A stretch of 32,000 nucleotides of DNA from Candidatus Iainarchaeum sp. (GTDB lineage: Archaea; Iainarchaeota; Iainarchaeia; Iainarchaeales; CSSED10-239). Shown here one piece after another: positions 1 to 32,000 of the stretch. The notes beneath the pieces are model-generated. The model had not been told where the DNA came from, did not search any database, and was given only the letters and a program-made list of their open reading frames with translations. Where the stretch lies: assembly GCA_028700115.1 (NCBI GenBank), contig JAQVTI010000001.1:150001-182000 (forward strand), read 5' to 3'. Both the position numbers and the translations under genes were made by a program. Position 1 is the stretch's first letter, and every line of letters begins with the position of its first letter.

Positions 1-1
1 T

Positions 2-841
2 AAAAGAAAAAAAGTTGCTGCACAATATGGTTCTGGGTTTGATAAAGGAATAATTAAACTTTCAAAAGAAAATAAATTTAAATCAAAATCAGAATATCTA
101 AAAACTTTTTTAGAAAAGCAGAATCTTAATTTAGGATGTTTATATTCTTCTGGAAAAGACTCTAATCTTTCTTTAAATATTCTAAAAAAACAAAATTATA
201 AAATAAAATGTTTAATTTCTATTATTCCAGAAAACAAAGACTCATACATGTATCAAACTCCTGATTTAAAAATTTTAAAAGCACAATCAGAATGTATAGA
301 AATACCTTTAGTTTTAGGAAAAACAAAAGGTGAAAAAGAAAAAGAATTAATTGATCTTAAAAAAGTAATTAAAAAAGCAAAAGATAAATACAATCTGCAA
401 GGAATTGTCTCAGGTGCATTATTTAGTAACTACCAAAGAGAAAGAATTCAAAACATATGTAATGATTTAGGTTTAAGATTGTTTTCACCTCTATGGAATA
501 TAAACCAAGAAAAAGAAGTTTTGAAATTAATAAAAGAAAAATTTGATTTTAGAATTGTTAAAATTGCTGGATATGGACTAAATAAAGATTGGTTTTTAAG
601 AAAAATAGATTTAAAAGCTTTAGAAGAACTTAAAAAACTAAATAAGAAATATGGTTTCAATGTAGCAGGAGAAGGTGGAGAATTTGAAACTATTGTTTTA
701 GACTCACCTGATTTTAAAAAAAAAATAAAAGTTATAGACTACAAGATAAATTTAGAAAATGAATTTACTGGTGAAATTGAAATTAAAAAAATAAAAATAG
801 AAGAAAAAAGAAAAACTAATTCTAACAAGTACAACCAATAG
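2..841 (+). CDS. dph6: Diphthine-ammonia ligase / PP-loop ATP pyrophosphatase (Dph6, MJ0570 family); 5' end unresolved because the frame is open to the window edge
   Basis: The frame of the 248..841 ORF stays open back to base 2. It encodes the PP-loop motif LYSSGKDS at 140-163, upstream of the first ATG at 248. Downstream motifs GALFSNYQRERI and GEGGEFET fit the family. I see no in-frame ATG, GTG or TTG between 2 and 248, so the start is either left of the window or non-canonical. Confidence 0.7.
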   Translation, partial: KRKKVAAQYGSGFDKGIIKLSKENKFKSKSEYLKTFLEKQNLNLGCLYSSGKDSNLSLNILKKQNYKIKCLISIIPENKDSYMYQTPDLKILKAQSECIEIPLVLGKTKGEKEKELIDLKKVIKKAKDKYNLQGIVSGALFSNYQRERIQNICNDLGLRLFSPLWNINQEKEVLKLIKEKFDFRIVKIAGYGLNKDWFLRKIDLKALEELKKLNKKYGFNVAGEGGEFETIVLDSPDFKKKIKVIDYKINLENEFTGEIEIKKIKIEEKRKTNSNKYNQ

Positions 842-2096
842 CTGCACAACTTTTACCCCAAGCAGTTGCCATTGCTTGACAAAGTGCGACATTACCGTCT
901 GTAGATGACCTATAAAACATATCACTTGTATCAGTTGTAATCGAAACATTCCATGAAGATAAATTTCTATTCATTTTAGTTCTACCAAACATATAATACA
1001 TAGTAGATACATTTGAAACATCCCAATTAGATAAATCTTGGTTAAAATTACTTGCATATGCGAACATATTACGCATATTATTAATATTTGAAACATCCCA
1101 ATTATTCATATTAGAAACATAAGATACATTTGAACAATTTCTAAAAAAACCTTCTAAACTAGTAACCCCATTTAAATCTAAAATATCAGTTGCAGTTATA
1201 CTAGTTAAATTACTACAACCATAAAATGCATTTGTACTAAATTTTGGGTTAAACCCCCCCCAATGAGATATATTTGTAATTTTAGGATAATCTCCAGAAG
1301 CATTAAAAGACCAACCTTGAATAGTTCCAAACATATTTACATCATAAATTCCTGATGAAGAATAAGTATGTAATTTATCAGAATCATCATAAGAAGTTAT
1401 TTCTGAAGTAGTCCCATCTCCCCAATCTACTGTAAAATCATAATTACCTTCAGAAACTAAAGGTAAAGATATTTGATTAGCTTCACTAGATCCAGTAGAA
1501 GTTTTTGTAGTATCCCAAGTTGAAGAAAAATAAGGAATTATACAATCTTGACCACATGAAGAAATTGTTTCATCTCCATTACAAGTTCCATCTCCACAAT
1601 AAGGTGCATTATCACATGAAACAAGACTTGCTCCTAAATAACTTACAGGAATAGAAATATATTTACCATCATTAGTTTTTAATTCTAAAATAAATTCTTT
1701 TGAAGGAATACATATTATATCTAATTGATTACTTCTATTTGGATTAATAACTAAAGGAGTTTCTAAAGTATATTCTGTGTTTATAAAATTTGTATTTTCT
1801 GCGGTTGTAGAAATTAATTTATATGCAACAACATTTAAATCTTTATTAAAATTGTTATTTTCTAAAACAACTTTAGAATAATCCCCAGACATACTTTCAT
1901 AAACAGATCTGTATTTTATAAACCCATCTAAATCTGATTTATCATAAGTAACTACAGAAGATTCATCTAGATTAGATGTAGTAAAATCTTTTGAAAAAGA
2001 AACAATTCCTGCAATTAAAACAACTGAAACTAAAACAATTAAAACAGTTGCAATTAATGGAGAAATTGCTTTTTTATAAAAATCATTGCCAAACAT
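822..2096 (-). CDS. Secreted surface protein: archaeal class III (type IV pilin-like) signal peptide followed by DUF285/BspA-like repeats
   Basis: From the Met at 2096 the protein reads MFGNDFYKKA/ISPLIATVLIVLV: basic residues, an Ala cleavage site, then a hydrophobic helix, which is the prepilin-like signal. One CGDGTCNGDE..C..DC Cys module follows. The C-terminal half has tandem repeats with the signature W(D/N)VSN(I/V)xxMxxMF...FNQDL. The ORF-track start at 2180 would overlap the upstream KH gene and adds an implausible leader, so 2096 is preferred. Confidence 0.8.
   Translation of the reverse strand: MFGNDFYKKAISPLIATVLIVLVSVVLIAGIVSFSKDFTTSNLDESSVVTYDKSDLDGFIKYRSVYESMSGDYSKVVLENNNFNKDLNVVAYKLISTTAENTNFINTEYTLETPLVINPNRSNQLDIICIPSKEFILELKTNDGKYISIPVSYLGASLVSCDNAPYCGDGTCNGDETISSCGQDCIIPYFSSTWDTTKTSTGSSEANQISLPLVSEGNYDFTVDWGDGTTSEITSYDDSDKLHTYSSSGIYDVNMFGTIQGWSFNASGDYPKITNISHWGGFNPKFSTNAFYGCSNLTSITATDILDLNGVTSLEGFFRNCSNVSYVSNMNNWDVSNINNMRNMFAYASNFNQDLSNWDVSNVSTMYYMFGRTKMNRNLSSWNVSITTDTSDMFYRSSTDGNVALCQAMATAWGKSCAAIGCTC
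1576..2077. repeat. 502-bp segment about 99 % identical to 23863..24364 (shared 5' module of the two adhesin genes)
   Basis: Direct comparison at a constant offset of 22287 bp. I see only about 7 differences, clustered at 1906-1915 plus one near 1977. Identity stops abruptly at both ends. Confidence 0.9.
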
Positions 2097-2157
2097 ATAT
2101 AAACAATTATAAAAAATATTTAAAAACATATTTATTATTAAATAAAAATTAAAAAAA

Positions 2158-2730
2158 TTAATCAAAAGAAATATCATCAATTTTAACTTCTTGGGTCTTA
2201 ACTTTTTTATAACCTTCTGCTTTTAAAGATAAAGATTTTAACATTTTAAAAACAGTTGTATGTTTTACACCTTGTAATATTTTTTCAATAACATCTCTTA
2301 CTTCAGAAATATTATCTTGATAACCAATAATAGAAACTGTCTTTCCATAAACAGAAATAAAACAATGAAGCTTATCTTCAATCATTTTTTTAATATGACC
2401 ATCTTTTCCAATAACTCTTCCTCTTATTTGTTCATGTCTATTTCTTGTATTTTTTACAAAATCATCTAAATCAATTATTTCTAAAAGAAAATTATCTTCT
2501 AAAAGATTAAAAGAAACTTCTGGAGAAAACCCTCTTGAAATTGCAGTAAGTATATTTTTTGCGATATGTATTTCATAAAATGATTTTTTAGTTGAAATAA
2601 TTATTTCCCCAGTATGACTATTAATATTTAAATTAGTAGAAGTTTTTTTTTGAATATCTTTTTTAGTTTGACCATTTTCTCCAATAATTACAGCAAGTCT
2701 TTTTTTAGTAACTTTTATTTCATCTTCCAT
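2158..2730 (-). CDS. KH-domain RNA-binding protein, archaeal Dim2/Pno1-like
   Basis: Two KH-like modules are present (IIGENGQTKKDIQ and RVIGKDGHIKKMIE, GxxG type). It sits directly downstream of the Rio kinase, a conserved archaeal neighbourhood. The ATG at 2730 overlaps the Rio stop (ATGGAAGATGA). The track start at 2739 is a TTG. Confidence 0.8.
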   Translation of the reverse strand: MEDEIKVTKKRLAVIIGENGQTKKDIQKKTSTNLNINSHTGEIIISTKKSFYEIHIAKNILTAISRGFSPEVSFNLLEDNFLLEIIDLDDFVKNTRNRHEQIRGRVIGKDGHIKKMIEDKLHCFISVYGKTVSIIGYQDNISEVRDVIEKILQGVKHTTVFKMLKSLSLKAEGYKKVKTQEVKIDDISFD

Positions 2731-3448
2731 AAAGCTCAACTTTTTTCTTTTTTAAATCTTCTAAAAACATGTCATATGTAATTTCTATTTTTGGAAATTT
2801 TTTAGACAAAAAATCCACAATATTAATAATATCTCTTTTTAAAAAAAACTTAGATTTAGGATGGCTATAAGTTACAGATTGACCCATATCAATAATACTT
2901 ATTATTTGAGAAATAGGGTTAATTAAAATATTAAATGCAGAAAAATCTGCATGAACTATTTTAGCTCCATAAAGCAATTTTGCATAATTATCTATAAGTT
3001 GAGGATAAATTTTATCTAAATCAAAATCAATTTCATTAAGTCTTGGGAAAGATTTATCATTTATACCTAAAAAAGACATAATAATTATATTTTTTTCTCT
3101 AGCTATTACAACAGGACAACTAACATTATATTTTAAAGCAAGAGTTAAATTTTTAAATTCTTTAGAAGCCCAAACCATAAACATATCTCTTTTGTCAGTA
3201 GACATATTTCTAAATCTAAAATCTCCTTTAATATATTGATCCATATTTTTAAATTTAGAAGTTTCTATCTTATAAATTTTTGCAACTAAGGGAGTTTTTT
3301 CTAAATGTCCTAAAAAAGTAATTGCTTCTTTTCCACTAGATATAGGAGAATCAATTGAAGTAATAATATTATTAGAAGAAAGTTTAAATAAAGCTTTATG
3401 TGTAGATTCATCAAAAACATAATTCTCTATCTTAGTATTAATTTTCAT
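2720..3448 (-). CDS. rio1: RIO-type serine/threonine protein kinase (Rio1-like)
   Basis: Motifs SSGKEA (nucleotide loop), HADFSAFN (catalytic loop) and IDMGQSV (metal-binding loop). The ATG at 3448 is preferred over the TTG at 3457. Confidence 0.85.
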   Translation of the reverse strand: MKINTKIENYVFDESTHKALFKLSSNNIITSIDSPISSGKEAITFLGHLEKTPLVAKIYKIETSKFKNMDQYIKGDFRFRNMSTDKRDMFMVWASKEFKNLTLALKYNVSCPVVIAREKNIIIMSFLGINDKSFPRLNEIDFDLDKIYPQLIDNYAKLLYGAKIVHADFSAFNILINPISQIISIIDMGQSVTYSHPKSKFFLKRDIINIVDFLSKKFPKIEITYDMFLEDLKKKKVELYGR

Positions 3449-3479
3449 AAATATCAAAATTTATTTATATTAAAAATAA

Positions 3480-3839
3480 TTATTCTTTTTCATTTTTAGA
3501 ATAATTATTTGAAGAAACAACATCATGAGTAAATTTATATAAATTATTTAAAACACCTTTTCTTTCAAGTTGACCAACTTGAAAACCTAAAAATCTCCAA
3601 ATCACATCTCCTTTTATAGGTTGAAAATCCCAAAGTTTTACTATAACAACATCTCCTGGTTTTATCCAAATATGTTTAAACATTTTTCCAGGTATTCTAC
3701 AAACTCTTTCTATTCCATCTTCACAAAGAATAGAAATATTATTTACACCCATAAGTTGTACTACTTTTCCAAATAACTCTAAGTCTTCTTTTCTTGGCAA
3801 CCTAAGTCTTTTAAAATTTGGGGTTTGATCTAAGCTCAA
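3480..3839 (-). CDS. eif1a: Translation initiation factor aIF-1A
   Basis: S1/OB-type sequence GKVVQLMG..ILCEDGIERVCRIPGKM..IWIKPGDVVIVKLWDF...GDVIWRF. It starts at a TTG, with a GGAGTG Shine-Dalgarno about 8 nt upstream (3849-3855). Confidence 0.9.
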   Translation of the reverse strand: MSLDQTPNFKRLRLPRKEDLELFGKVVQLMGVNNISILCEDGIERVCRIPGKMFKHIWIKPGDVVIVKLWDFQPIKGDVIWRFLGFQVGQLERKGVLNNLYKFTHDVVSSNNYSKNEKE

Positions 3840-3857
3840 AAATTAATCACTCCTTTA

Positions 3858-4163
3858 TTAAATTTTATATATTTGCACATGTGGCACTTTATTTAAAAAA
3901 ATTACTTGATCTTTATTAATTAAATTATTATTTATAAAAAAACCACAAGATTTTTTCCCAAAACAATTTACAGAATCACAATCTTTAAAAAAATCTAAAA
4001 CTTCTTTTTCAGAAATAATTTTTTCTCCAAAAAAAGAAGAAGATATCATAATTTCAAAATTTTTTAAAATAATTTTTGTATTAACTAAATTTGAATCACA
4101 AACAGCTAAGATTTTATTTTTTGAAAAATTATGTAATTTACCAATCATAATATTTGTTTCCAT
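3858..4163 (-). CDS. DUF424 family protein
   Basis: The pattern ILAVCD...FFGEK...VPHVQIYKI matches the conserved archaeal DUF424 layout (CDEELLGK...FYGG...PHAQ). It lies next to aIF2-beta, as in many archaea. Confidence 0.65.
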   Translation of the reverse strand: METNIMIGKLHNFSKNKILAVCDSNLVNTKIILKNFEIMISSSFFGEKIISEKEVLDFFKDCDSVNCFGKKSCGFFINNNLINKDQVIFLNKVPHVQIYKI

Positions 4164-4196
4164 TTTAAATTTTAAATAATAAACTTTTTAAAAAAA

Positions 4197-4622
4197 TTAT
4201 AATTTTGGTAAAGGATTAATTGCACCACAAACACTACATTTTAAAACCTTTACACCATTTTGAGTTACAATATCTGTATCTGGTTTTTTACAAGCAAGAC
4301 ATATCACAAAATTTTTTAAATATTTCTCAAAGATTTGATTTAATTTATAATTATTAAAAACACCATTTAAAATTAAAGTACCATTTTGAATACTTGAAGA
4401 TGTAGAAATCTCTTTCATAATAAATTTATATATTTGAGATTCATCTCTTTTAATAGTTTTTGCAACTTTTGAAAAATTTTTCCAAATAGTTTGTTTACCC
4501 ATAACCATTGATTCAACTGTTGGAAGTATAAATCTAGAATCATCTAATGCTTTATTAGGAAGAGACATATAAATCCTATCTAATAAATCTTTATAATTTA
4601 ATTCATTTTTAGTATCGTTCAT
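4197..4622 (-). CDS. eif2b: Translation initiation factor aIF-2 beta subunit
   Basis: YKDLLDRIY...RFILP core and a C-terminal zinc ribbon, C..C(KKPDT)...CSVCG. Confidence 0.9.
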   Translation of the reverse strand: MNDTKNELNYKDLLDRIYMSLPNKALDDSRFILPTVESMVMGKQTIWKNFSKVAKTIKRDESQIYKFIMKEISTSSSIQNGTLILNGVFNNYKLNQIFEKYLKNFVICLACKKPDTDIVTQNGVKVLKCSVCGAINPLPKL

Positions 4623-4724
4623 AAATATAATATATGATAAGAAGTATTTATAAAACTAAAGTAAAAAGAAAAAAAAGAAAATAAATCAAGAAAAATTAAA
4701 AAAATAAAAATAAACAAAATAAAA

Positions 4725-5576
4725 CTATAAAAGAAATATTAAAATATAAATAATTACAAAAAGCATAAATAAAGTTTGAAGGGGAAGAGCAGGAAGTGCT
4801 TTTATTTTTTTAGACTTAGAAAGAATTACAAAAGTTAAAACCAATCCTAAAATAGAAGCAAGCCAAATAAACATAATAGGAAATATTGTTTGAATAAAGG
4901 TATATTTACCAATTAATATATAAAAAAAAGATACAGAAGTTAATAATGGAATAACAATATCTCCCCCTCCAAGTTGATATACTTTTCTTTTAGTAGGAAT
5001 AGAAAATGTAAAAGCTAATTTTTTTTTAATAACCATATTTGCTAAAACCACCATATGCTTTGTATAAAAAACAGCAATAATATCATAAATAGATAATAAA
5101 ATTATAAAAACGATTACAGGAATAACACCTAAAGATAAACCAATAATAGACCCTGCTCCTGCAATAGATATAGCTAATAAAAAATTATTATACCACATTA
5201 AAAGTTTTATATTTTTTTTAAATTTTAAAAAATTTCTAAAAACTAATAAAAACAAACTAATTAACAAAGCAAAATAATAAGATAAAAAAACATCAAAAAC
5301 AACTACACAACCAACAAATAAAGCCATAATTTCAAAAAAATTAAGATAATTTTGTTTTTTAAAAAATCTTTTTAAAAAAATCATAAGAAAAGTAAATATT
5401 AAAATTTCAATTAAAATACCAAAAGCATTAATTACATTATTAGGATCTTCTGTAAATACACCTCTAACAGCATCTTGATTTAAATAATAATTTGCAGAAA
5501 TTAACCCAATTATTTGTATAAATACAAAAATTAAAATAAAAATTATAAAAAAATTAAAATCTAATTTTTTAGTCAT
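4725..5576 (-). CDS. Presenilin / signal-peptide-peptidase-like intramembrane aspartyl protease (A22 family homologue)
   Basis: Polytopic membrane protein. It has the three diagnostic motifs in order: YD (LSIYDIIAVF), GxGD (LGGGDIVIPLL) and PAL (ALPALP). Confidence 0.75.
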   Translation of the reverse strand: MTKKLDFNFFIIFILIFVFIQIIGLISANYYLNQDAVRGVFTEDPNNVINAFGILIEILIFTFLMIFLKRFFKKQNYLNFFEIMALFVGCVVVFDVFLSYYFALLISLFLLVFRNFLKFKKNIKLLMWYNNFLLAISIAGAGSIIGLSLGVIPVIVFIILLSIYDIIAVFYTKHMVVLANMVIKKKLAFTFSIPTKRKVYQLGGGDIVIPLLTSVSFFYILIGKYTFIQTIFPIMFIWLASILGLVLTFVILSKSKKIKALPALPLQTLFMLFVIIYILIFLL

Positions 5577-5653
5577 AAATAATCTTTTTTTAAAATTTTA
5601 TTTTAAAAATATATATTTTATAATGTTATTAAAAATAATAAATATCTTTAAAA

Positions 5654-6031
5654 TTATTTAGAAAATTCTTTTTTAAAAGGTTTTTTATATGAAAAATCTT
5701 TAAAAATATTATAATCATTAGAAATCTTTTTAAACAAAAGACTATAAAGACCTTTTTGTTTATAATAACTTGAAATTACAACTTCTTTTTTAAAAAACTT
5801 ATTAGAAGAAACTTTACCAATTATAAAACCTATTGCATTTGTATTTTGTTTTGCAATATAAATCACATAATTTTTATTTAAAACTAAATCTTCTAAATCT
5901 TTTTTAACTTTTGGAATACTTTTTGTAATATCTATTCCTGGAAATTTAATTTTTAAAAAATCAGAAATATATGAATCTTTTAAAAAAATAATATTTTTAG
6001 AATAAATTTTAGAATAAATTATATTGTTCAT
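5654..6031 (-). CDS. Hypothetical protein (weak GNAT-like pattern)
   Basis: Intact 125-aa ORF in a tight gene array. AIGFIIGK...VVISSYYKQKGLYSLLFKKI only loosely resembles the acetyl-CoA-binding strand-helix of GNAT enzymes. Confidence 0.4.
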   Translation of the reverse strand: MNNIIYSKIYSKNIIFLKDSYISDFLKIKFPGIDITKSIPKVKKDLEDLVLNKNYVIYIAKQNTNAIGFIIGKVSSNKFFKKEVVISSYYKQKGLYSLLFKKISNDYNIFKDFSYKKPFKKEFSK

Positions 6032-6054
6032 ATTAATATATACTTTACAAAATA

Positions 6055-8199
6055 TTAAAAACTATCCTGTTCAATAGGTTTTAATAAACCTATTTTTGGT
6101 TCATAAACATCTCCAATTTTTTTAAGTTTAGAAATTGCTTCTAAAACCTTATCTCTATTATGTCCTTCTTTTTCAGCAAAATCTAAAACTTCCTTTGTAG
6201 GAATTGGATTTCCATTTTCACAAAGATCTTTTATATATCTTAAAACAGTTTTTACAAGATTTCTTTCAGATTGAGATTGACCTGTTGCTAAAATATCAAT
6301 ATCTATTTTTCCAGTTTCAACATCTAAAGCAGTTTGTTCTAAAGAAGTTTTAAAAATTCTAATTGCTCTTTGAGCATCATCTGGGTCAATTATTTTTTTT
6401 AATTTTATTTTTGCACTAGCTTCAGATAATCTAATTAATCCTTCTAACTGTCTTGGAGTTGCTGCAAAACTTTTTTGTTTTCGCCCAAGATCTCTTAAAC
6501 TAATATAATAATCTAAAATAATTTTTGAAGCTTCAGCAGAAAGAATAGGTTTTATGTTCTGTCTTGAATAAGCAACATATTTTTTATAAAGTAAAGGATC
6601 TATTTCTGGAAGAATATTTCTATTTGCTTCATCATATTCTTCTTTATCTATAGAATTATCATTTGTTGAAAGTTTTTGTGCAAAAGTTTGTGTATTTAAA
6701 ATATGCTTTGCAATACTTATATCTTGATCTCTTTTTAAATTATCAGGAATAACAAAATATAAATCAAATCTTGAAATTAAAGAAAAAGGAAGATCTATTT
6801 GTTCAATTGGATTTTTAAAAGGATCAAATCTATTATATTTAGGATTTGCAGCAGCAAGAATAGAACAATCTGCTTTAAATTTACTATATAATCCAGCTTT
6901 TGAAACAGAAACAGTAGATTGAGCCATTGCTTCATGAAGAGAACTTTTATCTTCAGGACTTATTTTATCAAATTCATCAATTAATGCAATCCCACCACTT
7001 GCTAAAATAACAGCACCAGCCTTTAAAGTCCAACCACCTTCTCCAAATTCATCTTTTACTGCTGAAACTGTAAGCCCTGCTCCTGAAACTGTTTTTCCTG
7101 CAACATAAACAGATTTTGGTGCTAAAATATTTGTATATTCTAAAAGTTTAGATTTTCCTGTAGATGGATCACCAACTAAAAGAATATGAATATTCCCTCT
7201 TAATTTTTGTTTAGCTGCTTCTTTTTTAACACCACCAAACATTTGAAGAGTAATTGCTTCTTTTACAACTTCATGACCCCAAATATTAGGGGCAATAGAT
7301 CTTGCTAAAACATCATAAATATCATTTTTTTTAGAAAGTTCTAAAATTTGTGTTTCTTCTTCAGGATCAATGGTTAATTCATCATATTCTTGATCTATTT
7401 TTTCAATATGATTTGCAACAATATATTTCCCATAAATATTCATATCTCCTTTTGGAGGTCTTAATTTTAAAACACCAGTAACTAAAATTTTATCTCCTGC
7501 AGAACATTTATTAACAAGATCTTGAGAAAGATAAACATCTATATTACTTGCTTGATCAGAACCTTTTAAACTTTCTAAAGGCTCTTGCATTTGAATTTTT
7601 TGATAATCTATAAAAGCAGATTGCTCTAAATCAATATCAAATTCTCTAGACTTACACTCCCTACATAAAACAGGTTTTGAAAGCTGTTGGGATTTTTGTT
7701 CGATATCAATTGCAGTACCACATTTTCTACAAACAAAATGAGCTGTAGTTAATTTTTCTAATCTTTCAGTAATTAATCTAATTGTTCCTTCTGCAGAAAT
7801 TAATTTTGTTAAATGATCAGAACCAATATCTCTTATTGAAACCCTATATTCTTTTGGAAGATTATAAAATCTAATAATAGGTTCAAACTTTTCTTCAATT
7901 TCAGAATCTAAAATTCCAATATCTATTTTTTTAATTGCAGCATTTGCTGCTTCAATTATAATTTGAGGATTATCTATTAATCTTTCAGAAATATTTAAAT
8001 CAAATTCTTCTAATTTTTTATAATCTATATCAAGACTTATTTTTTTAGGATAATTAGAAGCAAGAAACTCAATTTCTCTTTTATATATATCATCAAAAAA
8101 TTCTTGCAAAATATCTATATAACTATCAATTGCTAAATCTTTTGGCTTTCCAGTATTTGTATCTTCAAGAGAATCAAATTCTTTATCTAAATCAATCAT
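6055..8199 (-). CDS. mcm: MCM replicative helicase
   Basis: Zinc motif CRKCG...CRECKS, Walker A GDPSTGKSKLL, Walker B IDEFDK, arginine finger SRFDL, and a C-terminal wHTH-like tail. No intein. Confidence 0.95.
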   Translation of the reverse strand: MIDLDKEFDSLEDTNTGKPKDLAIDSYIDILQEFFDDIYKREIEFLASNYPKKISLDIDYKKLEEFDLNISERLIDNPQIIIEAANAAIKKIDIGILDSEIEEKFEPIIRFYNLPKEYRVSIRDIGSDHLTKLISAEGTIRLITERLEKLTTAHFVCRKCGTAIDIEQKSQQLSKPVLCRECKSREFDIDLEQSAFIDYQKIQMQEPLESLKGSDQASNIDVYLSQDLVNKCSAGDKILVTGVLKLRPPKGDMNIYGKYIVANHIEKIDQEYDELTIDPEEETQILELSKKNDIYDVLARSIAPNIWGHEVVKEAITLQMFGGVKKEAAKQKLRGNIHILLVGDPSTGKSKLLEYTNILAPKSVYVAGKTVSGAGLTVSAVKDEFGEGGWTLKAGAVILASGGIALIDEFDKISPEDKSSLHEAMAQSTVSVSKAGLYSKFKADCSILAAANPKYNRFDPFKNPIEQIDLPFSLISRFDLYFVIPDNLKRDQDISIAKHILNTQTFAQKLSTNDNSIDKEEYDEANRNILPEIDPLLYKKYVAYSRQNIKPILSAEASKIILDYYISLRDLGRKQKSFAATPRQLEGLIRLSEASAKIKLKKIIDPDDAQRAIRIFKTSLEQTALDVETGKIDIDILATGQSQSERNLVKTVLRYIKDLCENGNPIPTKEVLDFAEKEGHNRDKVLEAISKLKKIGDVYEPKIGLLKPIEQDSF

Positions 8200-8345
8200 T
8201 TATAAAAACCTCAAAAATATTATATATAAAATATTTATAAACATAAATAAAGGGTATGTGACCAAAACCTAAATTTACAAAAAATATAAATATATAAATT
8301 TTATTAAAATTTTCTATATATTACAAATTTTAAAAAAATCCTTAA

Positions 8346-8373
8346 AAAAACCTATTTTTAAAAATAGGTTTTT
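8346..8373. repeat. Perfect 28-bp palindrome AAAAACCTATTTTTAAAAATAGGTTTTT, a terminator or operator candidate
   Basis: Read directly. It lies in the 325-bp spacer between the 8525..8854 gene and the MCM start. On the minus strand it is followed by a T-run. Confidence 0.6.
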
Positions 8374-8524
8374 ATTAAAGAAAGTTTTATAGTTGTATAA
8401 AAATAAATATTACAAATCTTATATATTATTATTTAGTTTGGAAAAAATAAAAAAAAACATATAAAATAAGGAAATAATACAAGAAGTATAGAGGTAAAAT
8501 AAAAAAAAATAAAAAAAATACAAA

Positions 8525-8854
8525 TTAATTTACATAATAATTATATAAATAATTTGCAGCACCTTGACAACTTGCTTGACAAGCTTGCATATTATAATTA
8601 CAACTAGATACTGATGATCCACTATCTATACATATTTCAAAATTATCCTTACAACCATTAATACACCAATTATAAAAAGCACTATTATATGGAGATTCTT
8701 CATCTAAAGAAAATGGATTTGCAATAGATATAGGTTGTGAAATAATATTGTTTGCAGAACCAGATATTGTTAAATCATTTATTAAAAAACCAACAATTAT
8801 TCCAATAACTAAAGCAATAATTACTAAAAGACTTAACTTTAAATTATTTTTCAT
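8525..8854 (-). CDS. Small membrane-anchored or secreted cysteine-rich protein
   Basis: N-terminal hydrophobic helix LSLLVIIALVIGIIVGFLI, and a C-terminal part with 8 Cys. The ATG at 8854 is preceded by GAGGTG (8863-8868). The track start at 8866 is a GTG inside that Shine-Dalgarno. Confidence 0.5.
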   Translation of the reverse strand: MKNNLKLSLLVIIALVIGIIVGFLINDLTISGSANNIISQPISIANPFSLDEESPYNSAFYNWCINGCKDNFEICIDSGSSVSSCNYNMQACQASCQGAANYLYNYYVN

Positions 8855-8945
8855 AAAACTAAACACCTCATAAACAAATATTTTAAAATATTTAATAATA
8901 TATATTATAAAAGATAATGTTTATAAAACAAATTAATATATAAAA

Positions 8946-10277
8946 CTAAACAAAATCAATAGAATTTGCAAGTAATTCTATTTCTGAAGAAAAACCATTA
9001 AGTTTAGCTCTTCCTTTAATTTTTATTCTTTTACCTAAAAGATCATCTTCAAGCTTAGAAAAAATATTTTCTTTTTCTTCTTCAGAAAATTCTTTTATAA
9101 AATCTTCTTTTTTAATATTAAATATTTTTTCAACAACTTCTTTAAAGAAAACAACCTTTAAAATACCAGTACCATCATCTACATCAATAGATGCAAAAAG
9201 ATTAACTTCAGGATTATCAACTTCTTTATTACATTTTTCACAAATAAATGATTCATTTATTAATTGTATTTTTTCTTTACAATCAGGACATTTAAAATAT
9301 CTTAATTTATTTCTATTTACAGAAACAATAGTAGCTTCAATTTCATAATTTTTAGAATCTTCTAAAGAAGAAATTGTTGAATTTTCATAACTTTGAGAAA
9401 AAGCATCTATTAATTGCTCTAAAGAAGGAATATTTAAATTATTTTTTGGATTTTTAAAAATTGTAGAATTCCAATTAATATTTATTTCAAAATCATATAA
9501 ACCTTCTCTTACATTTACATCTGTTAATTTTACAATATCTCCTCTTTTATAATCTTTTTCAAAAGTATGTGCTAATTGATCCCAAGCAGTACACTTTATA
9601 GACTTTATTCCATCAGAAATTTCAAAATTTAAAACAAATCTTTTTTTTTGATTTTTATCTTCAAATTCTCTAATAGGATAAATAGCTATAATTCTTCCAA
9701 TAGTTTCAATTAATTTATCAGTTAAATCAATTTCAGAAACTTTTATAAAAATATTTTCAATAGGTTTAATATCAGGAGCATTTTCTGGAAGAATAATGCT
9801 TCCTCCATATCTTAAAGCAAGTTCTTTATTATCATTATAAGTTGTAACATATGCATCTTTTATTAAAACTAAAGAATTTTTTTCTAAATTTAAAGAATCT
9901 ATTAAATCTACTTTTTCATTAAAAAGATTTAATTTAATTTCACCAGTATCATCTTGTAAAAAAACATTTTGAATTTTCCCAAGAGAACCATCCTTTGCAT
10001 TATATGTTTTAAAAGGTGGGATAGATTTTACTCTAGCATATAAACTAACCCCATCTTGAGAAGAAGAAATTTCTGAAATTTTATATATAGAAGAAGTAGA
10101 TTTTATATCTAAATCTACATTATATTGCTTTGCAAGCATTATATTTGCACCAACATCAGAAAGTAGACCTTGATATTTATCTTTTATTTTATTTATTTCT
10201 TCTAAAAGCTCTTCATCAGTTTTCTTAGTTTCAACTTTTATTTTTTTAAAAATATCTTCAGCATTATTTAATTGCAT
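8946..10277 (-). CDS. Replication protein A-like ssDNA-binding protein (multiple OB folds plus zinc ribbon)
   Basis: Repeated OB-fold-like segments and the zinc ribbon CPDCKEK...CEKCNKE, typical of archaeal RPA/RFA large subunits. Located near MCM. Confidence 0.75.
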   Translation of the reverse strand: MQLNNAEDIFKKIKVETKKTDEELLEEINKIKDKYQGLLSDVGANIMLAKQYNVDLDIKSTSSIYKISEISSSQDGVSLYARVKSIPPFKTYNAKDGSLGKIQNVFLQDDTGEIKLNLFNEKVDLIDSLNLEKNSLVLIKDAYVTTYNDNKELALRYGGSIILPENAPDIKPIENIFIKVSEIDLTDKLIETIGRIIAIYPIREFEDKNQKKRFVLNFEISDGIKSIKCTAWDQLAHTFEKDYKRGDIVKLTDVNVREGLYDFEININWNSTIFKNPKNNLNIPSLEQLIDAFSQSYENSTISSLEDSKNYEIEATIVSVNRNKLRYFKCPDCKEKIQLINESFICEKCNKEVDNPEVNLFASIDVDDGTGILKVVFFKEVVEKIFNIKKEDFIKEFSEEEKENIFSKLEDDLLGKRIKIKGRAKLNGFSSEIELLANSIDFV

Positions 10278-10507
10278 AATTTAAAACCATTTTTATTTTT
10301 TTAATTTTTTATAAAAATTTTAAAAAAATTATAATATAAATATATATTAATAAAGAAAATATTAATAAAAGGGTAAGAATATAAAATAATACAAAAAATA
10401 AAACCAATTTAAAAATATTAAAATAAATATAATTATAAATATATTAGACTAAATATATTAAATAAAATATATTTTAGAAAATAAAAATTTATAAAAAGTG
10501 TAAAAAA

Positions 10508-12817
10508 ATGAAGATAGGAAAATATACTGTTGGAAACTACATAGTTACTCAAGAAGGAAATAAAAAAAAATTAGTTTTTGACTGTAGAAACTGTCCATAT
10601 AATACATCAATTGCAGAAGATGCAAGATGTAGATACCATGTTTTAAAAACATTAGAAACAATAGATGCAGATGAAATAATATTAGCAGAAGTATATGAAA
10701 GAAGCTATGATAAAATACAAACAAAATTTTTAAAAGAAATGGTAAATCTTGGGATGGATTTTGAAAATAAAGCTGTTTGGGTTTCAGAACATTTAAATAT
10801 TAATGATATTGATTGCGATCAATGTTACCCACAAAGACATAATAATATTTTAAAATTTGCAAGAGAACTAATCTCATATGACCCAATAGCATCATATATA
10901 ACTTTATTAAAAGAAATAGAAAACAATAAAACAAGAGAAGAAGACTCAAAAGGAAAAGAATGCGAAAAATGCTTTACTGCAAATATAAATCATTTATTAA
11001 ATTTAAAAAAACAATATGAAAAAACTGAGTTTATTAGAAGAATCAAACCAATTTTAGTAAAAAGCAAAGATCTTTCTGACTTAACAGATATTTATAGAAC
11101 CATTTTTGAAGTAGAAATAAAACCATCTTTTATTGGATCTAAAATATCTTTTGAAAATATGGATAAATTAGAACTAATAGACGAATACCAAGTATTAAAC
11201 ACAAATGTACAAATATTTAAACATCCAGAAAAAATAGAATATATGTATATGATTAACCCCCCAGAGTACACACTTTCTCCAGACCATTATTTTGTACTTA
11301 CAAAAACAAAAGAAACTGTTGCAAACTATGCTCCTGGAACAGTTACTCTTACAACAGGGGATTCAACTAGAAAATACTTTCAAAGAATATATCAAAGCAC
11401 AATAACAGATATTGCACGAAAATTTGCAATAAACATAAATGCAGAAGACATTTTTGCACTTTCTGAAATAGTTACAAGATATACAATTGGATATGGAATT
11501 TTAGAATTACTACTTTCAGACAGACAAGTAACAGATGTTTATCTAGACTCACCACTTGGTTCAAAACCAATCTATTTAGTTCACTCTAAATATGGACAAT
11601 GCCAAACAAACATACAATACCCAGAAAGCGATGCTGAAAGCTTTATTGGAAAAATTAGAGCAATGTCTGGAAGACCATTTGATGATGCACATCCAATTTT
11701 AGACTTTGATTTACCAGATCTTAACACAAGAATTGCAATTATTGGAAGACCTCTTGCAACTGATGGGATTGCATTTGCATTCAGACTTCATAAAGACACT
11801 CCTTGGACTCTACCACAGTTAATAAATGTAAAATCACTTAACTCACTTGCAGCAGGTATGCTTTCATTTTTTATAGATAATAATTCAACTATGCTAATTG
11901 CAGGATCACGTGGTGCAGGAAAAACTTCTTTAATGACTTCTTTAATGCTTGAGATTCTACAAAACAGTAGAATCATAGTTCAAGAAGACACATTAGAACT
12001 TCCTGTAATGTACATGAAAGATATTGGGTTTAATGCCCAAAGACTAAAAACAAGATCTGCAATTGGTGGAACAGGAGATCTAGCAACATCTGAAGTTAAA
12101 CCAGAAGATGCTCTAAGAACAGCTTTAAGACTTGGTGACTCTGCTTTAATTGTTGGGGAAGTTAGAAGTGTTGAGGCTAAAGTTTTATATGAAGCCATGA
12201 GAATTGGTGCAGCTGGAAATGTTGTTATGGGAACAATACATGCTGATTCAGCTTATGCAGTTTGGGATAGAGTTGTAAATGATCTAGAAGTTCCAACAAC
12301 TTCTTTTAAGGCAACTGATATTGTAGTTGTTGCAAAGCCTATAAGATTTAAAGGATCTTTAAAAAACCATAGAAGAGTAGTTCAAATCACAGAAGTTAGA
12401 AAGCATTGGAATAATGATCCAGATGCAGAAGGCGGACTTTTAAACTTAATGGAATATGATGCTTCAAAAGATACACTTGTTTTAAATGAAGATGCTCTAA
12501 AAGACTCTGAGATGTTTACAAAGATAAGTAAACTTTCTGGTATGAAGATAGAAGAGATTTGGGAGAACATTAACTTAAGGTCAAAAGAGAAACAGTTCCA
12601 AGTAGATTTTGCAAAAGAAAAAGATGTGATTGAAATTTTAGAGGCAGAACACACTGTTTTTGCACACAACAAGCTTCTTATCATGAAAGAAGAATATTTG
12701 GAGTATTATAATGATAAGCTAGATTATAATGATTTATACGAAAAATGGAAAAAATGGTATACAGAAAGCTTTGCTCCAAGAGTAATTAAAAGAATAAAAG
12801 ATAATAGAATTGAATAA
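10508..12817 (+). CDS. Type II/IV secretion / type IV pilus family ATPase (PilB/ArlI-like) with a long Cys-containing N-terminal extension
   Basis: Walker A AGSRGAGKTS, Walker B-like ALIVGEVRSVEA, His box GTIHADSA. About 430 N-terminal residues contain CRNCP...CRYH, CDQC and CEKC pairs. Confidence 0.85.
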   Translation: MKIGKYTVGNYIVTQEGNKKKLVFDCRNCPYNTSIAEDARCRYHVLKTLETIDADEIILAEVYERSYDKIQTKFLKEMVNLGMDFENKAVWVSEHLNINDIDCDQCYPQRHNNILKFARELISYDPIASYITLLKEIENNKTREEDSKGKECEKCFTANINHLLNLKKQYEKTEFIRRIKPILVKSKDLSDLTDIYRTIFEVEIKPSFIGSKISFENMDKLELIDEYQVLNTNVQIFKHPEKIEYMYMINPPEYTLSPDHYFVLTKTKETVANYAPGTVTLTTGDSTRKYFQRIYQSTITDIARKFAININAEDIFALSEIVTRYTIGYGILELLLSDRQVTDVYLDSPLGSKPIYLVHSKYGQCQTNIQYPESDAESFIGKIRAMSGRPFDDAHPILDFDLPDLNTRIAIIGRPLATDGIAFAFRLHKDTPWTLPQLINVKSLNSLAAGMLSFFIDNNSTMLIAGSRGAGKTSLMTSLMLEILQNSRIIVQEDTLELPVMYMKDIGFNAQRLKTRSAIGGTGDLATSEVKPEDALRTALRLGDSALIVGEVRSVEAKVLYEAMRIGAAGNVVMGTIHADSAYAVWDRVVNDLEVPTTSFKATDIVVVAKPIRFKGSLKNHRRVVQITEVRKHWNNDPDAEGGLLNLMEYDASKDTLVLNEDALKDSEMFTKISKLSGMKIEEIWENINLRSKEKQFQVDFAKEKDVIEILEAEHTVFAHNKLLIMKEEYLEYYNDKLDYNDLYEKWKKWYTESFAPRVIKRIKDNRIE

Positions 12818-12818
12818 A

Positions 12819-13019
12819 TTATTCTATTATCTTCCATTGTCCTTTTTTTGTAGAACCAATTCTCTTTAATTTACCTTTTTCTTTTAATTTAGATATATTC
12901 CACTCAACACCCCTAACAGATAATCCAACTTTTAAAGATAATTCTTTTACAGTAATATTAGGATTTTTCTTAATTAATAAAATTATTTTATCCACAGTTT
13001 CTTCCACAGTCTCTTCCAC
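12819..13019 (-). CDS. Small winged-helix DNA-binding protein
   Basis: ILLIKKNPNITVKELSLKVGLSVRGVEWNISKLKEKGKLKRIGSTKKGQWKII resembles the C-terminal wHTH of larger AlbA_2/HATPase_c_4-type regulators. There is no ATG. The annotated start is a GTG inside a 12-bp tandem repeat, so the start is uncertain. Confidence 0.55.
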   Translation of the reverse strand: MEETVEETVDKIILLIKKNPNITVKELSLKVGLSVRGVEWNISKLKEKGKLKRIGSTKKGQWKIIE

Positions 13020-13030
13020 AGTCTCTTCAA
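12991..13030. repeat. 12-bp tandem repeat TCCACAGT(C/T)TCT, about 3.3 copies, encoding (EETV)n on the minus strand
   Basis: Read directly. It spans the 5' end of the wHTH ORF, and each unit contains a potential GTG start. Confidence 0.85.
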
Positions 13031-13065
13031 AAATTATTTAAAAACAAATAAAATATATATAATTT

Positions 13066-13105
13066 TCTAAAAGTCAACTAATTAATTAGCAAACTAATTA
13101 AATAA
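13066..13105. promoter_or_regulatory. Motif TCTAAAAGTCAACTAATTAA... in the divergent promoter between the wHTH gene and the 208-aa gene; shared with 15194-15280
   Basis: TCTAAAAGTCAACTA occurs at about 13066, 15194 and 15227. ACTAATTAAATAATA is also shared with 15263-15280. Confidence 0.5.
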
Positions 13106-13174
13106 TATAGAATAATTTATAAATATAATAAACAATATTAATATATTATTTAAAAAAACAAAACAAGAGAAAAC

Positions 13175-13801
13175 ATGAAATTATTTAATAGAGTTAGAAA
13201 ACCTAAAAGAGAGACACCTCATAAGATAATAGAAAAAACATATAAAATAAATGAACTTGAAGCAGCTTTTACAAAAGAGAAAGGCAAAAACTCAAAATTA
13301 AAAGAAATAAATGCAGTTAGAAGAAAAGATTCAGGTAAATTTGTTTTAGGAGATATTAAAGATAAATTTTACCACACACATATTCTAGATAGTCTAAAAG
13401 AAAGAAATAAATTAATACCTAGTCCAGAAGACATAGTTACATCTAGTTTACTTAAAAGATATAAGAATGTAAAAAACAATGGTGTTTTTCTAATACACAA
13501 AGGTAAAGAAATTGGAAAAATACATTTTAGATTAAGTGATAAATTTATTAAAGATATTAGAGAAGGAACAGAGAGAGCAAGTAAGACTAATAAAGATATT
13601 AATAAGGTTGATTTTTTTAATGCATTTCTAAAACTAAGAATAAGTAATATTTATTCTTTTAATATTTTAAAAGATAAAATGACTTTAGAAAAACAAGTTA
13701 AGATAATTAATGAACTTAAAAAAGAAGGTATACAAATAAAATATAAAGCAATGCCTGGATATAAGTTTAATGAAAAAACTATGCTTTTTGAAAAAGCATA
13801 A
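13175..13801 (+). CDS. Hypothetical lysine-rich protein (208 aa)
   Basis: Intact ORF with an ATG start. I recognise no motif. Confidence 0.5.
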   Translation: MKLFNRVRKPKRETPHKIIEKTYKINELEAAFTKEKGKNSKLKEINAVRRKDSGKFVLGDIKDKFYHTHILDSLKERNKLIPSPEDIVTSSLLKRYKNVKNNGVFLIHKGKEIGKIHFRLSDKFIKDIREGTERASKTNKDINKVDFFNAFLKLRISNIYSFNILKDKMTLEKQVKIINELKKEGIQIKYKAMPGYKFNEKTMLFEKA

Positions 13802-13825
13802 AACTAATTTTATTTTTATAAAAAA
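13773..13825. repeat. About 53-bp direct repeat, copy 1: the last 8 codons plus the 3' flank of the 208-aa gene
   Basis: AAAAAACTATGCTTTTTGAAAAAGCATAAAACTAATTTTATTTTTATAAAAAA recurs at 15282..15335. It is identical apart from A-run lengths. Confidence 0.9.
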
Positions 13826-15159
13826 CTTTTTGGTTTTTCTAACATAGCTAAAAACATACATACAGGTATAACTAAATTATTATTTAGATTAATATCTGCA
13901 GGTGCAACTAAATTTTTTGAAAGCATAATATATTCATCAACATCTTCTATAAAATTAGGTTTTTTAAATTTATTTCTATATTTAACTTCAATTGCTTTAT
14001 TTTTAAAAACAAAATCAATTTCTTTTTGATCTACATTATAATATTTTAATTCTAAATTATAAATATTTTGTAAATGACTACCAACTGTATTTTCTACAAG
14101 CTTACCTAAAAAAGTATCATTAAATAAAAGAGATCTACTTTCTTCAAAAGAATCTAAATTATTTGAATAGTTTAATAAAGAATGAATAATAAAAGGATCT
14201 TTAATATAAAATTTCTTTAAAAGATCTCTTGCAGATTCTTTTATTTCAAAAATAATTAATAATTCTTTTAATTCATTTAAATATTTTTTAATAGTATCTA
14301 TAGAATAACCTGTTTTTTCACTAATAGTTGTATATTTTAAAGAACCAGTTAAAGATTCAATTAAAACTTTTAATATTTCAATAGATTTTGTTTTATCCAT
14401 TTTTTCAAATATTTTTTGAATAATATCTTCATAATATTTTTCAGAAATTGAATTATTTTTAAAATAAGAGTTTATAGTTTCTGGAAAACCACCTGTTAAT
14501 AAATAAATATTAAAATATTTATTAATTTCATCAAAATAAGATTCTATATTTAAAAATTTACTAAGTATATCTTCATTAGATAAATTTAAATTAATTTCAG
14601 ACTTAACTAAAAGGTTATATAAACTTAAATTATCAGTTTTAGTTATATTTAAAAGAAATTGCCTAAAAGTTAAAGAAGACATAACTTTTATTTCTTCAGA
14701 TCTTCCAATTAATGCTTGTTTACATTCTTCAATTTTTCTAGGATCAGAACCAGTAACTACTAAACAAATATCTTTTAATAAATTAGAATCTTTTAAAGCT
14801 TTTAAAAAGGCACAACTATTTTGTAAAGATTGAATCTCATCAAATAAAATAATTTTAATAGGATATAAATTAATTATTTTTTCCATTTGCCTAAATAGTT
14901 CTTTTTCTTTTAAATTTAATAAAATATCAAAATTAAAATAAATTACTTCCTTTGAATTAGTAGAATAAGCAATTTGTTTTAAATAAATTGTTTTTCCTAC
15001 TCTTCTAGGTCCTTTAATTAAATTTATAGTCCCAGGAGTAAGATTTATAGAATCTCTAGTTATAATATATTTATTTTTAGATAAATTATCTATATCTGGA
15101 TCTTTTTTTCCTGAAAACCAGGGATTTTGACTTAAAACAACATTCCAATCTAAAGGCAT
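13816..15159 (-). CDS. AAA+ ATPase of the COG1373 type (AAA_14 N-domain plus DUF4143, PD-(D/E)xK-like C-domain)
   Basis: NPWF near the N-terminus, Walker A GPRRVGKT, Walker B ILFDEIQ, GS...LTFRQF, LLTGGFPE, and a C-terminal E..(x)n..EIDFV...IEVK nuclease-like triad. Confidence 0.85.
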   Translation of the reverse strand: MPLDWNVVLSQNPWFSGKKDPDIDNLSKNKYIITRDSINLTPGTINLIKGPRRVGKTIYLKQIAYSTNSKEVIYFNFDILLNLKEKELFRQMEKIINLYPIKIILFDEIQSLQNSCAFLKALKDSNLLKDICLVVTGSDPRKIEECKQALIGRSEEIKVMSSLTFRQFLLNITKTDNLSLYNLLVKSEINLNLSNEDILSKFLNIESYFDEINKYFNIYLLTGGFPETINSYFKNNSISEKYYEDIIQKIFEKMDKTKSIEILKVLIESLTGSLKYTTISEKTGYSIDTIKKYLNELKELLIIFEIKESARDLLKKFYIKDPFIIHSLLNYSNNLDSFEESRSLLFNDTFLGKLVENTVGSHLQNIYNLELKYYNVDQKEIDFVFKNKAIEVKYRNKFKKPNFIEDVDEYIMLSKNLVAPADINLNNNLVIPVCMFLAMLEKPKSFL

Positions 15160-15193
15160 ATATTAATTATACACCTATAAGTTTATAAATTTA

Positions 15194-15280
15194 TCTAAAA
15201 GTCAACTAGTTAACTAGTTGAAATTATCTAAAAGTCAACTAATTAACTAATTAACTAATTAACTAATTAATTAAATAATA
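15194..15280. promoter_or_regulatory. Repeat-rich promoter region of ATPase 1: two TCTAAAAGTCAACTA motifs, a perfect 18-bp palindrome and an (AACTAATT)n run
   Basis: The palindrome CAACTAGTTAACTAGTTG is at 15203..15220. AACTAATT is repeated about 4 times at 15237..15268. On the minus strand, a TTTATAAAC TATA-like box and GGTG lie between the palindrome and the ATG at 15159. Confidence 0.55.
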
Positions 15281-15281
15281 A

Positions 15282-15335
15282 AAAAAACTATGCTTTTTGA
15301 AAAAGCATAAAACTAATTTTATTTTTATAAAAAAA
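15282..15335. repeat. About 53-bp direct repeat, copy 2 (orphan 3' end of the 208-aa gene)
   Basis: See 13773..13825. This copy has no gene body upstream of it. It is preceded directly by the promoter-like motif. Confidence 0.9.
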
Positions 15336-15911
15336 TCATACATTAATATAGTCTTTATGAATATACTCTTTTACAAATAATAAAACATCTTTATTTGTAA
15401 ATTGATTTATACTCTTTTTATGATCTTCAAAAAACAGTTCATAACAATATCTAAGATATGAAGGATTAAGAGTTTTTACTTGGTTAAAAAATTTAACTTT
15501 TAACTCTTTAGAAATATCTAATTCTTTTATTTTTTTATCTAATTTATATTTTAAGATATTTCCTTGTCTATCAGATCTATTAACATAGATTTCTGCTTCA
15601 CGTTTTTCTATTTGTGCATATTTTAAAAAATGTTCAACAATTTTTATATATTCTTTTTGAGTTAGTTTTTTCATTAACTCTTTTGTAGTCATGTTTTTTT
15701 TATCTCTTAAAAGAATATTATGCATATGAAAAACAATATCAGAATCTGATAAAAATTTATCTTTTTGTTTAATTAGTTCTCTTAGTTTAGGGTCTACTAC
15801 TTTTTGATTTAGTTTCTTTGTAGACCTATTTCTAGTTATTTTAAAACTTTGTCTTTTTTCCTTAAATGTATAAGGTTTATTTGTTTTTGGATTTATTTTT
15901 CTAAAAGGCAT
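15336..15911 (-). CDS. Hypothetical lysine-rich protein (191 aa)
   Basis: Intact ORF with an ATG start, lying between AbiEii-1 and ATPase 1. No recognisable motif. Confidence 0.5.
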   Translation of the reverse strand: MPFRKINPKTNKPYTFKEKRQSFKITRNRSTKKLNQKVVDPKLRELIKQKDKFLSDSDIVFHMHNILLRDKKNMTTKELMKKLTQKEYIKIVEHFLKYAQIEKREAEIYVNRSDRQGNILKYKLDKKIKELDISKELKVKFFNQVKTLNPSYLRYCYELFFEDHKKSINQFTNKDVLLFVKEYIHKDYINV

Positions 15912-16013
15912 AAATAATTAACTCTTTTATATTATAACAAATATATAAAAGATAAATAAATTTATAAATAGTAATTTTTATTAAAAAAATAAATTTTTTT
16001 AAAGAAAATTCAT

Positions 16014-16736
16014 TTAATTAATTTTATTTAAAATAAACTTACAAATAAGTTTAAAATCTAATCTATATTTTTTTAAAATATAATGATTTGTTGAATTATT
16101 ATACAATTTTATTTTATAATCATCATTTATTATATTATTTAATTTATTAATAACTATAGATTTATCTTTTATTGGAAAATTATTATCTTTTAGTATAACA
16201 TAGATATCATAAATATCTTTACCTTCATCTCTATTTATAAAAGCTTTAATTTTTTGATAAAATAATTCTTCTAAACTATAAACATTAAAATAAGATATAT
16301 CAAAATCAACAAATCCAGGATAAATTATTTTTTTATTAATATCAGGCATATCTTTATTATTTAATCTAAATTCAAGCATAATTTTATCTTTTTGATTAAT
16401 CTCATTAATATACTGAATATCAAATCTAATTGTTTTATTCATGATTCTTGGTTTATTTACAATATAAGATTTCAAATATTTTTTTAAAATTAAATAAATA
16501 TCTTCTTTTAAAATATTTATTTCTTTTTTAGAAAAAATATCAAAATCAATATCTTCAGAAAATCTTTTAAATTTATTAAAATAAACTCTATTTAAAGAAG
16601 TTCCTCCTTTTAATATTATATTATCAAATTTATTCTCTAATAATTTAAATATTTTTGAAATTTCTTTATCTTTTATAATATAATTTGTAGATAATCCAGT
16701 ATCTAAACAAATTTTTCTAATAAGTTTTATATCCAT
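16014..16736 (-). CDS. AbiEii/AbiGii-family nucleotidyltransferase toxin (DUF1814), copy 1
   Basis: Signature ILKGGTSLNRVY....RFSEDIDFDI. The ATG at 16736 lies 4 nt after the AbiEi stop. The track start at 16757 is a TTG inside the upstream gene. Confidence 0.8.
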   Translation of the reverse strand: MDIKLIRKICLDTGLSTNYIIKDKEISKIFKLLENKFDNIILKGGTSLNRVYFNKFKRFSEDIDFDIFSKKEINILKEDIYLILKKYLKSYIVNKPRIMNKTIRFDIQYINEINQKDKIMLEFRLNNKDMPDINKKIIYPGFVDFDISYFNVYSLEELFYQKIKAFINRDEGKDIYDIYVILKDNNFPIKDKSIVINKLNNIINDDYKIKLYNNSTNHYILKKYRLDFKLICKFILNKIN

Positions 16737-16740
16737 TAAT

Positions 16741-17529
16741 TTAATACCACCAATCAATTATATTTTTTTCACCTAAATTATCTTTTAGTTTCCATTTATC
16801 TATATATTTTGATTTTTTATTATTTATATTTAATAAATAAGTATTAGATTTGTCTTGAGATAATAAATATTTTAAAAAATAATTAGGTATTTTTAAATTT
16901 GTATTTTTAAGTAAAATATCTAAAATATAGCCAGTAATTTGATTTTGTCTTTTACTAGAGTATTTTTTATAAATTAATAATAATTTATTCCAATTTATTT
17001 TATTTGAACCTAAATATATAGCTTTAGATAAAATAGAATAACTACCTATATATTTAAATTTATTAAAACAATCAAATATAGTTTTTTCTAAAGAAGAAAT
17101 ATAAATATTATCTATTCTTATAAAATCATTATAAAAATTAGTATTTATATATTTTAGATTATATTCATATAATTTAATATTTTTAGATTTTTTATTAGTA
17201 GAAATATATATGTTGAAAGGATGGTAATCTATTAAACCATAATAAAATAAAGCAGATGAAAAAGAAATATATCCAGGATATAAATTAGTTGCTATTTCAA
17301 AAAGATCATTTATTGAAAAAATATCTTTTTTAATATAATTATTTTTTTTAAGATTTAATAAATACCCTTTATCTTTTAATTGTTTTAATAAAAAATTAAT
17401 CTTATAATTAGAATAATCTTTAAAAGCAGATTTTAAATCATTGTTTTTTAATATATTATTCTTTTTTTTAGAATCTATATAGTTATACAAATAATTTTCA
17501 TTATTTGTTAATTGGTTATTTTTTTGCAT
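16741..17529 (-). CDS. AbiEi-like antitoxin / transcriptional regulator, copy 1
   Basis: It sits immediately upstream of AbiEii. The motifs LKDKGYLLNLKKNNY, YPGYISFSSALFYYGL, SLEKTIFDC and NQITGYILD follow the AbiEi (COG5340) pattern. Confidence 0.7.
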   Translation of the reverse strand: MQKNNQLTNNENYLYNYIDSKKKNNILKNNDLKSAFKDYSNYKINFLLKQLKDKGYLLNLKKNNYIKKDIFSINDLFEIATNLYPGYISFSSALFYYGLIDYHPFNIYISTNKKSKNIKLYEYNLKYINTNFYNDFIRIDNIYISSLEKTIFDCFNKFKYIGSYSILSKAIYLGSNKINWNKLLLIYKKYSSKRQNQITGYILDILLKNTNLKIPNYFLKYLLSQDKSNTYLLNINNKKSKYIDKWKLKDNLGEKNIIDWWY

Positions 17530-17644
17530 ATAACATAATTATATTACATAACCTTTAAAAAATTAACCAAAAAATATTTATTTAAAATATATTAAAAATA
17601 AATAAAATTTTAAGAAAAAGAATAAGTTTTAGATTTTTAAAATT

Positions 17645-17692
17645 TTTTTAAAAATAAAAAAAAGAAAAGAAAGAAAAGGAAATAAATCCTTT
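17645..17692 (-). terminator. Hairpin plus T-tract downstream of the S-layer gene
   Basis: AAAGGA-AATAAA-TCCTTT at 17675..17692. On the minus strand it is followed by TCTTTCTTTTCTTTTTTTTATTTTT. It lies 43 nt after the stop. Confidence 0.45.
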
Positions 17693-17734
17693 ATCTTTAA
17701 CGGTTTAGATTTAATCTATTTTATTTTCAAACAT

Positions 17735-20290
17735 TTACATGTTTTCAATAACGTTGATTAATTCTTTAGCAGCCATTGCAGTGTCTTCAGCTGTCATTCC
17801 AGCAACAACAATATTACCTTCAGCGTTTTGTCCTAATACATAGTCTCCAGAAGCTGTTAACATAGTATCTAATCCTATATTTTGAGCTAATGTGTTAACT
17901 AAGTGACCACCAACAATGATTTTGTTTCCTGCTGGGTTTTCGTTATCAAGGTATACTAATTTGTTTGTTGCAACATTCCATGTCATTGGAACAATAGCAT
18001 CAGTTGCAGCTCCACCAGATAAAGCAACAGCATCTAATGATACAGATACTCCGTCTTCTGTTTGTTGTTCTCCTTCAGCTGTTAAAGTGAATGTTGAACC
18101 GTTAATTGATGTTGAAGTACTAGCTCCTCCACCAACGAAGATTTGTCCATATAATTTAGTATCAGGAACAATTGCAGTAAACATACCTCCGTCTACTTCA
18201 GCATATGTACCAAATTCTGTATATCCCCAAGTTAAATCATCAGAATCTTCTTGATTTAGTGTGTAAGTTACAGCATCACCAGTTGTGAAAGCTGAATTTC
18301 CATTTACAACAAGAACTTGATCAACAACAGCTAAATAAGATGAATCATCTGTATCTACTAAATTTCCAGTTCCAGCATCAATATGAGCTACTACTGAATC
18401 TTGACCATCATCAACAACAAATTCAAACATAGATTTCATATCAGTACCGTCTGTTAAAACACCTGTAGCAGTTTTACCAACATATGTACCATCACTAGTT
18501 GCAGCAACATCTATTTGTGTATATATATTTTTAATAGTCCAATCTTGAGTAGGACTATCAATAGTACCTTCAATAGATCCTGCAGCACCTTCTTTAAGAC
18601 CTAATGCAAATTGAGTAATATCATTTGTTCCAGTTGCACCATCTTCGTTAATATATAAACCATAAGCTAATTTTTCAGATTCATTATTATATAATGGGAT
18701 TGTTAAATCTGTAAATGCAGCATCTGTGTAAACAAATTTAGAATTATCTGTATTTGTTGTTTCCCAAGTCCAAACATTAGAAGTTTTTGTTAAGTAATCT
18801 CCATCATCATCTTCTAATTGAACTGTGAAATAACCAATATCTAAAGCATCATTTGCAGCATTAGGAATTCCACCAACATTGGAATCTTCATTACCATATA
18901 TAAAACTATCATAAGAACCTACATCTGTAGTAGTATTAAAATCCTCATCAGCTGTATGGAATTCAATGTATAATTTCTTATCATCTAATGTTTGCATAGT
19001 TGTATAGTTTTCACCATCTCCGTAAGTTCCATCTTCTTCTTCATAAAAGAATACTTTGTGATCGTCGTCAGTAGCATCTATATAAGAAATATATCCATCT
19101 TCAACAATTACTTCTTTTGATGATTCATTAGTTAAACCTAAAAAGTCAATAGAACCTAAATCAAATGGTAAAACAATAGAGTCATCTACTTTTAAAGCAT
19201 CTTCATCTTCCCATTGAACATCTTGATCTTCATTAGTAAATACTATTTTTGTAATAGGATCAGAACCTGTAAAACTAACTTTCCATAATTTATCATCTAT
19301 ATTTGGGAAATCTTCAATAATTTGTCCACTTTCAAGCTCTATACTTGTACTTGTACCTGAAACAACAGTTACTTTTTTATCATAAACTGTATCTATTTCT
19401 ACATTTGATTCTAAATATTCGTTGAATACTGTTTCATAATCTGTAAAAACTTCAGAAGCTAAAATTGCACCATTTTGAGAAATACTTAATTCAACAGAAT
19501 AATTATTACTAGATTCTAAAATATCTTCAACAGTGATTGTATATCCGTCAACTTCAAAAGAAGCACCTTCTTCATAAGGAGCTGTATTTTTATTTTGAAC
19601 TAAAGTTACAATTCCATTAGAATAGTCTTCAAGAGTATATTCATTACCCATTAAATTAAATTTGAAATCAGGACTACCTTCATCATTAGCACCATTATTA
19701 ATTCCAGGATTAAATTCAAGAGTATATGAAATATCCCCTCTATCAAATGATGCTGTTAAATCAGCTACATCTTTATCTGAATCAAAAGCAACTGTAGGAG
19801 TAATAGTAATACTTTCTTGTACATTTATTTCATCAGTATCAAAAATACTATCATCAACATCTACGTCATAATCTCCTAAAACAGAATAATCTCTGTCATC
19901 AAGAGTTTCTGTAACACTAGTAGATCCTAATTCCCAATCATCTGTTAACAAACCGTCTCCAGAAATTGTAGATGTTGATTCAGCACCAGCTGTAACAGTT
20001 ACACTTTCTAATGCAGCTCCAGCGATTGCGTCACCTGATGTGTAAGCTTTCTTTCCAATAGCAGCAGCTATGTTTCCAGCCCATACAACATCAACTGGTT
20101 GAGCCATAGATCCAACGATTACATTGTAAGCTGGTCCTGTAGCACCAAATAATTGATCTTTTGTTAAGTTGTCTATTCCAGTGTATGTGTCATCTGCCAT
20201 GTTAGCAGCAGCAACAGCACCTGCAAATAAAGCAGAAACTGCAAAAACACCTGCACCAGCAACTATTTTCTTCATATTTATATTCTTCAT
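17735..20290 (-). CDS. S-layer / major cell-surface protein
   Basis: Signal peptide MKNINMKKIVAGAGVFAVSALFAGAVAAA. The mature part is acidic, rich in T/D/G/S/V, and contains no Cys. The C-terminal IIVGGHLVN...NIVVAGMTAEDTAMAAKELI resembles the C-terminal domain of euryarchaeal S-layer proteins. A strong GGTGA Shine-Dalgarno is present. GC content is visibly higher than in neighbouring genes. Confidence 0.75.
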   Translation of the reverse strand: MKNINMKKIVAGAGVFAVSALFAGAVAAANMADDTYTGIDNLTKDQLFGATGPAYNVIVGSMAQPVDVVWAGNIAAAIGKKAYTSGDAIAGAALESVTVTAGAESTSTISGDGLLTDDWELGSTSVTETLDDRDYSVLGDYDVDVDDSIFDTDEINVQESITITPTVAFDSDKDVADLTASFDRGDISYTLEFNPGINNGANDEGSPDFKFNLMGNEYTLEDYSNGIVTLVQNKNTAPYEEGASFEVDGYTITVEDILESSNNYSVELSISQNGAILASEVFTDYETVFNEYLESNVEIDTVYDKKVTVVSGTSTSIELESGQIIEDFPNIDDKLWKVSFTGSDPITKIVFTNEDQDVQWEDEDALKVDDSIVLPFDLGSIDFLGLTNESSKEVIVEDGYISYIDATDDDHKVFFYEEEDGTYGDGENYTTMQTLDDKKLYIEFHTADEDFNTTTDVGSYDSFIYGNEDSNVGGIPNAANDALDIGYFTVQLEDDDGDYLTKTSNVWTWETTNTDNSKFVYTDAAFTDLTIPLYNNESEKLAYGLYINEDGATGTNDITQFALGLKEGAAGSIEGTIDSPTQDWTIKNIYTQIDVAATSDGTYVGKTATGVLTDGTDMKSMFEFVVDDGQDSVVAHIDAGTGNLVDTDDSSYLAVVDQVLVVNGNSAFTTGDAVTYTLNQEDSDDLTWGYTEFGTYAEVDGGMFTAIVPDTKLYGQIFVGGGASTSTSINGSTFTLTAEGEQQTEDGVSVSLDAVALSGGAATDAIVPMTWNVATNKLVYLDNENPAGNKIIVGGHLVNTLAQNIGLDTMLTASGDYVLGQNAEGNIVVAGMTAEDTAMAAKELINVIENM

Positions 20291-20294
20291 ATAT

Positions 20295-20299
20295 TCACC
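20295..20299 (-). promoter_or_regulatory. Shine-Dalgarno GGTGA of the S-layer gene
   Basis: The minus strand reads AAAAAAAAAGGTGAATATATG. Confidence 0.55.
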
Positions 20300-20662
20300 T
20301 TTTTTTTTATATAAAGACTGAACCTGTGTAAATTAATTTTAAGTTAACAAAAAAACAAAGTTAGCTTATAAAACAGATTCGCCAAAGTAACGTTCATAGT
20401 TTACACTCATGTTACTGTAAGATATTAAAGAAAGAATATATTTAAAAAGGTAAGTTTTTTGGAAAGAAAACAAAAGGTTTATAAAGAAATATGCCTCATA
20501 AAAATTGTTTTCCAAACCATAAAAAAACCTTATTTTAGACATATAATAATAAATTATATTTGTTTATATATAATATATATTAAATATATAATATTTTAAA
20601 ATATAATCTATTGAATAAAAAAAGAACAAAAAAGAACTAAAAAGAAAATATCTAAAAAAAAA

Positions 20663-21198
20663 TTATTTATCTAGATAAATATCTAGATACATAGGCAAGG
20701 CACCTTTATCTCTTTCTTTTAATATTTTAAATTTAAATTTTTTATAAAAATGAATAGAATCTTTACTTTTGTCCTTATTTCTTTTTACATCTAAAATTAA
20801 AAATCTACAACCACAAATACTAGATAACTTTTTAGCTACACTATAAGAAATTTCAAGTAACATTGTTCCAAAGCCCATTCTTGAAAAATCATCATCAACT
20901 GCAAGTCTACCTATCTTTAATGCAGGAATTGCTTTATATTTAACATTTTTTTAAGAAAAAAAGTCTTTAAAGGTTTAGTTAAATTTAAAGAATCAGTTAA
21001 TAAAGTAACATAACATACTAAATTATCTTTATAAAATAATAAATAAGTAGTAGATATTTTTTGTTTTTAATTACTTAAAGCATCATCTACTAAAAAATCT
21101 TTCAAATCTTTCTCATAGGTTTTAAAATTAGTAATAATATCTTTGTCAGTTTTTAAAATAGGTCTAATTTTAATATATTTTAAATTTATTTTTTCCAT
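20663..21198 (-). pseudogene. GNAT-family acetyltransferase (TacT/KacT-like toxin type), disrupted
   Basis: From the ATG at 21198 the reading is MEKINL...DFLVDDALSN, then an in-frame TAA at 21067-21069. It continues KQKISTTYLLFYKDNLVCYVTLL...FFLKK. A frame change follows in the A/T run near 20945-20960. It then reads KAIPALKIGRLAVDDDFSRMGFGTMLL...FYKKFKF, the acetyl-CoA-binding core. The ORF track reports only the last 71 aa. Confidence 0.7.
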
Positions 21199-21353
21199 AA
21201 TTGACTTTCATAAAAAGATCTGTTCTTTTCTGCATTTTTAATAAATGCAACTCTTTCTTTAGAAGGATGCTTTAACTCTTTAGCCCATCCTTTAATAAAC
21301 TTATCAGCATCATCCCCTCTTAATACAGGAGTTGCTCTAATTAGTTTAGCCAT
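21186..21353 (-). CDS. Small ORF (55 aa) coupled to the GNAT gene; candidate cognate antitoxin
   Basis: MAKLIRATPVLRGDDADKFIKGWAKELKHPSKERVAFIKNAEKNRSFYESQLWKK. Its stop overlaps the GNAT ATG by 13 nt (ATGGAAAAAATAA). It is below the ORF-track size cut-off. Confidence 0.45.
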   Translation of the reverse strand: MAKLIRATPVLRGDDADKFIKGWAKELKHPSKERVAFIKNAEKNRSFYESQLWKK

Positions 21354-21506
21354 ATTTATCACATTTATATAATATATATGTATTTATTAAAACAATTTAT
21401 AAGTATTTGTATTACAAATAAAAAAAGAACAAAAAAGAAAGAGAAATAGAATATAAATTTTTAAAAAAAAGAAAATAAAAAAACAGTTTTTAATATTTTA
21501 AAAAAA

Positions 21507-24386
21507 CTATCTCCTTCCACCACTAACTGCATCTTCTATTGTCCAATTAAAATTATTTATAATATAGTCTTTTGCAGTAAGTCCATCTCCAGAAGGAGTA
21601 CTATTTCCTGCATCAAAAGATACATTTGATTGTAAAGGCAATTTACTCCAACTAATTAATAAAGAATTATAATTTGAAGAAGATAAAGAAGTAATTGAAA
21701 ACATATTTCCCATATCTGTTACATTAGAAACATTCCAAGAAGCTAAATTTTGATCGAAAACCTCATTATTACAAAACATATAATACATATTATTTACATT
21801 TGAAACATCCCAATTATTTAAAGGTTGATTAAATGAACTTGCACCATTAAACATATCACTCATATCAGTTACATTTGAAACATCCCAATTATTTAAAGGT
21901 TGATTAAAAGCACGCACCCTACAAAATACACCACTCATATCTGTTATTGAAGATGTATTCCAATCATTTATATAACTATTAAAATCAGTATTATTTGTAA
22001 ACATACCTTTTATTGAAGTTATATTAGATAAATCCCAATAATTAATATTAGGTATACCAGTCAAATATCCTCCACAACCTTCAAACATATATTCTAAAGA
22101 AGTTGTTCTATTTAATTTTAAAATATCTTCAGCTGTAACACTTAAATTAGAACAACCTCTAAATTGTGAATCTGTAACTCCAAGATCAAGATTACCCCAT
22201 TTTGAAATATCACTAATTTTTAATCTATCTCCAGAATCATTAAAAGACCAACCTTCTAATTCTCCAAAAATATTTAAATCATACACTCCATAAGAATCAT
22301 AAGTATGAGGTAAATCCGAATCATCCCAAGAAGTTATTTGTGAAGTTGTTCCATCATCCCATTCTACAGTGAAATCATAATTACCATCAGAAACTAAAGG
22401 TAACATAATTTGATTATATTCACTAGATCCAGTAGAAGTTTTTGTAGTATCCCAAGTTGAAATAAAATAATTACTTTCACAATCTGTTGGACAACTATCT
22501 GAATTTTCTGAAGAATATGAACAAATACCATCTCCACAACTTCCACAATCTGCATAACAAGAACTTACAGTTTCATAAACAGTACAGAAACCATCTCCAC
22601 AAACACTACAATCTTGAGGACATGTATCTAAATTTTCATCAGAAGAAGTACAAATTCCATCTCCACAACTACCACAATCTATATAACAAGTATCTATATT
22701 TTCATCCCCATTACAAGATTCATCTCCACATTCAGGAGGACCTGGAACAATACCTAAATCTTCTAGATACCAACCTAAATCATTTACTAAATAATTATAA
22801 GCATCATCTGCTTCTGCAGTATGATATAGATTAATATTACTAACACCAACACCTAAAGCAATATTAGGATTATCAGCCCAATCAATTAATGTATTTGAAT
22901 AATTTTCTACAGACATAGATGTAGGTATATTATAATCAACATCAGATAAAAAACCATATAAACAATCCATATTTGCTAAATTCCAATCGCCTATATCTTG
23001 ATCAAAACTAGATCCTTCAAATAAAGCTACAGCAGCATATAAATTTGAAACATCCCAACTTGAAATATCTTGATTAAAATCTGAAAAAAAGAAAGTATAT
23101 CTCACCTTTTCAACATTTGAAACATCCCAAGAAGAAATATCTTGATTAAAAGGAACTTTTCTAACAGAAGAAAAATCAACAAGTTCAGATAACCATTCAG
23201 GATATTCAAATAACAAACTAATCTGTGTTTTTCCAAATGTATTTGATAAATCTAAAATATTAGAAGTATCCCAATTTTCTATATTTGGAATATCTACTAA
23301 AGAAAAACAATCTGCAAATGAAGCGGTTAAATAAGTTGTATTTTCTAAAATATCTAAACTATCTTCAGCAGTAATTGTTAAATTTTCACAACCAGTAAAA
23401 TGCCCATATGAATTTGAATCAATAGAATCTAATTTTAATGGTCCCCAATTAGATATATTTAATATTTTTAATCTATCTTTACTTAAATGAACATTATCAT
23501 AAATACAAAAATCCAAACCATTTATTTCTTCAAAATTATAATCAGCAAAAGACCAGCCTTCTATTGTTCCATTAATATTTATTTCGTATTCTCCAGATAA
23601 AGAATAAGTATGTAATTTATCAGAATCATCATATGAAGTTATTTCTGAAGTAGTCCCATCTCCCCAATCTACAGTAAAATCATAATTACCATTTGGAACT
23701 AATGGAAGCTCTATTTGGTCATCATCACTTGAATAACCATATTCTATTAAACTTTCCATTTCAAAATCCATATAGTAATTTATAGATGTATTATTTGTAT
23801 CCCATGTAGAAGTAAAATAATTAATATGACAATCATCATAACAAGTTTCTTCAGTTTCAGAACCATTACAAGTTCCATCTCCACAATAAGGTGCATTATC
23901 ACATGAAACAAGACTTGCTCCTAAATAACTTACAGGAATAGAAATATATTTACCATCATTAGTTTTTAATTCTAAAATAAATTCTTTTGAAGGAATACAT
24001 ATTATATCTAATTGATTACTTCTATTTGGATTAATAACTAAAGGAGTTTCTAAAGTATATTCTGTGTTTATAAAATTTGTATTTTCTGCGGTTGTAGAAA
24101 TTAATTTATATGCAACAACATTTAAATCTTTATTAAAATTGTTATTTTCTAAAACAACTTTAGAATAATCCCCAGACATACTTTCATAAACACTTAAACA
24201 TTTTATAAACCCATCTAAATCTGATTTATCATAAGTAACTACAGAAGATTCATCTAGATTAGATATAGTAAAATCTTTTGAAAAAGAAACAATTCCTGCA
24301 ATTAAAACAACTGAAACTAAAACAATTAAAACAGTTGCAATTAATGGAGAAATTGCTTTTTTATTAAAAATATATTTTGAATTCAT
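21507..24386 (-). CDS. Large surface adhesin-like protein: class III signal peptide, shared N-module, two DUF285/BspA-like repeat domains joined by tandem Cys-rich modules
   Basis: N-terminus MNSKYIFNKKA/ISPLIATVLIVLV. There are two blocks of WDVSN(V)xxMxxMF..FNQ(D/P)(I/L) repeats. Each block is preceded by a TWDT...NYDFTV(D/E)WGDGTTS segment. Confidence 0.85.
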   Translation of the reverse strand: MNSKYIFNKKAISPLIATVLIVLVSVVLIAGIVSFSKDFTISNLDESSVVTYDKSDLDGFIKCLSVYESMSGDYSKVVLENNNFNKDLNVVAYKLISTTAENTNFINTEYTLETPLVINPNRSNQLDIICIPSKEFILELKTNDGKYISIPVSYLGASLVSCDNAPYCGDGTCNGSETEETCYDDCHINYFTSTWDTNNTSINYYMDFEMESLIEYGYSSDDDQIELPLVPNGNYDFTVDWGDGTTSEITSYDDSDKLHTYSLSGEYEININGTIEGWSFADYNFEEINGLDFCIYDNVHLSKDRLKILNISNWGPLKLDSIDSNSYGHFTGCENLTITAEDSLDILENTTYLTASFADCFSLVDIPNIENWDTSNILDLSNTFGKTQISLLFEYPEWLSELVDFSSVRKVPFNQDISSWDVSNVEKVRYTFFFSDFNQDISSWDVSNLYAAVALFEGSSFDQDIGDWNLANMDCLYGFLSDVDYNIPTSMSVENYSNTLIDWADNPNIALGVGVSNINLYHTAEADDAYNYLVNDLGWYLEDLGIVPGPPECGDESCNGDENIDTCYIDCGSCGDGICTSSDENLDTCPQDCSVCGDGFCTVYETVSSCYADCGSCGDGICSYSSENSDSCPTDCESNYFISTWDTTKTSTGSSEYNQIMLPLVSDGNYDFTVEWDDGTTSQITSWDDSDLPHTYDSYGVYDLNIFGELEGWSFNDSGDRLKISDISKWGNLDLGVTDSQFRGCSNLSVTAEDILKLNRTTSLEYMFEGCGGYLTGIPNINYWDLSNITSIKGMFTNNTDFNSYINDWNTSSITDMSGVFCRVRAFNQPLNNWDVSNVTDMSDMFNGASSFNQPLNNWDVSNVNNMYYMFCNNEVFDQNLASWNVSNVTDMGNMFSITSLSSSNYNSLLISWSKLPLQSNVSFDAGNSTPSGDGLTAKDYIINNFNWTIEDAVSGGRR
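22480..22733 (-). repeat. Five tandem Cys-rich modules CGD(G/E)xCxxxExxxxCxxDC within the adhesin
   Basis: The translation reads ECGDESCNGDENIDTCYIDC GSCGDGICTSSDENLDTCPQDC SVCGDGFCTVYETVSSCYADC GSCGDGICSYSSENSDSCPTDC. The periodic DNA also produces the spurious + strand ORF at 22487..22834. Confidence 0.8.
23863..24364. repeat. 502-bp segment about 99 % identical to 1576..2077
   Basis: See 1576..2077. Confidence 0.9.
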
Positions 24387-24480
24387 ATTATTATATACAT
24401 AGATTTTATTTAAAAAGATTTAGTTAAACCTTTTATTGCCAAACAAATTTTTATAAATAAATAAAATAAATTACTATAAA

Positions 24481-24767
24481 AAAAGGAAAGAAAACTATTT
24501 CTTTCCTGTTATATGGTTTAACTCTTGTTTTAATTTAAAAATCATATCAGCATAACCATGAGTCATATCAACTATTGTAAATAAACTTTCTTGAAGATCA
24601 GAAATTGGAACATTTAGTTTCTCTGGTTTAATTACATCTATTGAAGTTACACCATAGTAATAAACTAATCTAAATAAAGACTGTAAATCCTTACAAGAAA
24701 CTTCAGCTTCAATATATGTTGAAAACAAACCATCATGAACTACAATTTCTGCAATCTTTGATTCATA
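24481..24767. repeat. 287-bp direct repeat, copy 1 (about 97 % identical to 26543..26829)
   Basis: The two copies align at a constant offset of 2062 bp, with about 9 mismatches by eye. The repeat covers 14 bp of 3' flank plus the last ~90 codons of the 217-aa gene. Confidence 0.9.
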
Positions 24768-24803
24768 CAATATAGATTTAACTAATTTTTTAGAAAATAT
24801 CAA
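24495..24803 (-). pseudogene. 3' fragment duplicating the C-terminal ~90 aa of the 26557..27210 gene
   Basis: ESKIAEIVVHDGLFSTYIEAEVSCKDLQ...KLKQELNHITGKK differs from the full-length copy at 3 residues. The ORF opens only through a TTG and 13 unrelated codons. Confidence 0.75.
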
Positions 24804-24842
24804 CTATTGTTTTTAATTAACATTTTATAAAATAAGATAAAT

Positions 24843-25730
24843 TTATTTAATTAAAATACTTTTTTTAAGTAAATACAAATATTTATCTAAAACATCTTTT
24901 AAAATAAGATCAGATCTTAAAACCACTTCTAAAGAAGATAAATTCACATTATTTAATTCTAATTTAGAAATATATTTAAAAAAATCATCTATTTTAAAAG
25001 CATTTTTATTATATTCTAAACTTTCATTTATTTTTAATAAAACTAAATCTAAAAATAAAGGATCAATTTTAACTAAATCTTTACTTAAAATATACCCAAT
25101 ATCAAAAATATCTCTTAAAGCTAAAAAAGGTCTTGTAACTAAAGCTCTATACTTCTCACTTAAATTTTCTCTAATGTCTATACATTCTATCTTAGAAACA
25201 TCATCTAAAATAGCATCATTTAATTTATCATAAAATAAATGATTTATAGTTTTTATTTTAGTATCTAAATAAAGTTTATGCCTAAAAGACACATCTATTT
25301 TTATTTGTTGTAAATCTTCAGATAATAAAGATTTATATTTTGCATAAACAACTAAGTTAATAATTCTACCATTTTGAGTAATTATTTTCCAACCTTTCCC
25401 TAACTCATCACTTACTACTAACCCACATTTTAAGCATAATTTATTTATTTCAGACCTTATTTTTTCAGATTTTAATTTTAAAGCTCTATTTGTTAAATTA
25501 TTTAAATCCTCATTAAAAATAAAATCTAAATCTTCACTTAATCTATAAAATCCTAAATAACATTTATTTAAACAAGTACCACCTTTAAAAATAAGATTAT
25601 CAATTTTATTATTAGAAAGTTCAATTAAAAATTTTGTTAAAAAATAATCTTTTTCTAATAATAGTGAATTAAATTTTTCTCTATTAGAAACTTCAAGTAT
25701 TAAATTTTTTAAATTAACTTTATCTTCCAT
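24843..25730 (-). CDS. AbiEii/AbiGii-family nucleotidyltransferase toxin (DUF1814), copy 2
   Basis: Signature LIFKGGTCLNKCY....RLSEDLDFIF. The ATG at 25730 overlaps the upstream AbiEi gene by 22 nt. Confidence 0.8.
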   Translation of the reverse strand: MEDKVNLKNLILEVSNREKFNSLLLEKDYFLTKFLIELSNNKIDNLIFKGGTCLNKCYLGFYRLSEDLDFIFNEDLNNLTNRALKLKSEKIRSEINKLCLKCGLVVSDELGKGWKIITQNGRIINLVVYAKYKSLLSEDLQQIKIDVSFRHKLYLDTKIKTINHLFYDKLNDAILDDVSKIECIDIRENLSEKYRALVTRPFLALRDIFDIGYILSKDLVKIDPLFLDLVLLKINESLEYNKNAFKIDDFFKYISKLELNNVNLSSLEVVLRSDLILKDVLDKYLYLLKKSILIK

Positions 25731-26464
25731 TTAATATACCTCAAATCTAAATTAGTATTTCTTATTTTTGTATAATATCTAAACTTATTTAATTTATTTA
25801 AATAATCATACAATTTTTCATTTTCTGTAATTATACCAATTAATTTTAGTAATTTTATAGAATTTATTTTTTTTGCATATTTAATAAGTTTATTTTCATC
25901 AAATTTATCTTTATTTTTTTTAAAAATATAAATTAAATGATCTAATGAATCAACATATTTAAAATAATTTAAAGAATCTATAATAGTTTTTTCGATATCA
26001 GAAAAAGGACATTTATTTTTAAACACACCAAATAAATTAGACTTATTTATTTTAATATAATGTATATTAAAATCTAATATTTTTTTTGTTAAATTATACT
26101 TAGTATTAAATACAAATAATTTATTAGGAATTTGAGTTATAAAACCATATTTATTTAAAGCATTAATTAAACCAATATAATATTTGTTTGAATTTAAATA
26201 AAATTCATTAATTTCAAATTCAGAAACAACTGGCTTTCTATCTATAGAAGATACTGGAATATAAATATAATTATCTTTTTTAATAGAAATTAAATATTTC
26301 TGAAATAATAAATATTTAATAAATCTATTTGGATTGTTTGAATCTATATTTTTTATAATAATATCTAATAATTCATTTTTAGAAATAAAATGTATTTTTT
26401 TATATTCTAAAATAGAAATTAACTTCTTGGTCAAATTATTAGAAAAGTTGGATTTATTAACCAT
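25709..26464 (-). CDS. AbiEi-like antitoxin / regulator, copy 2
   Basis: Located upstream of AbiEii-2 and overlapping it. The pattern YIGLINALNKYGFITQIP...DIEKTIIDSL...LLKLIGIITE follows the AbiEi layout. The ATG is at 26464; the track uses a TTG at 26482. Confidence 0.65.
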   Translation of the reverse strand: MVNKSNFSNNLTKKLISILEYKKIHFISKNELLDIIIKNIDSNNPNRFIKYLLFQKYLISIKKDNYIYIPVSSIDRKPVVSEFEINEFYLNSNKYYIGLINALNKYGFITQIPNKLFVFNTKYNLTKKILDFNIHYIKINKSNLFGVFKNKCPFSDIEKTIIDSLNYFKYVDSLDHLIYIFKKNKDKFDENKLIKYAKKINSIKLLKLIGIITENEKLYDYLNKLNKFRYYTKIRNTNLDLRYIKWKIKLI

Positions 26465-26542
26465 ATGTATTATTTTGACCAAAAACTATTTAAAAGATAT
26501 TATTTTTAAAAATAAAGACCTATTTAGAAAAACAGAAAAAAG

Positions 26543-26829
26543 AAAAGAAAAGAAAACTATTTCTTTCCTGTTATGTAGTTTAACTCTTGTTTTAATTTAA
26601 AAATCATATCAGCATAACCATGAGTCATATCAACTATTGTAAATAAACTCTCTTGAAGATCAGAAATTGGTATGTTTAGTTTCTCTGGTCTAATTACATC
26701 TATTGAAGTTACACCATAGTAATAAACTAATCTAAATAAAGACTGTAAATCTTTACAAGAAACTTCAGCTTCAATATATGTTGAAAACAAACCATCATGA
26801 ACTACAATTTCTGCAATCTTTGATTCATA
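26543..26829. repeat. 287-bp direct repeat, copy 2
   Basis: See 24481..24767. Confidence 0.9.
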
Positions 26830-27210
26830 TACTAAAAACTTTTTATCAGATTTTAGTCTTTCTAAAATCTTATTCATTGCATCTTCTAAAGTTGCTTTAT
26901 TATCTCCTTTAGACTCAATCATAATACTTACTTTAATTAAGTTTTTATCAGATTCAGAAATTGACTTTCTTGAATCTAACTTTTCTGCAATTTCTTTTGA
27001 AATAGAATACTTTGCAGGAAAGCCTTCTCTTTTTATAAGTTTTAATACAAGCATATTTTTTAGAGTTGCAGTTAAATCTTCATAACTTGCATCTTTAAAT
27101 TCTTTTTTAAGTTCTTCATCAGTTTTTGGAGACTTATAAATAGATTTTGCAATTTCTTTTCTTAAATCAAGAATTCTTTTTTGTTTGTCTACATCTACAT
27201 TTTCAGTCAT
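26557..27210 (-). CDS. Hypothetical protein (217 aa); N-terminal region possibly wHTH-like, C-terminal alpha/beta domain
   Basis: Intact ORF with an ATG start and a TAG stop. I do not recognise the family. Its 3' third is duplicated at 24495..24767. Confidence 0.5.
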   Translation of the reverse strand: MTENVDVDKQKRILDLRKEIAKSIYKSPKTDEELKKEFKDASYEDLTATLKNMLVLKLIKREGFPAKYSISKEIAEKLDSRKSISESDKNLIKVSIMIESKGDNKATLEDAMNKILERLKSDKKFLVYESKIAEIVVHDGLFSTYIEAEVSCKDLQSLFRLVYYYGVTSIDVIRPEKLNIPISDLQESLFTIVDMTHGYADMIFKLKQELNYITGKK

Positions 27211-27410
27211 AAATTTTCACATTTTATAATTATCTTAAATATTTACACATCTATAAATATATATTAGTTAAGAAACATATAAAAAAGAAAGGTTACTAAG
27301 AAATTAATTTAATTAATCAATAAAATCATCTCTAGAAAGTCTTAAAACATCAAAAGATTTATTTAAAATATAAATTACCTAACAGAACATAGATTTAATA
27401 ATTTAAAAAA

Positions 27411-27572
27411 ATGAAAATGGATAAAAAAGAAGTAATTTATCCATTAAAATGGATAAAAAACACTAAAAAAGCATTTAAAACCACAAAAATGGATAAAAAT
27501 AAGCTTATTTATCCATTAAAATGGATAAACTTAAAAAGACAACTATATATAATATATATAAAACTAAAATAA
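27411..27572 (+). CDS. Possible small ORF (53 aa) with an internal duplication MDKxxxIYPLKWI; an alternative reading of the repeat array
   Basis: The ATG at 27411 and TAA at 27570-27572 are in frame across both repeat units. No Shine-Dalgarno was seen. Coding status is doubtful. Confidence 0.25.
   Translation: MKMDKKEVIYPLKWIKNTKKAFKTTKMDKNKLIYPLKWINLKRQLYIIYIKLK
27414..27557. repeat. 72-bp tandem duplication (x2); each unit carries AAAATGGATAAA, then TTTATCCATT, then AAAATGGATAAA
   Basis: Direct sites lie at 27414, 27446, 27486 and 27518. Inverted sites lie at 27436 and 27508. All three site types recur with a 72-bp period. The array lies 20-165 bp upstream of ATPase 2, whose own start (AAATATGGATAAT) resembles the motif. 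Confidence 0.85.
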
Positions 27573-27579
27573 GATAAAT

Positions 27580-28863
27580 ATGGATAATTATAATTATATA
27601 CTTAAATCTGAAAGAAAAAAAGAAAAACTATTAGATGAAATTAAAAATTATAATGAAAGAAACATAGTTACAGAAATCAGAGAAGAAATTAAACTTTATA
27701 AAAATAAAAAAAATAAAAGAATATTCTTATTTTATGGACTTAGAGGGATTGGAAAATCAACTGCATTATTACAAATTATAAAAGAAAATAAAGATGCAAT
27801 GTATATTGATGGTACAGAAATATCTTATTATAATCTAGAACTTATAAAAGTTATAGAAGAATACAAAAAAATAAATAAATCAAATATATTAATTATAGAT
27901 GAATTAAATGATATACCTAATTGGGGAAAAGCACTTAAAATATTATATGATTCTGAGAATTTAAAAATAATTGCAACAGGATCTTCGGCAATAAAAATAT
28001 CACAAGAAATAAAAGAAATAATTAGAAGATCTAAAATAAAAAAACTGCAAGCTTTAAGTTTTAAAGAATTTTTAAAATTAAAATACAATATAGAATACAA
28101 TATCACAAATGAAATTAAAGATATATTATTTTCAAAAAAAGAAGACGCATTTATAAAAATTAAAAATTTAAATTTAGATATACTTAAAAAAAATCAAGAT
28201 ATTGAAAAACATTTCAGAGAATACATATATGAAGGCATACCTTTAATGATTAACACAGGGGAAAAAATACAAGACATATCTCAAAATATAATTTATAAAA
28301 TAATAGTAGATGATTTTAAAAATATTACAGGATTTAATATTAAAACTATAGATAAATCTAAAAAAATTATTAGAGCAATTGCAGAAGCAAAACCAGGACA
28401 CACTTCTTTTAAAAATTTAAGTGATAACTTCGATATATCCGCAACTACAATTTCTGAAATTATAAATGCATTTAAAATATCTGAATTAATTATAGAAACT
28501 TATGTTAATAAAAAATCAATGGCAAAATACAGAAAAGAACCTAAAATTTTATTTAGCTCTTCAGCAATAAGATATGGATTATTATTAAATAATTTTGATG
28601 AAACAGATATTGGAACACTTAGAGAAGATGCTTTTGTTTCAAATATAATATATAGTGGATTAAATGTAAATTATATTGCAGAAAATAAAAAAACACCTGA
28701 TTTTGAAATAAGTGATGACAAAAATAAAGTTATTGTAGAAATAGGTGGACAAAATAAAAAAACTAAACAGATCAAAAAAGGTTTTATAATTACAGAAAGT
28801 AATAAAATAGATATTATAAACAATGTGATATACATGCCTTTATACATGGTTTGTTTAATATAA
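27580..28863 (+). CDS. AAA+ ATPase, COG1373-like (second, divergent copy) with a nuclease-like C-terminus
   Basis: Walker A GLRGIGKST, Walker B LIIDELNDIPNW, ATGSS, ALSFKEFL, and C-terminal E..x..PDFEI...VVEIG. Confidence 0.8.
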   Translation: MDNYNYILKSERKKEKLLDEIKNYNERNIVTEIREEIKLYKNKKNKRIFLFYGLRGIGKSTALLQIIKENKDAMYIDGTEISYYNLELIKVIEEYKKINKSNILIIDELNDIPNWGKALKILYDSENLKIIATGSSAIKISQEIKEIIRRSKIKKLQALSFKEFLKLKYNIEYNITNEIKDILFSKKEDAFIKIKNLNLDILKKNQDIEKHFREYIYEGIPLMINTGEKIQDISQNIIYKIIVDDFKNITGFNIKTIDKSKKIIRAIAEAKPGHTSFKNLSDNFDISATTISEIINAFKISELIIETYVNKKSMAKYRKEPKILFSSSAIRYGLLLNNFDETDIGTLREDAFVSNIIYSGLNVNYIAENKKTPDFEISDDKNKVIVEIGGQNKKTKQIKKGFIITESNKIDIINNVIYMPLYMVCLI

Positions 28864-28877
28864 ATATATGATAAAAT

Positions 28878-29186
28878 ATGGATGTAAACACAATTTCACA
28901 AGTTGCAACTACTGCAACTAGTTCAGCAATAGACACTGCTTCAAAATTTATACCAAAACCAGAATATCTAATAATTGGTTTTGCTTTGATAATTGTAACT
29001 GTAATTATAATTAAATTTTTTAAAAATGTAGTAGTAAACAGTATAGTTGGTGTAGTTGGATTATTAATCTCAAACATTGTGTTTGGTTTAAAATTACCTT
29101 TTCTTTTAACATTACTAGTTACAGCTGTATTTGGACCTGCTGGACTTGGAACTATGCTTATTTTAAAATTCTTTGGAGTTGTTTAG
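28878..29186 (+). CDS. Small membrane protein, BofA-like
   Basis: The pattern of two to three TM helices, VVNSIVGVVGLLISNIVFGLKLPFLLTLLVTAVFGPAGLGTMLIL, resembles the BofA family (NSxxGxxxLxxxN...GxPG). Confidence 0.45.
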   Translation: MDVNTISQVATTATSSAIDTASKFIPKPEYLIIGFALIIVTVIIIKFFKNVVVNSIVGVVGLLISNIVFGLKLPFLLTLLVTAVFGPAGLGTMLILKFFGVV

Positions 29187-29205
29187 TGAGTTTTAGGTGA
29201 AGTTT

Positions 29206-30489
29206 ATGAAATATAATACAGATTTACATTACCATTCACCTTATGCAGCAGCATGCTCTAAAGACATTTCAATTCCTGTGCTTGCAAAAGAATCTAAGAT
29301 AAAAGGACTAAATATTTTAACAACTGCAGATAGCTTGCACCCTATATGGCAAAAACATATTAAAGAACATGTTATTGAAAAAAATGAAAGATTAATTTTC
29401 AAAGAAGACAAAAACTTACCTGAAGAAAAACAAACAAATTTTATTTTAGGCTGTGAGGTTGAAAGCACAAAAAGAGTGCATCACTTATTATATTTTAGAG
29501 ATTTTGAAACTTTAAACAAATTTAAAAAAGAAATATTACCTTTCTCACAAGATATGGAAAAATACGGAGGAGGAAGACCTAGAATTTCTCTAGAACCTGA
29601 CAAACTTTTAGATATTGCTATTGAAAATGATGTGTTACTTGGTCCTGCTCATGTGTTTACTCCTTACTTTGGAATTTATTCACATTATGATACTTTAAAG
29701 GAAGCCTATGGTAGAAATTATAAAAAAATTAAATTTATTGAACTTGGTTTATCAGCAGATACAAAAACTGCAAACACTATACCTGAACTAAAAGATATTA
29801 AGTTTTTCTCATTTTCAGACTCACACTCTCCTAAAAGCTTTAGGATTGGAAGAGAGTATGTTTCTATGGAACTTGAAAAACCTAATTATAATAGTTTAGA
29901 AAAACTATTAAATAATCATAAAAAAAATTATATTTTAGAAAATGTAGGATATAATCCTTATGAAGGAAAATATAATTCAAGTGCTTGTAAAAAATGCGCA
30001 CAAATTTATACTTTAGAACAAGCAGAAGTTATAAACTGGAAATGCCAAGTATGTAAAGGAACTATTAAAAAAGGTGTAACTGATAGAGCAAAAGAAATTT
30101 CTATTATTCAAGGAAATAAAAATCTTAAAGAAATTACAAAAAGACCAAATTACAGATATTTAATTCCACTTGCTCAAGTTATACAAATTGCAATAAATCA
30201 AAAAAACATATTACACAAAACAGTTCTAGAAAAATATGATGAATTTACTAAAAACCACACAGAAATTCAAATCATGCAAGAAGTTTCAAAAGAAGAACTT
30301 GAAAAAATTGATAAAAACATTGCAAGATACATTATAGCTTTTAGAAAAGACTTTGTAGTTTTCAGACCAGGTGGAGCTGGACACTATGGAGTGCCATATA
30401 TTTGTTTTTCTAAAGAAGAAAAAATTAAAAAAGAAAAAGAAATACAAGAAGAAATAAAAGTTAAAGTCTTACAAAAAAAATTATTTTAA
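29206..30489 (+). CDS. endoQ: Endonuclease Q (PHP-domain endonuclease acting at deaminated bases)
   Basis: The N-terminus DLHYHSPYAAACSKDISIPVLAKESKIKGLNILTTADSLHPIW parallels Pyrococcus EndoQ (DLHIHSHYS...LKGLNLVGTGDSLNPHW). A zinc ribbon CKKC...CQVC is present. GGTGA lies 5 nt before the ATG at 29206; the track start at 29197 is a GTG inside that Shine-Dalgarno. Confidence 0.8.
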   Translation: MKYNTDLHYHSPYAAACSKDISIPVLAKESKIKGLNILTTADSLHPIWQKHIKEHVIEKNERLIFKEDKNLPEEKQTNFILGCEVESTKRVHHLLYFRDFETLNKFKKEILPFSQDMEKYGGGRPRISLEPDKLLDIAIENDVLLGPAHVFTPYFGIYSHYDTLKEAYGRNYKKIKFIELGLSADTKTANTIPELKDIKFFSFSDSHSPKSFRIGREYVSMELEKPNYNSLEKLLNNHKKNYILENVGYNPYEGKYNSSACKKCAQIYTLEQAEVINWKCQVCKGTIKKGVTDRAKEISIIQGNKNLKEITKRPNYRYLIPLAQVIQIAINQKNILHKTVLEKYDEFTKNHTEIQIMQEVSKEELEKIDKNIARYIIAFRKDFVVFRPGGAGHYGVPYICFSKEEKIKKEKEIQEEIKVKVLQKKLF

Positions 30490-30536
30490 AATACACTTTT
30501 ATAATAGCCATTATAATAATCACCATTATACAAAAA

Positions 30537-31922
30537 CTAACCAGTTAAAACAATTATAGGCTTTATTCTTGCAATTTTTTTAACTAACCTTTTTGATTCT
30601 AAAGACTTAACTACTAGACTAGATTTTTTATAAGCATTAGGATTTTCTTCTCTTGCTGTGTTTTCAGATCTACCTGAAAGAATAATCTTATTTTTAGACA
30701 TGTATTCTTTTAGATCTTTAAAGGACATTAAATTTTTTGCAACAGATCTAGAAACAAGTCTACCACAACCATGAGGCATTGTATTTAGTGTTTGTTTAAT
30801 GTTTTTTGTAGGTAAAAGTATATAAGAATAATCAAGCATTGAACCTGGAAGTAAAATTGGAGCACCTGTTTCTAAATATCTAGAAGATTTATTTAAATCA
30901 CTAGGTAAAAATGCACGAGTTGCACCTTTTCTATGAACAATTACTTTTTTTGAATCTATTTTTTCTATAGTTGCTAAATTATGAACTAAATCATAAACTA
31001 AATCAAAACTTAATTCTTTTTGTCCAAGATTTAAAGTATCTTTAAAAACCTTAAAAACACTTCTTGTAAGTATAGCTCTATTTACAAAAGCATAGTTTGC
31101 ACAAGCATTCATTGCTTTAAAATAATCTTTTGCTAATTTAGTATTAAAAGGCTCATAACAAATTGGGTTTTTATTTTTAAAAAAAGAAGAATATTCTTTT
31201 CCAACAGTATAACCTAACCCTCTAGAACCAGTATGAATAAATATACAAACTTGATTTTTAGAAAGAGACCATTTTTTAGAAATATTTTTATCAAAAATAT
31301 CACTAACTATACAAATATCAATAAAATGATTTCCCTGACCTAAAGTACCTAATTGTTTAATAGCAATATCTTTTGCTTTTTTTGAAATTTTAGAAGAATC
31401 TGCTTGTTTAAAATAACCATTATATTCAATAGATCTTTTTTCTTTACTAGAAACTAATTTTTTAGAAATAGCCCAATTTATTCCTTTATTTAAAATTTCA
31501 TCTAAATCTTTTTTTGAAATTTTATAACCATCATTAGAAAGACCAAGTGGTAGTTTAGATAAATTTTTTGAAAGACTTTCTAAATCTTTTTTATTTAAGT
31601 CTTTTAGAAATAAATTAGTTTTAACTAATCTAACACCACAATTAATATCATAACCTACAGCTTCAGAAGAAATAAATCCATTTTTATAATTACTTGAAAT
31701 AACGCTTCCAATTGGAACACCAAATCCTGTATGTATGTCTGGAAGACCTATAACTGAATGCACGCTTGGTAAATTAGTTGAATTTATTAATTGTTCTAAT
31801 GCAGAATCTGAAACTTTAGAAAATAAAGAAGGAGTTATTAATAATTTAATTTCTTTATTATTATGATTTGTTATAAAAAAACCATTTTTATTTTTAAAAG
31901 TTAAATTTATTCTTTTAGGCAT
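30537..31922 (-). CDS. rtcB: RtcB RNA 3'-phosphate ligase (tRNA-splicing ligase)
   Basis: Motifs GLPDIHTGFG, GYDINCGVRL, GQGNHF, HTGSRGLG, HRKGATRA, PGSM and HGCGR. Confidence 0.95.
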   Translation of the reverse strand: MPKRINLTFKNKNGFFITNHNNKEIKLLITPSLFSKVSDSALEQLINSTNLPSVHSVIGLPDIHTGFGVPIGSVISSNYKNGFISSEAVGYDINCGVRLVKTNLFLKDLNKKDLESLSKNLSKLPLGLSNDGYKISKKDLDEILNKGINWAISKKLVSSKEKRSIEYNGYFKQADSSKISKKAKDIAIKQLGTLGQGNHFIDICIVSDIFDKNISKKWSLSKNQVCIFIHTGSRGLGYTVGKEYSSFFKNKNPICYEPFNTKLAKDYFKAMNACANYAFVNRAILTRSVFKVFKDTLNLGQKELSFDLVYDLVHNLATIEKIDSKKVIVHRKGATRAFLPSDLNKSSRYLETGAPILLPGSMLDYSYILLPTKNIKQTLNTMPHGCGRLVSRSVAKNLMSFKDLKEYMSKNKIILSGRSENTAREENPNAYKKSSLVVKSLESKRLVKKIARIKPIIVLTG

Positions 31923-32000
31923 ATAAAAAAGTAAGTAGAAAAAGAATTATAAAAAGATTTATTTTAGATCAGACTCAATCAATGTATAAGTTTCCCAAAC

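Follow-up and report, generated by a model that had tools for sequence, protein, structure and literature searches.

The question raised by this locus is how two surface-protein genes of an uncultivated archaeon came to be nearly identical over one sharply bounded stretch of DNA and divergent elsewhere. The genes, here called S and L, were found in a DPANN archaeon (source name 'Candidatus ainarchaeum sp.'); "the window" below means the whole 32-kb stretch of DNA that was analysed. An earlier note on this DNA had described S as a mosaic of L segments. It took this as a sign that gene conversion or the shuffling of cassettes is ongoing, and named the two proteins as candidates for varying antigenicity or host range. 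The features discussed here are collected in Table 1.

Table 1. Coordinates of S, L and associated features in the window.
Feature	Position	Strand	Details
Gene S	822-2096	-	424 aa; basis: ORF; order: class III signal and pilin module, Cys-rich linker (n = 1), FnIII/PKD-like domain, DUF285/PARCEL repeats, Cys-rich C-terminal tail
Block C, L1-like tract in FnIII/PKD-like domain of S	1359-1448	-	Corresponds to 23601-23690 in L
Block B, start of S head	1449-1535	-	Nearest: start of L2, 22386-22472
Block A in S	1576-2077	-	KK of signal motif to ...CGDGTCNG
Mismatch cluster in block A	1906-1912	-	6 mismatches in 7 bases
T2SSE/FlaI-type secretion ATPase, between S and L	10508-12817	+	769 aa; PF00437, 54.5 bits
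Gene L	21507-24386	-	959 aa; basis: PF03382 and collinearity with relative P0002
L 5' part			Same pilin module as S, then linker
L head L2	21507-22472	-	
L Cys-rich repeats	~22479-22730	-	n = 4
L head L1	~22736-23822	-	
Block A in L, probable donor copy	23863-24364	-	Offset 22,287 from S copy

The two genes encode paralogous surface proteins, each with an archaeal type IV pilin module that carries, on a Cys-rich stalk, a head of the DUF285/BspA type. Both genes are complete, each with its own start codon and signal peptide, and the ATG of S at 2096 is also the PGAP start of P0121, a partial protein. The S head scores 82.9 bits against PF03382 and L scores 214.6 bits across three stretches (cut-off 25); the heads also match NCBIfam PARCEL repeat models, and TIGR02167 (cut-off 30) gives 36 bits for L and 28 bits for S. 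Residues 1-593 of L are collinear with a stand-alone 581-aa relative, P0002 (60% identity), and L has the appearance of a P0002-type gene to which a second head has been fused. The exact L protein is recorded as MDD3178189.1 and MDD3975714.1. The S locus sits between diphthamide synthase and KH/RIO genes. Judging from their domain families, S and L may function as adhesins, and the secretion ATPase encoded between them is a candidate pilus assembly motor that might serve both. No prepilin peptidase gene was found within the 32-kb window, and no PilC/FlaJ-type gene was recognised in it. Neither Rfam nor tRNA scanning produced a match in the window, and the conservation of the DNA is therefore not due to an RNA gene embedded in it.

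The shared stretch, block A, begins at the KK of the class III motif (KK followed by AISPLIAT) and takes in the hydrophobic helix, and it was thus wrongly placed when the earlier note located it after the signal-peptide region. The motif reads MFGNDFYKK followed by AISPLIATVLIVLVSVVLIAGIV in S and MNSKYIFNKK followed by AISPL... in L. Both proteins begin as archaeal pilins do: the N-terminus is short and charged and leads into a peptidase motif of the form [KR][GA], after which ~20 hydrophobic residues make up a helix, placed at residues 13-39 in the predicted model. TIGR02537 scores the two proteins at 16.4 and 16.3 bits (cut-off 20); neither matches PF07790, to which a family relative, P0173, scores 25.3 bits (cut-off 25.2). 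The AlphaFold model of S has a pLDDT of 79.6. A Foldseek search, in which the fold match rests on the predicted model (pLDDT ~62-87 in the module), gave as best PDB match 8fk7_A, the Pyrobaculum archaeal type IV pilus (E = 1.2e-5, probability 1.00, TM-score on target 0.54), followed by 8q30, 6nav, 6w8x and 8tib. These best matches are archaeal type IV pilins, as expected from the pilin-like module that had been proposed. Block A is, as modelled, the entire archaeal type IV pilin module, with class III signal motif, N-terminal helix and Ig-like β-sandwich. The module was found in 292 clusters, N-terminal every time and joined to varied cargos (DUF285, RCC1, PT-HINT, GLUG and Flg_new).

Within block A, S and L are identical at 495 of 502 positions (98.6%; mismatches at 1906, 1907, 1909-1912 and 1978), and beyond either edge identity drops to ~50% in the space of a few bases, so the patchwork identity of the two genes is real and abrupt at its edges. 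Among degenerate codons that specify the same amino acid, counted from KKAISP, 161 of 163 are the same codon (P of about 5e-23 against a background codon identity of 0.73 in the diverged parts of S and L). The two that differ are a Ser codon (TCT/AGT) in the mismatch cluster and a Gly codon (GGA/GGT) just past the 3' edge (mismatch 1575). The 3' end of the block lies within the first Cys motif (...PYCGDGTCNG). The ends coincide with the two stretches in which family members agree best at the DNA level: KKAISPLIAT (5', conservation peak of 93-97%) and CDNAPYCGDG (3', 87-97%).

The modules of S and L share 98% protein identity with one another, and each shares only 55-66% with every relative. 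Because the same paralogue types in the relatives have only 51-66% module identity, the near-identity points to a recent, lineage-specific and non-reciprocal transfer. Identity matrices for the module and the heads give conflicting placements: the shared module is closer to the L-type relative P0002 (66%) than to S-type relatives (55-61%), and among the heads L1 groups with P0002 (61%) and S with L2 and P0001 (60%). Gene conversion between paralogues is recognised by tract identity far above that of the flanks, synonymous sites included, by sharp ends and by tree incongruence, and all of these were found for S and L.

We consider it likely that the L copy replaced the pilin module of S in a recent homologous recombination event without crossover, and that a second, shorter exchange between S and L1 produced block C. 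Of the explanations offered in the earlier note, gene conversion is the one supported, a recent non-reciprocal transfer being the best account of the 502-nt block. The conserved stretches at the ends of block A would supply the homology for starting and resolving the exchange. As direct repeats separated by 22 kb, S and L enclose MCM, RPA and eIF genes and a RIO kinase, and a crossover between the repeats would delete these essential genes, so that only conversion products would survive. The effect is homogenisation (concerted evolution) of the stalk and not diversification of the head. Both proteins would offer a near-identical pilin stalk to one peptidase, one assembly machinery and one filament, and their heads would remain different.

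The transfer of block A most likely ran from L to S. In the flanks of the block, L is close to P0002 (92% DNA identity at the 5' end, 90-100% in the linker) and S is not, and weak parsimony, based on the greater likeness of the shared module to P0002 than to S-type relatives, makes L probably the donor. Where the copies differ, however, S carries the commoner states, with its Ser codon (TCT) and Thr40 being the commoner forms among relatives; this counts against transfer from L to S and suggests that the differences arose in L. The differences comprise C/T and the mixed seven-base cluster, in which S reads TAC AGA TCT (YRS) and L reads TGT TTA AGT (CLS). The cluster coincides with the most variable dipeptide of the family. 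It is possible that a third module copy elsewhere in the genome was the donor, and a copy with TGTTTAAGT or TACAGATCT at the cluster would name both donor and direction. The search for further copies of the 502-bp module that had been proposed earlier found, within the window, only the two in S and L.

The head of S is a mosaic on a smaller scale. Block C is identical to L1 at 88 of 90 positions, as against 72 of 90 for L2. The tract had been reported before as 1376-1448 and near-identical to L1; the likeness stands (71 of 73 positions), but the start in L was off by one (23618-23690) and the tract extends to 1359. Block B matches the start of L2 at 76 of 87 positions (87%, with an exact core of 43 nt) and L1 at 64-67%, and the earlier description of 1440-1535 as most similar to the start of L2 is therefore apt, where "near-identical" would be wrong. 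A 15-codon insert of L1 is missing from S and from L2. Along S, the informative sites pass from L2-like (22 of 25) to L1-like (19 of 21) and then mostly back to L2-like, and a maximum chi-square permutation on the head mosaic gave p ≤ 0.001. Alignment and breakpoint analysis, which had been proposed before, thus bear out the sharp edges of block A and the mosaic of the head, but a synonymous-codon test gave only P = 0.007 each for blocks B and C. Both blocks are short, and the amino acids of block C are similar in relatives of both lineages. Block C would be the product of the second, shorter exchange of S with the first head of L, and the leftover likeness of the S head to L2 (60% amino-acid identity, 73-87% DNA identity) would reflect older common descent. 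The S head is better read as an anciently diverged paralogue of L2, alike by common descent rather than recent transfer, and S was not built of L pieces as previously thought.

An alternative mechanism is a partial duplication or domain swap, in which illegitimate recombination pasted the first ~500 bp of L in front of an existing head gene and so created S as a chimera. The abrupt edges exactly at domain boundaries would be expected of such an event, the family is modular with one pilin module on many cargos, and L itself resembles a P0002-type gene with a second head. The S-type relatives P0001, P0003 and P0021, however, already have the architecture of S with their own diverged pilin module, and S therefore had a module to overwrite. 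Moreover, both tract ends lie within islands of homology, as homologous exchange predicts, and S retains its own start codon, N-terminal residues and linker. We regard a domain swap as unlikely.

Another possibility is that S and L swap cassettes often, as part of a programmed variation of antigenicity or host range. In Neisseria pilE/pilS, Mycoplasma MgPa and Borrelia vlsE, one expression site receives variable-region segments from silent cassettes, and sequences differ within a population. S and L resemble these systems in that pilin or adhesin genes trade segments non-reciprocally. They are surface-exposed paralogues, at least two tracts trace to different donor segments, their host is a DPANN archaeon that likely depends on cell contact, and homogenised modules recur in another lineage. 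In the latter, a tandem array present in two independent metagenomes (L029 and L030), the module end of the upstream gene is identical to that of the next gene at 126 of 126 nt, and identity gives way to divergence at the module boundary; the homogenisation process thus recurs. The differences from the programmed systems are nonetheless considerable. Silent or promoterless donor cassettes and a single expression site were not found in the window, where both copies are full genes, and the long tract is the conserved stalk rather than the variable head. In a second assembly, GCA_028691725.1, L is identical over the whole gene and S over 1779-2096, although the S-layer gene, the only one that differs between the two assemblies, does so strongly; this comparison, which showed no heterogeneity at the S and L loci, covers two assemblies and no reads and has low power. 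In a related genome (sample ERZ18242344, contigs at 17.6-20.5x coverage), which also served as a control for selection, the four paralogues (P0002, P0021, P0124 and a 754-aa neighbour), with modules at 65-79% DNA identity, showed no recent exchange. Variation through a diversity-generating retroelement is excluded, as the scanned ORFs of the window contain no reverse transcriptase domain and the mismatches have no adenine bias. Programmed variation, the more exciting reading, is not supported and in our judgement has a slim chance of being correct; the complete genes, the conserved stalk as the part copied and the second assembly, identical wherever S and L can be set side by side, speak against the ongoing shuffling suggested earlier.

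The identity of block A might also be an artefact of assembly, a repeat-induced chimera or consensus collapse in a metagenome-assembled contig. Contig JAQUYT010000014.1 of GCA_028691725.1 stops at window position 1779, inside block A, which indicates that the repeat does break short-read assemblies and leaves S past 1779 unconfirmed in that assembly. Neither the exact 424-aa S protein nor the adjoining diphthamide synthase ORF has an exact database record. Against an artefact, the second assembly has the same seven bases that distinguish S from L, in each of the two genes, and the join of module and L1 head is present on an independent 13,993-bp contig; with two copies, the pairing of S follows. 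S is, in addition, an intact ORF with the architecture of its relatives, and the same phenomenon occurs in two unrelated metagenomes. An artefact is very improbable. Purifying selection alone, for which the strong protein conservation of the N-terminal helix across the family might be cited, is effectively refuted by the identity of synonymous sites, by the first ~55 residues of P0021 and P0124, almost identical in protein yet only ~79% identical in DNA, and by the 45-66% protein identity of module cores among relatives.

The S protein retrieved from genome contigs only distant bacterial and Asgard DUF285 proteins, its own species and close relatives being absent; a search of metagenome contigs with the module alignment found one locus, L029, and a search of viral contigs found no match. 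A word-indexed protein search with the 185-aa module returned only P0121. It missed the L protein, which is in the collection, as did another search of this kind, and absence from such listings is therefore not evidence of absence.

Gene conversion as the likely origin of block A invites comparison with other archaeal surface proteins. Relative to PilA1-6 of Haloferax volcanii, the identity of S and L takes in the whole pilin domain, ~167 codons including the β-sandwich, at the DNA level, and what diverges is a large DUF285 head, fused through a Cys-rich stalk, in proteins known from sequence alone. The sugar-binding proteins of the Sulfolobus "bindosome" have a class III signal and helix only and lack the pilin β-sandwich. 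As in the bindosome, a pilin-type N-terminus displays a functional domain at the archaeal surface, but S and L have the full β-sandwich ahead of the cargo. PARCEL repeats have been described in DUF285/BspA-family surface proteins (PMC2996958); classically these are lipoproteins and secreted proteins of mollicutes or Listeria, whereas S and L are anchored by a pilin module of archaeal type. Conversion between archaeal paralogues has been reported for duplicated mtrA in methanogens (PMC4632066) and for Haloferax (PMC11276520). As outlined in those reports, non-reciprocal exchange there too leaves parts of paralogues near-identical and is detected by high-identity tracts and tree incongruence; set against the cases so outlined, S and L differ in being DPANN surface proteins whose tract is exactly one structural module.

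Concerted evolution of paralogous surface-protein genes is already well known, and S and L reveal no new mechanism. The pair is a clean, well-bounded case of gene conversion in an uncultivated DPANN archaeon, and it carries a practical warning that the block A repeat breaks short-read assemblies of these genes. It also brings to light a small family of proteins in which exchangeable heads sit on a pilin module, and a role of these proteins in attachment between cells is a reasonable proposal. A broader reading, which we offer tentatively and hold to be rather doubtful, is that the pilin module is a standard "socket" for DPANN surface proteins (~290 clusters), kept the same within a genome by recurrent conversion at the end motifs, with heads that can be swapped on one pilus. 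If that is the case, DUF285, RCC1, HINT and GLUG heads would be exchangeable without loss of assembly compatibility, and the module would form the basis of a modular display system for host attachment.

Two surface-protein genes of the window, S (small) and L (large), share a tract (block A) in which 495 of 502 bases are identical (1576-2077 and 23863-24364, offset 22,287), and just a few bases beyond either edge identity is down to about 50%. Direct alignment thus bears out the patchwork identity with abrupt edges that the earlier note had described. One of the seven mismatches is at position 1978 and the others fall in a seven-base cluster (1906-1912); in the protein they cause T40I, Y62C and R63L, and within the cluster a Ser codon also differs, TCT against AGT. 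The same codon is used at 161 of the 163 degenerate codons with identical amino acids in block A, against a background fraction of 0.73 in the diverged parts of S and L. Within the cluster (24193-24199 in L), six of seven adjacent bases differ, TACAGATCT vs TGTTTAAGT; it corresponds to the most variable dipeptide of the family, and in S it forms a 10-bp palindrome, ACAGATCTGT. The cluster may be a patch that escaped conversion, a complex mutation, or the product of a micro-conversion whose donor copy is unseen.

A class III signal motif, KK|AISPLIATVLIVLVSVVL, opens both proteins, and about 125 further residues lead to a Cys-rich CGDGxC...C..DC linker, an FnIII/PKD-like WGDG domain and DUF285/PARCEL repeats (the head). 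S was modelled with AlphaFold from an 18-sequence alignment (mean pLDDT 79.6). In the PDB this model came closest to 8fk7_A, an archaeal type IV pilus subunit of Pyrobaculum calidifontis (E = 1.2e-5, probability 1.0), followed by Sulfolobus AAP and the S. islandicus and S. solfataricus pilins; on this model, therefore, block A codes for an entire pilin module that runs from the peptidase motif up to the first Cys motif. A module profile found 292 clusters among 1.84 billion representatives, always N-terminal, and sampled members carry DUF285, RCC1, PT-HINT, GLUG, Flg_new or no known domain as cargo; one sampled member reached Pfam Pilin_N. L, which is on record under two accessions (one belonging to a 193-kb contig) as 'BspA family leucine-rich repeat surface protein [Candidatus ainarchaeum sp.]', has two heads, L1 and L2, with four Cys-rich repeats between them. 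Since its residues 1-593 are collinear end to end with P0002, a complete stand-alone 581-aa relative (60% identity), and are followed by additional Cys-rich repeats and another head, of the type seen in S and the relative P0001, L looks like a fusion of a P0002-type gene with an added head.

Features of the window and of the S model
Feature	Position	Strand	Remarks
S	822-2096	minus	424 aa; ATG at 2096 agrees with the PGAP start of P0121 (partial protein)
S model, helix	residues 13-39
S model, seven-stranded β-sandwich	residues 60-152
S model, linker	residues 163-185		low confidence
S model, second β-domain	residues 189-262
S model, repeat solenoid	residues 273-400
L	21507-24386	minus	959 aa
53-nt exact direct repeat with hairpin	13773-13825; 15282-15334
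AAA_14/DUF4143 ATPase gene	13816-15159		bracketed by 53-nt repeat
Segment missing from L001	15907-16065		~160 bp; between 191-aa ORF and second AbiEii gene
Second AbiEii gene	16014-16757		partner at 16741-17529
S-layer gene	17735-20290		variable core ~18168-19940; 9247-11745 in L001
290-bp direct repeat	24478-24767; 26540-26829		280/290 identical; brackets 24843-26482
MJ0538-family gene, full copy	26557-27210
MJ0538-family gene, truncated copy	24495-24803		102 aa
RIO kinase, KH/Dim2-type protein, diphthamide synthase, S-layer protein			encoded in window
MCM, RPA, RtcB, T2SSE-type ATPase			encoded in window

The possibility raised earlier that the identity is an assembly collapse is unlikely, because the copies are distinct in both assemblies: in GCA_028691725.1, contig 14 (L028), which agrees with window 1779-12096 at all 10,318 bases compared, stops within block A at 1779 and bears S-specific bases, and contig 12 (L001) contains a complete L gene with L-specific bases. 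L001 independently confirms the module-head join of L, and that of S follows by elimination, the comparison covering S over 1779-2096.

Old common ancestry of the modules is disfavoured by the groupings of the relatives. These share the architecture of S and L: P0002 belongs to the L1 type, P0021 ends in a C-terminal tail of the S type, and the heads of P0001 and P0003 are S/L2-type. By their heads, L1 falls with P0002, and S joins L2 and P0001. Protein identity between pilin modules is 45-66% among the relatives as well as between them and S or L, against 98% for S with L. Grouping by module and grouping by head are incongruent, which argues for conversion. Selection without conversion is what a control displays: in sample ERZ18242344, four paralogues on contigs of ~18-20x coverage, probably all from one genome, have modules 65-79% identical in DNA, even where the first ~55 residues are nearly identical in protein. 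Both ends of block A coincide with the stretches where DNA conservation across the family peaks (93-97% at KKAISPLIAT, 87-97% at CDNAPYCGDG), and homology-dependent exchange would start and resolve where older copies are still alike. A crossover would presumably be lethal, since S and L are direct repeats flanking essential genes. Conversion from L to S is weakly favoured: on either side of block A, L is close to P0002 and S is not, and the common module is slightly closer to P0002 than to S-type relatives. At the seven differing bases the commoner state of the relatives is that of S, and these changes probably arose in L after the conversion.

When the S head was aligned by codon with L1 and L2, three zones emerged. 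The start is L2-like (block B; 76/87 identical over 1449-1535) and lacks a 15-codon insert of L1; 1359-1448 is L1-like (block C; 88/90 to L1 vs 72/90 to L2); the remainder is mostly L2-like again, at 60-90%. Of the informative sites, 22/25 favour L2 in the first zone and 19/21 favour L1 in the second, and those of the third are mixed (maximum chi-square permutation p <= 0.001). Because synonymous codons alone give P = 0.007 for each of the short blocks B and C, we grade block A as certain and block C as probable, and the similarity of block B to L2 may reflect simple descent.

A similar pattern occurs in another lineage, where two independent assemblies (JGI Ga0265294_10071050 and ENA ERZ27250894) show three or more such genes in a tandem array. 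At its module end the upstream gene matches the middle gene at 126/126 nt, and the two part at the module boundary; between the middle gene and the downstream one, the upstream region and 5' module are ~90-95% identical, after which the sequences diverge. Both contigs begin within the repeat.

The window has a G+C content of 23% and archaeal gene content, and tRNA and Rfam scans across it gave no matches; the organism is a DPANN (Iainarchaeota-type) archaeon known solely from metagenome bins. In relatives (L031 2871-8035, L033 6783-9598), a small 157-174-aa pilin, likely a major pilin, lies directly 5' of large pilin-module proteins, one of them 908 aa with many CGDGxC repeats; the window contains no small pilin of this type. 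Elsewhere in the window, an AbiEii toxin and putative AbiEi antitoxin pair (2.06 kb) lies between the 290-bp repeats, which are the 3' end of an MJ0538-family gene. The pair looks like an inserted cassette that duplicated the 3' end of its target, and the arrangement is also present in L001. The 53-nt repeat and its ATPase gene may likewise be a cassette insertion, or else a presence/absence polymorphism; L001 begins at 15315, within the second repeat copy, and contig 14, judging from its length, is expected to end nearby too.

Gene conversion between archaeal paralogues is documented in papers on duplicated mtrA in methanogens (PMC4632066) and on Haloferax (PMC11276520). Full-text literature searches found no paper joining gene conversion with DPANN surface proteins, nor one on DUF285 in such a setting. 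A word-indexed protein search missed L for both queries, although it was in the collection and 98% identical over 167 residues. The earlier interpretation is partly supported: conversion between the paralogues is, and ongoing cassette shuffling for antigenic or host-range variation is not. S and L do not show the defining features of cassette-based antigenic variation, and likewise not those of a diversity-generating retroelement. The S/L case works like ordinary concerted evolution of paralogues, its nearest archaeal parallel being H. volcanii PilA1-6, whose H-domain is completely conserved (PMC6491452). The pilin-adhesin genes show no strain variation over the stretches compared between the two assemblies, since every difference between L001 and the window lies in or beside the S-layer gene (none over 20241-29536). 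The S-layer alleles are identical over their first ~100 and last ~145 residues and only ~35-40% identical over the central ~600. This allele replacement between otherwise identical assemblies makes the S-layer gene the real strain-variable surface locus here.

Follow-up and report, generated by a model that had tools for sequence, protein, structure and literature searches.

A COG1373 ATPase gene bracketed by direct repeats of a neighbouring gene end in a small archaeal genome

Genes of the COG1373/DUF4143 type are among the most widespread uncharacterised gene families of prokaryotic "defence islands", and the searchable literature on them holds almost nothing, none of it on function or mobility. 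PDC-S01, a group of models that some of these genes match, is described as a phage-defence candidate only, and its description contains nothing on flanking repeats or mobility. A precedent for small units flanked by duplicated host sequence comes from restriction-modification genes, for which insertion with long target duplication has been described (Nobusato et al. 2000, cited in Furuta, Abe and Kobayashi 2010, PMC2853133). The published cases carry genome-unique repeats of 45-47 bp or about 390-420 bp and no mobility gene, and in two of them the repeats overlap the 3′ end of a gene (PMC2853133). According to Furuta et al., such repeats permit amplification (PMC2853133). Their screen for repeat-flanked units called for direct repeats of more than 30 bp, uniqueness of the repeat in the genome, absence of a mobility gene, and an insert of less than 20 kb; none of the cases that passed it is archaeal (PMC2853133). 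The locus analyzed here lies in a 32,000-nucleotide stretch, the window, of a contig from Candidatus Iainarchaeum sp. (JAQVTI010000001.1), parts of which had been covered by a preliminary description. It combines a repeat of more than 30 bp, unique in the genome, with an insert of less than 20 kb and no mobility gene.

Anatomy of the repeat-bracketed locus

The repeat finder returned a direct repeat of 53 nt with 100% identity and a spacing of 1509 nt, formed by R (13773-13825) and R′ (15282-15334); the flanking A-runs differ by one or two A, in keeping with the preliminary description. R comprises the last 8 codons and the stop of a gene for a 208-aa protein (13175-13801, plus strand), a 14-nt spacer, and 10 nt from the end of the ATPase gene, which hold its stop codon and its codons for Leu and Phe. 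In both copies, the initial 29 nt correspond to the family-conserved C-terminus of the 208-aa protein. Because the repeat begins with the conserved last 8 codons of this family, R′ is a true orphan gene end and a relic of the 208-aa gene, as had been proposed; it lies 1 nt from the stop codon of a 191-aa gene. Fold prediction places a hairpin with a 9-bp stem within R, and on the minus strand of R′ a hairpin is followed by a U-run. Neither Rfam families nor tRNAs were detected in the region. By our own estimate, a chance match of a 53-mer at 22% GC (~0.33^53) is negligible. In a whole-genome scan allowing 10 mismatches, R and R′ were the sole two copies in the 965-kb genome, and exact-pattern scans of genome and metagenome collections gave no match to R. 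The preliminary description had taken the repeat for a cassette boundary, a view to be abandoned if it proved to be a dispersed terminator or promoter element; since the repeat is found nowhere else in the 965-kb genome, this objection fails, and the dispersed element was rejected, the motif discussed below being likewise confined to the locus. R and R′ are backed by two independent assemblies, and a sister-species contig obtained in another study is colinear with the locus and shows its topology again. In short-contig assemblies of the present species, the contigs end within R and within the operator repeats.

The insert between R and R′ (13826-15281) measures 1,456 bp and carries one gene. 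The single open reading frame, at 13816-15159 on the minus strand and thus opposite to the 208-aa gene as first reported, encodes a COG1373 ATPase composed of an AAA_14 domain, a winged helix-turn-helix (wHTH), and a DUF4143 domain of the PD-(D/E)xK type (Pfam, PADLOC). AAA_14 scores 71.8 bits (cut-off 27) and DUF4143 64.6 bits (cut-off 28.1) in Pfam, and the protein matches seven PADLOC PDC-S01 models (best E = 8e-24). Residues D382, E391, and K393 as well as the C-terminal FL are invariant in the orthologues, which occupy the same island in three genera.

Upstream of the ATPase lies its control region A′ (15160-15281, minus strand, 122 nt), which contains a TATA box (15182-15189), a perfect 20-nt palindrome (15202-15221), two predicted operator units 33 nt apart (15193-15225 and 15226-15258), and a (AACTAATT)n run; its fold z-score is -3.65. 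Within the genome, TCTAAAAGTCAACTA occurs exactly three times, at 13066, 15194, and 15227, always on the plus strand. The blocks surrounding these sites, 13043-13106 and 15179-15281, are homologous, the latter being larger by a 33-nt internal tandem duplication and the (AACTAATT)n run. In the preliminary description this block was regarded as an upstream element of the 208-aa gene. Upstream of ATPase orthologues, including ones with no 208-aa gene nearby, the same arrangement of palindrome, ACTTTTAGA, and TATA box is conserved; one orthologue (G004) also has a tandem unit with 33-nt spacing, and the sister species has two operator units of its own upstream of the ATPase. The motif beside R′ is thus the ATPase's own predicted promoter and two-unit palindromic operator. 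The picture of a 208-aa locus that had lost its gene body is accordingly split in two: the orphan end does belong to the 208-aa locus, but the adjoining motif belongs to the ATPase. As the motif next to R′ is the native control region of the ATPase, the unit between the repeats would consist of exactly promoter plus gene.

To the left, the variable island is bordered by a conserved gene for a T2SSE-type secretion ATPase (10508-12817, plus strand; Pfam T2SSE), which is 80-82% identical in all 6 of 6 genus relatives and 93% identical in the sister species. It is followed by a 66-codon open reading frame (12819-13019, minus strand), an orphan C-terminal wHTH fragment of a gene of the SLFN_AlbA_2 + HATPase_c_4 + wHTH type. 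This frame covers only residues 383-438 of a 440-aa AlbA_2-type protein and is 61% identical to its last 64 residues; the open frames that hold its other matches span 56 to 497 aa, with many at 440 to 470 aa. The frame had been considered as the gene of the motif's regulator and was reinterpreted as such a fragment; it has no significant similarity to the ATPase. Motif A (13043-13106, strand unassigned), a single-unit copy of the ATPase-type promoter/operator with a TATA-like run, ACTTTTAGA on the minus strand, and half-palindromes, points at this fragment and was not found upstream of intact AlbA_2-type genes. It is absent from the sister species, in which the 208-aa gene begins 30 nt past the upstream gene without any such motif. 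The colinear alignment with the sister species skips the whole 335-nt segment 12817-13151, which is a strain-specific mosaic holding motif A and the orphan end of another gene.

The 208-aa protein belongs to an uncharacterised family, delimited by family alignments, with an invariant E, HxH, PS..D, and a C-terminal MPGYKFN..FEK. It has no Pfam, NCBIfam, PADLOC, or PHROG match; the family profile retrieved nothing significant from PDB sequences, and an AlphaFold model built from 3 sequences reached a pLDDT of 41, too low to be of use. The pattern E...HxH...PS..D presumably resembles that of JAMM metalloproteases, a candidate reading. One relative carries four tandem copies of the family, and a paralogue elsewhere in the present genome is itself bracketed by a 39-nt repeat. 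On the right flank, the 191-aa gene (15336-15911, minus strand) has no family match in Pfam, NCBIfam, or PADLOC and a fast-evolving orthologue in the sister species (48% identity by BLASTP, 54% over aligned columns). The 191-aa gene was also considered as a degenerate second copy of the ATPase left by tandem duplication, a reading rejected because the two proteins share no similarity. Farther to the right lies another cassette of the same island, an AbiEii/AbiEi toxin-antitoxin pair (16014-17529, minus strand; Pfam, PADLOC), which is absent from the sister species and there leaves an empty site. The flanks of the filled and empty AbiE sites measure 307 nt and 243 nt in overlapping alignments; they hint at a decayed target duplication, with a certainty limited by the very AT-rich sequence.

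As had been stated earlier, no recombinase accompanies the cassette: Pfam scans revealed neither recombinase nor transposase domains among the open reading frames of the window. In the genome as assembled, a single gene of the Phage_integrase family, a tyrosine recombinase, lies on a different contig, and no TnpB match exceeds the cut-off. None of the 25 longest inverted pairs (of 126) coincides with the insert termini. An empty-site allele, consisting of the 208-aa gene, one R, and the 191-aa gene, was found neither in exact-pattern scans of genome and metagenome contigs nor in a protein-guided metagenome scan, nor in other same-species assemblies, which only break at the repeats. One of the same-species assemblies ends in a GC-rich stretch that is read as a chimera. 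The only close relative, the sister species, also carries the ATPase insert.

The sister species and other COG1373 loci

The sister-species contig (L068) is colinear with the locus at 86% nucleotide identity and contains a 58-nt exact repeat in the same topology, its orphan 208-aa gene end retaining 14 codons. Both of its repeat copies share a 6-nt indel that is missing from both copies in the present genome. That both sister-species copies carry the same species-specific indel indicates, as judged from the alignment, gene conversion between the R and R′ copies; the repeats have evolved in concert. R′ is free of substitutions between the species, and the adjoining operator region is only 54% identical. 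Divergence at third codon positions is lowest in the cassette and its neighbour: the ATPase shows an interspecies identity of 0.92 and the 208-aa gene one of 0.86, as against 0.72-0.79 for the ten other genes compared, which include the housekeeping genes MCM and RPA. The synonymous-site identity of 0.92, compared with about 0.75 for housekeeping genes, argues for a recent exchange of the ATPase between the species. The ATPase itself is not a recent arrival, since its orthologues occupy the same island in three genera and the bracket is older than the split of the sister species. Because ATPase orthologues adjoin the T2SSE gene in several relatives, the ATPase could be an old resident of the island and the 208-aa gene the newcomer, a point that counts against the insertion favoured below.

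Brackets of this kind recur. In a survey of the order, 9 of 28 COG1373 loci were bracketed compared with 1 of 27 RtcB control loci (Fisher p = 0.012), the samples being small and related genomes not independent of each other. In the present genome, with 613 genes tested, brackets of at least 39 nt occur at only 8 loci, six of which hold COG1373 genes (three, one of them weak), AbiE, Fic, and the 208-family paralogue. The preliminary description had suggested that other COG1373 genes of this genome be examined for such ends, and two to three of the four copies are indeed bracketed. Its argument that the topology recurs beyond chance is thereby sustained, for the COG1373 family and for other selfish-type genes, in each case without a recombinase. 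The bracketed cassettes are compact, with ~40-140 nt ahead of the gene and 0-90 nt behind it; their termini show no conservation from one independent insertion to the next, and their repeats range from 35 to 555 nt. Among orthologous cassettes, the repeats have no sequence relationship to one another. For example, the orthologous cassette of one relative (G001) is bracketed by a 555-nt repeat derived from the ends of two other genes, with a ~370-nt perfect core and diverged edges. Further cassettes, orthologous or paralogous, have as their bracket 41-99-nt copies of the 3′ flank of an S-layer gene (G013 and G014), a 58-nt copy of the end of the T2SSE gene (L112), or a tRNA 3′ end (L056). In G014, two unrelated COG1373 genes are separated by three copies of one flank; as the flank copies separate unrelated genes, this arrangement fits serial insertion rather than tandem duplication.

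Possible origins of the bracket

We consider it somewhat probable that the ATPase cassette (13826-15281) is a recombinase-free insertion with long target duplication at the 208/191 junction. According to this explanation, a self-contained cassette, made up of the COG1373 ATPase gene, its two-unit palindromic operator, and its promoter, would have entered the junction of the convergent 208-aa and 191-aa genes via a target-duplicating recombination that employs no recombinase, leaving the 208-aa gene intact on one side and its orphan last codons plus 3′ flank on the other. The joints would probably lie at A/T-rich microhomologies, one repeat end overlapping the last three codons of the ATPase. 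Since R extends 10 nt into the coding end of the ATPase, the repeat is not a pure target duplication. The insertion would predate the split of the sister species; R and R′ may since have been held identical through gene conversion or unequal recombination between the copies, and the cassette allele may have been exchanged between the lineages through homologous recombination. As the repeats are direct, recombination between R and R′ would cleanly remove or amplify the cassette while sparing the 208-aa gene. The order in which the steps took place, the joints at microhomologies, the passage through a circular or amplified intermediate, and the part played by host recombination are all inferred. 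The direction in which the event ran is likewise deduced rather than observed, given that no empty-site allele was found for the ATPase cassette. A single insertion leaves the motif A copy at 13043-13106 unexplained. The recurrence of a recombinase-free footprint around the COG1373 family suggests that recombination by itself accounts for the insertion, retention, and swapping of its genes.

Other histories would account for parts of the same evidence. R′ is a true end of the 208-aa gene, the orphan of the sister species retains 14 codons, and the 208 family forms tandem arrays elsewhere, all of which would be expected if a second full 208-aa gene, divergent from the ATPase, had arisen by duplication of the whole locus and then lost its body by internal deletion. 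Such a history seems unlikely: the orphan starts abruptly in both species, no remnant of decayed coding sequence precedes it, the ATPase operator fills the 112-122 nt that separate it from the ATPase start, and a duplication plus at least one precise deletion would be required. Nor would it account for the brackets of other COG1373 genes, which derive from unrelated gene ends and a tRNA. The repeats might instead have been selected for function, as bidirectional terminators or insulators that follow the ATPase and the 191-aa gene. On the minus strand, both copies form a 9-10-bp hairpin with a U-run directly behind a stop codon, and R′ is conserved between the species although its surroundings are not. 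However, the fold is no better than that of shuffled sequence (z about -1.2 to -1.5), the element occurs at no other genomic site, and selection on a hairpin would account neither for the identity of the coding portion nor for the shared 6-nt indel, which is not part of the stem. Selection for function would, moreover, still require a duplication as the origin of the second copy, and we regard it as improbable.

Two further explanations invoke an enzyme. Clustering of brackets on the COG1373 family (9 of 28 loci, and two to three of the four copies in this genome), the uniform compactness of the cassettes, the invariant nuclease motif residues, and operator palindromes at one cassette end are what one would expect of a COG1373 protein that mobilises its own gene, binding the palindromes at the 5′ end of the cassette and generating staggered breaks or circles. 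DNA breakage by the cargo has been proposed by Furuta et al. as the unifying cause for restriction-modification genes (PMC2853133). Yet repeats of 35-555 nt with variable termini do not resemble what an end-recognising enzyme would produce, terminal inverted repeats were absent among the 25 longest of 126 inverted pairs, and AbiE, Fic, and a 208-family gene, which have no recognised nuclease domain, are similarly bracketed in the same genome. Self-mobilisation by the ATPase is therefore rather unlikely, and the general form of the idea, in which COG1373/PDC-S01 genes are autonomous one-gene mobile elements with long, variable target duplications, is equally doubtful; such an element would be inserted by its own protein, which would bind the palindromes and cut DNA, and its flanking repeats would later allow excision, amplification, or exchange. 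If true, it would represent a new class of mobile element and account for the spread of COG1373 across bacteria and archaea. Site-specific integration, finally, would make R and R′ the attL and attR sites of an element whose tyrosine recombinase either acted in trans (XerA-like) or has since been lost. Direct repeats located at the 3′ end of a gene are the typical signature of att sites, some relatives have a tRNA 3′ end as the repeat, and one tyrosine recombinase is encoded in the genome. But no integrase lies in or near the unit, orthologous cassettes have unrelated repeats of 41 to 555 nt and hence no common core site, and 555 nt far exceeds the length of an att site, so that this origin is very improbable. 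The insertion with target duplication outlined above is the reading retained in the comparison below.

Relation to known systems

Integrase-borne islands bounded by attL and attR likewise leave a direct repeat of a gene 3′ end and an intact target gene, but the unit described here has no integrase, no conserved core, a single gene in 1.46 kb, and repeats that in relatives reach at most 555 nt. With integron cassettes it shares compact single-gene units, which are sometimes strung together with copies of one sequence between them (G014). In contrast to integron cassettes, the units have their own promoter, no shared structured site of the attC type, and no integron integrase. Insertion sequences and transposons differ in that the present unit has no terminal inverted repeats (among the 25 longest of 126 pairs), no transposase, and duplications of 35-555 nt. 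As regards PDC-S01, the ATPase carries AAA_14 and DUF4143 domains above their cut-offs. The closest likeness is to the restriction-modification insertions: both are small units of selfish or defence type, flanked by repeats of variable length, without a transposase or integrase. They differ in cargo, here a single COG1373 (PDC-S01) gene that places the locus outside the class as originally defined, and in host, here a DPANN-type archaeon.

At this locus, a COG1373 gene would travel as a unit of promoter and gene bracketed by duplicated host sequence; the duplicates appear to keep recombining, and, compared with the rest of the genome, the cassette allele seems to have passed between sister species more recently. 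All this takes place in a genome of less than 1 Mb with a single tyrosine recombinase, and it offers a testable route by which accessory genes may enter and leave reduced genomes with no need for dedicated mobility enzymes. What is new with respect to the published restriction-modification cases is the evidence that the repeats evolve in concert and that species have recently exchanged the cassette. The locus would thereby extend insertion with long target duplication beyond bacterial restriction-modification units, to another cargo and to the archaea.

The repeat pair and the ATPase control region

A repeat search of the window reveals a 53-nt exact match between positions 13773–13825 (R) and 15282–15334 (R′), and no third copy is found in the whole source genome (Candidatus Iainarchaeum sp., G000) with up to 10 mismatches allowed. 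The sole gene between the copies (13816–15159, minus strand) encodes an ATPase of the COG1373 family with AAA_14 and DUF4143 domains. The preliminary description, which had reported a repeat enclosing only an oppositely oriented ATPase gene, is confirmed in this respect. Nucleotides 1–29 of the repeat code for the C-terminal end and stop codon of the 208-aa gene (13175–13801, plus strand), and alignment with homologues from five other genomes identifies this end as a conserved C-terminus, MPGYKFN(E/K)..FEK. Because these 29 nt encode a conserved terminus and its stop codon, R′ is a genuine orphan 3′ end from the 208 family, as had been proposed. The final 10 nt (TTATAAAAAA) supply the stop codon of the ATPase gene and its codons for Leu and Phe, both residues being invariant in ten orthologues; the repeat therefore spans the junction of two convergent genes. 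In our reading, the 10-nt overlap reflects either microhomology where the joint formed or the limit of a conversion tract. On the minus strand, R and R′ each present a 9–10-bp hairpin and then a U-run immediately after a stop codon, the hairpin folding no better than shuffled sequence. The suggestion that the repeat might be a widespread terminator or promoter element is ruled out, since the repeat (two copies) and the adjoining motif occur nowhere but at this locus and neither Rfam nor ARAGORN returns a match in the repeat region.

The motif is represented by the 15-mer TCTAAAAGTCAACTA, whose three occurrences in the genome all lie here (13066, 15194, and 15227). The 122 nt upstream of the ATPase start (15160–15281), read in the direction of the ATPase, contain a TATA box (15182–15189), the word ACTTTTAGA, a perfect 20-nt palindrome (15202–15221), and a second operator unit 33 nt beyond the first, followed by a (AACTAATT)n run. 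Orthologues in related genomes show the same arrangement: ACTTTTAGA and a TATA box precede the start in G001 and G004, ACTAGT-type palindromes lie upstream in G001 and G013, and G004 carries a CCGG-type palindrome with a tandem unit at 33-nt spacing. No 208 gene is found near these three orthologues, and the 208 gene on the sister-species contig L068 begins 30 nt past the T2SSE gene with no such motif before it. The earlier assignment of the motif block to the 208-aa gene must consequently be abandoned; since orthologues without a nearby 208 gene share the arrangement, the motif is the control region of the ATPase itself, with a putative operator.

A single-unit version of this region (motif A, 13043–13106) faces a 66-codon ORF (12819–13019) that matches only the last 56–64 residues of 440–470-aa proteins with SLFN_AlbA_2, HATPase_c_4, and wHTH domains. 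A regulator gene, as which the ORF had been considered, is rejected on this ground; the ORF is another orphan gene end. Its first residues form a short tandem repeat, VEETVEETV, and it is called as 62 codons in two other assemblies of the species. L068 has no counterpart of positions 12817–13151, a 335-nt segment carrying motif A together with the orphan wHTH fragment. The operator copy, next to the end of an AlbA_2 gene, represents a second rearrangement specific to the strain. A contig of the same species (GCA_028691725.1, JAQUYT010000014.1) matches the window identically up to 15270, inside the (AACTAATT)n run; its last 90 nt are GC-rich and resemble the start of a gene from an organism of higher GC content, which is read as a chimeric contig end.

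The 208-aa protein itself is a member of a family that lacks annotation. Its invariant residues E, HxH, and PS..D, together with the conserved C-terminal MPGYKFN..FEK, form a pattern reminiscent of JAMM metalloproteases. One relative harbors four tandem copies (G007:C25), and a distant paralogue in G000 (C29:13633–14277) has its own bracket, a 39-nt repeat.

Concerted evolution and probable exchange between sister species

In a protein search, the 208-aa protein had a single close homologue (81% identity). The contig that encodes it, L068 (15 kb, from another study), shows synteny with the window extending from the RIO kinase gene through the S-layer gene and is colinear with 13152–15979 at 86% nucleotide identity. 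It carries a 58-nt exact repeat (10586–10643 and 12113–12170) built from the final 14 codons of the 208 gene plus its flank; because the same bracket is present in both species, it predates their split. In a four-way alignment, the two copies are identical within each species. What separates the copies of one species from those of the other is a 6-nt indel past the stop codon, present in both L068 copies and absent from both G000 copies, as well as the ends of the repeat. R′ has no coding role and shows zero substitutions between species; the operator region adjoining it retains 54% identity over 112 aligned columns. The simplest account is that, once the species had split, R and R′ underwent gene conversion or unequal exchange with each other. 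The 555-nt repeat at the G001 orthologue bears the same signature, with its perfect core of about 370 nt and diverged edges.

Third-codon-position identity between the two species, counted within identical amino acids, is 0.72–0.79 for eight genes left of the T2SSE gene, including MCM (647 codons), RPA, SPP, and eIF2B. It climbs along T2SSE toward the ATPase, from about 0.70 in the 5′ half to 0.80–0.88 in the 3′ half, reaches 0.86 in the 208-aa gene and 0.92 in the ATPase (422 codons), and returns to baseline in the 191-aa gene on the right flank (15336–15911, minus strand; 0.77). The gradient collapses at the operator region, which is far more diverged still. Across 10508–15159, it looks like nested recombination tracts. 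Judging from this gradient, the ATPase allele and its left flank share a more recent common ancestor than the genomes as wholes, and we infer that lineages have exchanged alleles by homologous recombination. This sister-species evidence for concerted evolution and recent exchange is of particular value.

The variable island and other COG1373 loci

The G000 assembly, in which the window occupies positions 150001–182000 of contig C38, comprises 965 kb in 47 contigs at 22% GC; small size, archaeal replication genes (MCM, RPA), and an S-layer gene mark the host as a DPANN-type archaeon. The cassette, promoter plus ATPase gene, lies in a variable stretch bordered on the left by the conserved T2SSE-type ATPase gene (10508–12817) and on the right by the S-layer gene (17735–20290). 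This interval is hypervariable across the family; its content changes from genome to genome and may include COG1373 genes (one to three), AbiE pairs, a putative PIN-like two-gene pair, pilin-like genes, and 191-like genes. The AbiEii/AbiEi pair (16014–17529) is missing from the sister species, where the empty site is L068 12727–12969. Its two flanks in G000 sum to 307 nt versus 243 nt at the empty site, and both align to an overlapping portion of it; this suggests that a target duplication spanning several tens of nucleotides has decayed.

Orthologues of the ATPase (52–61% identity) occupy the interval between T2SSE and S-layer genes in three genera, with surroundings that vary by genome. In G001, the bracket combines the 3′ ends of the T2SSE gene and of a pilin-like gene, both single-copy in relatives (555 nt), and in G013 it is an S-layer gene 3′ flank (41 nt). 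In G014, three copies of one such flank separate two COG1373 genes only about 28% alike, and on contig L112 a 58-nt copy of the T2SSE gene end brackets a COG1373 paralogue; a clear bracket is absent from G004, G005, and three further contigs. Transfer RNA genes are also involved: at locus L056, the terminal 35 nt of a tRNA gene confirmed by Rfam recur exactly past the ATPase gene, and in G004 a COG1373 gene is preceded by a tRNA gene and followed by a degenerate copy of the tRNA 3′ end. In an order-wide sample (repeats of at least 30 nt and at least 85% identity), 9 of 28 usable COG1373 loci are bracketed versus 1 of 27 RtcB control loci, which had longer flanks (Fisher p = 0.012); as the survey includes related, non-independent genomes, these figures show a tendency, not a rate.

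Within G000, 33 of 613 genes pass a lenient bracket test, mostly through 30–37-nt AT-rich matches, and only 8 loci have brackets of at least 39 nt: three COG1373 genes (one weak), the AbiE pair, a Fic gene, a 208-family paralogue, a membrane protein, and a radical-SAM paralogue. At a second COG1373 gene (C23:17795–19215), the repeat (65 nt, 88% identity) belongs to the promoter-proximal region of the gene itself, not to the end of a neighbour; the gene's G003 orthologue (85% identical) has tRNA-3′-end-like repeats instead. The Fic-domain gene, outside the window at C38:12428–13515, has a 72-nt bracket (92% identity). Since this repeat contains a long palindrome (TTAACGCCGAAA...TTTCGGCGTTAA) and a TATA box, a promoter-like module stands both before and after the gene.

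Origin of the cassette

As the preliminary description had noted, no recombinase is present: Pfam scans of the window ORFs found none, and the one tyrosine recombinase of G000, as assembled, lies on another contig. Together with repeats at orthologous cassettes that are unrelated in sequence (35 to 555 nt) and cassette termini that are not conserved, this argues against a site-specific integrase and a classical transposase. The preferred reading is that a cassette of promoter plus gene entered the 208/191 junction through illegitimate recombination at the level of microhomology, with duplication of the target, and was afterwards kept, homogenised, and exchanged through homologous recombination. 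A circular or amplified intermediate with one repeat copy, none of which was observed, would explain both re-insertion at the same site and homogenisation. Since no empty site for the ATPase cassette was found in genome and metagenome contigs or in other assemblies of the species, the direction of the event is argued from parsimony and from what relatives show: the ATPase would have inserted beside the 208 gene, not the other way round. The observation that opened this analysis stands, and its interpretation as an insertion or exchange is supported in part.

The PD-(D/E)xK residues of the ATPase are intact, and DUF4143 is listed in the corresponding nuclease superfamily (PMC3424549). Insertion with long target duplication has been described for restriction-modification genes that carry no mobility gene; a screen for flanking repeats yielded no passing archaeal case (PMC2853133). 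The repeats in the restriction-modification cases are unique, measure 45–47 bp and roughly 390–420 bp, and overlap a gene 3′ end in two instances (PMC2853133). The ATPase cassette is read as an insertion of this kind because it matches these cases in its unique repeats of variable length, its location at a gene 3′ end, and its lack of a mobility gene.

Follow-up and report, generated by a model that had tools for sequence, protein, structure and literature searches.

We analyzed a 32,000-nucleotide stretch of DNA from Candidatus Iainarchaeum (the window), in which an S-layer protein gene (17735-20290, minus strand; S_layer_C, 1.4e-12) has an AbiEi/AbiEii gene pair and a COG1373-type ATPase gene on each side. 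A preliminary description of the region had reported two divergent AbiE pairs and two divergent ATPases flanking this gene, each ATPase one or two genes from a pair, in surroundings rich in defense and addiction genes. This inventory held up: all of the ORFs were present at the reported positions, Pfam and PADLOC searches agreed with the family assignments, and at each locus a single gene separates the ATPase from the AbiE pair.

Both AbiE pairs have the organization of the lactococcal and Streptococcus agalactiae prototypes; they are likewise bicistronic and overlapping, with the antitoxin gene first. In this family AbiEi acts as repressor and neutralizer of the nucleotidyltransferase toxin AbiEii, which stops growth once it is released. 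AbiE1 consists of an antitoxin/regulator, AbiEi1 (16741-17529, minus strand; PADLOC AbiEi, 6.9e-38, and a weak match to NCBIfam TAA_AbiEi), and a nucleotidyltransferase toxin, AbiEii1 (16014-16757, minus strand; motif GGTSLNRVYFNKFKRFSEDIDF; PF08843, 4.4e-22; PADLOC AbiEii, 3e-23), and the two genes overlap by 17 nt. AbiE2 consists of the antitoxin AbiEi2 (25709-26482, or to 26464 from the first ATG, minus strand; PADLOC AbiEi, 2.2e-27) and the nucleotidyltransferase toxin AbiEii2 (24843-25730, minus strand; PF08843, 2.4e-22; PADLOC, 1.3e-31). The overlap here is 22 nt, and overlap was seen in all four of the AbiE2-type loci examined. The PF08843 domain of both toxins has the GG[ST]...R.S.DhDh nucleotidyltransferase signature (DUF1814). 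Both antitoxins match PADLOC AbiEi profiles but had no Pfam match, and so fall outside the Pfam AbiEi models. The pairs belong to archaeal DPANN lineages distant from the characterized bacterial pairs and are known here from sequence; AbiEii2 has 4465 homologues, and toxins of its type are widespread among DPANN archaea. As a unit, the two genes are self-contained and turn up in many unrelated contexts.

The two ATPases have the AAA_14 plus DUF4143 architecture of COG1373, PD-(D/E)xK family number 100 of Steczkiewicz et al. 2012 (PMC3424549), and both strongly match the PADLOC PDC-S01 model (ATPase 1, 8e-24; ATPase 2, 6e-27). PDC-S01 is a PADLOC phage-defense candidate defined by its presence inside BREX, DISARM, and type I RM loci. 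One representative was tested in E. coli and was not among the protective candidates, in agreement with the earlier remark that the architecture has no demonstrated defense mechanism. In both proteins an AAA+ ATPase with an ORC/RFC-like fold is predicted to be joined to a winged helix and a PD-(D/E)xK nuclease core; their probable activity is ATP-dependent cleavage of DNA that they sense or bind. ATPase 1 (13816-15159, minus strand; AAA_14, 7e-20; DUF4143, 1e-17; AF2 model pLDDT of 83.7) has a complete catalytic set (K56; D107/E108; E356, D382, E391-x-K393). ATPase 2 (27580-28863, plus strand; AAA_14, 1e-23; AF2 model pLDDT of 90.9) has intact Walker A and B motifs, and its DUF4143 match (3.5e-5; 24.1 bits) is below the Pfam cut-off of 28.1 bits. 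In its nuclease core E349, D374, and E387 are kept, and an invariant Gly-Gly takes the place of the canonical E-x-K lysine, which is missing throughout the ATPase 2 clade; judged from these residues, ATPase 2 may be nuclease-impaired. Loss of catalytic residues from the DUF4143 regions, which the preliminary description had named as evidence that would count against its proposal, was found for the ATPase 2 clade but not for ATPase 1.

Each ATPase would be an independent single-gene unit of the PDC-S01 type with its own palindromic operator array. The array upstream of ATPase 1 (15197-15246, plus strand) contains two 17-nt boxes and a perfect 18-nt palindrome, CAACTAGTTAACTAGTTG. Upstream of ATPase 2 (27415-27529, plus strand) there are six AATGGATAAA units in two 57-nt repeats, each with inverted repeats. 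The palindromic promoter arrays reported earlier are real and made of repeated boxes, but they belong to the ATPase promoters, and a search upstream of AbiE2 revealed no inverted-repeat operator.

The operator-like box of ATPase 1 is shared with a neighboring gene. The sequence AAAAGTCAACTARTTAA occurs three times in the window (0.3 expected; none of 100 shuffles reached three), twice upstream of ATPase 1 and once upstream of a gene for a 208-aa protein (13175-13801, plus strand), where the 17-nt box copy AAAAGTCAACTAATTAA is at 13069-13085 (plus strand). The 208-aa gene is convergent with ATPase 1 and lineage-restricted: it is present in the relative with locus L123 (81% amino acid identity, dN/dS of 0.26) and missing from more distant relatives, and its product had no match in Pfam, PADLOC, PHROG, or NCBIfam. 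Divergent from it is a gene for a 66-aa winged-helix protein (12819-13019, minus strand; Pfam HTH_24, 1.8e-10; PHROG MarR/HTH matches), a candidate regulator of the shared box.

As previously noted, the two sides of the island did not arise by recent duplication. The ATPases are 29% identical and the AbiEi proteins 30% identical, and the AbiEii proteins can be aligned only over the GGT...R.SEDhDF motif.

AbiE1 appears to have been inserted, as 1.6 kb of DNA, in the space that separates the S-layer terminator from the gene for a 191-aa protein. The corresponding site in L123, a near-identical relative, is exactly empty: by blastn, window positions 13152-15979 align with L123 positions 3368-549 and window positions 17578-18108 with 534-1, and the S-layer, 191-aa, ATPase 1, 208-aa, and T2SSE genes are all kept. 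The cassette (15980-17577, minus strand), an indel of ~1.6 kb, comprises a short promoter, AbiEi1, AbiEii1, and a T-rich tail. The ATPase 1 beside the empty site is 94% identical in amino acid sequence to that of the window. The 191-aa gene (15336-15911, minus strand), between AbiE1 and ATPase 1, lies outside the cassette. Its lysine-rich product had been called uncharacterized and is a near-orphan: a search of 1.84 billion representatives gave a single homologue, which occupies the corresponding position in L123, the locus that lacks AbiE1. The gene is fast-evolving (dN/dS of 0.57).

AbiE2 would have inserted behind a gene of the MJ0538 family, bracketed by a duplicate of that gene's 3' end. 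The gene (26557-27210, minus strand) is full-length and encodes the 217-aa protein between AbiE2 and ATPase 2. This protein had also been called uncharacterized, but it is a conserved backbone protein, 57% identical (3e-89) to the product of a PF27325-annotated syntenic gene in L001, where no AbiE adjoins it; the gene is present in L113 too. Its 3' end (26540-26839) is one copy of a direct repeat of ~300 nt; the other copy (24478-24777; about 95% identical) consists of an MJ0538-family 3' fragment and the terminator hairpin, and a 102-aa ORF (24495-24803) lies in this copy. From its position, the repeat is a putative insertion footprint, and it encloses AbiE2 alone.

In contrast to the patchy distribution of PDC-S01 genes, ATPase 1 is syntenically conserved across the lineage. 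In 8/8 relatives retrieved, the slot between the S-layer and T2SSE genes is filled by an orthologue; the loci were retrieved by ATPase similarity, so genomes lacking ATPase 1 would be invisible and the count refers to retrieved relatives. An AbiE gene was near ATPase 1 in only one of the eight, in a different order. Divergence of ATPase 1 among relatives (52-58% amino acid identity) is like that of RPA (51-57%). Its dN/dS was 0.15, and its dS was 0.17, versus 0.52-0.69 in the flanking T2SSE and RPA genes. By these measures ATPase 1 appears to be a long-term resident of the slot under purifying selection, and the low dS suggests recent allelic or horizontal exchange. The gene is bracketed by 53-nt direct repeats that are 100% identical: copy A (13773-13825) spans the 3' end of the 208-aa gene, the hairpin ATGCTTTTTGAAAAAGCAT, and the last ATPase 1 codons, and copy B (15282-15334) is non-coding and separates the promoter of ATPase 1 from the 191-aa gene's stop codon. 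Direct repeats also bracket the orthologues in L123 (58 nt, 100% identical), L113 (49 nt), and L001 (555 nt, the 3' end of T2SSE).

AbiE and the ATPases do lie together in the window. Whether this reflects linkage must be asked separately, and comparison with other loci argues that it does not. AbiE was found at 0/11 loci with ATPase 2 orthologues, which are in unrelated, mostly housekeeping contexts, and AAA_14 or DUF4143 genes were within 7 kb of AbiE2-type pairs at 0/4 loci. Among 97 non-redundant COG1373-centered loci, 3-6 (3-6%) had an AbiEii-family gene within 10 kb, probably more than expected for a random genome, and none had an operonic AbiEii-COG1373 arrangement.

We think it quite likely that the 13.8-28.9 kb region is a hypervariable defense and addiction island of separately acquired genes, and that the AbiE pairs and the ATPases are not coupled. 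Cargo would have entered gaps in the Candidatus Iainarchaeum (DPANN) backbone as small self-sufficient cassettes, with each AbiE pair arriving separately as an autonomous bicistronic type IV toxin-antitoxin or abortive-infection module, and the pairs and ATPases would not work together. Backbone and cargo were called by synteny with L001, L005, L013, L014, L015, L017, L113, and L123. The putative backbone consists of an MJ0043_C-like gene, a small membrane protein gene, the MJ0538-family gene, the S-layer gene at the island center (syntenic orthologues in relatives, 37-52% identity), ATPase 1, a T2SSE-type ATPase gene, RPA, and MCM. In relatives, these cargo slots are occupied by other toxin-antitoxin or defense genes (Fic, NTP_transf_2, RelA_SpoT, DUF3368/UPF0175, VapB/PemK, Bro-N) or by additional paralogues of COG1373. 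PDC-S01 ranks fourth in frequency among the defense-type loci of prokaryotes, with 9,986 copies counted across 7,747 archaeal genomes, and AbiE and PDCs are enriched in DPANN archaea (PMC12988326). The proximity of AbiE and the ATPases would follow from both ranking among the commonest DPANN defense-type genes and accumulating in the same insertion-prone island.

The preliminary description had instead proposed a composite system that functions in immunity or addiction, made up of AbiE and a COG1373 ATPase-nuclease and assembled twice independently, with the 191-aa and 217-aa proteins as accessories. Both combinations are indeed no more than two genes apart in the window, in a second Iainarchaeal genome (L113) the S-layer gene is again flanked on each side by AbiE pairs and COG1373 genes, and AbiEii is within 2-6 kb of the ATPase at the unrelated loci L081 and L094/L095. 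However, AbiE/COG1373 order, orientation, and copy number in L113 differ from those in the window, and in L081 a sugar dehydrogenase gene separates AbiEii from an ATPase that is a frameshifted pseudogene. ATPase 2 and AbiE2 are on opposite strands with a backbone gene between them, the footprint holds AbiE2 only, and ATPase 1, under purifying selection, keeps its 191-aa neighbor where AbiE1 is missing. Together with the orthologue neighborhoods, the empty site appears largely to refute assembly as a composite locus, which we consider extremely improbable. Somewhat less improbable, but still difficult to favor, is that AbiE and PDC-S01-type ATPases act by separate mechanisms but are co-selected as complementary, for example a nuclease as first line backed by abortive infection. 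Co-residence is recurrent in this lineage, as L113 indicates, leaving room for some co-selection: it was seen in 2/9 Iainarchaeal islands, with at least two AbiE pairs in each. The AbiEii proximity at 3-6% of COG1373 loci fits as well, and surveys of DPANN and other communities describe the two families as dominant (PMC12988326, PMC13356809). But the abundance of each family and the presence of one main insertion hotspot in a genome of ~1 Mb predict co-residence anyway, slots in other relatives carry different cargo (Fic, RelA_SpoT, NTP_transf_2, and VapBC-like and PemK-like genes), and we found no published co-occurrence specific to AbiE and PDC-S01.

A third possibility concerns only the role of ATPase 1 and is compatible with the absence of coupling to AbiE: ATPase 1 might serve this lineage as a conserved ATPase-nuclease with a housekeeping or regulatory role (for example in DNA repair, recombination, or control of the adjacent surface or pilus genes), with only its neighbors being defense cargo. 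Its constant slot, backbone-like divergence, and strong purifying selection are consistent with this, as are the operator box in common with the 208-aa gene, the failure to find relatives on viral contigs, and the result with the sole PDC-S01 representative tested. In contrast, the family is defined by its embedding in defense loci, paralogues stack beside ATPase 1 in L005, L015, and L113 as defense genes do, and the bracket of recombining repeats and the low dS suggest horizontal exchange, unusual for a housekeeping gene. On balance we regard this role as unlikely, although worth more weight than either form of cooperation with AbiE.

With AbiE and the ATPases as uncoupled cargo and residents, the region is an ordinary defense and toxin-antitoxin island, and the genes are new members of known families. 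The ATPases, like other PDC-S01 genes, are single genes with their own promoters in a variable region, sometimes in several paralogous copies. Defense islands (Makarova-Koonin) and the surface-protein 'metagenomic islands' of archaea are flexible islands near cell-surface genes. The window likewise has a conserved backbone and variable toxin-antitoxin and defense slots that differ between close relatives, at an S-layer gene and genes for DUF285 and DUF2341 surface proteins; L081 holds a similar mix within a glycan-biosynthesis locus.

A modest additional feature is that cassettes are bracketed by duplicated ends of neighboring genes. Unlike typical defense islands, the window has no integrase or transposase, and the cassettes carry duplicated 3' ends of neighbors (53-555 nt), a pattern that suggests insertion by a single homologous crossover and not by site-specific recombination. 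Judged from the repeat footprints, the arrangement found around AbiE2 is what would be left if a circular DNA with a copy of the end of the MJ0538-family gene had integrated by a single crossover.

The AbiE pairs and the COG1373 ATPases are part of a defence/addiction island centred on the S-layer gene (17735-20290). The island has conserved flanks and a cargo rich in defence and TA genes that differs between close relatives (the retrieved contigs L001, L005, L113 and L123, the last being the closest). The preliminary description had proposed that AbiE and a COG1373 ATPase-nuclease form one system, assembled twice, in two loci that are separated by the S-layer gene. All of the ORFs that it claimed are present in the window, as judged from ORF calls and from Pfam and PADLOC profile matches, and it was right that the pairs are not recent duplicates: the ATPases are 29% identical, the AbiEi proteins are 30% identical, and the AbiEii proteins can be aligned only around the catalytic motif. 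The G+C content of the window is ~22%, and its archaeal information-processing genes encode MCM, an RPA-like protein, RtcB and aIF2-beta.

Both AbiE pairs are bicistronic, with the predicted antitoxin gene first and both genes on the same strand. AbiEi1 (16741-17529) and AbiEii1 (16014-16757) overlap by 17 nt (16741-16757), and AbiEi2 (25709-26482) and AbiEii2 (24843-25730) overlap by 22 nt (25709-25730). In Pfam, PF08843 matched AbiEii1 (4.4e-22) and AbiEii2 (2.4e-22) above its gathering score, and the nucleotidyltransferase motif GGT...R.SEDhDF is found in both. PADLOC AbiEi models matched AbiEi1 (6.9e-38) and AbiEi2 (2.2e-27) over nearly their full length. Neither AbiEi protein had a match in Pfam, and the NCBIfam model TAA_AbiEi scored far under its cut-off, so that AbiEi membership rests on the PADLOC profiles. 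By these profile and motif matches, AbiE1 and AbiE2 are members of the AbiE type IV TA/Abi family, with predicted toxin and antitoxin roles. The 22-nt overlap of a 250-aa AbiEi on AbiEii is identical in four distinct AbiE2-type neighbourhoods (43-47% identity).

Both ATPases match profiles of the AAA_14 and DUF4143 families. In Pfam, ATPase 1 (13816-15159, minus strand) matched AAA_14 (7e-20) and DUF4143 (1e-17; 64.6 bits versus a cut-off of 28.1 bits). ATPase 2 (27580-28863, plus strand) matched AAA_14 (1e-23) and DUF4143 at 3.5e-5 and 24.1 bits, below the 28.1-bit cut-off; its DUF4143 homology is backed by full-length PDC-S01 profile matches and by the alpha-beta-beta-beta-(alpha)-beta topology of its AF2 model. 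Each ATPase matched seven of the seven PADLOC PDC-S01 models. Both AlphaFold models are confident (pLDDT of 83.7 for ATPase 1, of 90.9 for ATPase 2). In each there is an AAA+ domain, a region of helical/winged-helix type and, at the C-terminus, an alpha-beta-beta-beta-(alpha)-beta core whose acidic residues are where they are expected. Fold matches were to ORC/Cdc6, RFC, RuvB and Apaf-1, all with a low TM-score; none of the solved structures had the full architecture, and sequence matches among them were generic AAA+ proteins. No relatives of either ATPase clade were found in viral contigs. In a 5.8-billion-protein index there were 100% identical entries for ATPase 1 and AbiEii2 and none for ATPase 2 (best 67%), which could be due to a differing gene call in the source annotation.

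The catalytic residues expected of the nuclease are complete in the ATPase 1 clade but not in the ATPase 2 clade. Walker A K56, Walker B D107-E108 and nuclease residues E356, D382 and E391-x-K393 are invariant in the former, giving the full E, D, E-x-K set. The invariant residues of the ATPase 2 clade are K59, D107-E108, E349, D374 and E387, but the canonical nuclease lysine (two residues after E387) is replaced by an invariant Gly-Gly, and the same swap is seen in the distant relatives displayed. An invariant lysine of this clade (K393), four residues past the canonical position, might substitute for it.

A defence link of the ATPase is not new; only its pairing with AbiE would be. DUF4143/COG1373 was entered as a PD-(D/E)xK family in 2012 (PMC3424549), and PDC-S01 has been described as a fusion of an ATPase with a PD-(D/E)xK domain (PMC12988326). 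PDCs are 145 untested candidates defined by their embedding in BREX, DISARM or type I RM loci (bioRxiv 10.1101/2024.01.29.577857). PDC-S01 is the fourth commonest prokaryotic defence-type locus, with 9,986 copies in 7,747 archaeal genomes, and AbiE, SoFic and several PDCs are reported to be enriched in DPANN archaea (PMC12988326). Our literature search found a single experimental test of PDC-S01: four candidates gave E. coli protection against T7, T5 or T4, and the PDC-S01 representative was not one of them (bioRxiv 10.1101/2024.09.26.614923). This bears out the preliminary statement that the AAA_14-DUF4143 architecture is without a demonstrated defence mechanism, and PDC-S01 has candidate status. 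AbiE and the PDC-S01/COG1373 candidate family are known kinds, to which the genes of the window add new members.

ATPase 1 is present in the closest relative, L123, and AbiE1 is missing. At the amino acid level, L123 and the window are 94% identical in ATPase 1, 93% in T2SSE and also in the S-layer C-terminus, 91% in MCM and 81% in the 208-aa protein (13175-13801), and the gene order in L123 is S-layer, 181-aa gene, ATPase, 208-aa gene (minus strand), T2SSE (minus strand), RPA and MCM. L123 DNA aligns with window positions 13152-15979 and then goes straight to 17578-18108. The 1,598 bp at 15980-17577, comprising a short promoter, AbiEi1, AbiEii1 and a T-rich tail, are missing from L123, with ~14 bp in their place, indicating that AbiE1 is a separate indel. 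ATPase 1 has been kept under purifying selection without AbiE1 (dN/dS of 0.15, window versus L123).

The 191-aa protein encoded next to AbiE1 (15336-15911) had a single homologue, on L123, among 1.84 billion representatives in an exhaustive HMMER search. Neither it nor the 208-aa protein had any significant match in Pfam, PADLOC, NCBIfam or PHROGs. The two proteins were compared and show no relation to each other, and the 208-aa protein shows no relation to the product of the 207-aa gene that occupies the corresponding place in L005. The 191-aa gene is fast-evolving between well-conserved neighbours (54% amino acid identity, dN/dS of 0.57), and its public gene call begins at Met74, giving 118 aa.

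AbiE2 is enclosed by a duplicated piece of a neighbouring backbone gene. A direct repeat of ~300 nt, 95% identical (24478-24777 and 26540-26839), encloses AbiE2 alone and consists of the final ~280 nt of the 217-aa gene (26557-27210) and its terminator hairpin; a 102-aa ORF (24495-24803) is the duplicated fragment of that gene. The 217-aa protein had been taken as an uncharacterised protein encoded between AbiE2 and ATPase 2, and is the product of an MJ0538-family (PF27325) backbone gene. It is 57% identical over 212 aa (3e-89) to the product of a syntenic gene in L001 that is annotated as PF27325 (MJ0538 family) and has no AbiE beside it, and another orthologue is in L113. Nothing significant was found for it in PADLOC, NCBIfam, PHROGs or the Pfam set used, which is one without the PF27325 model. 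ATPase 2 is on the opposite strand from AbiE2 and lies beyond this backbone gene.

ATPase 1 has brackets of its own. The gene and its promoter are flanked by perfect 53-nt direct repeats (13773-13825 and 15282-15334) containing the 3' end of the 208-aa gene and a hairpin. The L123 bracket is 58 nt and 100% identical (1174-1231 and 2701-2758), and a 6-nt insertion is present in both L123 copies and in neither window copy, indicating gene conversion between copies. In L001 the bracket is 555 nt, 95% identical, and made of the T2SSE 3' end and downstream region (9305-9858 and 11630-12182), and in L113 it is 49 nt and 92% identical (9847-9895 and 11392-11440). The ATPase-1 orthologue is therefore bracketed in four genomes by the 3' end of an adjoining gene (the 208-aa gene, or T2SSE in L001), and the bracket copies are more alike within a genome than between genomes, indicating concerted evolution. 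Between the window and L123, dS was 0.17 for ATPase 1 (L123 1352-2695) and 0.14 for the S-layer C-terminus, 3-4-fold lower than for the adjacent T2SSE (0.52) and RPA (0.69). These low values suggest recent recombinational exchange of segments between lineages, and that of ATPase 1 fits a recent exchange of the segment between the repeats.

The duplicated-neighbour footprint of AbiE2 (MJ0538) is shared by an AbiE2-type pair on L121, an unrelated DPANN contig, which lies between two directly repeated RadC genes of ~80% DNA identity (3617-3916 and 7046-7345). There was no integrase or transposase in the window. Judging from the footprints, such brackets would result if circular DNA with part of the adjoining gene had integrated through a single crossover.

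We defined the backbone of the island by comparing the window with L123 and seven more distant relatives. It consists of an MJ0043_C-like gene and the genes for a small membrane protein, MJ0538, S-layer, ATPase 1, T2SSE, RPA and MCM. Syntenic orthologues of MJ0538 and of the membrane protein are found in both L001 and L113, and the 430-aa MJ0043_C-like gene has matches in L001 only. All retrieved ATPase-1 orthologues (52-94% identity) sit between S-layer and T2SSE where the contig reaches, with the caveat that these loci were found through the ATPase itself; ATPase-1 divergence resembles that of RPA. The variable slots are the intervals between backbone genes, and their cargo differs between relatives. 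In the window it is ATPase 2, AbiE2 with a DUF285 surface protein, AbiE1 with the 191-aa gene, and the 208-aa gene with a 66-aa wHTH gene (12819-13019). L001 has Fic, NTP_transf_2, HD and unknowns, L005 has three further AAA_14-type (COG1373-like) paralogues, RelA_SpoT and DUF3368, and L113 has three AbiE pairs, two further AAA_14-type (COG1373-like) paralogues, Bro-N and VapB/PemK. Among the relatives, AbiE and COG1373 genes flank the S-layer gene again in L113 only, where the orthologue of AbiE1 (45-47% identity) lies on the opposite side of ATPase 1, and the numbers and orientations of the genes are not those of the window. Read from gene order, the L113 arrangement is the behaviour of an insertion-prone island and not of a conserved system. 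We also looked for hidden AbiE genes among the unannotated neighbours in L001, L005 and L006 (a contig with an ATPase-2 orthologue), with zero PADLOC matches.

L005 has four AAA_14-type (COG1373-like) genes in 21 kb (8593-13609 and 20061-21293), three of them consecutive between S-layer and T2SSE, and COG1373 paralogues cluster with one another more often than with AbiE. Assemblies fragment at the variable region: the short contigs L003 and L004 are broken where repeats flank the ATPase-1 orthologue, and a 13-kb contig (L124; GCA_028691725.1, JAQUYT010000015.1) with an RtcB identical to that of the window (window 29197-31922 compared) stops inside the MJ0043_C-like gene, the island edge.

AbiE was rarely close to COG1373 genes elsewhere. 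Our census covered 97 non-redundant COG1373-centred loci, window excluded, with ~820 kb of flanks, and AbiE was sought with two HMMs, one for AbiEii (built from 66 sequences) and one for AbiEi, and with a motif scan. Loci were searched for with one alignment per ATPase clade, since a joint one was too divergent for this purpose. AbiEii-family genes were within 10 kb in L113, L081 and L094/L095, with a borderline nucleotidyltransferase in L027/L028 (3-6 of the 97 loci), and an operonic AbiEii-COG1373 arrangement was found in none of the 97. This proximity of 3-6% is probably above random, and it is consistent with general defence-island clustering. AbiE was present in one of eight ATPase-1 orthologue loci, in a different order, and in none of 11 ATPase-2-clade loci (42-67% identity), whose neighbours were mostly housekeeping genes. 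In the reverse direction, AAA_14/DUF4143 genes were within 7 kb of AbiE2-type pairs in none of four distinct neighbourhoods.

An apparent AbiEii-COG1373 operon in L081 was rejected, as the overlapping ORF, which separates AbiEii from the COG1373 gene, is UDP-glucose dehydrogenase and the ATPase is a frameshifted pseudogene. On this marine contig (198-7852), AbiEii, the COG1373 pseudogene, ORF6N and Abi_2 are found amid UDP-glucose dehydrogenase and UDP-GlcNAc 2-epimerase, another instance of defence genes inside a cell-surface glycan locus. The closest ATPase-2 orthologue (67%; L006 10001-11856, also L007-L011) is followed by an HD-domain gene with a 4-nt overlap. This arrangement is kept in six assemblies and absent from the window, and the HD-domain gene could be a true partner for that clade.

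The palindromic promoters noted in the preliminary description are real for both ATPases, but do not link them to AbiE. The 17-nt box AAAAGTCAACTARTTAA has three copies in the window versus 0.3 expected (0 of 100 shuffles reached three), two upstream of ATPase 1 and one upstream of the 208-aa gene, and a perfect palindrome, CAACTAGTTAACTAGTTG, adjoins the two boxes upstream of ATPase 1. The common box suggests a regulator common to ATPase 1 and the 208-aa gene, and the divergent 66-aa wHTH protein is possibly that regulator. Upstream of ATPase 2 there are six AATGGATAAA units as inverted repeats. The two arrays are unrelated in sequence, and neither ties an ATPase to an AbiE promoter. Inverted repeats that would point to negative autoregulation of AbiE were looked for: the interval upstream of AbiEi2 (26483-26556) has none of at least 9 nt, and the repeats upstream of AbiEi1 are AT-rich and low-information only. 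The palindrome upstream of the 94%-identical ATPase of L123 is a different one. The 5' end of the wHTH ORF (12975-13030) has short, imperfect tandem repeats (ttcttccacagtctc, three times), giving a repetitive N-terminus.

These results do not support a composite of AbiE and the ATPases. Such a composite would be a new two-component immune system, and the gene combination does occur on both sides of the S-layer gene. Conserved co-occurrence and gene order of AbiE and COG1373 were not found, and the empty site in L123, the cassette-specific footprints, the identification of the 217-aa gene as backbone and, in both directions, the neighbourhoods of the orthologues argue for two known modules side by side, an ordinary arrangement. 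A different account is that ATPase 1 organises the island, its sequence-specific winged helix and PD-(D/E)xK nuclease creating or maintaining a recombination hotspot. This would explain the brackets, the lower dS than in the flanks, and the paralogues and cassettes (AbiE, Fic, RelA_SpoT and others) accumulating around it beside S-layer, and, if true, the island would serve DPANN archaea as a cassette-capture or homing-like platform that needs no integrase; we consider it very improbable.

With AbiE and the ATPases as separate modules, the filled and empty sites are a natural experiment showing that, in DPANN archaea, AbiE pairs and PDC-S01-type ATPases come and go independently of each other. 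A conserved PDC-S01 resident under purifying selection beside S-layer fits poorly with a purely mobile-defence view of this abundant family. The duplicated 3' ends of neighbours, without a recombinase, suggest how integrase-poor tiny genomes gain accessory genes.

The interval between the S-layer and DUF285 genes (20663-21362) has a 71-aa ORF with a PHROG acetyltransferase match (2.4e-8), broken frames and a 58-aa upstream ORF, and may be a decayed acetyltransferase-type TA remnant. Assignment to a GNAT-type TA was rejected, as Pfam gave no support and the PHROG match of the 71-aa ORF was the sole one remaining. Two DUF285 surface-protein genes ~20 kb apart (822-2180 and 21507-24386) are 99% identical at 1567-1866 versus 23854-24153 and 80% identical in other stretches, which indicates recent recombination or duplication between these genes. 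The 959-aa DUF285 gene contains internal Cys-rich tandem repeats (22479-22730).

Follow-up and report, generated by a model that had tools for sequence, protein, structure and literature searches.

A predicted AbiE toxin-antitoxin cassette between duplicated ends of a conserved host gene in a DPANN archaeon, and the recurrence of this footprint on other DPANN contigs

We analyzed a 32-kb stretch of Candidatus Iainarchaeum sp. DNA (contig JAQVTI010000001.1, positions 150,001 to 182,000; hereafter the window) and found a two-gene cassette, predicted to encode an AbiE toxin-antitoxin pair, lying between 290-bp direct repeats that duplicate the 3' end of the conserved neighboring gene. Such a footprint with no recombinase was previously described solely for bacterial restriction-modification (RM) genes; here it surrounds a toxin-antitoxin cassette in archaea. 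The features of the locus, read along the minus strand, together with a second footprint in the same window, are as follows.

26557-27210, minus strand: intact 217-aa MJ0538-family gene (PF27325), conserved and single-copy
26540-26829, minus strand: direct repeat copy 1, spanning the final 90 codons and the TAG of the intact MJ0538-family gene and about 17 nt beyond it
26465-26539, minus strand: left cassette end, 75 nt of leader that include the cassette's own TATA-like box TTTAAATAG (26486-26494)
25709-26482, minus strand: AbiEi-like antitoxin/regulator, 251 aa from an ATG at 26464 or 257 aa from a TTG at 26482
24843-25730, minus strand: predicted AbiEii nucleotidyltransferase toxin, 295 aa, with an intact KGGTCLNK...RLSEDLDF motif
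24768-24842, minus strand: right end of the cassette, 75 nt from the AbiEii stop to the orphan repeat, with no conserved motif and no hairpin
24478-24767, minus strand: direct repeat copy 2, a 3' piece of MJ0538 left as an orphan, which retains the reading frame and is annotated in GenBank as a 102-aa ORF (24495-24803)
20613-24477, minus strand: rest of the lineage-specific island, from the orphan to the S-layer gene, absent from the sister lineage
13773-15334, delimited by sequence repeats: second footprint, an AAA_14/DUF4143 ATPase gene (13816-15159, minus strand) between 53-bp direct repeats

The two repeat copies (24478-24767 and 26540-26829) are 290 bp each, lie 2062 bp apart from start to start, and differ by 10 mismatches and no gaps (96.55% identity) in the MAFFT alignment, self-blastn and repeat search. 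An earlier note on this DNA had placed them at 24481-24767 and 26543-26829, which is the same feature, and the order it had given, namely intact gene, AbiEi, AbiEii and orphan fragment, was recovered by ORF and domain searches. On the minus strand, the repeat begins at about codon 127 of the 217-aa gene (Y-E-S-K-I-A...) and includes the TAG stop, at 26557-26559 in the intact gene and 24495-24497 in the orphan. Homology then fades 8-17 nt past the stop in a T-rich tract, with mismatches 9 and 15 nt after it. Only three amino-acid differences (K/R, V/I and H/Y) separate the copies; the earlier note had cited the same three in arguing that this was not a fresh duplication, and on this point it was correct. 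The repeat has no third copy in the window and is otherwise unique there. Elsewhere in the window, direct repeats of like length occur only between the two DUF285 paralogues and as the 53-bp pair, and a chance origin of the 290-bp repeats was rejected on this ground.

Both junctions were also found outside the contig under study. Contig JAQUYT010000012.1 from NCBI carries the same arrangement and the same 10 differences, with 99.7% identity overall, and a 1870-bp Logan contig from SRR22315503 (L096), detected in two samples, matches window positions 24738-26607 at 100% identity and spans both novel junctions. The structure is thus real and not an assembly artifact, with two MAGs and an independent Logan contig sharing both junctions. 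We also considered whether the Logan contig was a circular form and rejected this, because it just ends inside the repeats, at points that seem consistent with a short-k-mer assembly graph.

Homologues of the 217-aa gene numbered 49 (49-97% identity), all belonging to PF27325, and the gene order RtcB, MJ0043_C protein, BofA-like protein, MJ0538 and S-layer protein is kept in six relatives (L001, L003-L005, L094 and L095). In the sister lineage, represented by three assemblies (L001, L094 and L095) in which the gene is about 94% identical, MJ0538 is followed directly by the S-layer gene. These assemblies have one repeat copy and no AbiE, and they also lack the 3.9 kb past the orphan, comprising the DUF285 gene and more; the duplicated arrangement, which the earlier note had envisaged might be common to all relatives, is therefore not. 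The MJ0538 and S-layer neighborhood is present as well in three relatives of about 60% identity (L003-L005), where the gap holds other cassettes: L003 has a pair of wHTH and nucleotidyltransferase-like genes there, and L005 has an AAA_14-like gene. Judged by gene order, the adjacency of MJ0538 and the S-layer gene appears to be ancestral. Because the sister lineage has the two genes directly side by side, the whole interval is evidently an insertion hotspot. No orphan MJ0538 fragments were found in L003-L005, and MJ0538 is not a universal target. Among the relatives compared, we found no donor, no circle and no AbiE-only empty site (MJ0538, one repeat, DUF285). Homology between the flank past the repeat and the ancestral MJ0538-S-layer spacer was considered and rejected (p = 0.14 for the intact flank and 0.99 for the orphan flank), and the T-rich similarity of the flank reported by BLAST reflects low complexity.

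The 1.77-kb interval between the repeats consists solely of a promoter, AbiEi and AbiEii, and its G+C content is 16.4%, compared with 25.7% for MJ0538. AbiEii matched Pfam PF08843 at 2.4e-22 (80.5 bits, where the cut-off is 22.5) and the PADLOC AbiEii model at 1.3e-31, and the KGGTCLNK...SEDLDF columns are invariant across an alignment of 40 relatives. AbiEi was recognized by the PADLOC model PDLC02267 (2.2e-27, residues 19-224), and its assignment comes from the PADLOC library alone, with no AbiEi match in Pfam or NCBIfam; NCBIfam also returned nothing for the 217-aa gene, for AbiEii or for the small island ORFs. The pair resembles AbiE systems in being an antitoxin-first bicistron, with a 22-nt overlap of the AbiEi stop and AbiEii start (25709-25730) and a single TATA-like box upstream, in its intact AbiEii DUF1814 motifs, and in an AbiEi-like partner of typical length. 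It differs from typical AbiE in an AbiEi too divergent for Pfam and NCBIfam, in its archaeal host, and in that its activity is predicted. By family, gene order and overlap, the pair is classified as a putative AbiE toxin-antitoxin system, with toxicity, neutralization and abortive infection assumed from the family. The window has another AbiE pair, and the gene next to that pair showed no homology to the 217-aa gene.

As the earlier note had stated, no integrase or transposase lies between the repeats, and domain searches revealed no integrase, transposase or IntI in the 32-kb window, which also contains no tRNA gene. None of the 25 longest inverted repeats forms terminal inverted repeats of the cassette. 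When the ends of seven cassettes were compared by eye, no shared end motif was seen except the promoter box TTTAAATAG, which is conserved upstream of AbiEi at unrelated loci; the right ends of these cassettes lie 5-216 nt from the stop and have no common sequence. Attachment-site-like (attC-like) folding was sought in single-strand DNA folds, and cassette borders and repeats were no stabler than shuffles (z = -0.16, +0.97, -0.16 and +1.33). Regarding a viral vector, close AbiEii relatives were absent from IMG/VR viral contigs, where the relatives found were 28-29% identical, the best of them 29%.

To place this locus in a wider context, we surveyed AbiE pairs on other DPANN contigs, drawn from 80 of 444 AbiE matches. 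Direct repeats tightly bracketed 8 of the 42 dereplicated pairs versus 11 of 1504 control intervals (0.7%; Fisher p = 9e-9), and such repeats also enclosed 3-4 of the 7 AAA_14/DUF4143 genes, including one in this window. The repeats are locus-specific, 50-680 bp long and copied from adjacent host genes, and those of different loci share no sequence, related contigs excepted. Duplicated gene ends elsewhere come from a Csa3-like regulator, an M16 peptidase, a radC-like gene and others, and in the five clearest cases one repeat edge lies 0-17 nt past the stop of the intact gene facing the cassette. At at least five independent loci, the same minimal unit of a promoter and two genes occurs with different host genes, with repeats of 70-290 bp and with the cassette in either orientation. 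No integrase was found beside the other bracketed cassettes at the loci examined. The nearest relatives of the window cassette (60% amino-acid identity) lie between 187-223-bp repeats of a different gene, and the closest AbiE relative (P0051 on contig L006) has no flanking repeats, indicating that the footprint is frequent and not obligatory. Repeat-bracketed cassettes are scattered across the AbiEii tree. Repeat identity forms a continuum across loci, from 100% (53 bp in this window and 98 bp in L073) down to 82%, with some bracketing repeats elsewhere showing only 82-89% identity over 70-146 bp. Arrays of alternating repeats and cassettes were found in L021 and L028, the latter combining AbiE, ATPase_2/DUF234, PIN+UPF0175 and AAA_14 cassettes with a repeated element of about 120 nt.

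We further analyzed the substitutions between the two copies. The pN/pS between copies is 0.15 at this locus and 0.06-0.42 at the others, even where the orphan contains stops or frameshifts. The pooled pN/pS of 0.20 was tested against in-situ neutral decay of the orphan, giving p = 5e-4, or p = 0.06 when the synonymous opportunity was inflated 1.4-fold to allow for mutational bias; this locus alone, with 5 synonymous versus 3 non-synonymous changes (p of about 0.09), is weak evidence. Because the copies differ mostly at synonymous sites, the pattern suggests that two functional alleles were brought together. With three outgroups, the derived changes in the window fall 4:4 on the intact and the orphan copy and alternate along the repeat. 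The site-by-site pattern is intact, orphan, three times intact and three times orphan, the ancestral state being assigned to the intact copy at the 1st and 3rd-5th sites and to the orphan at the 2nd and 6th-8th. Based on few independent sites, this hints at the reciprocal hybrid copies of a Campbell-type event but is no clean single-crossover mosaic. Both copies have the same outgroup identity (94.1-94.5%), and they are each other's closest relatives with respect to the sister lineage. A hybrid intact gene was not apparent, the 5' and 3' halves being equally diverged from the outgroup (93.9% versus 94.1-94.5%).

The account that we favor, whose chances we consider about even, is insertion-duplication by homologous recombination with a related strain's allele, with the insert retained through addiction. 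A strict long target duplication, in which the cassette alone inserted at a staggered break or via MMBIR-like template switching, the recipient's 290 bp were copied and the copies then diverged by 3.4% in place, is in our judgment unlikely. In its favor, the architecture is that of the RM cases of Furuta et al. 2010 (PMC2853133), the continuum of repeat identities from 100% to 82% is expected of events differing in age, the window copies are closest to each other relative to the sister lineage, and the perfect 53- and 98-bp repeats are equally compatible with it. Long in-situ divergence even fits better the repeats of 82-89% identity over 70-146 bp, which would be a poor substrate for homologous recombination. 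However, a neutral orphan should gain about three times the changes of a constrained gene, mostly non-synonymous, whereas the observed division is 4:4 at a pN/pS of 0.15; the pooled substitution test also speaks against in-place decay, less so under its conservative correction, and no enzyme of the cassette is known to cut DNA. Prophages such as e14 and phage 21 in icd insert at a gene's 3' end and bring a substitute for it, and they and tRNA-gene integrases leave the order seen here, an intact gene, an element and a displaced orphan 3' fragment with a few substitutions. An integrative element at the MJ0538 3' end, as a remnant or acting in trans with the repeats as attL/attR, would account for this order and for differing copies, if one of them arrived with the element. 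We nevertheless regard it as improbable. Integration of this kind depends on a defined core site and on an integrase of the tyrosine or serine type. Both are absent here, and no integrase occurs in the cassette, in the window or beside the other bracketed cassettes examined.

The earlier note had listed a remnant of a larger element, mobilization in trans and homologous recombination through the neighboring gene as its three options, and the last is the best supported, although not in the form of a dedicated MJ0538 "landing pad", since other genes are duplicated elsewhere. A remnant is disfavored because the minimal unit recurs, never accompanied by an integrase, at no fewer than five independent loci that differ in host gene and repeat length and carry it in either orientation. 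Mobilization by a site-specific enzyme in trans is disfavored by the lack of a shared end motif, the locus-specific host repeats and the lack of an attC-like fold, and the absence of close AbiEii relatives from IMG/VR likewise weighs against an integrative element; the attL/attR analogy is a resemblance only. An integron-type gene cassette (CALIN) is barely conceivable. Integrons and attC arrays with many toxin-antitoxin cassettes have been reported in DPANN archaea, CALINs occur in archaea and 10.5% of their annotated cassette proteins are toxin-antitoxin proteins (PMC9668308), and related contigs such as L028 hold arrays of small toxin-antitoxin and ATPase cassettes with a repeated element of about 120 nt. 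However, the repeated element is host-gene coding sequence (pN/pS 0.06-0.15) rather than an imperfect palindrome, the border and repeat folds were no stabler than shuffles (z from -0.16 to +1.33), the R''/R' core pair was not seen in a partial visual check of the L028 repeat, the only one so inspected, and no IntI lies in the window. It is also very improbable that the gene end was duplicated in tandem long ago and fixed, with AbiE landing there later, or that the structure is a metagenome assembly chimera. The sequence is MAG-derived only, and repeats diverged by 3% can mislead assemblers, but both junctions are identical to the base in three independent assemblies, among them the Logan contig that crosses both, and a de Bruijn-type chimera would need reads linking the AbiEii 3' flank to mid-MJ0538. 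A single copy is present in the sister lineage and in more distant relatives, and the same footprint occurs around the same kind of cargo far above chance.

Under the insertion-duplication that we favor, the AbiE pair would be a self-contained addiction cassette, made up of a promoter and two genes with no mobility machinery, in the variable MJ0538-S-layer interval. The incoming DNA would come from the same species-level population and would carry a second MJ0538 3'-end allele, about 3% diverged, beside its cargo. Joining would rely on the cell's own recombination, with MJ0538 providing homology at one end and an illegitimate junction, or one already in place, closing the other, and the product would be an intact functional MJ0538, then the cassette, then the orphan 3' fragment. 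Two orders of events can be envisaged. AbiE and the gene fragment may have entered as a circularized piece by a single crossover of the Campbell type; or AbiE may have been resident first, so that replacement by an incoming segment of MJ0538 3' end and DUF285 island would have been lethal and only stacked recombinants would have survived. Repeats of 290 bp would ordinarily recombine and remove the insert, but loss of the cassette would be expected to release the AbiEii toxin. The bias to 3' ends could arise if, with intergenic space nearly absent from the genome, an insertion survives only when it leaves one gene copy intact.

RM gene complexes with no mobility genes have been found inserted between long repeats, as an insertion with long target duplication (Nobusato et al. 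2000, Gene 259:99; PMC2853133). In these cases the identity of the left and right repeats (e.g., 417/423) exceeds their identity to the empty site, flanking repeats are significantly commoner than for average genes, and a life cycle with amplification or release via the repeats has been proposed, with no archaeal case surviving the 2010 screen (PMC2853133). Our locus is similar in combining a selfish pair, post-segregationally killing for RM and presumed to be so here, and no mobility gene with long, locus-specific direct repeats (30 to >400 bp for RM), which often overlap the 3' end of a neighboring gene. Related genomes have one copy, although those of the sister lineage also lack the 3.9 kb past the orphan. 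In terms of the Kobayashi group's criteria, the unit is shorter than 20 kb (1.77 kb), has a complete gene set and no mobility gene, and lies between repeats longer than 30 bp. Unlike the RM cases, the cargo consists of a type IV toxin-antitoxin/abortive-infection pair and AAA_14/DUF4143 ATPases; because it is not RM, the role proposed for restriction-made double-strand breaks cannot apply. The hosts here are DPANN archaea, the substitutions hint at separate functional alleles, and multi-cassette arrays occur in which the same gene fragment separates the cassettes.

Homology-facilitated illegitimate recombination and insertion-duplication were reportedly described in naturally transformable bacteria by de Vries and Wackernagel in 2002 and by Prudhomme and colleagues in 2002. 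In Campbell-type insertion-duplication, foreign DNA is likewise trapped by a homologous anchor, and a crossover with a circle leaves one copy that completes the gene and one orphan; unlike our case, it was defined in the laboratory in bacteria. To our knowledge, it has not been recognized as a natural, recurrent route for defense or toxin-antitoxin cassettes, nor in DPANN archaea at all, and we know of no characterization of DNA uptake and recombination in DPANN archaea. Chromosomal addiction modules resist allelic replacement, such that replacement by homologous recombination kills and survivors keep the module via rearrangement or duplication (PMC3874152, citing Handa 2001; Sadykov et al. 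2003). This behavior, demonstrated for RM in E. coli and B. subtilis, would explain both stacked cassettes and retained repeat-flanked inserts.

The movement of toxin-antitoxin and defense cassettes that lack a recombinase is a long-standing loose end, and the long target duplication of RM genes has no established mechanism. The same footprint now appears with another class of addiction module, in another domain of life and around roughly one in five cassettes, and the sequence evidence bears on the mechanism by suggesting two alleles rather than one duplicated target. A broader proposal, which we offer tentatively as possible but somewhat doubtful, is that DPANN archaea, in which few mobile elements are recognizable, acquire and stack small addiction or defense cassettes (AbiE, PIN/UPF0175, AAA_14/DUF4143) recombinase-free: a cassette that travels with a piece of a conserved host gene, or is caught next to one, would enter by homologous recombination just past the stop of that gene, could then be neither deleted nor replaced since its loss would be lethal, and the synonymous bias would reflect two alleles rather than a target duplication. 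The finding offers a simple account of defense and toxin-antitoxin islands and arrays beside conserved genes in ultra-small streamlined genomes. If the proposal is true, the life cycle put forward for RM systems would have its first example in archaea and its first among toxin-antitoxin modules, and the arrays would be integron-like, with orphan host-gene ends as their "recombination sites". In practice, an orphan gene-end fragment beyond a small cassette may serve as a signature of recent gene gain in MAGs. The individual locus is modest, a typical AbiE pair whose mechanism of arrival we infer.

Within the window itself, the second footprint is bounded by perfect repeats (13773-13825 and 15282-15334), which copy the end of a 208-aa gene (13175-13801), from its final 9 codons through the stop to 24 nt beyond. 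The remainder of the island beyond the orphan encodes a DUF285 surface protein of 959 aa (21507-24386) along with small ORFs (20663-21362), which possibly include a degraded GNAT toxin/antitoxin pair.

The main new result of this analysis is a recurrent footprint around AbiE cassettes (pairs of AbiEi and AbiEii toxin-antitoxin genes), in which the cassette lies between direct repeats copied from the end of an adjacent host gene; the window holds one clear, recombinase-free instance. The window is chromosomal, archaeal and very AT-rich (23% G+C), and its genes include those for MCM, RPA, RtcB, eIF-1A, eIF-2beta, RIO kinase and an S-layer protein. Proteins identical to those encoded here are listed in GenBank under 'Candidatus ainarchaeum sp.'; the organism is a DPANN archaeon belonging to the Iainarchaeota. 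The two repeat copies, at 26540-26829 and 24478-24767, align without gaps over 290 bp and differ at 10 positions. All factual statements of an earlier note on this DNA were borne out, including the repeat copies, here 290 bp, and the gene order.

Features of the cassette locus and of a second bracketed gene in the window
26557-27210, minus strand: intact MJ0538-family gene, 217 aa, PF27325
Between MJ0538 and AbiEi, minus strand: 75-nt leader with a TATA-like box
26464/26482-25709, minus strand: AbiEi
25730-24843, minus strand: AbiEii
From AbiEii to the orphan, minus strand: 75-nt spacer
3' of the spacer, minus strand: orphan, an in-frame copy of the 3'-terminal 90 codons of the 217-aa gene
Past the orphan, in order in minus-strand reading: 959-aa DUF285 surface protein, small ORFs, S-layer gene, second unrelated AbiE pair
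13816-15159, minus strand: AAA_14/DUF4143 ATPase gene, bracketed by perfect 53-bp repeats (13773-13825 = 15282-15334)

The repeat-cassette-repeat structure is real. The NCBI contig JAQUYT010000012.1 matches the window across 9.6 kb and has the same structure and all 10 repeat differences; because its identity is only 99.7%, it represents a separate assembly or strain. A Logan contig of 1870 bp (SRR22315503), found in two samples, reproduces window 24738-26607 with 100% identity and spans both novel junctions of the cassette.

The nearest relatives of the window AbiEii (60% amino acid identity) belong to another organism, recovered from four samples (L007, L008, L009 and L011). Their cassette lies between direct repeats of 187-223 bp that are 95-97% identical and copy the final ~70 codons, together with 10 nt of flanking sequence, of a convergent gene other than MJ0538, which encodes a Csa3-like regulator. 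The orphan copy is invariant over the four samples, and the intact 3' end occurs as two alleles with three differing sites, one allele being the same as the orphan at all three. A 142-nt copy (88%) of the cassette 5' end, made up of the leader and the opening 50-65 nt of AbiEi, is also present in L007, 3 kb off between unrelated genes (951-1092 versus 3920-4061), and may be a relic of another cassette.

We added 80 further AbiE loci from metagenomes and screened all loci by self-blastn for direct repeats ≥40 bp in length and ≥80% identical that end no more than 400 bp from each end of the gene pair. Bracketed pairs were found at 8 of 42 dereplicated loci (44 loci with sufficient flank before dereplication), compared with 11 of 1504 control intervals of equal length from the same loci (0.7%; Fisher p = 9e-9). 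Five cases are clear, namely the window (290 bp), the L007 group (187-223 bp), L028 (122 bp), L051 (132 bp) and L066 (140 bp), and three are short or weak (L018, L046 and L085). In all five clear cases, the 3' end of the intact gene points toward the cassette, one repeat edge falls 0-17 nt beyond that gene's stop codon and the orphan sits past the other end of the cassette, with either cassette orientation possible. The repeats of different loci are unrelated in sequence, and they are host DNA rather than element ends. Across the AbiEii tree, bracketed cassettes are dispersed, and the events are therefore independent.

Looser geometries were also seen: an entire radC-like gene (681 bp) is duplicated in L017, L021 reads repeat-AbiE-repeat-AbiE'-repeat, and two AbiE pairs are enclosed by repeats in L088. 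The near-identical contigs L088 and L090 (1940-4134 versus 2968-2985) differ by a 2.16-kb block holding an additional AbiE pair and a 146-bp 5' fragment, ~10% diverged, of a putative glycosyltransferase gene (N-terminal motif ILMLNYEFPPLGGG). An 18-nt ribosome-binding-site-ATG motif is common to the two edges of the block, and the difference arose either by deletion between short repeats or by insertion at the start codon.

Most of the bracketed control intervals contained the footprint around single AAA_14/DUF4143 ATPase genes. Three of seven unique AAA_14 genes were strictly bracketed, and L073 was additionally so in a looser sense, with perfect 98-bp repeats. At the window gene 13816-15159, the 53-bp repeats take in the final 9 codons of a 208-aa gene (13175-13801), its stop and the 24 nt that follow. 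These repeats contain a hairpin with a 9-bp stem; directly inside the right one, 15204-15267 is a 78% copy of 13043-13106, upstream of the 208-aa gene, and is followed by tandem TAACTAAT units. L028 (1-7180) is an integron-like array with an orphan gene end as spacer, in which five copies of one ~120-nt gene end (...GDVIITLG*), 85-93% identical, separate an AbiE pair, an ATPase_2/DUF234 gene, a PIN and UPF0175 pair, an AAA_14 gene and another UPF0175 gene. Sequence shared by copies 2 and 4 extends a further 20 nt to the left, and that shared by copies 3 and 5 a further 20 nt to the right.

The 217-aa gene belongs to a 90%-identity protein cluster with two additional members, which lie on three sister-lineage contigs, L001, L094 (183 kb) and L095, where MJ0538 has ~94% nucleotide identity to the window gene. 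All three read RtcB, MJ0043_C protein, BofA-like, MJ0538, 334 bp and S-layer gene. Compared with these contigs, the window carries two gains: ~5.9 kb on the downstream side of MJ0538, comprising AbiE, the orphan, DUF285 and the small ORFs, and a 1.5-kb AAA_14 ATPase gene on the upstream side. The same gene order is kept in relatives of ~60% identity (L003-L005), and MJ0538 and the S-layer gene were therefore ancestrally adjacent. The gap between them is only ~650 bp in L004, holds a wHTH protein and nucleotidyltransferase-like pair in L003 (6715-8279; called by eye, with weak NCBIfam matches only) and an AAA_14-like gene in L005 (6621-7862; 25% identity, tblastn), with no flanking repeats around the L003 or L005 cargo. 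Because its content varies in this way, the spacer is an insertion hotspot; the AbiE pair in the window is ordinary, and the site is a variable spot. The exact pre-AbiE site (MJ0538, one repeat, DUF285) was not found among the relatives examined.

Other readings of the locus were rejected. Against an integrase element, the window lacks genes for integrases, transposases and tRNAs, and none was found beside the other cassettes examined. The cassettes share no end motif besides their own promoter box TTTAAATAG (window 26486-26494), and their right ends lie 5-216 nt past the AbiEii stop codon. Integrons and CALINs rich in toxin-antitoxin cassettes are known in archaea (PMC9668308); here, borders and repeats fold no better than shuffled sequence, and the repeats are coding sequence. 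No close relative of the window AbiEii was found in viral contigs, and as far as can be seen the cassette is not virus-borne.

Two explanations then remain. The duplication may be a true long target duplication, in which both copies come from the recipient and diverged in place, or an insertion-duplication by homologous recombination, in which the gene-end allele of a related strain was set beside the resident one. Divergence in place predicts that the orphan evolves neutrally and faster than the gene. The window copies are equally distant from outgroups, and their derived changes, judged against three concordant outgroups, number four in the intact gene and four in the orphan, interleaved. 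They differ by five synonymous and three conservative non-synonymous changes (pN/pS 0.15), and over five independent loci pN/pS is 0.20, despite a stop or frameshift in some orphans. The pooled synonymous excess rejects simple in-situ decay (p = 5e-4), weakening to p = 0.06 when synonymous opportunity is raised 1.4-fold to allow for mutational bias; for the window by itself, p = 0.09. This substitution pattern favors homologous recombination, to which we give about an even chance, over duplication of the recipient's own sequence, which we consider rather unlikely. Of the origins proposed in the earlier note (a remnant of a larger element, mobilization in trans, or homologous recombination via the neighboring gene), the last is the best; the interpretation as a whole is partly supported.

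Under homologous recombination, two orders of events fit equally. AbiE and a gene fragment may have entered together by a single crossover of a circularized piece. Alternatively, AbiE may have been resident and an incoming fragment carrying the MJ0538 3' end and DUF285 unable to replace it; replacement of the addiction module would kill the recombinant, so that both were stacked. For chromosomal restriction-modification (RM) systems, replacement has been shown to kill the recombinant (PMC3874152, citing Handa 2001). Addiction would explain, under either order, why an insert flanked by 290-bp repeats is kept, and also the build-up of cassette arrays, and selection in a genome with almost no spacer would account for the invariable use of a gene end as the duplicated piece.

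The closest precedent is the "insertion with long target duplication" of RM gene complexes (Nobusato 2000; Furuta 2010, PMC2853133), for which restriction breaks are the suspected mechanism and no archaeal cases survived the 2010 screen (PMC2853133). The architecture is the same, flanking repeats are statistically enriched in both, and mobility genes are absent from the RM cases and the present cassettes alike. In contrast to the RM cases, the cargo here consists of AbiE pairs and AAA_14/DUF4143 ATPases and the hosts are DPANN archaea; the frequency of about one in five, the arrays and the hint that the repeats are two alleles are also new. We know of no DNA-cleaving activity in either kind of cargo. 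Among the titles and abstracts searched, no description of the footprint was found for AbiE or for DPANN.

Several further features of the window were recorded. The AAA_14 gene upstream of MJ0538 (27580-28863; PADLOC PDC-S01, 6e-27) is an insertion between the BofA-like gene and MJ0538 (27308-28839) without long flanking repeats. Upstream of it lie two 57-nt repeats (27401-27457 and 27473-27529), each containing a palindrome, AATGGATAAA...TTTATCCATT, that is possibly an operator. The second AbiE pair (16014-17529; AbiEi 31% identical, 14% G+C) is unrelated to the first; the S-layer gene is on one side of it and a 191-aa gene on the other, and no repeats flank it. Between the DUF285 and S-layer genes (20663-21362) are small ORFs of 58, 43 and 71/83 aa, the last with a weak precomputed Acetyltransf_7 match; the sister lineage lacks these ORFs, which may represent a GNAT-toxin/antitoxin pair that has degraded. 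The DUF285 genes at 822-2180 and 21507-24386 share 300 bp at 99% identity (1567-1866 versus 23854-24153) and are 66-86% similar elsewhere (see also 1258-1548 versus 22195-22485), a pattern suggestive of recent gene conversion between these paralogues, which lie 22 kb from each other. The 959-aa DUF285 protein has internal repeats of 63-75 nt and 1.3 kb.
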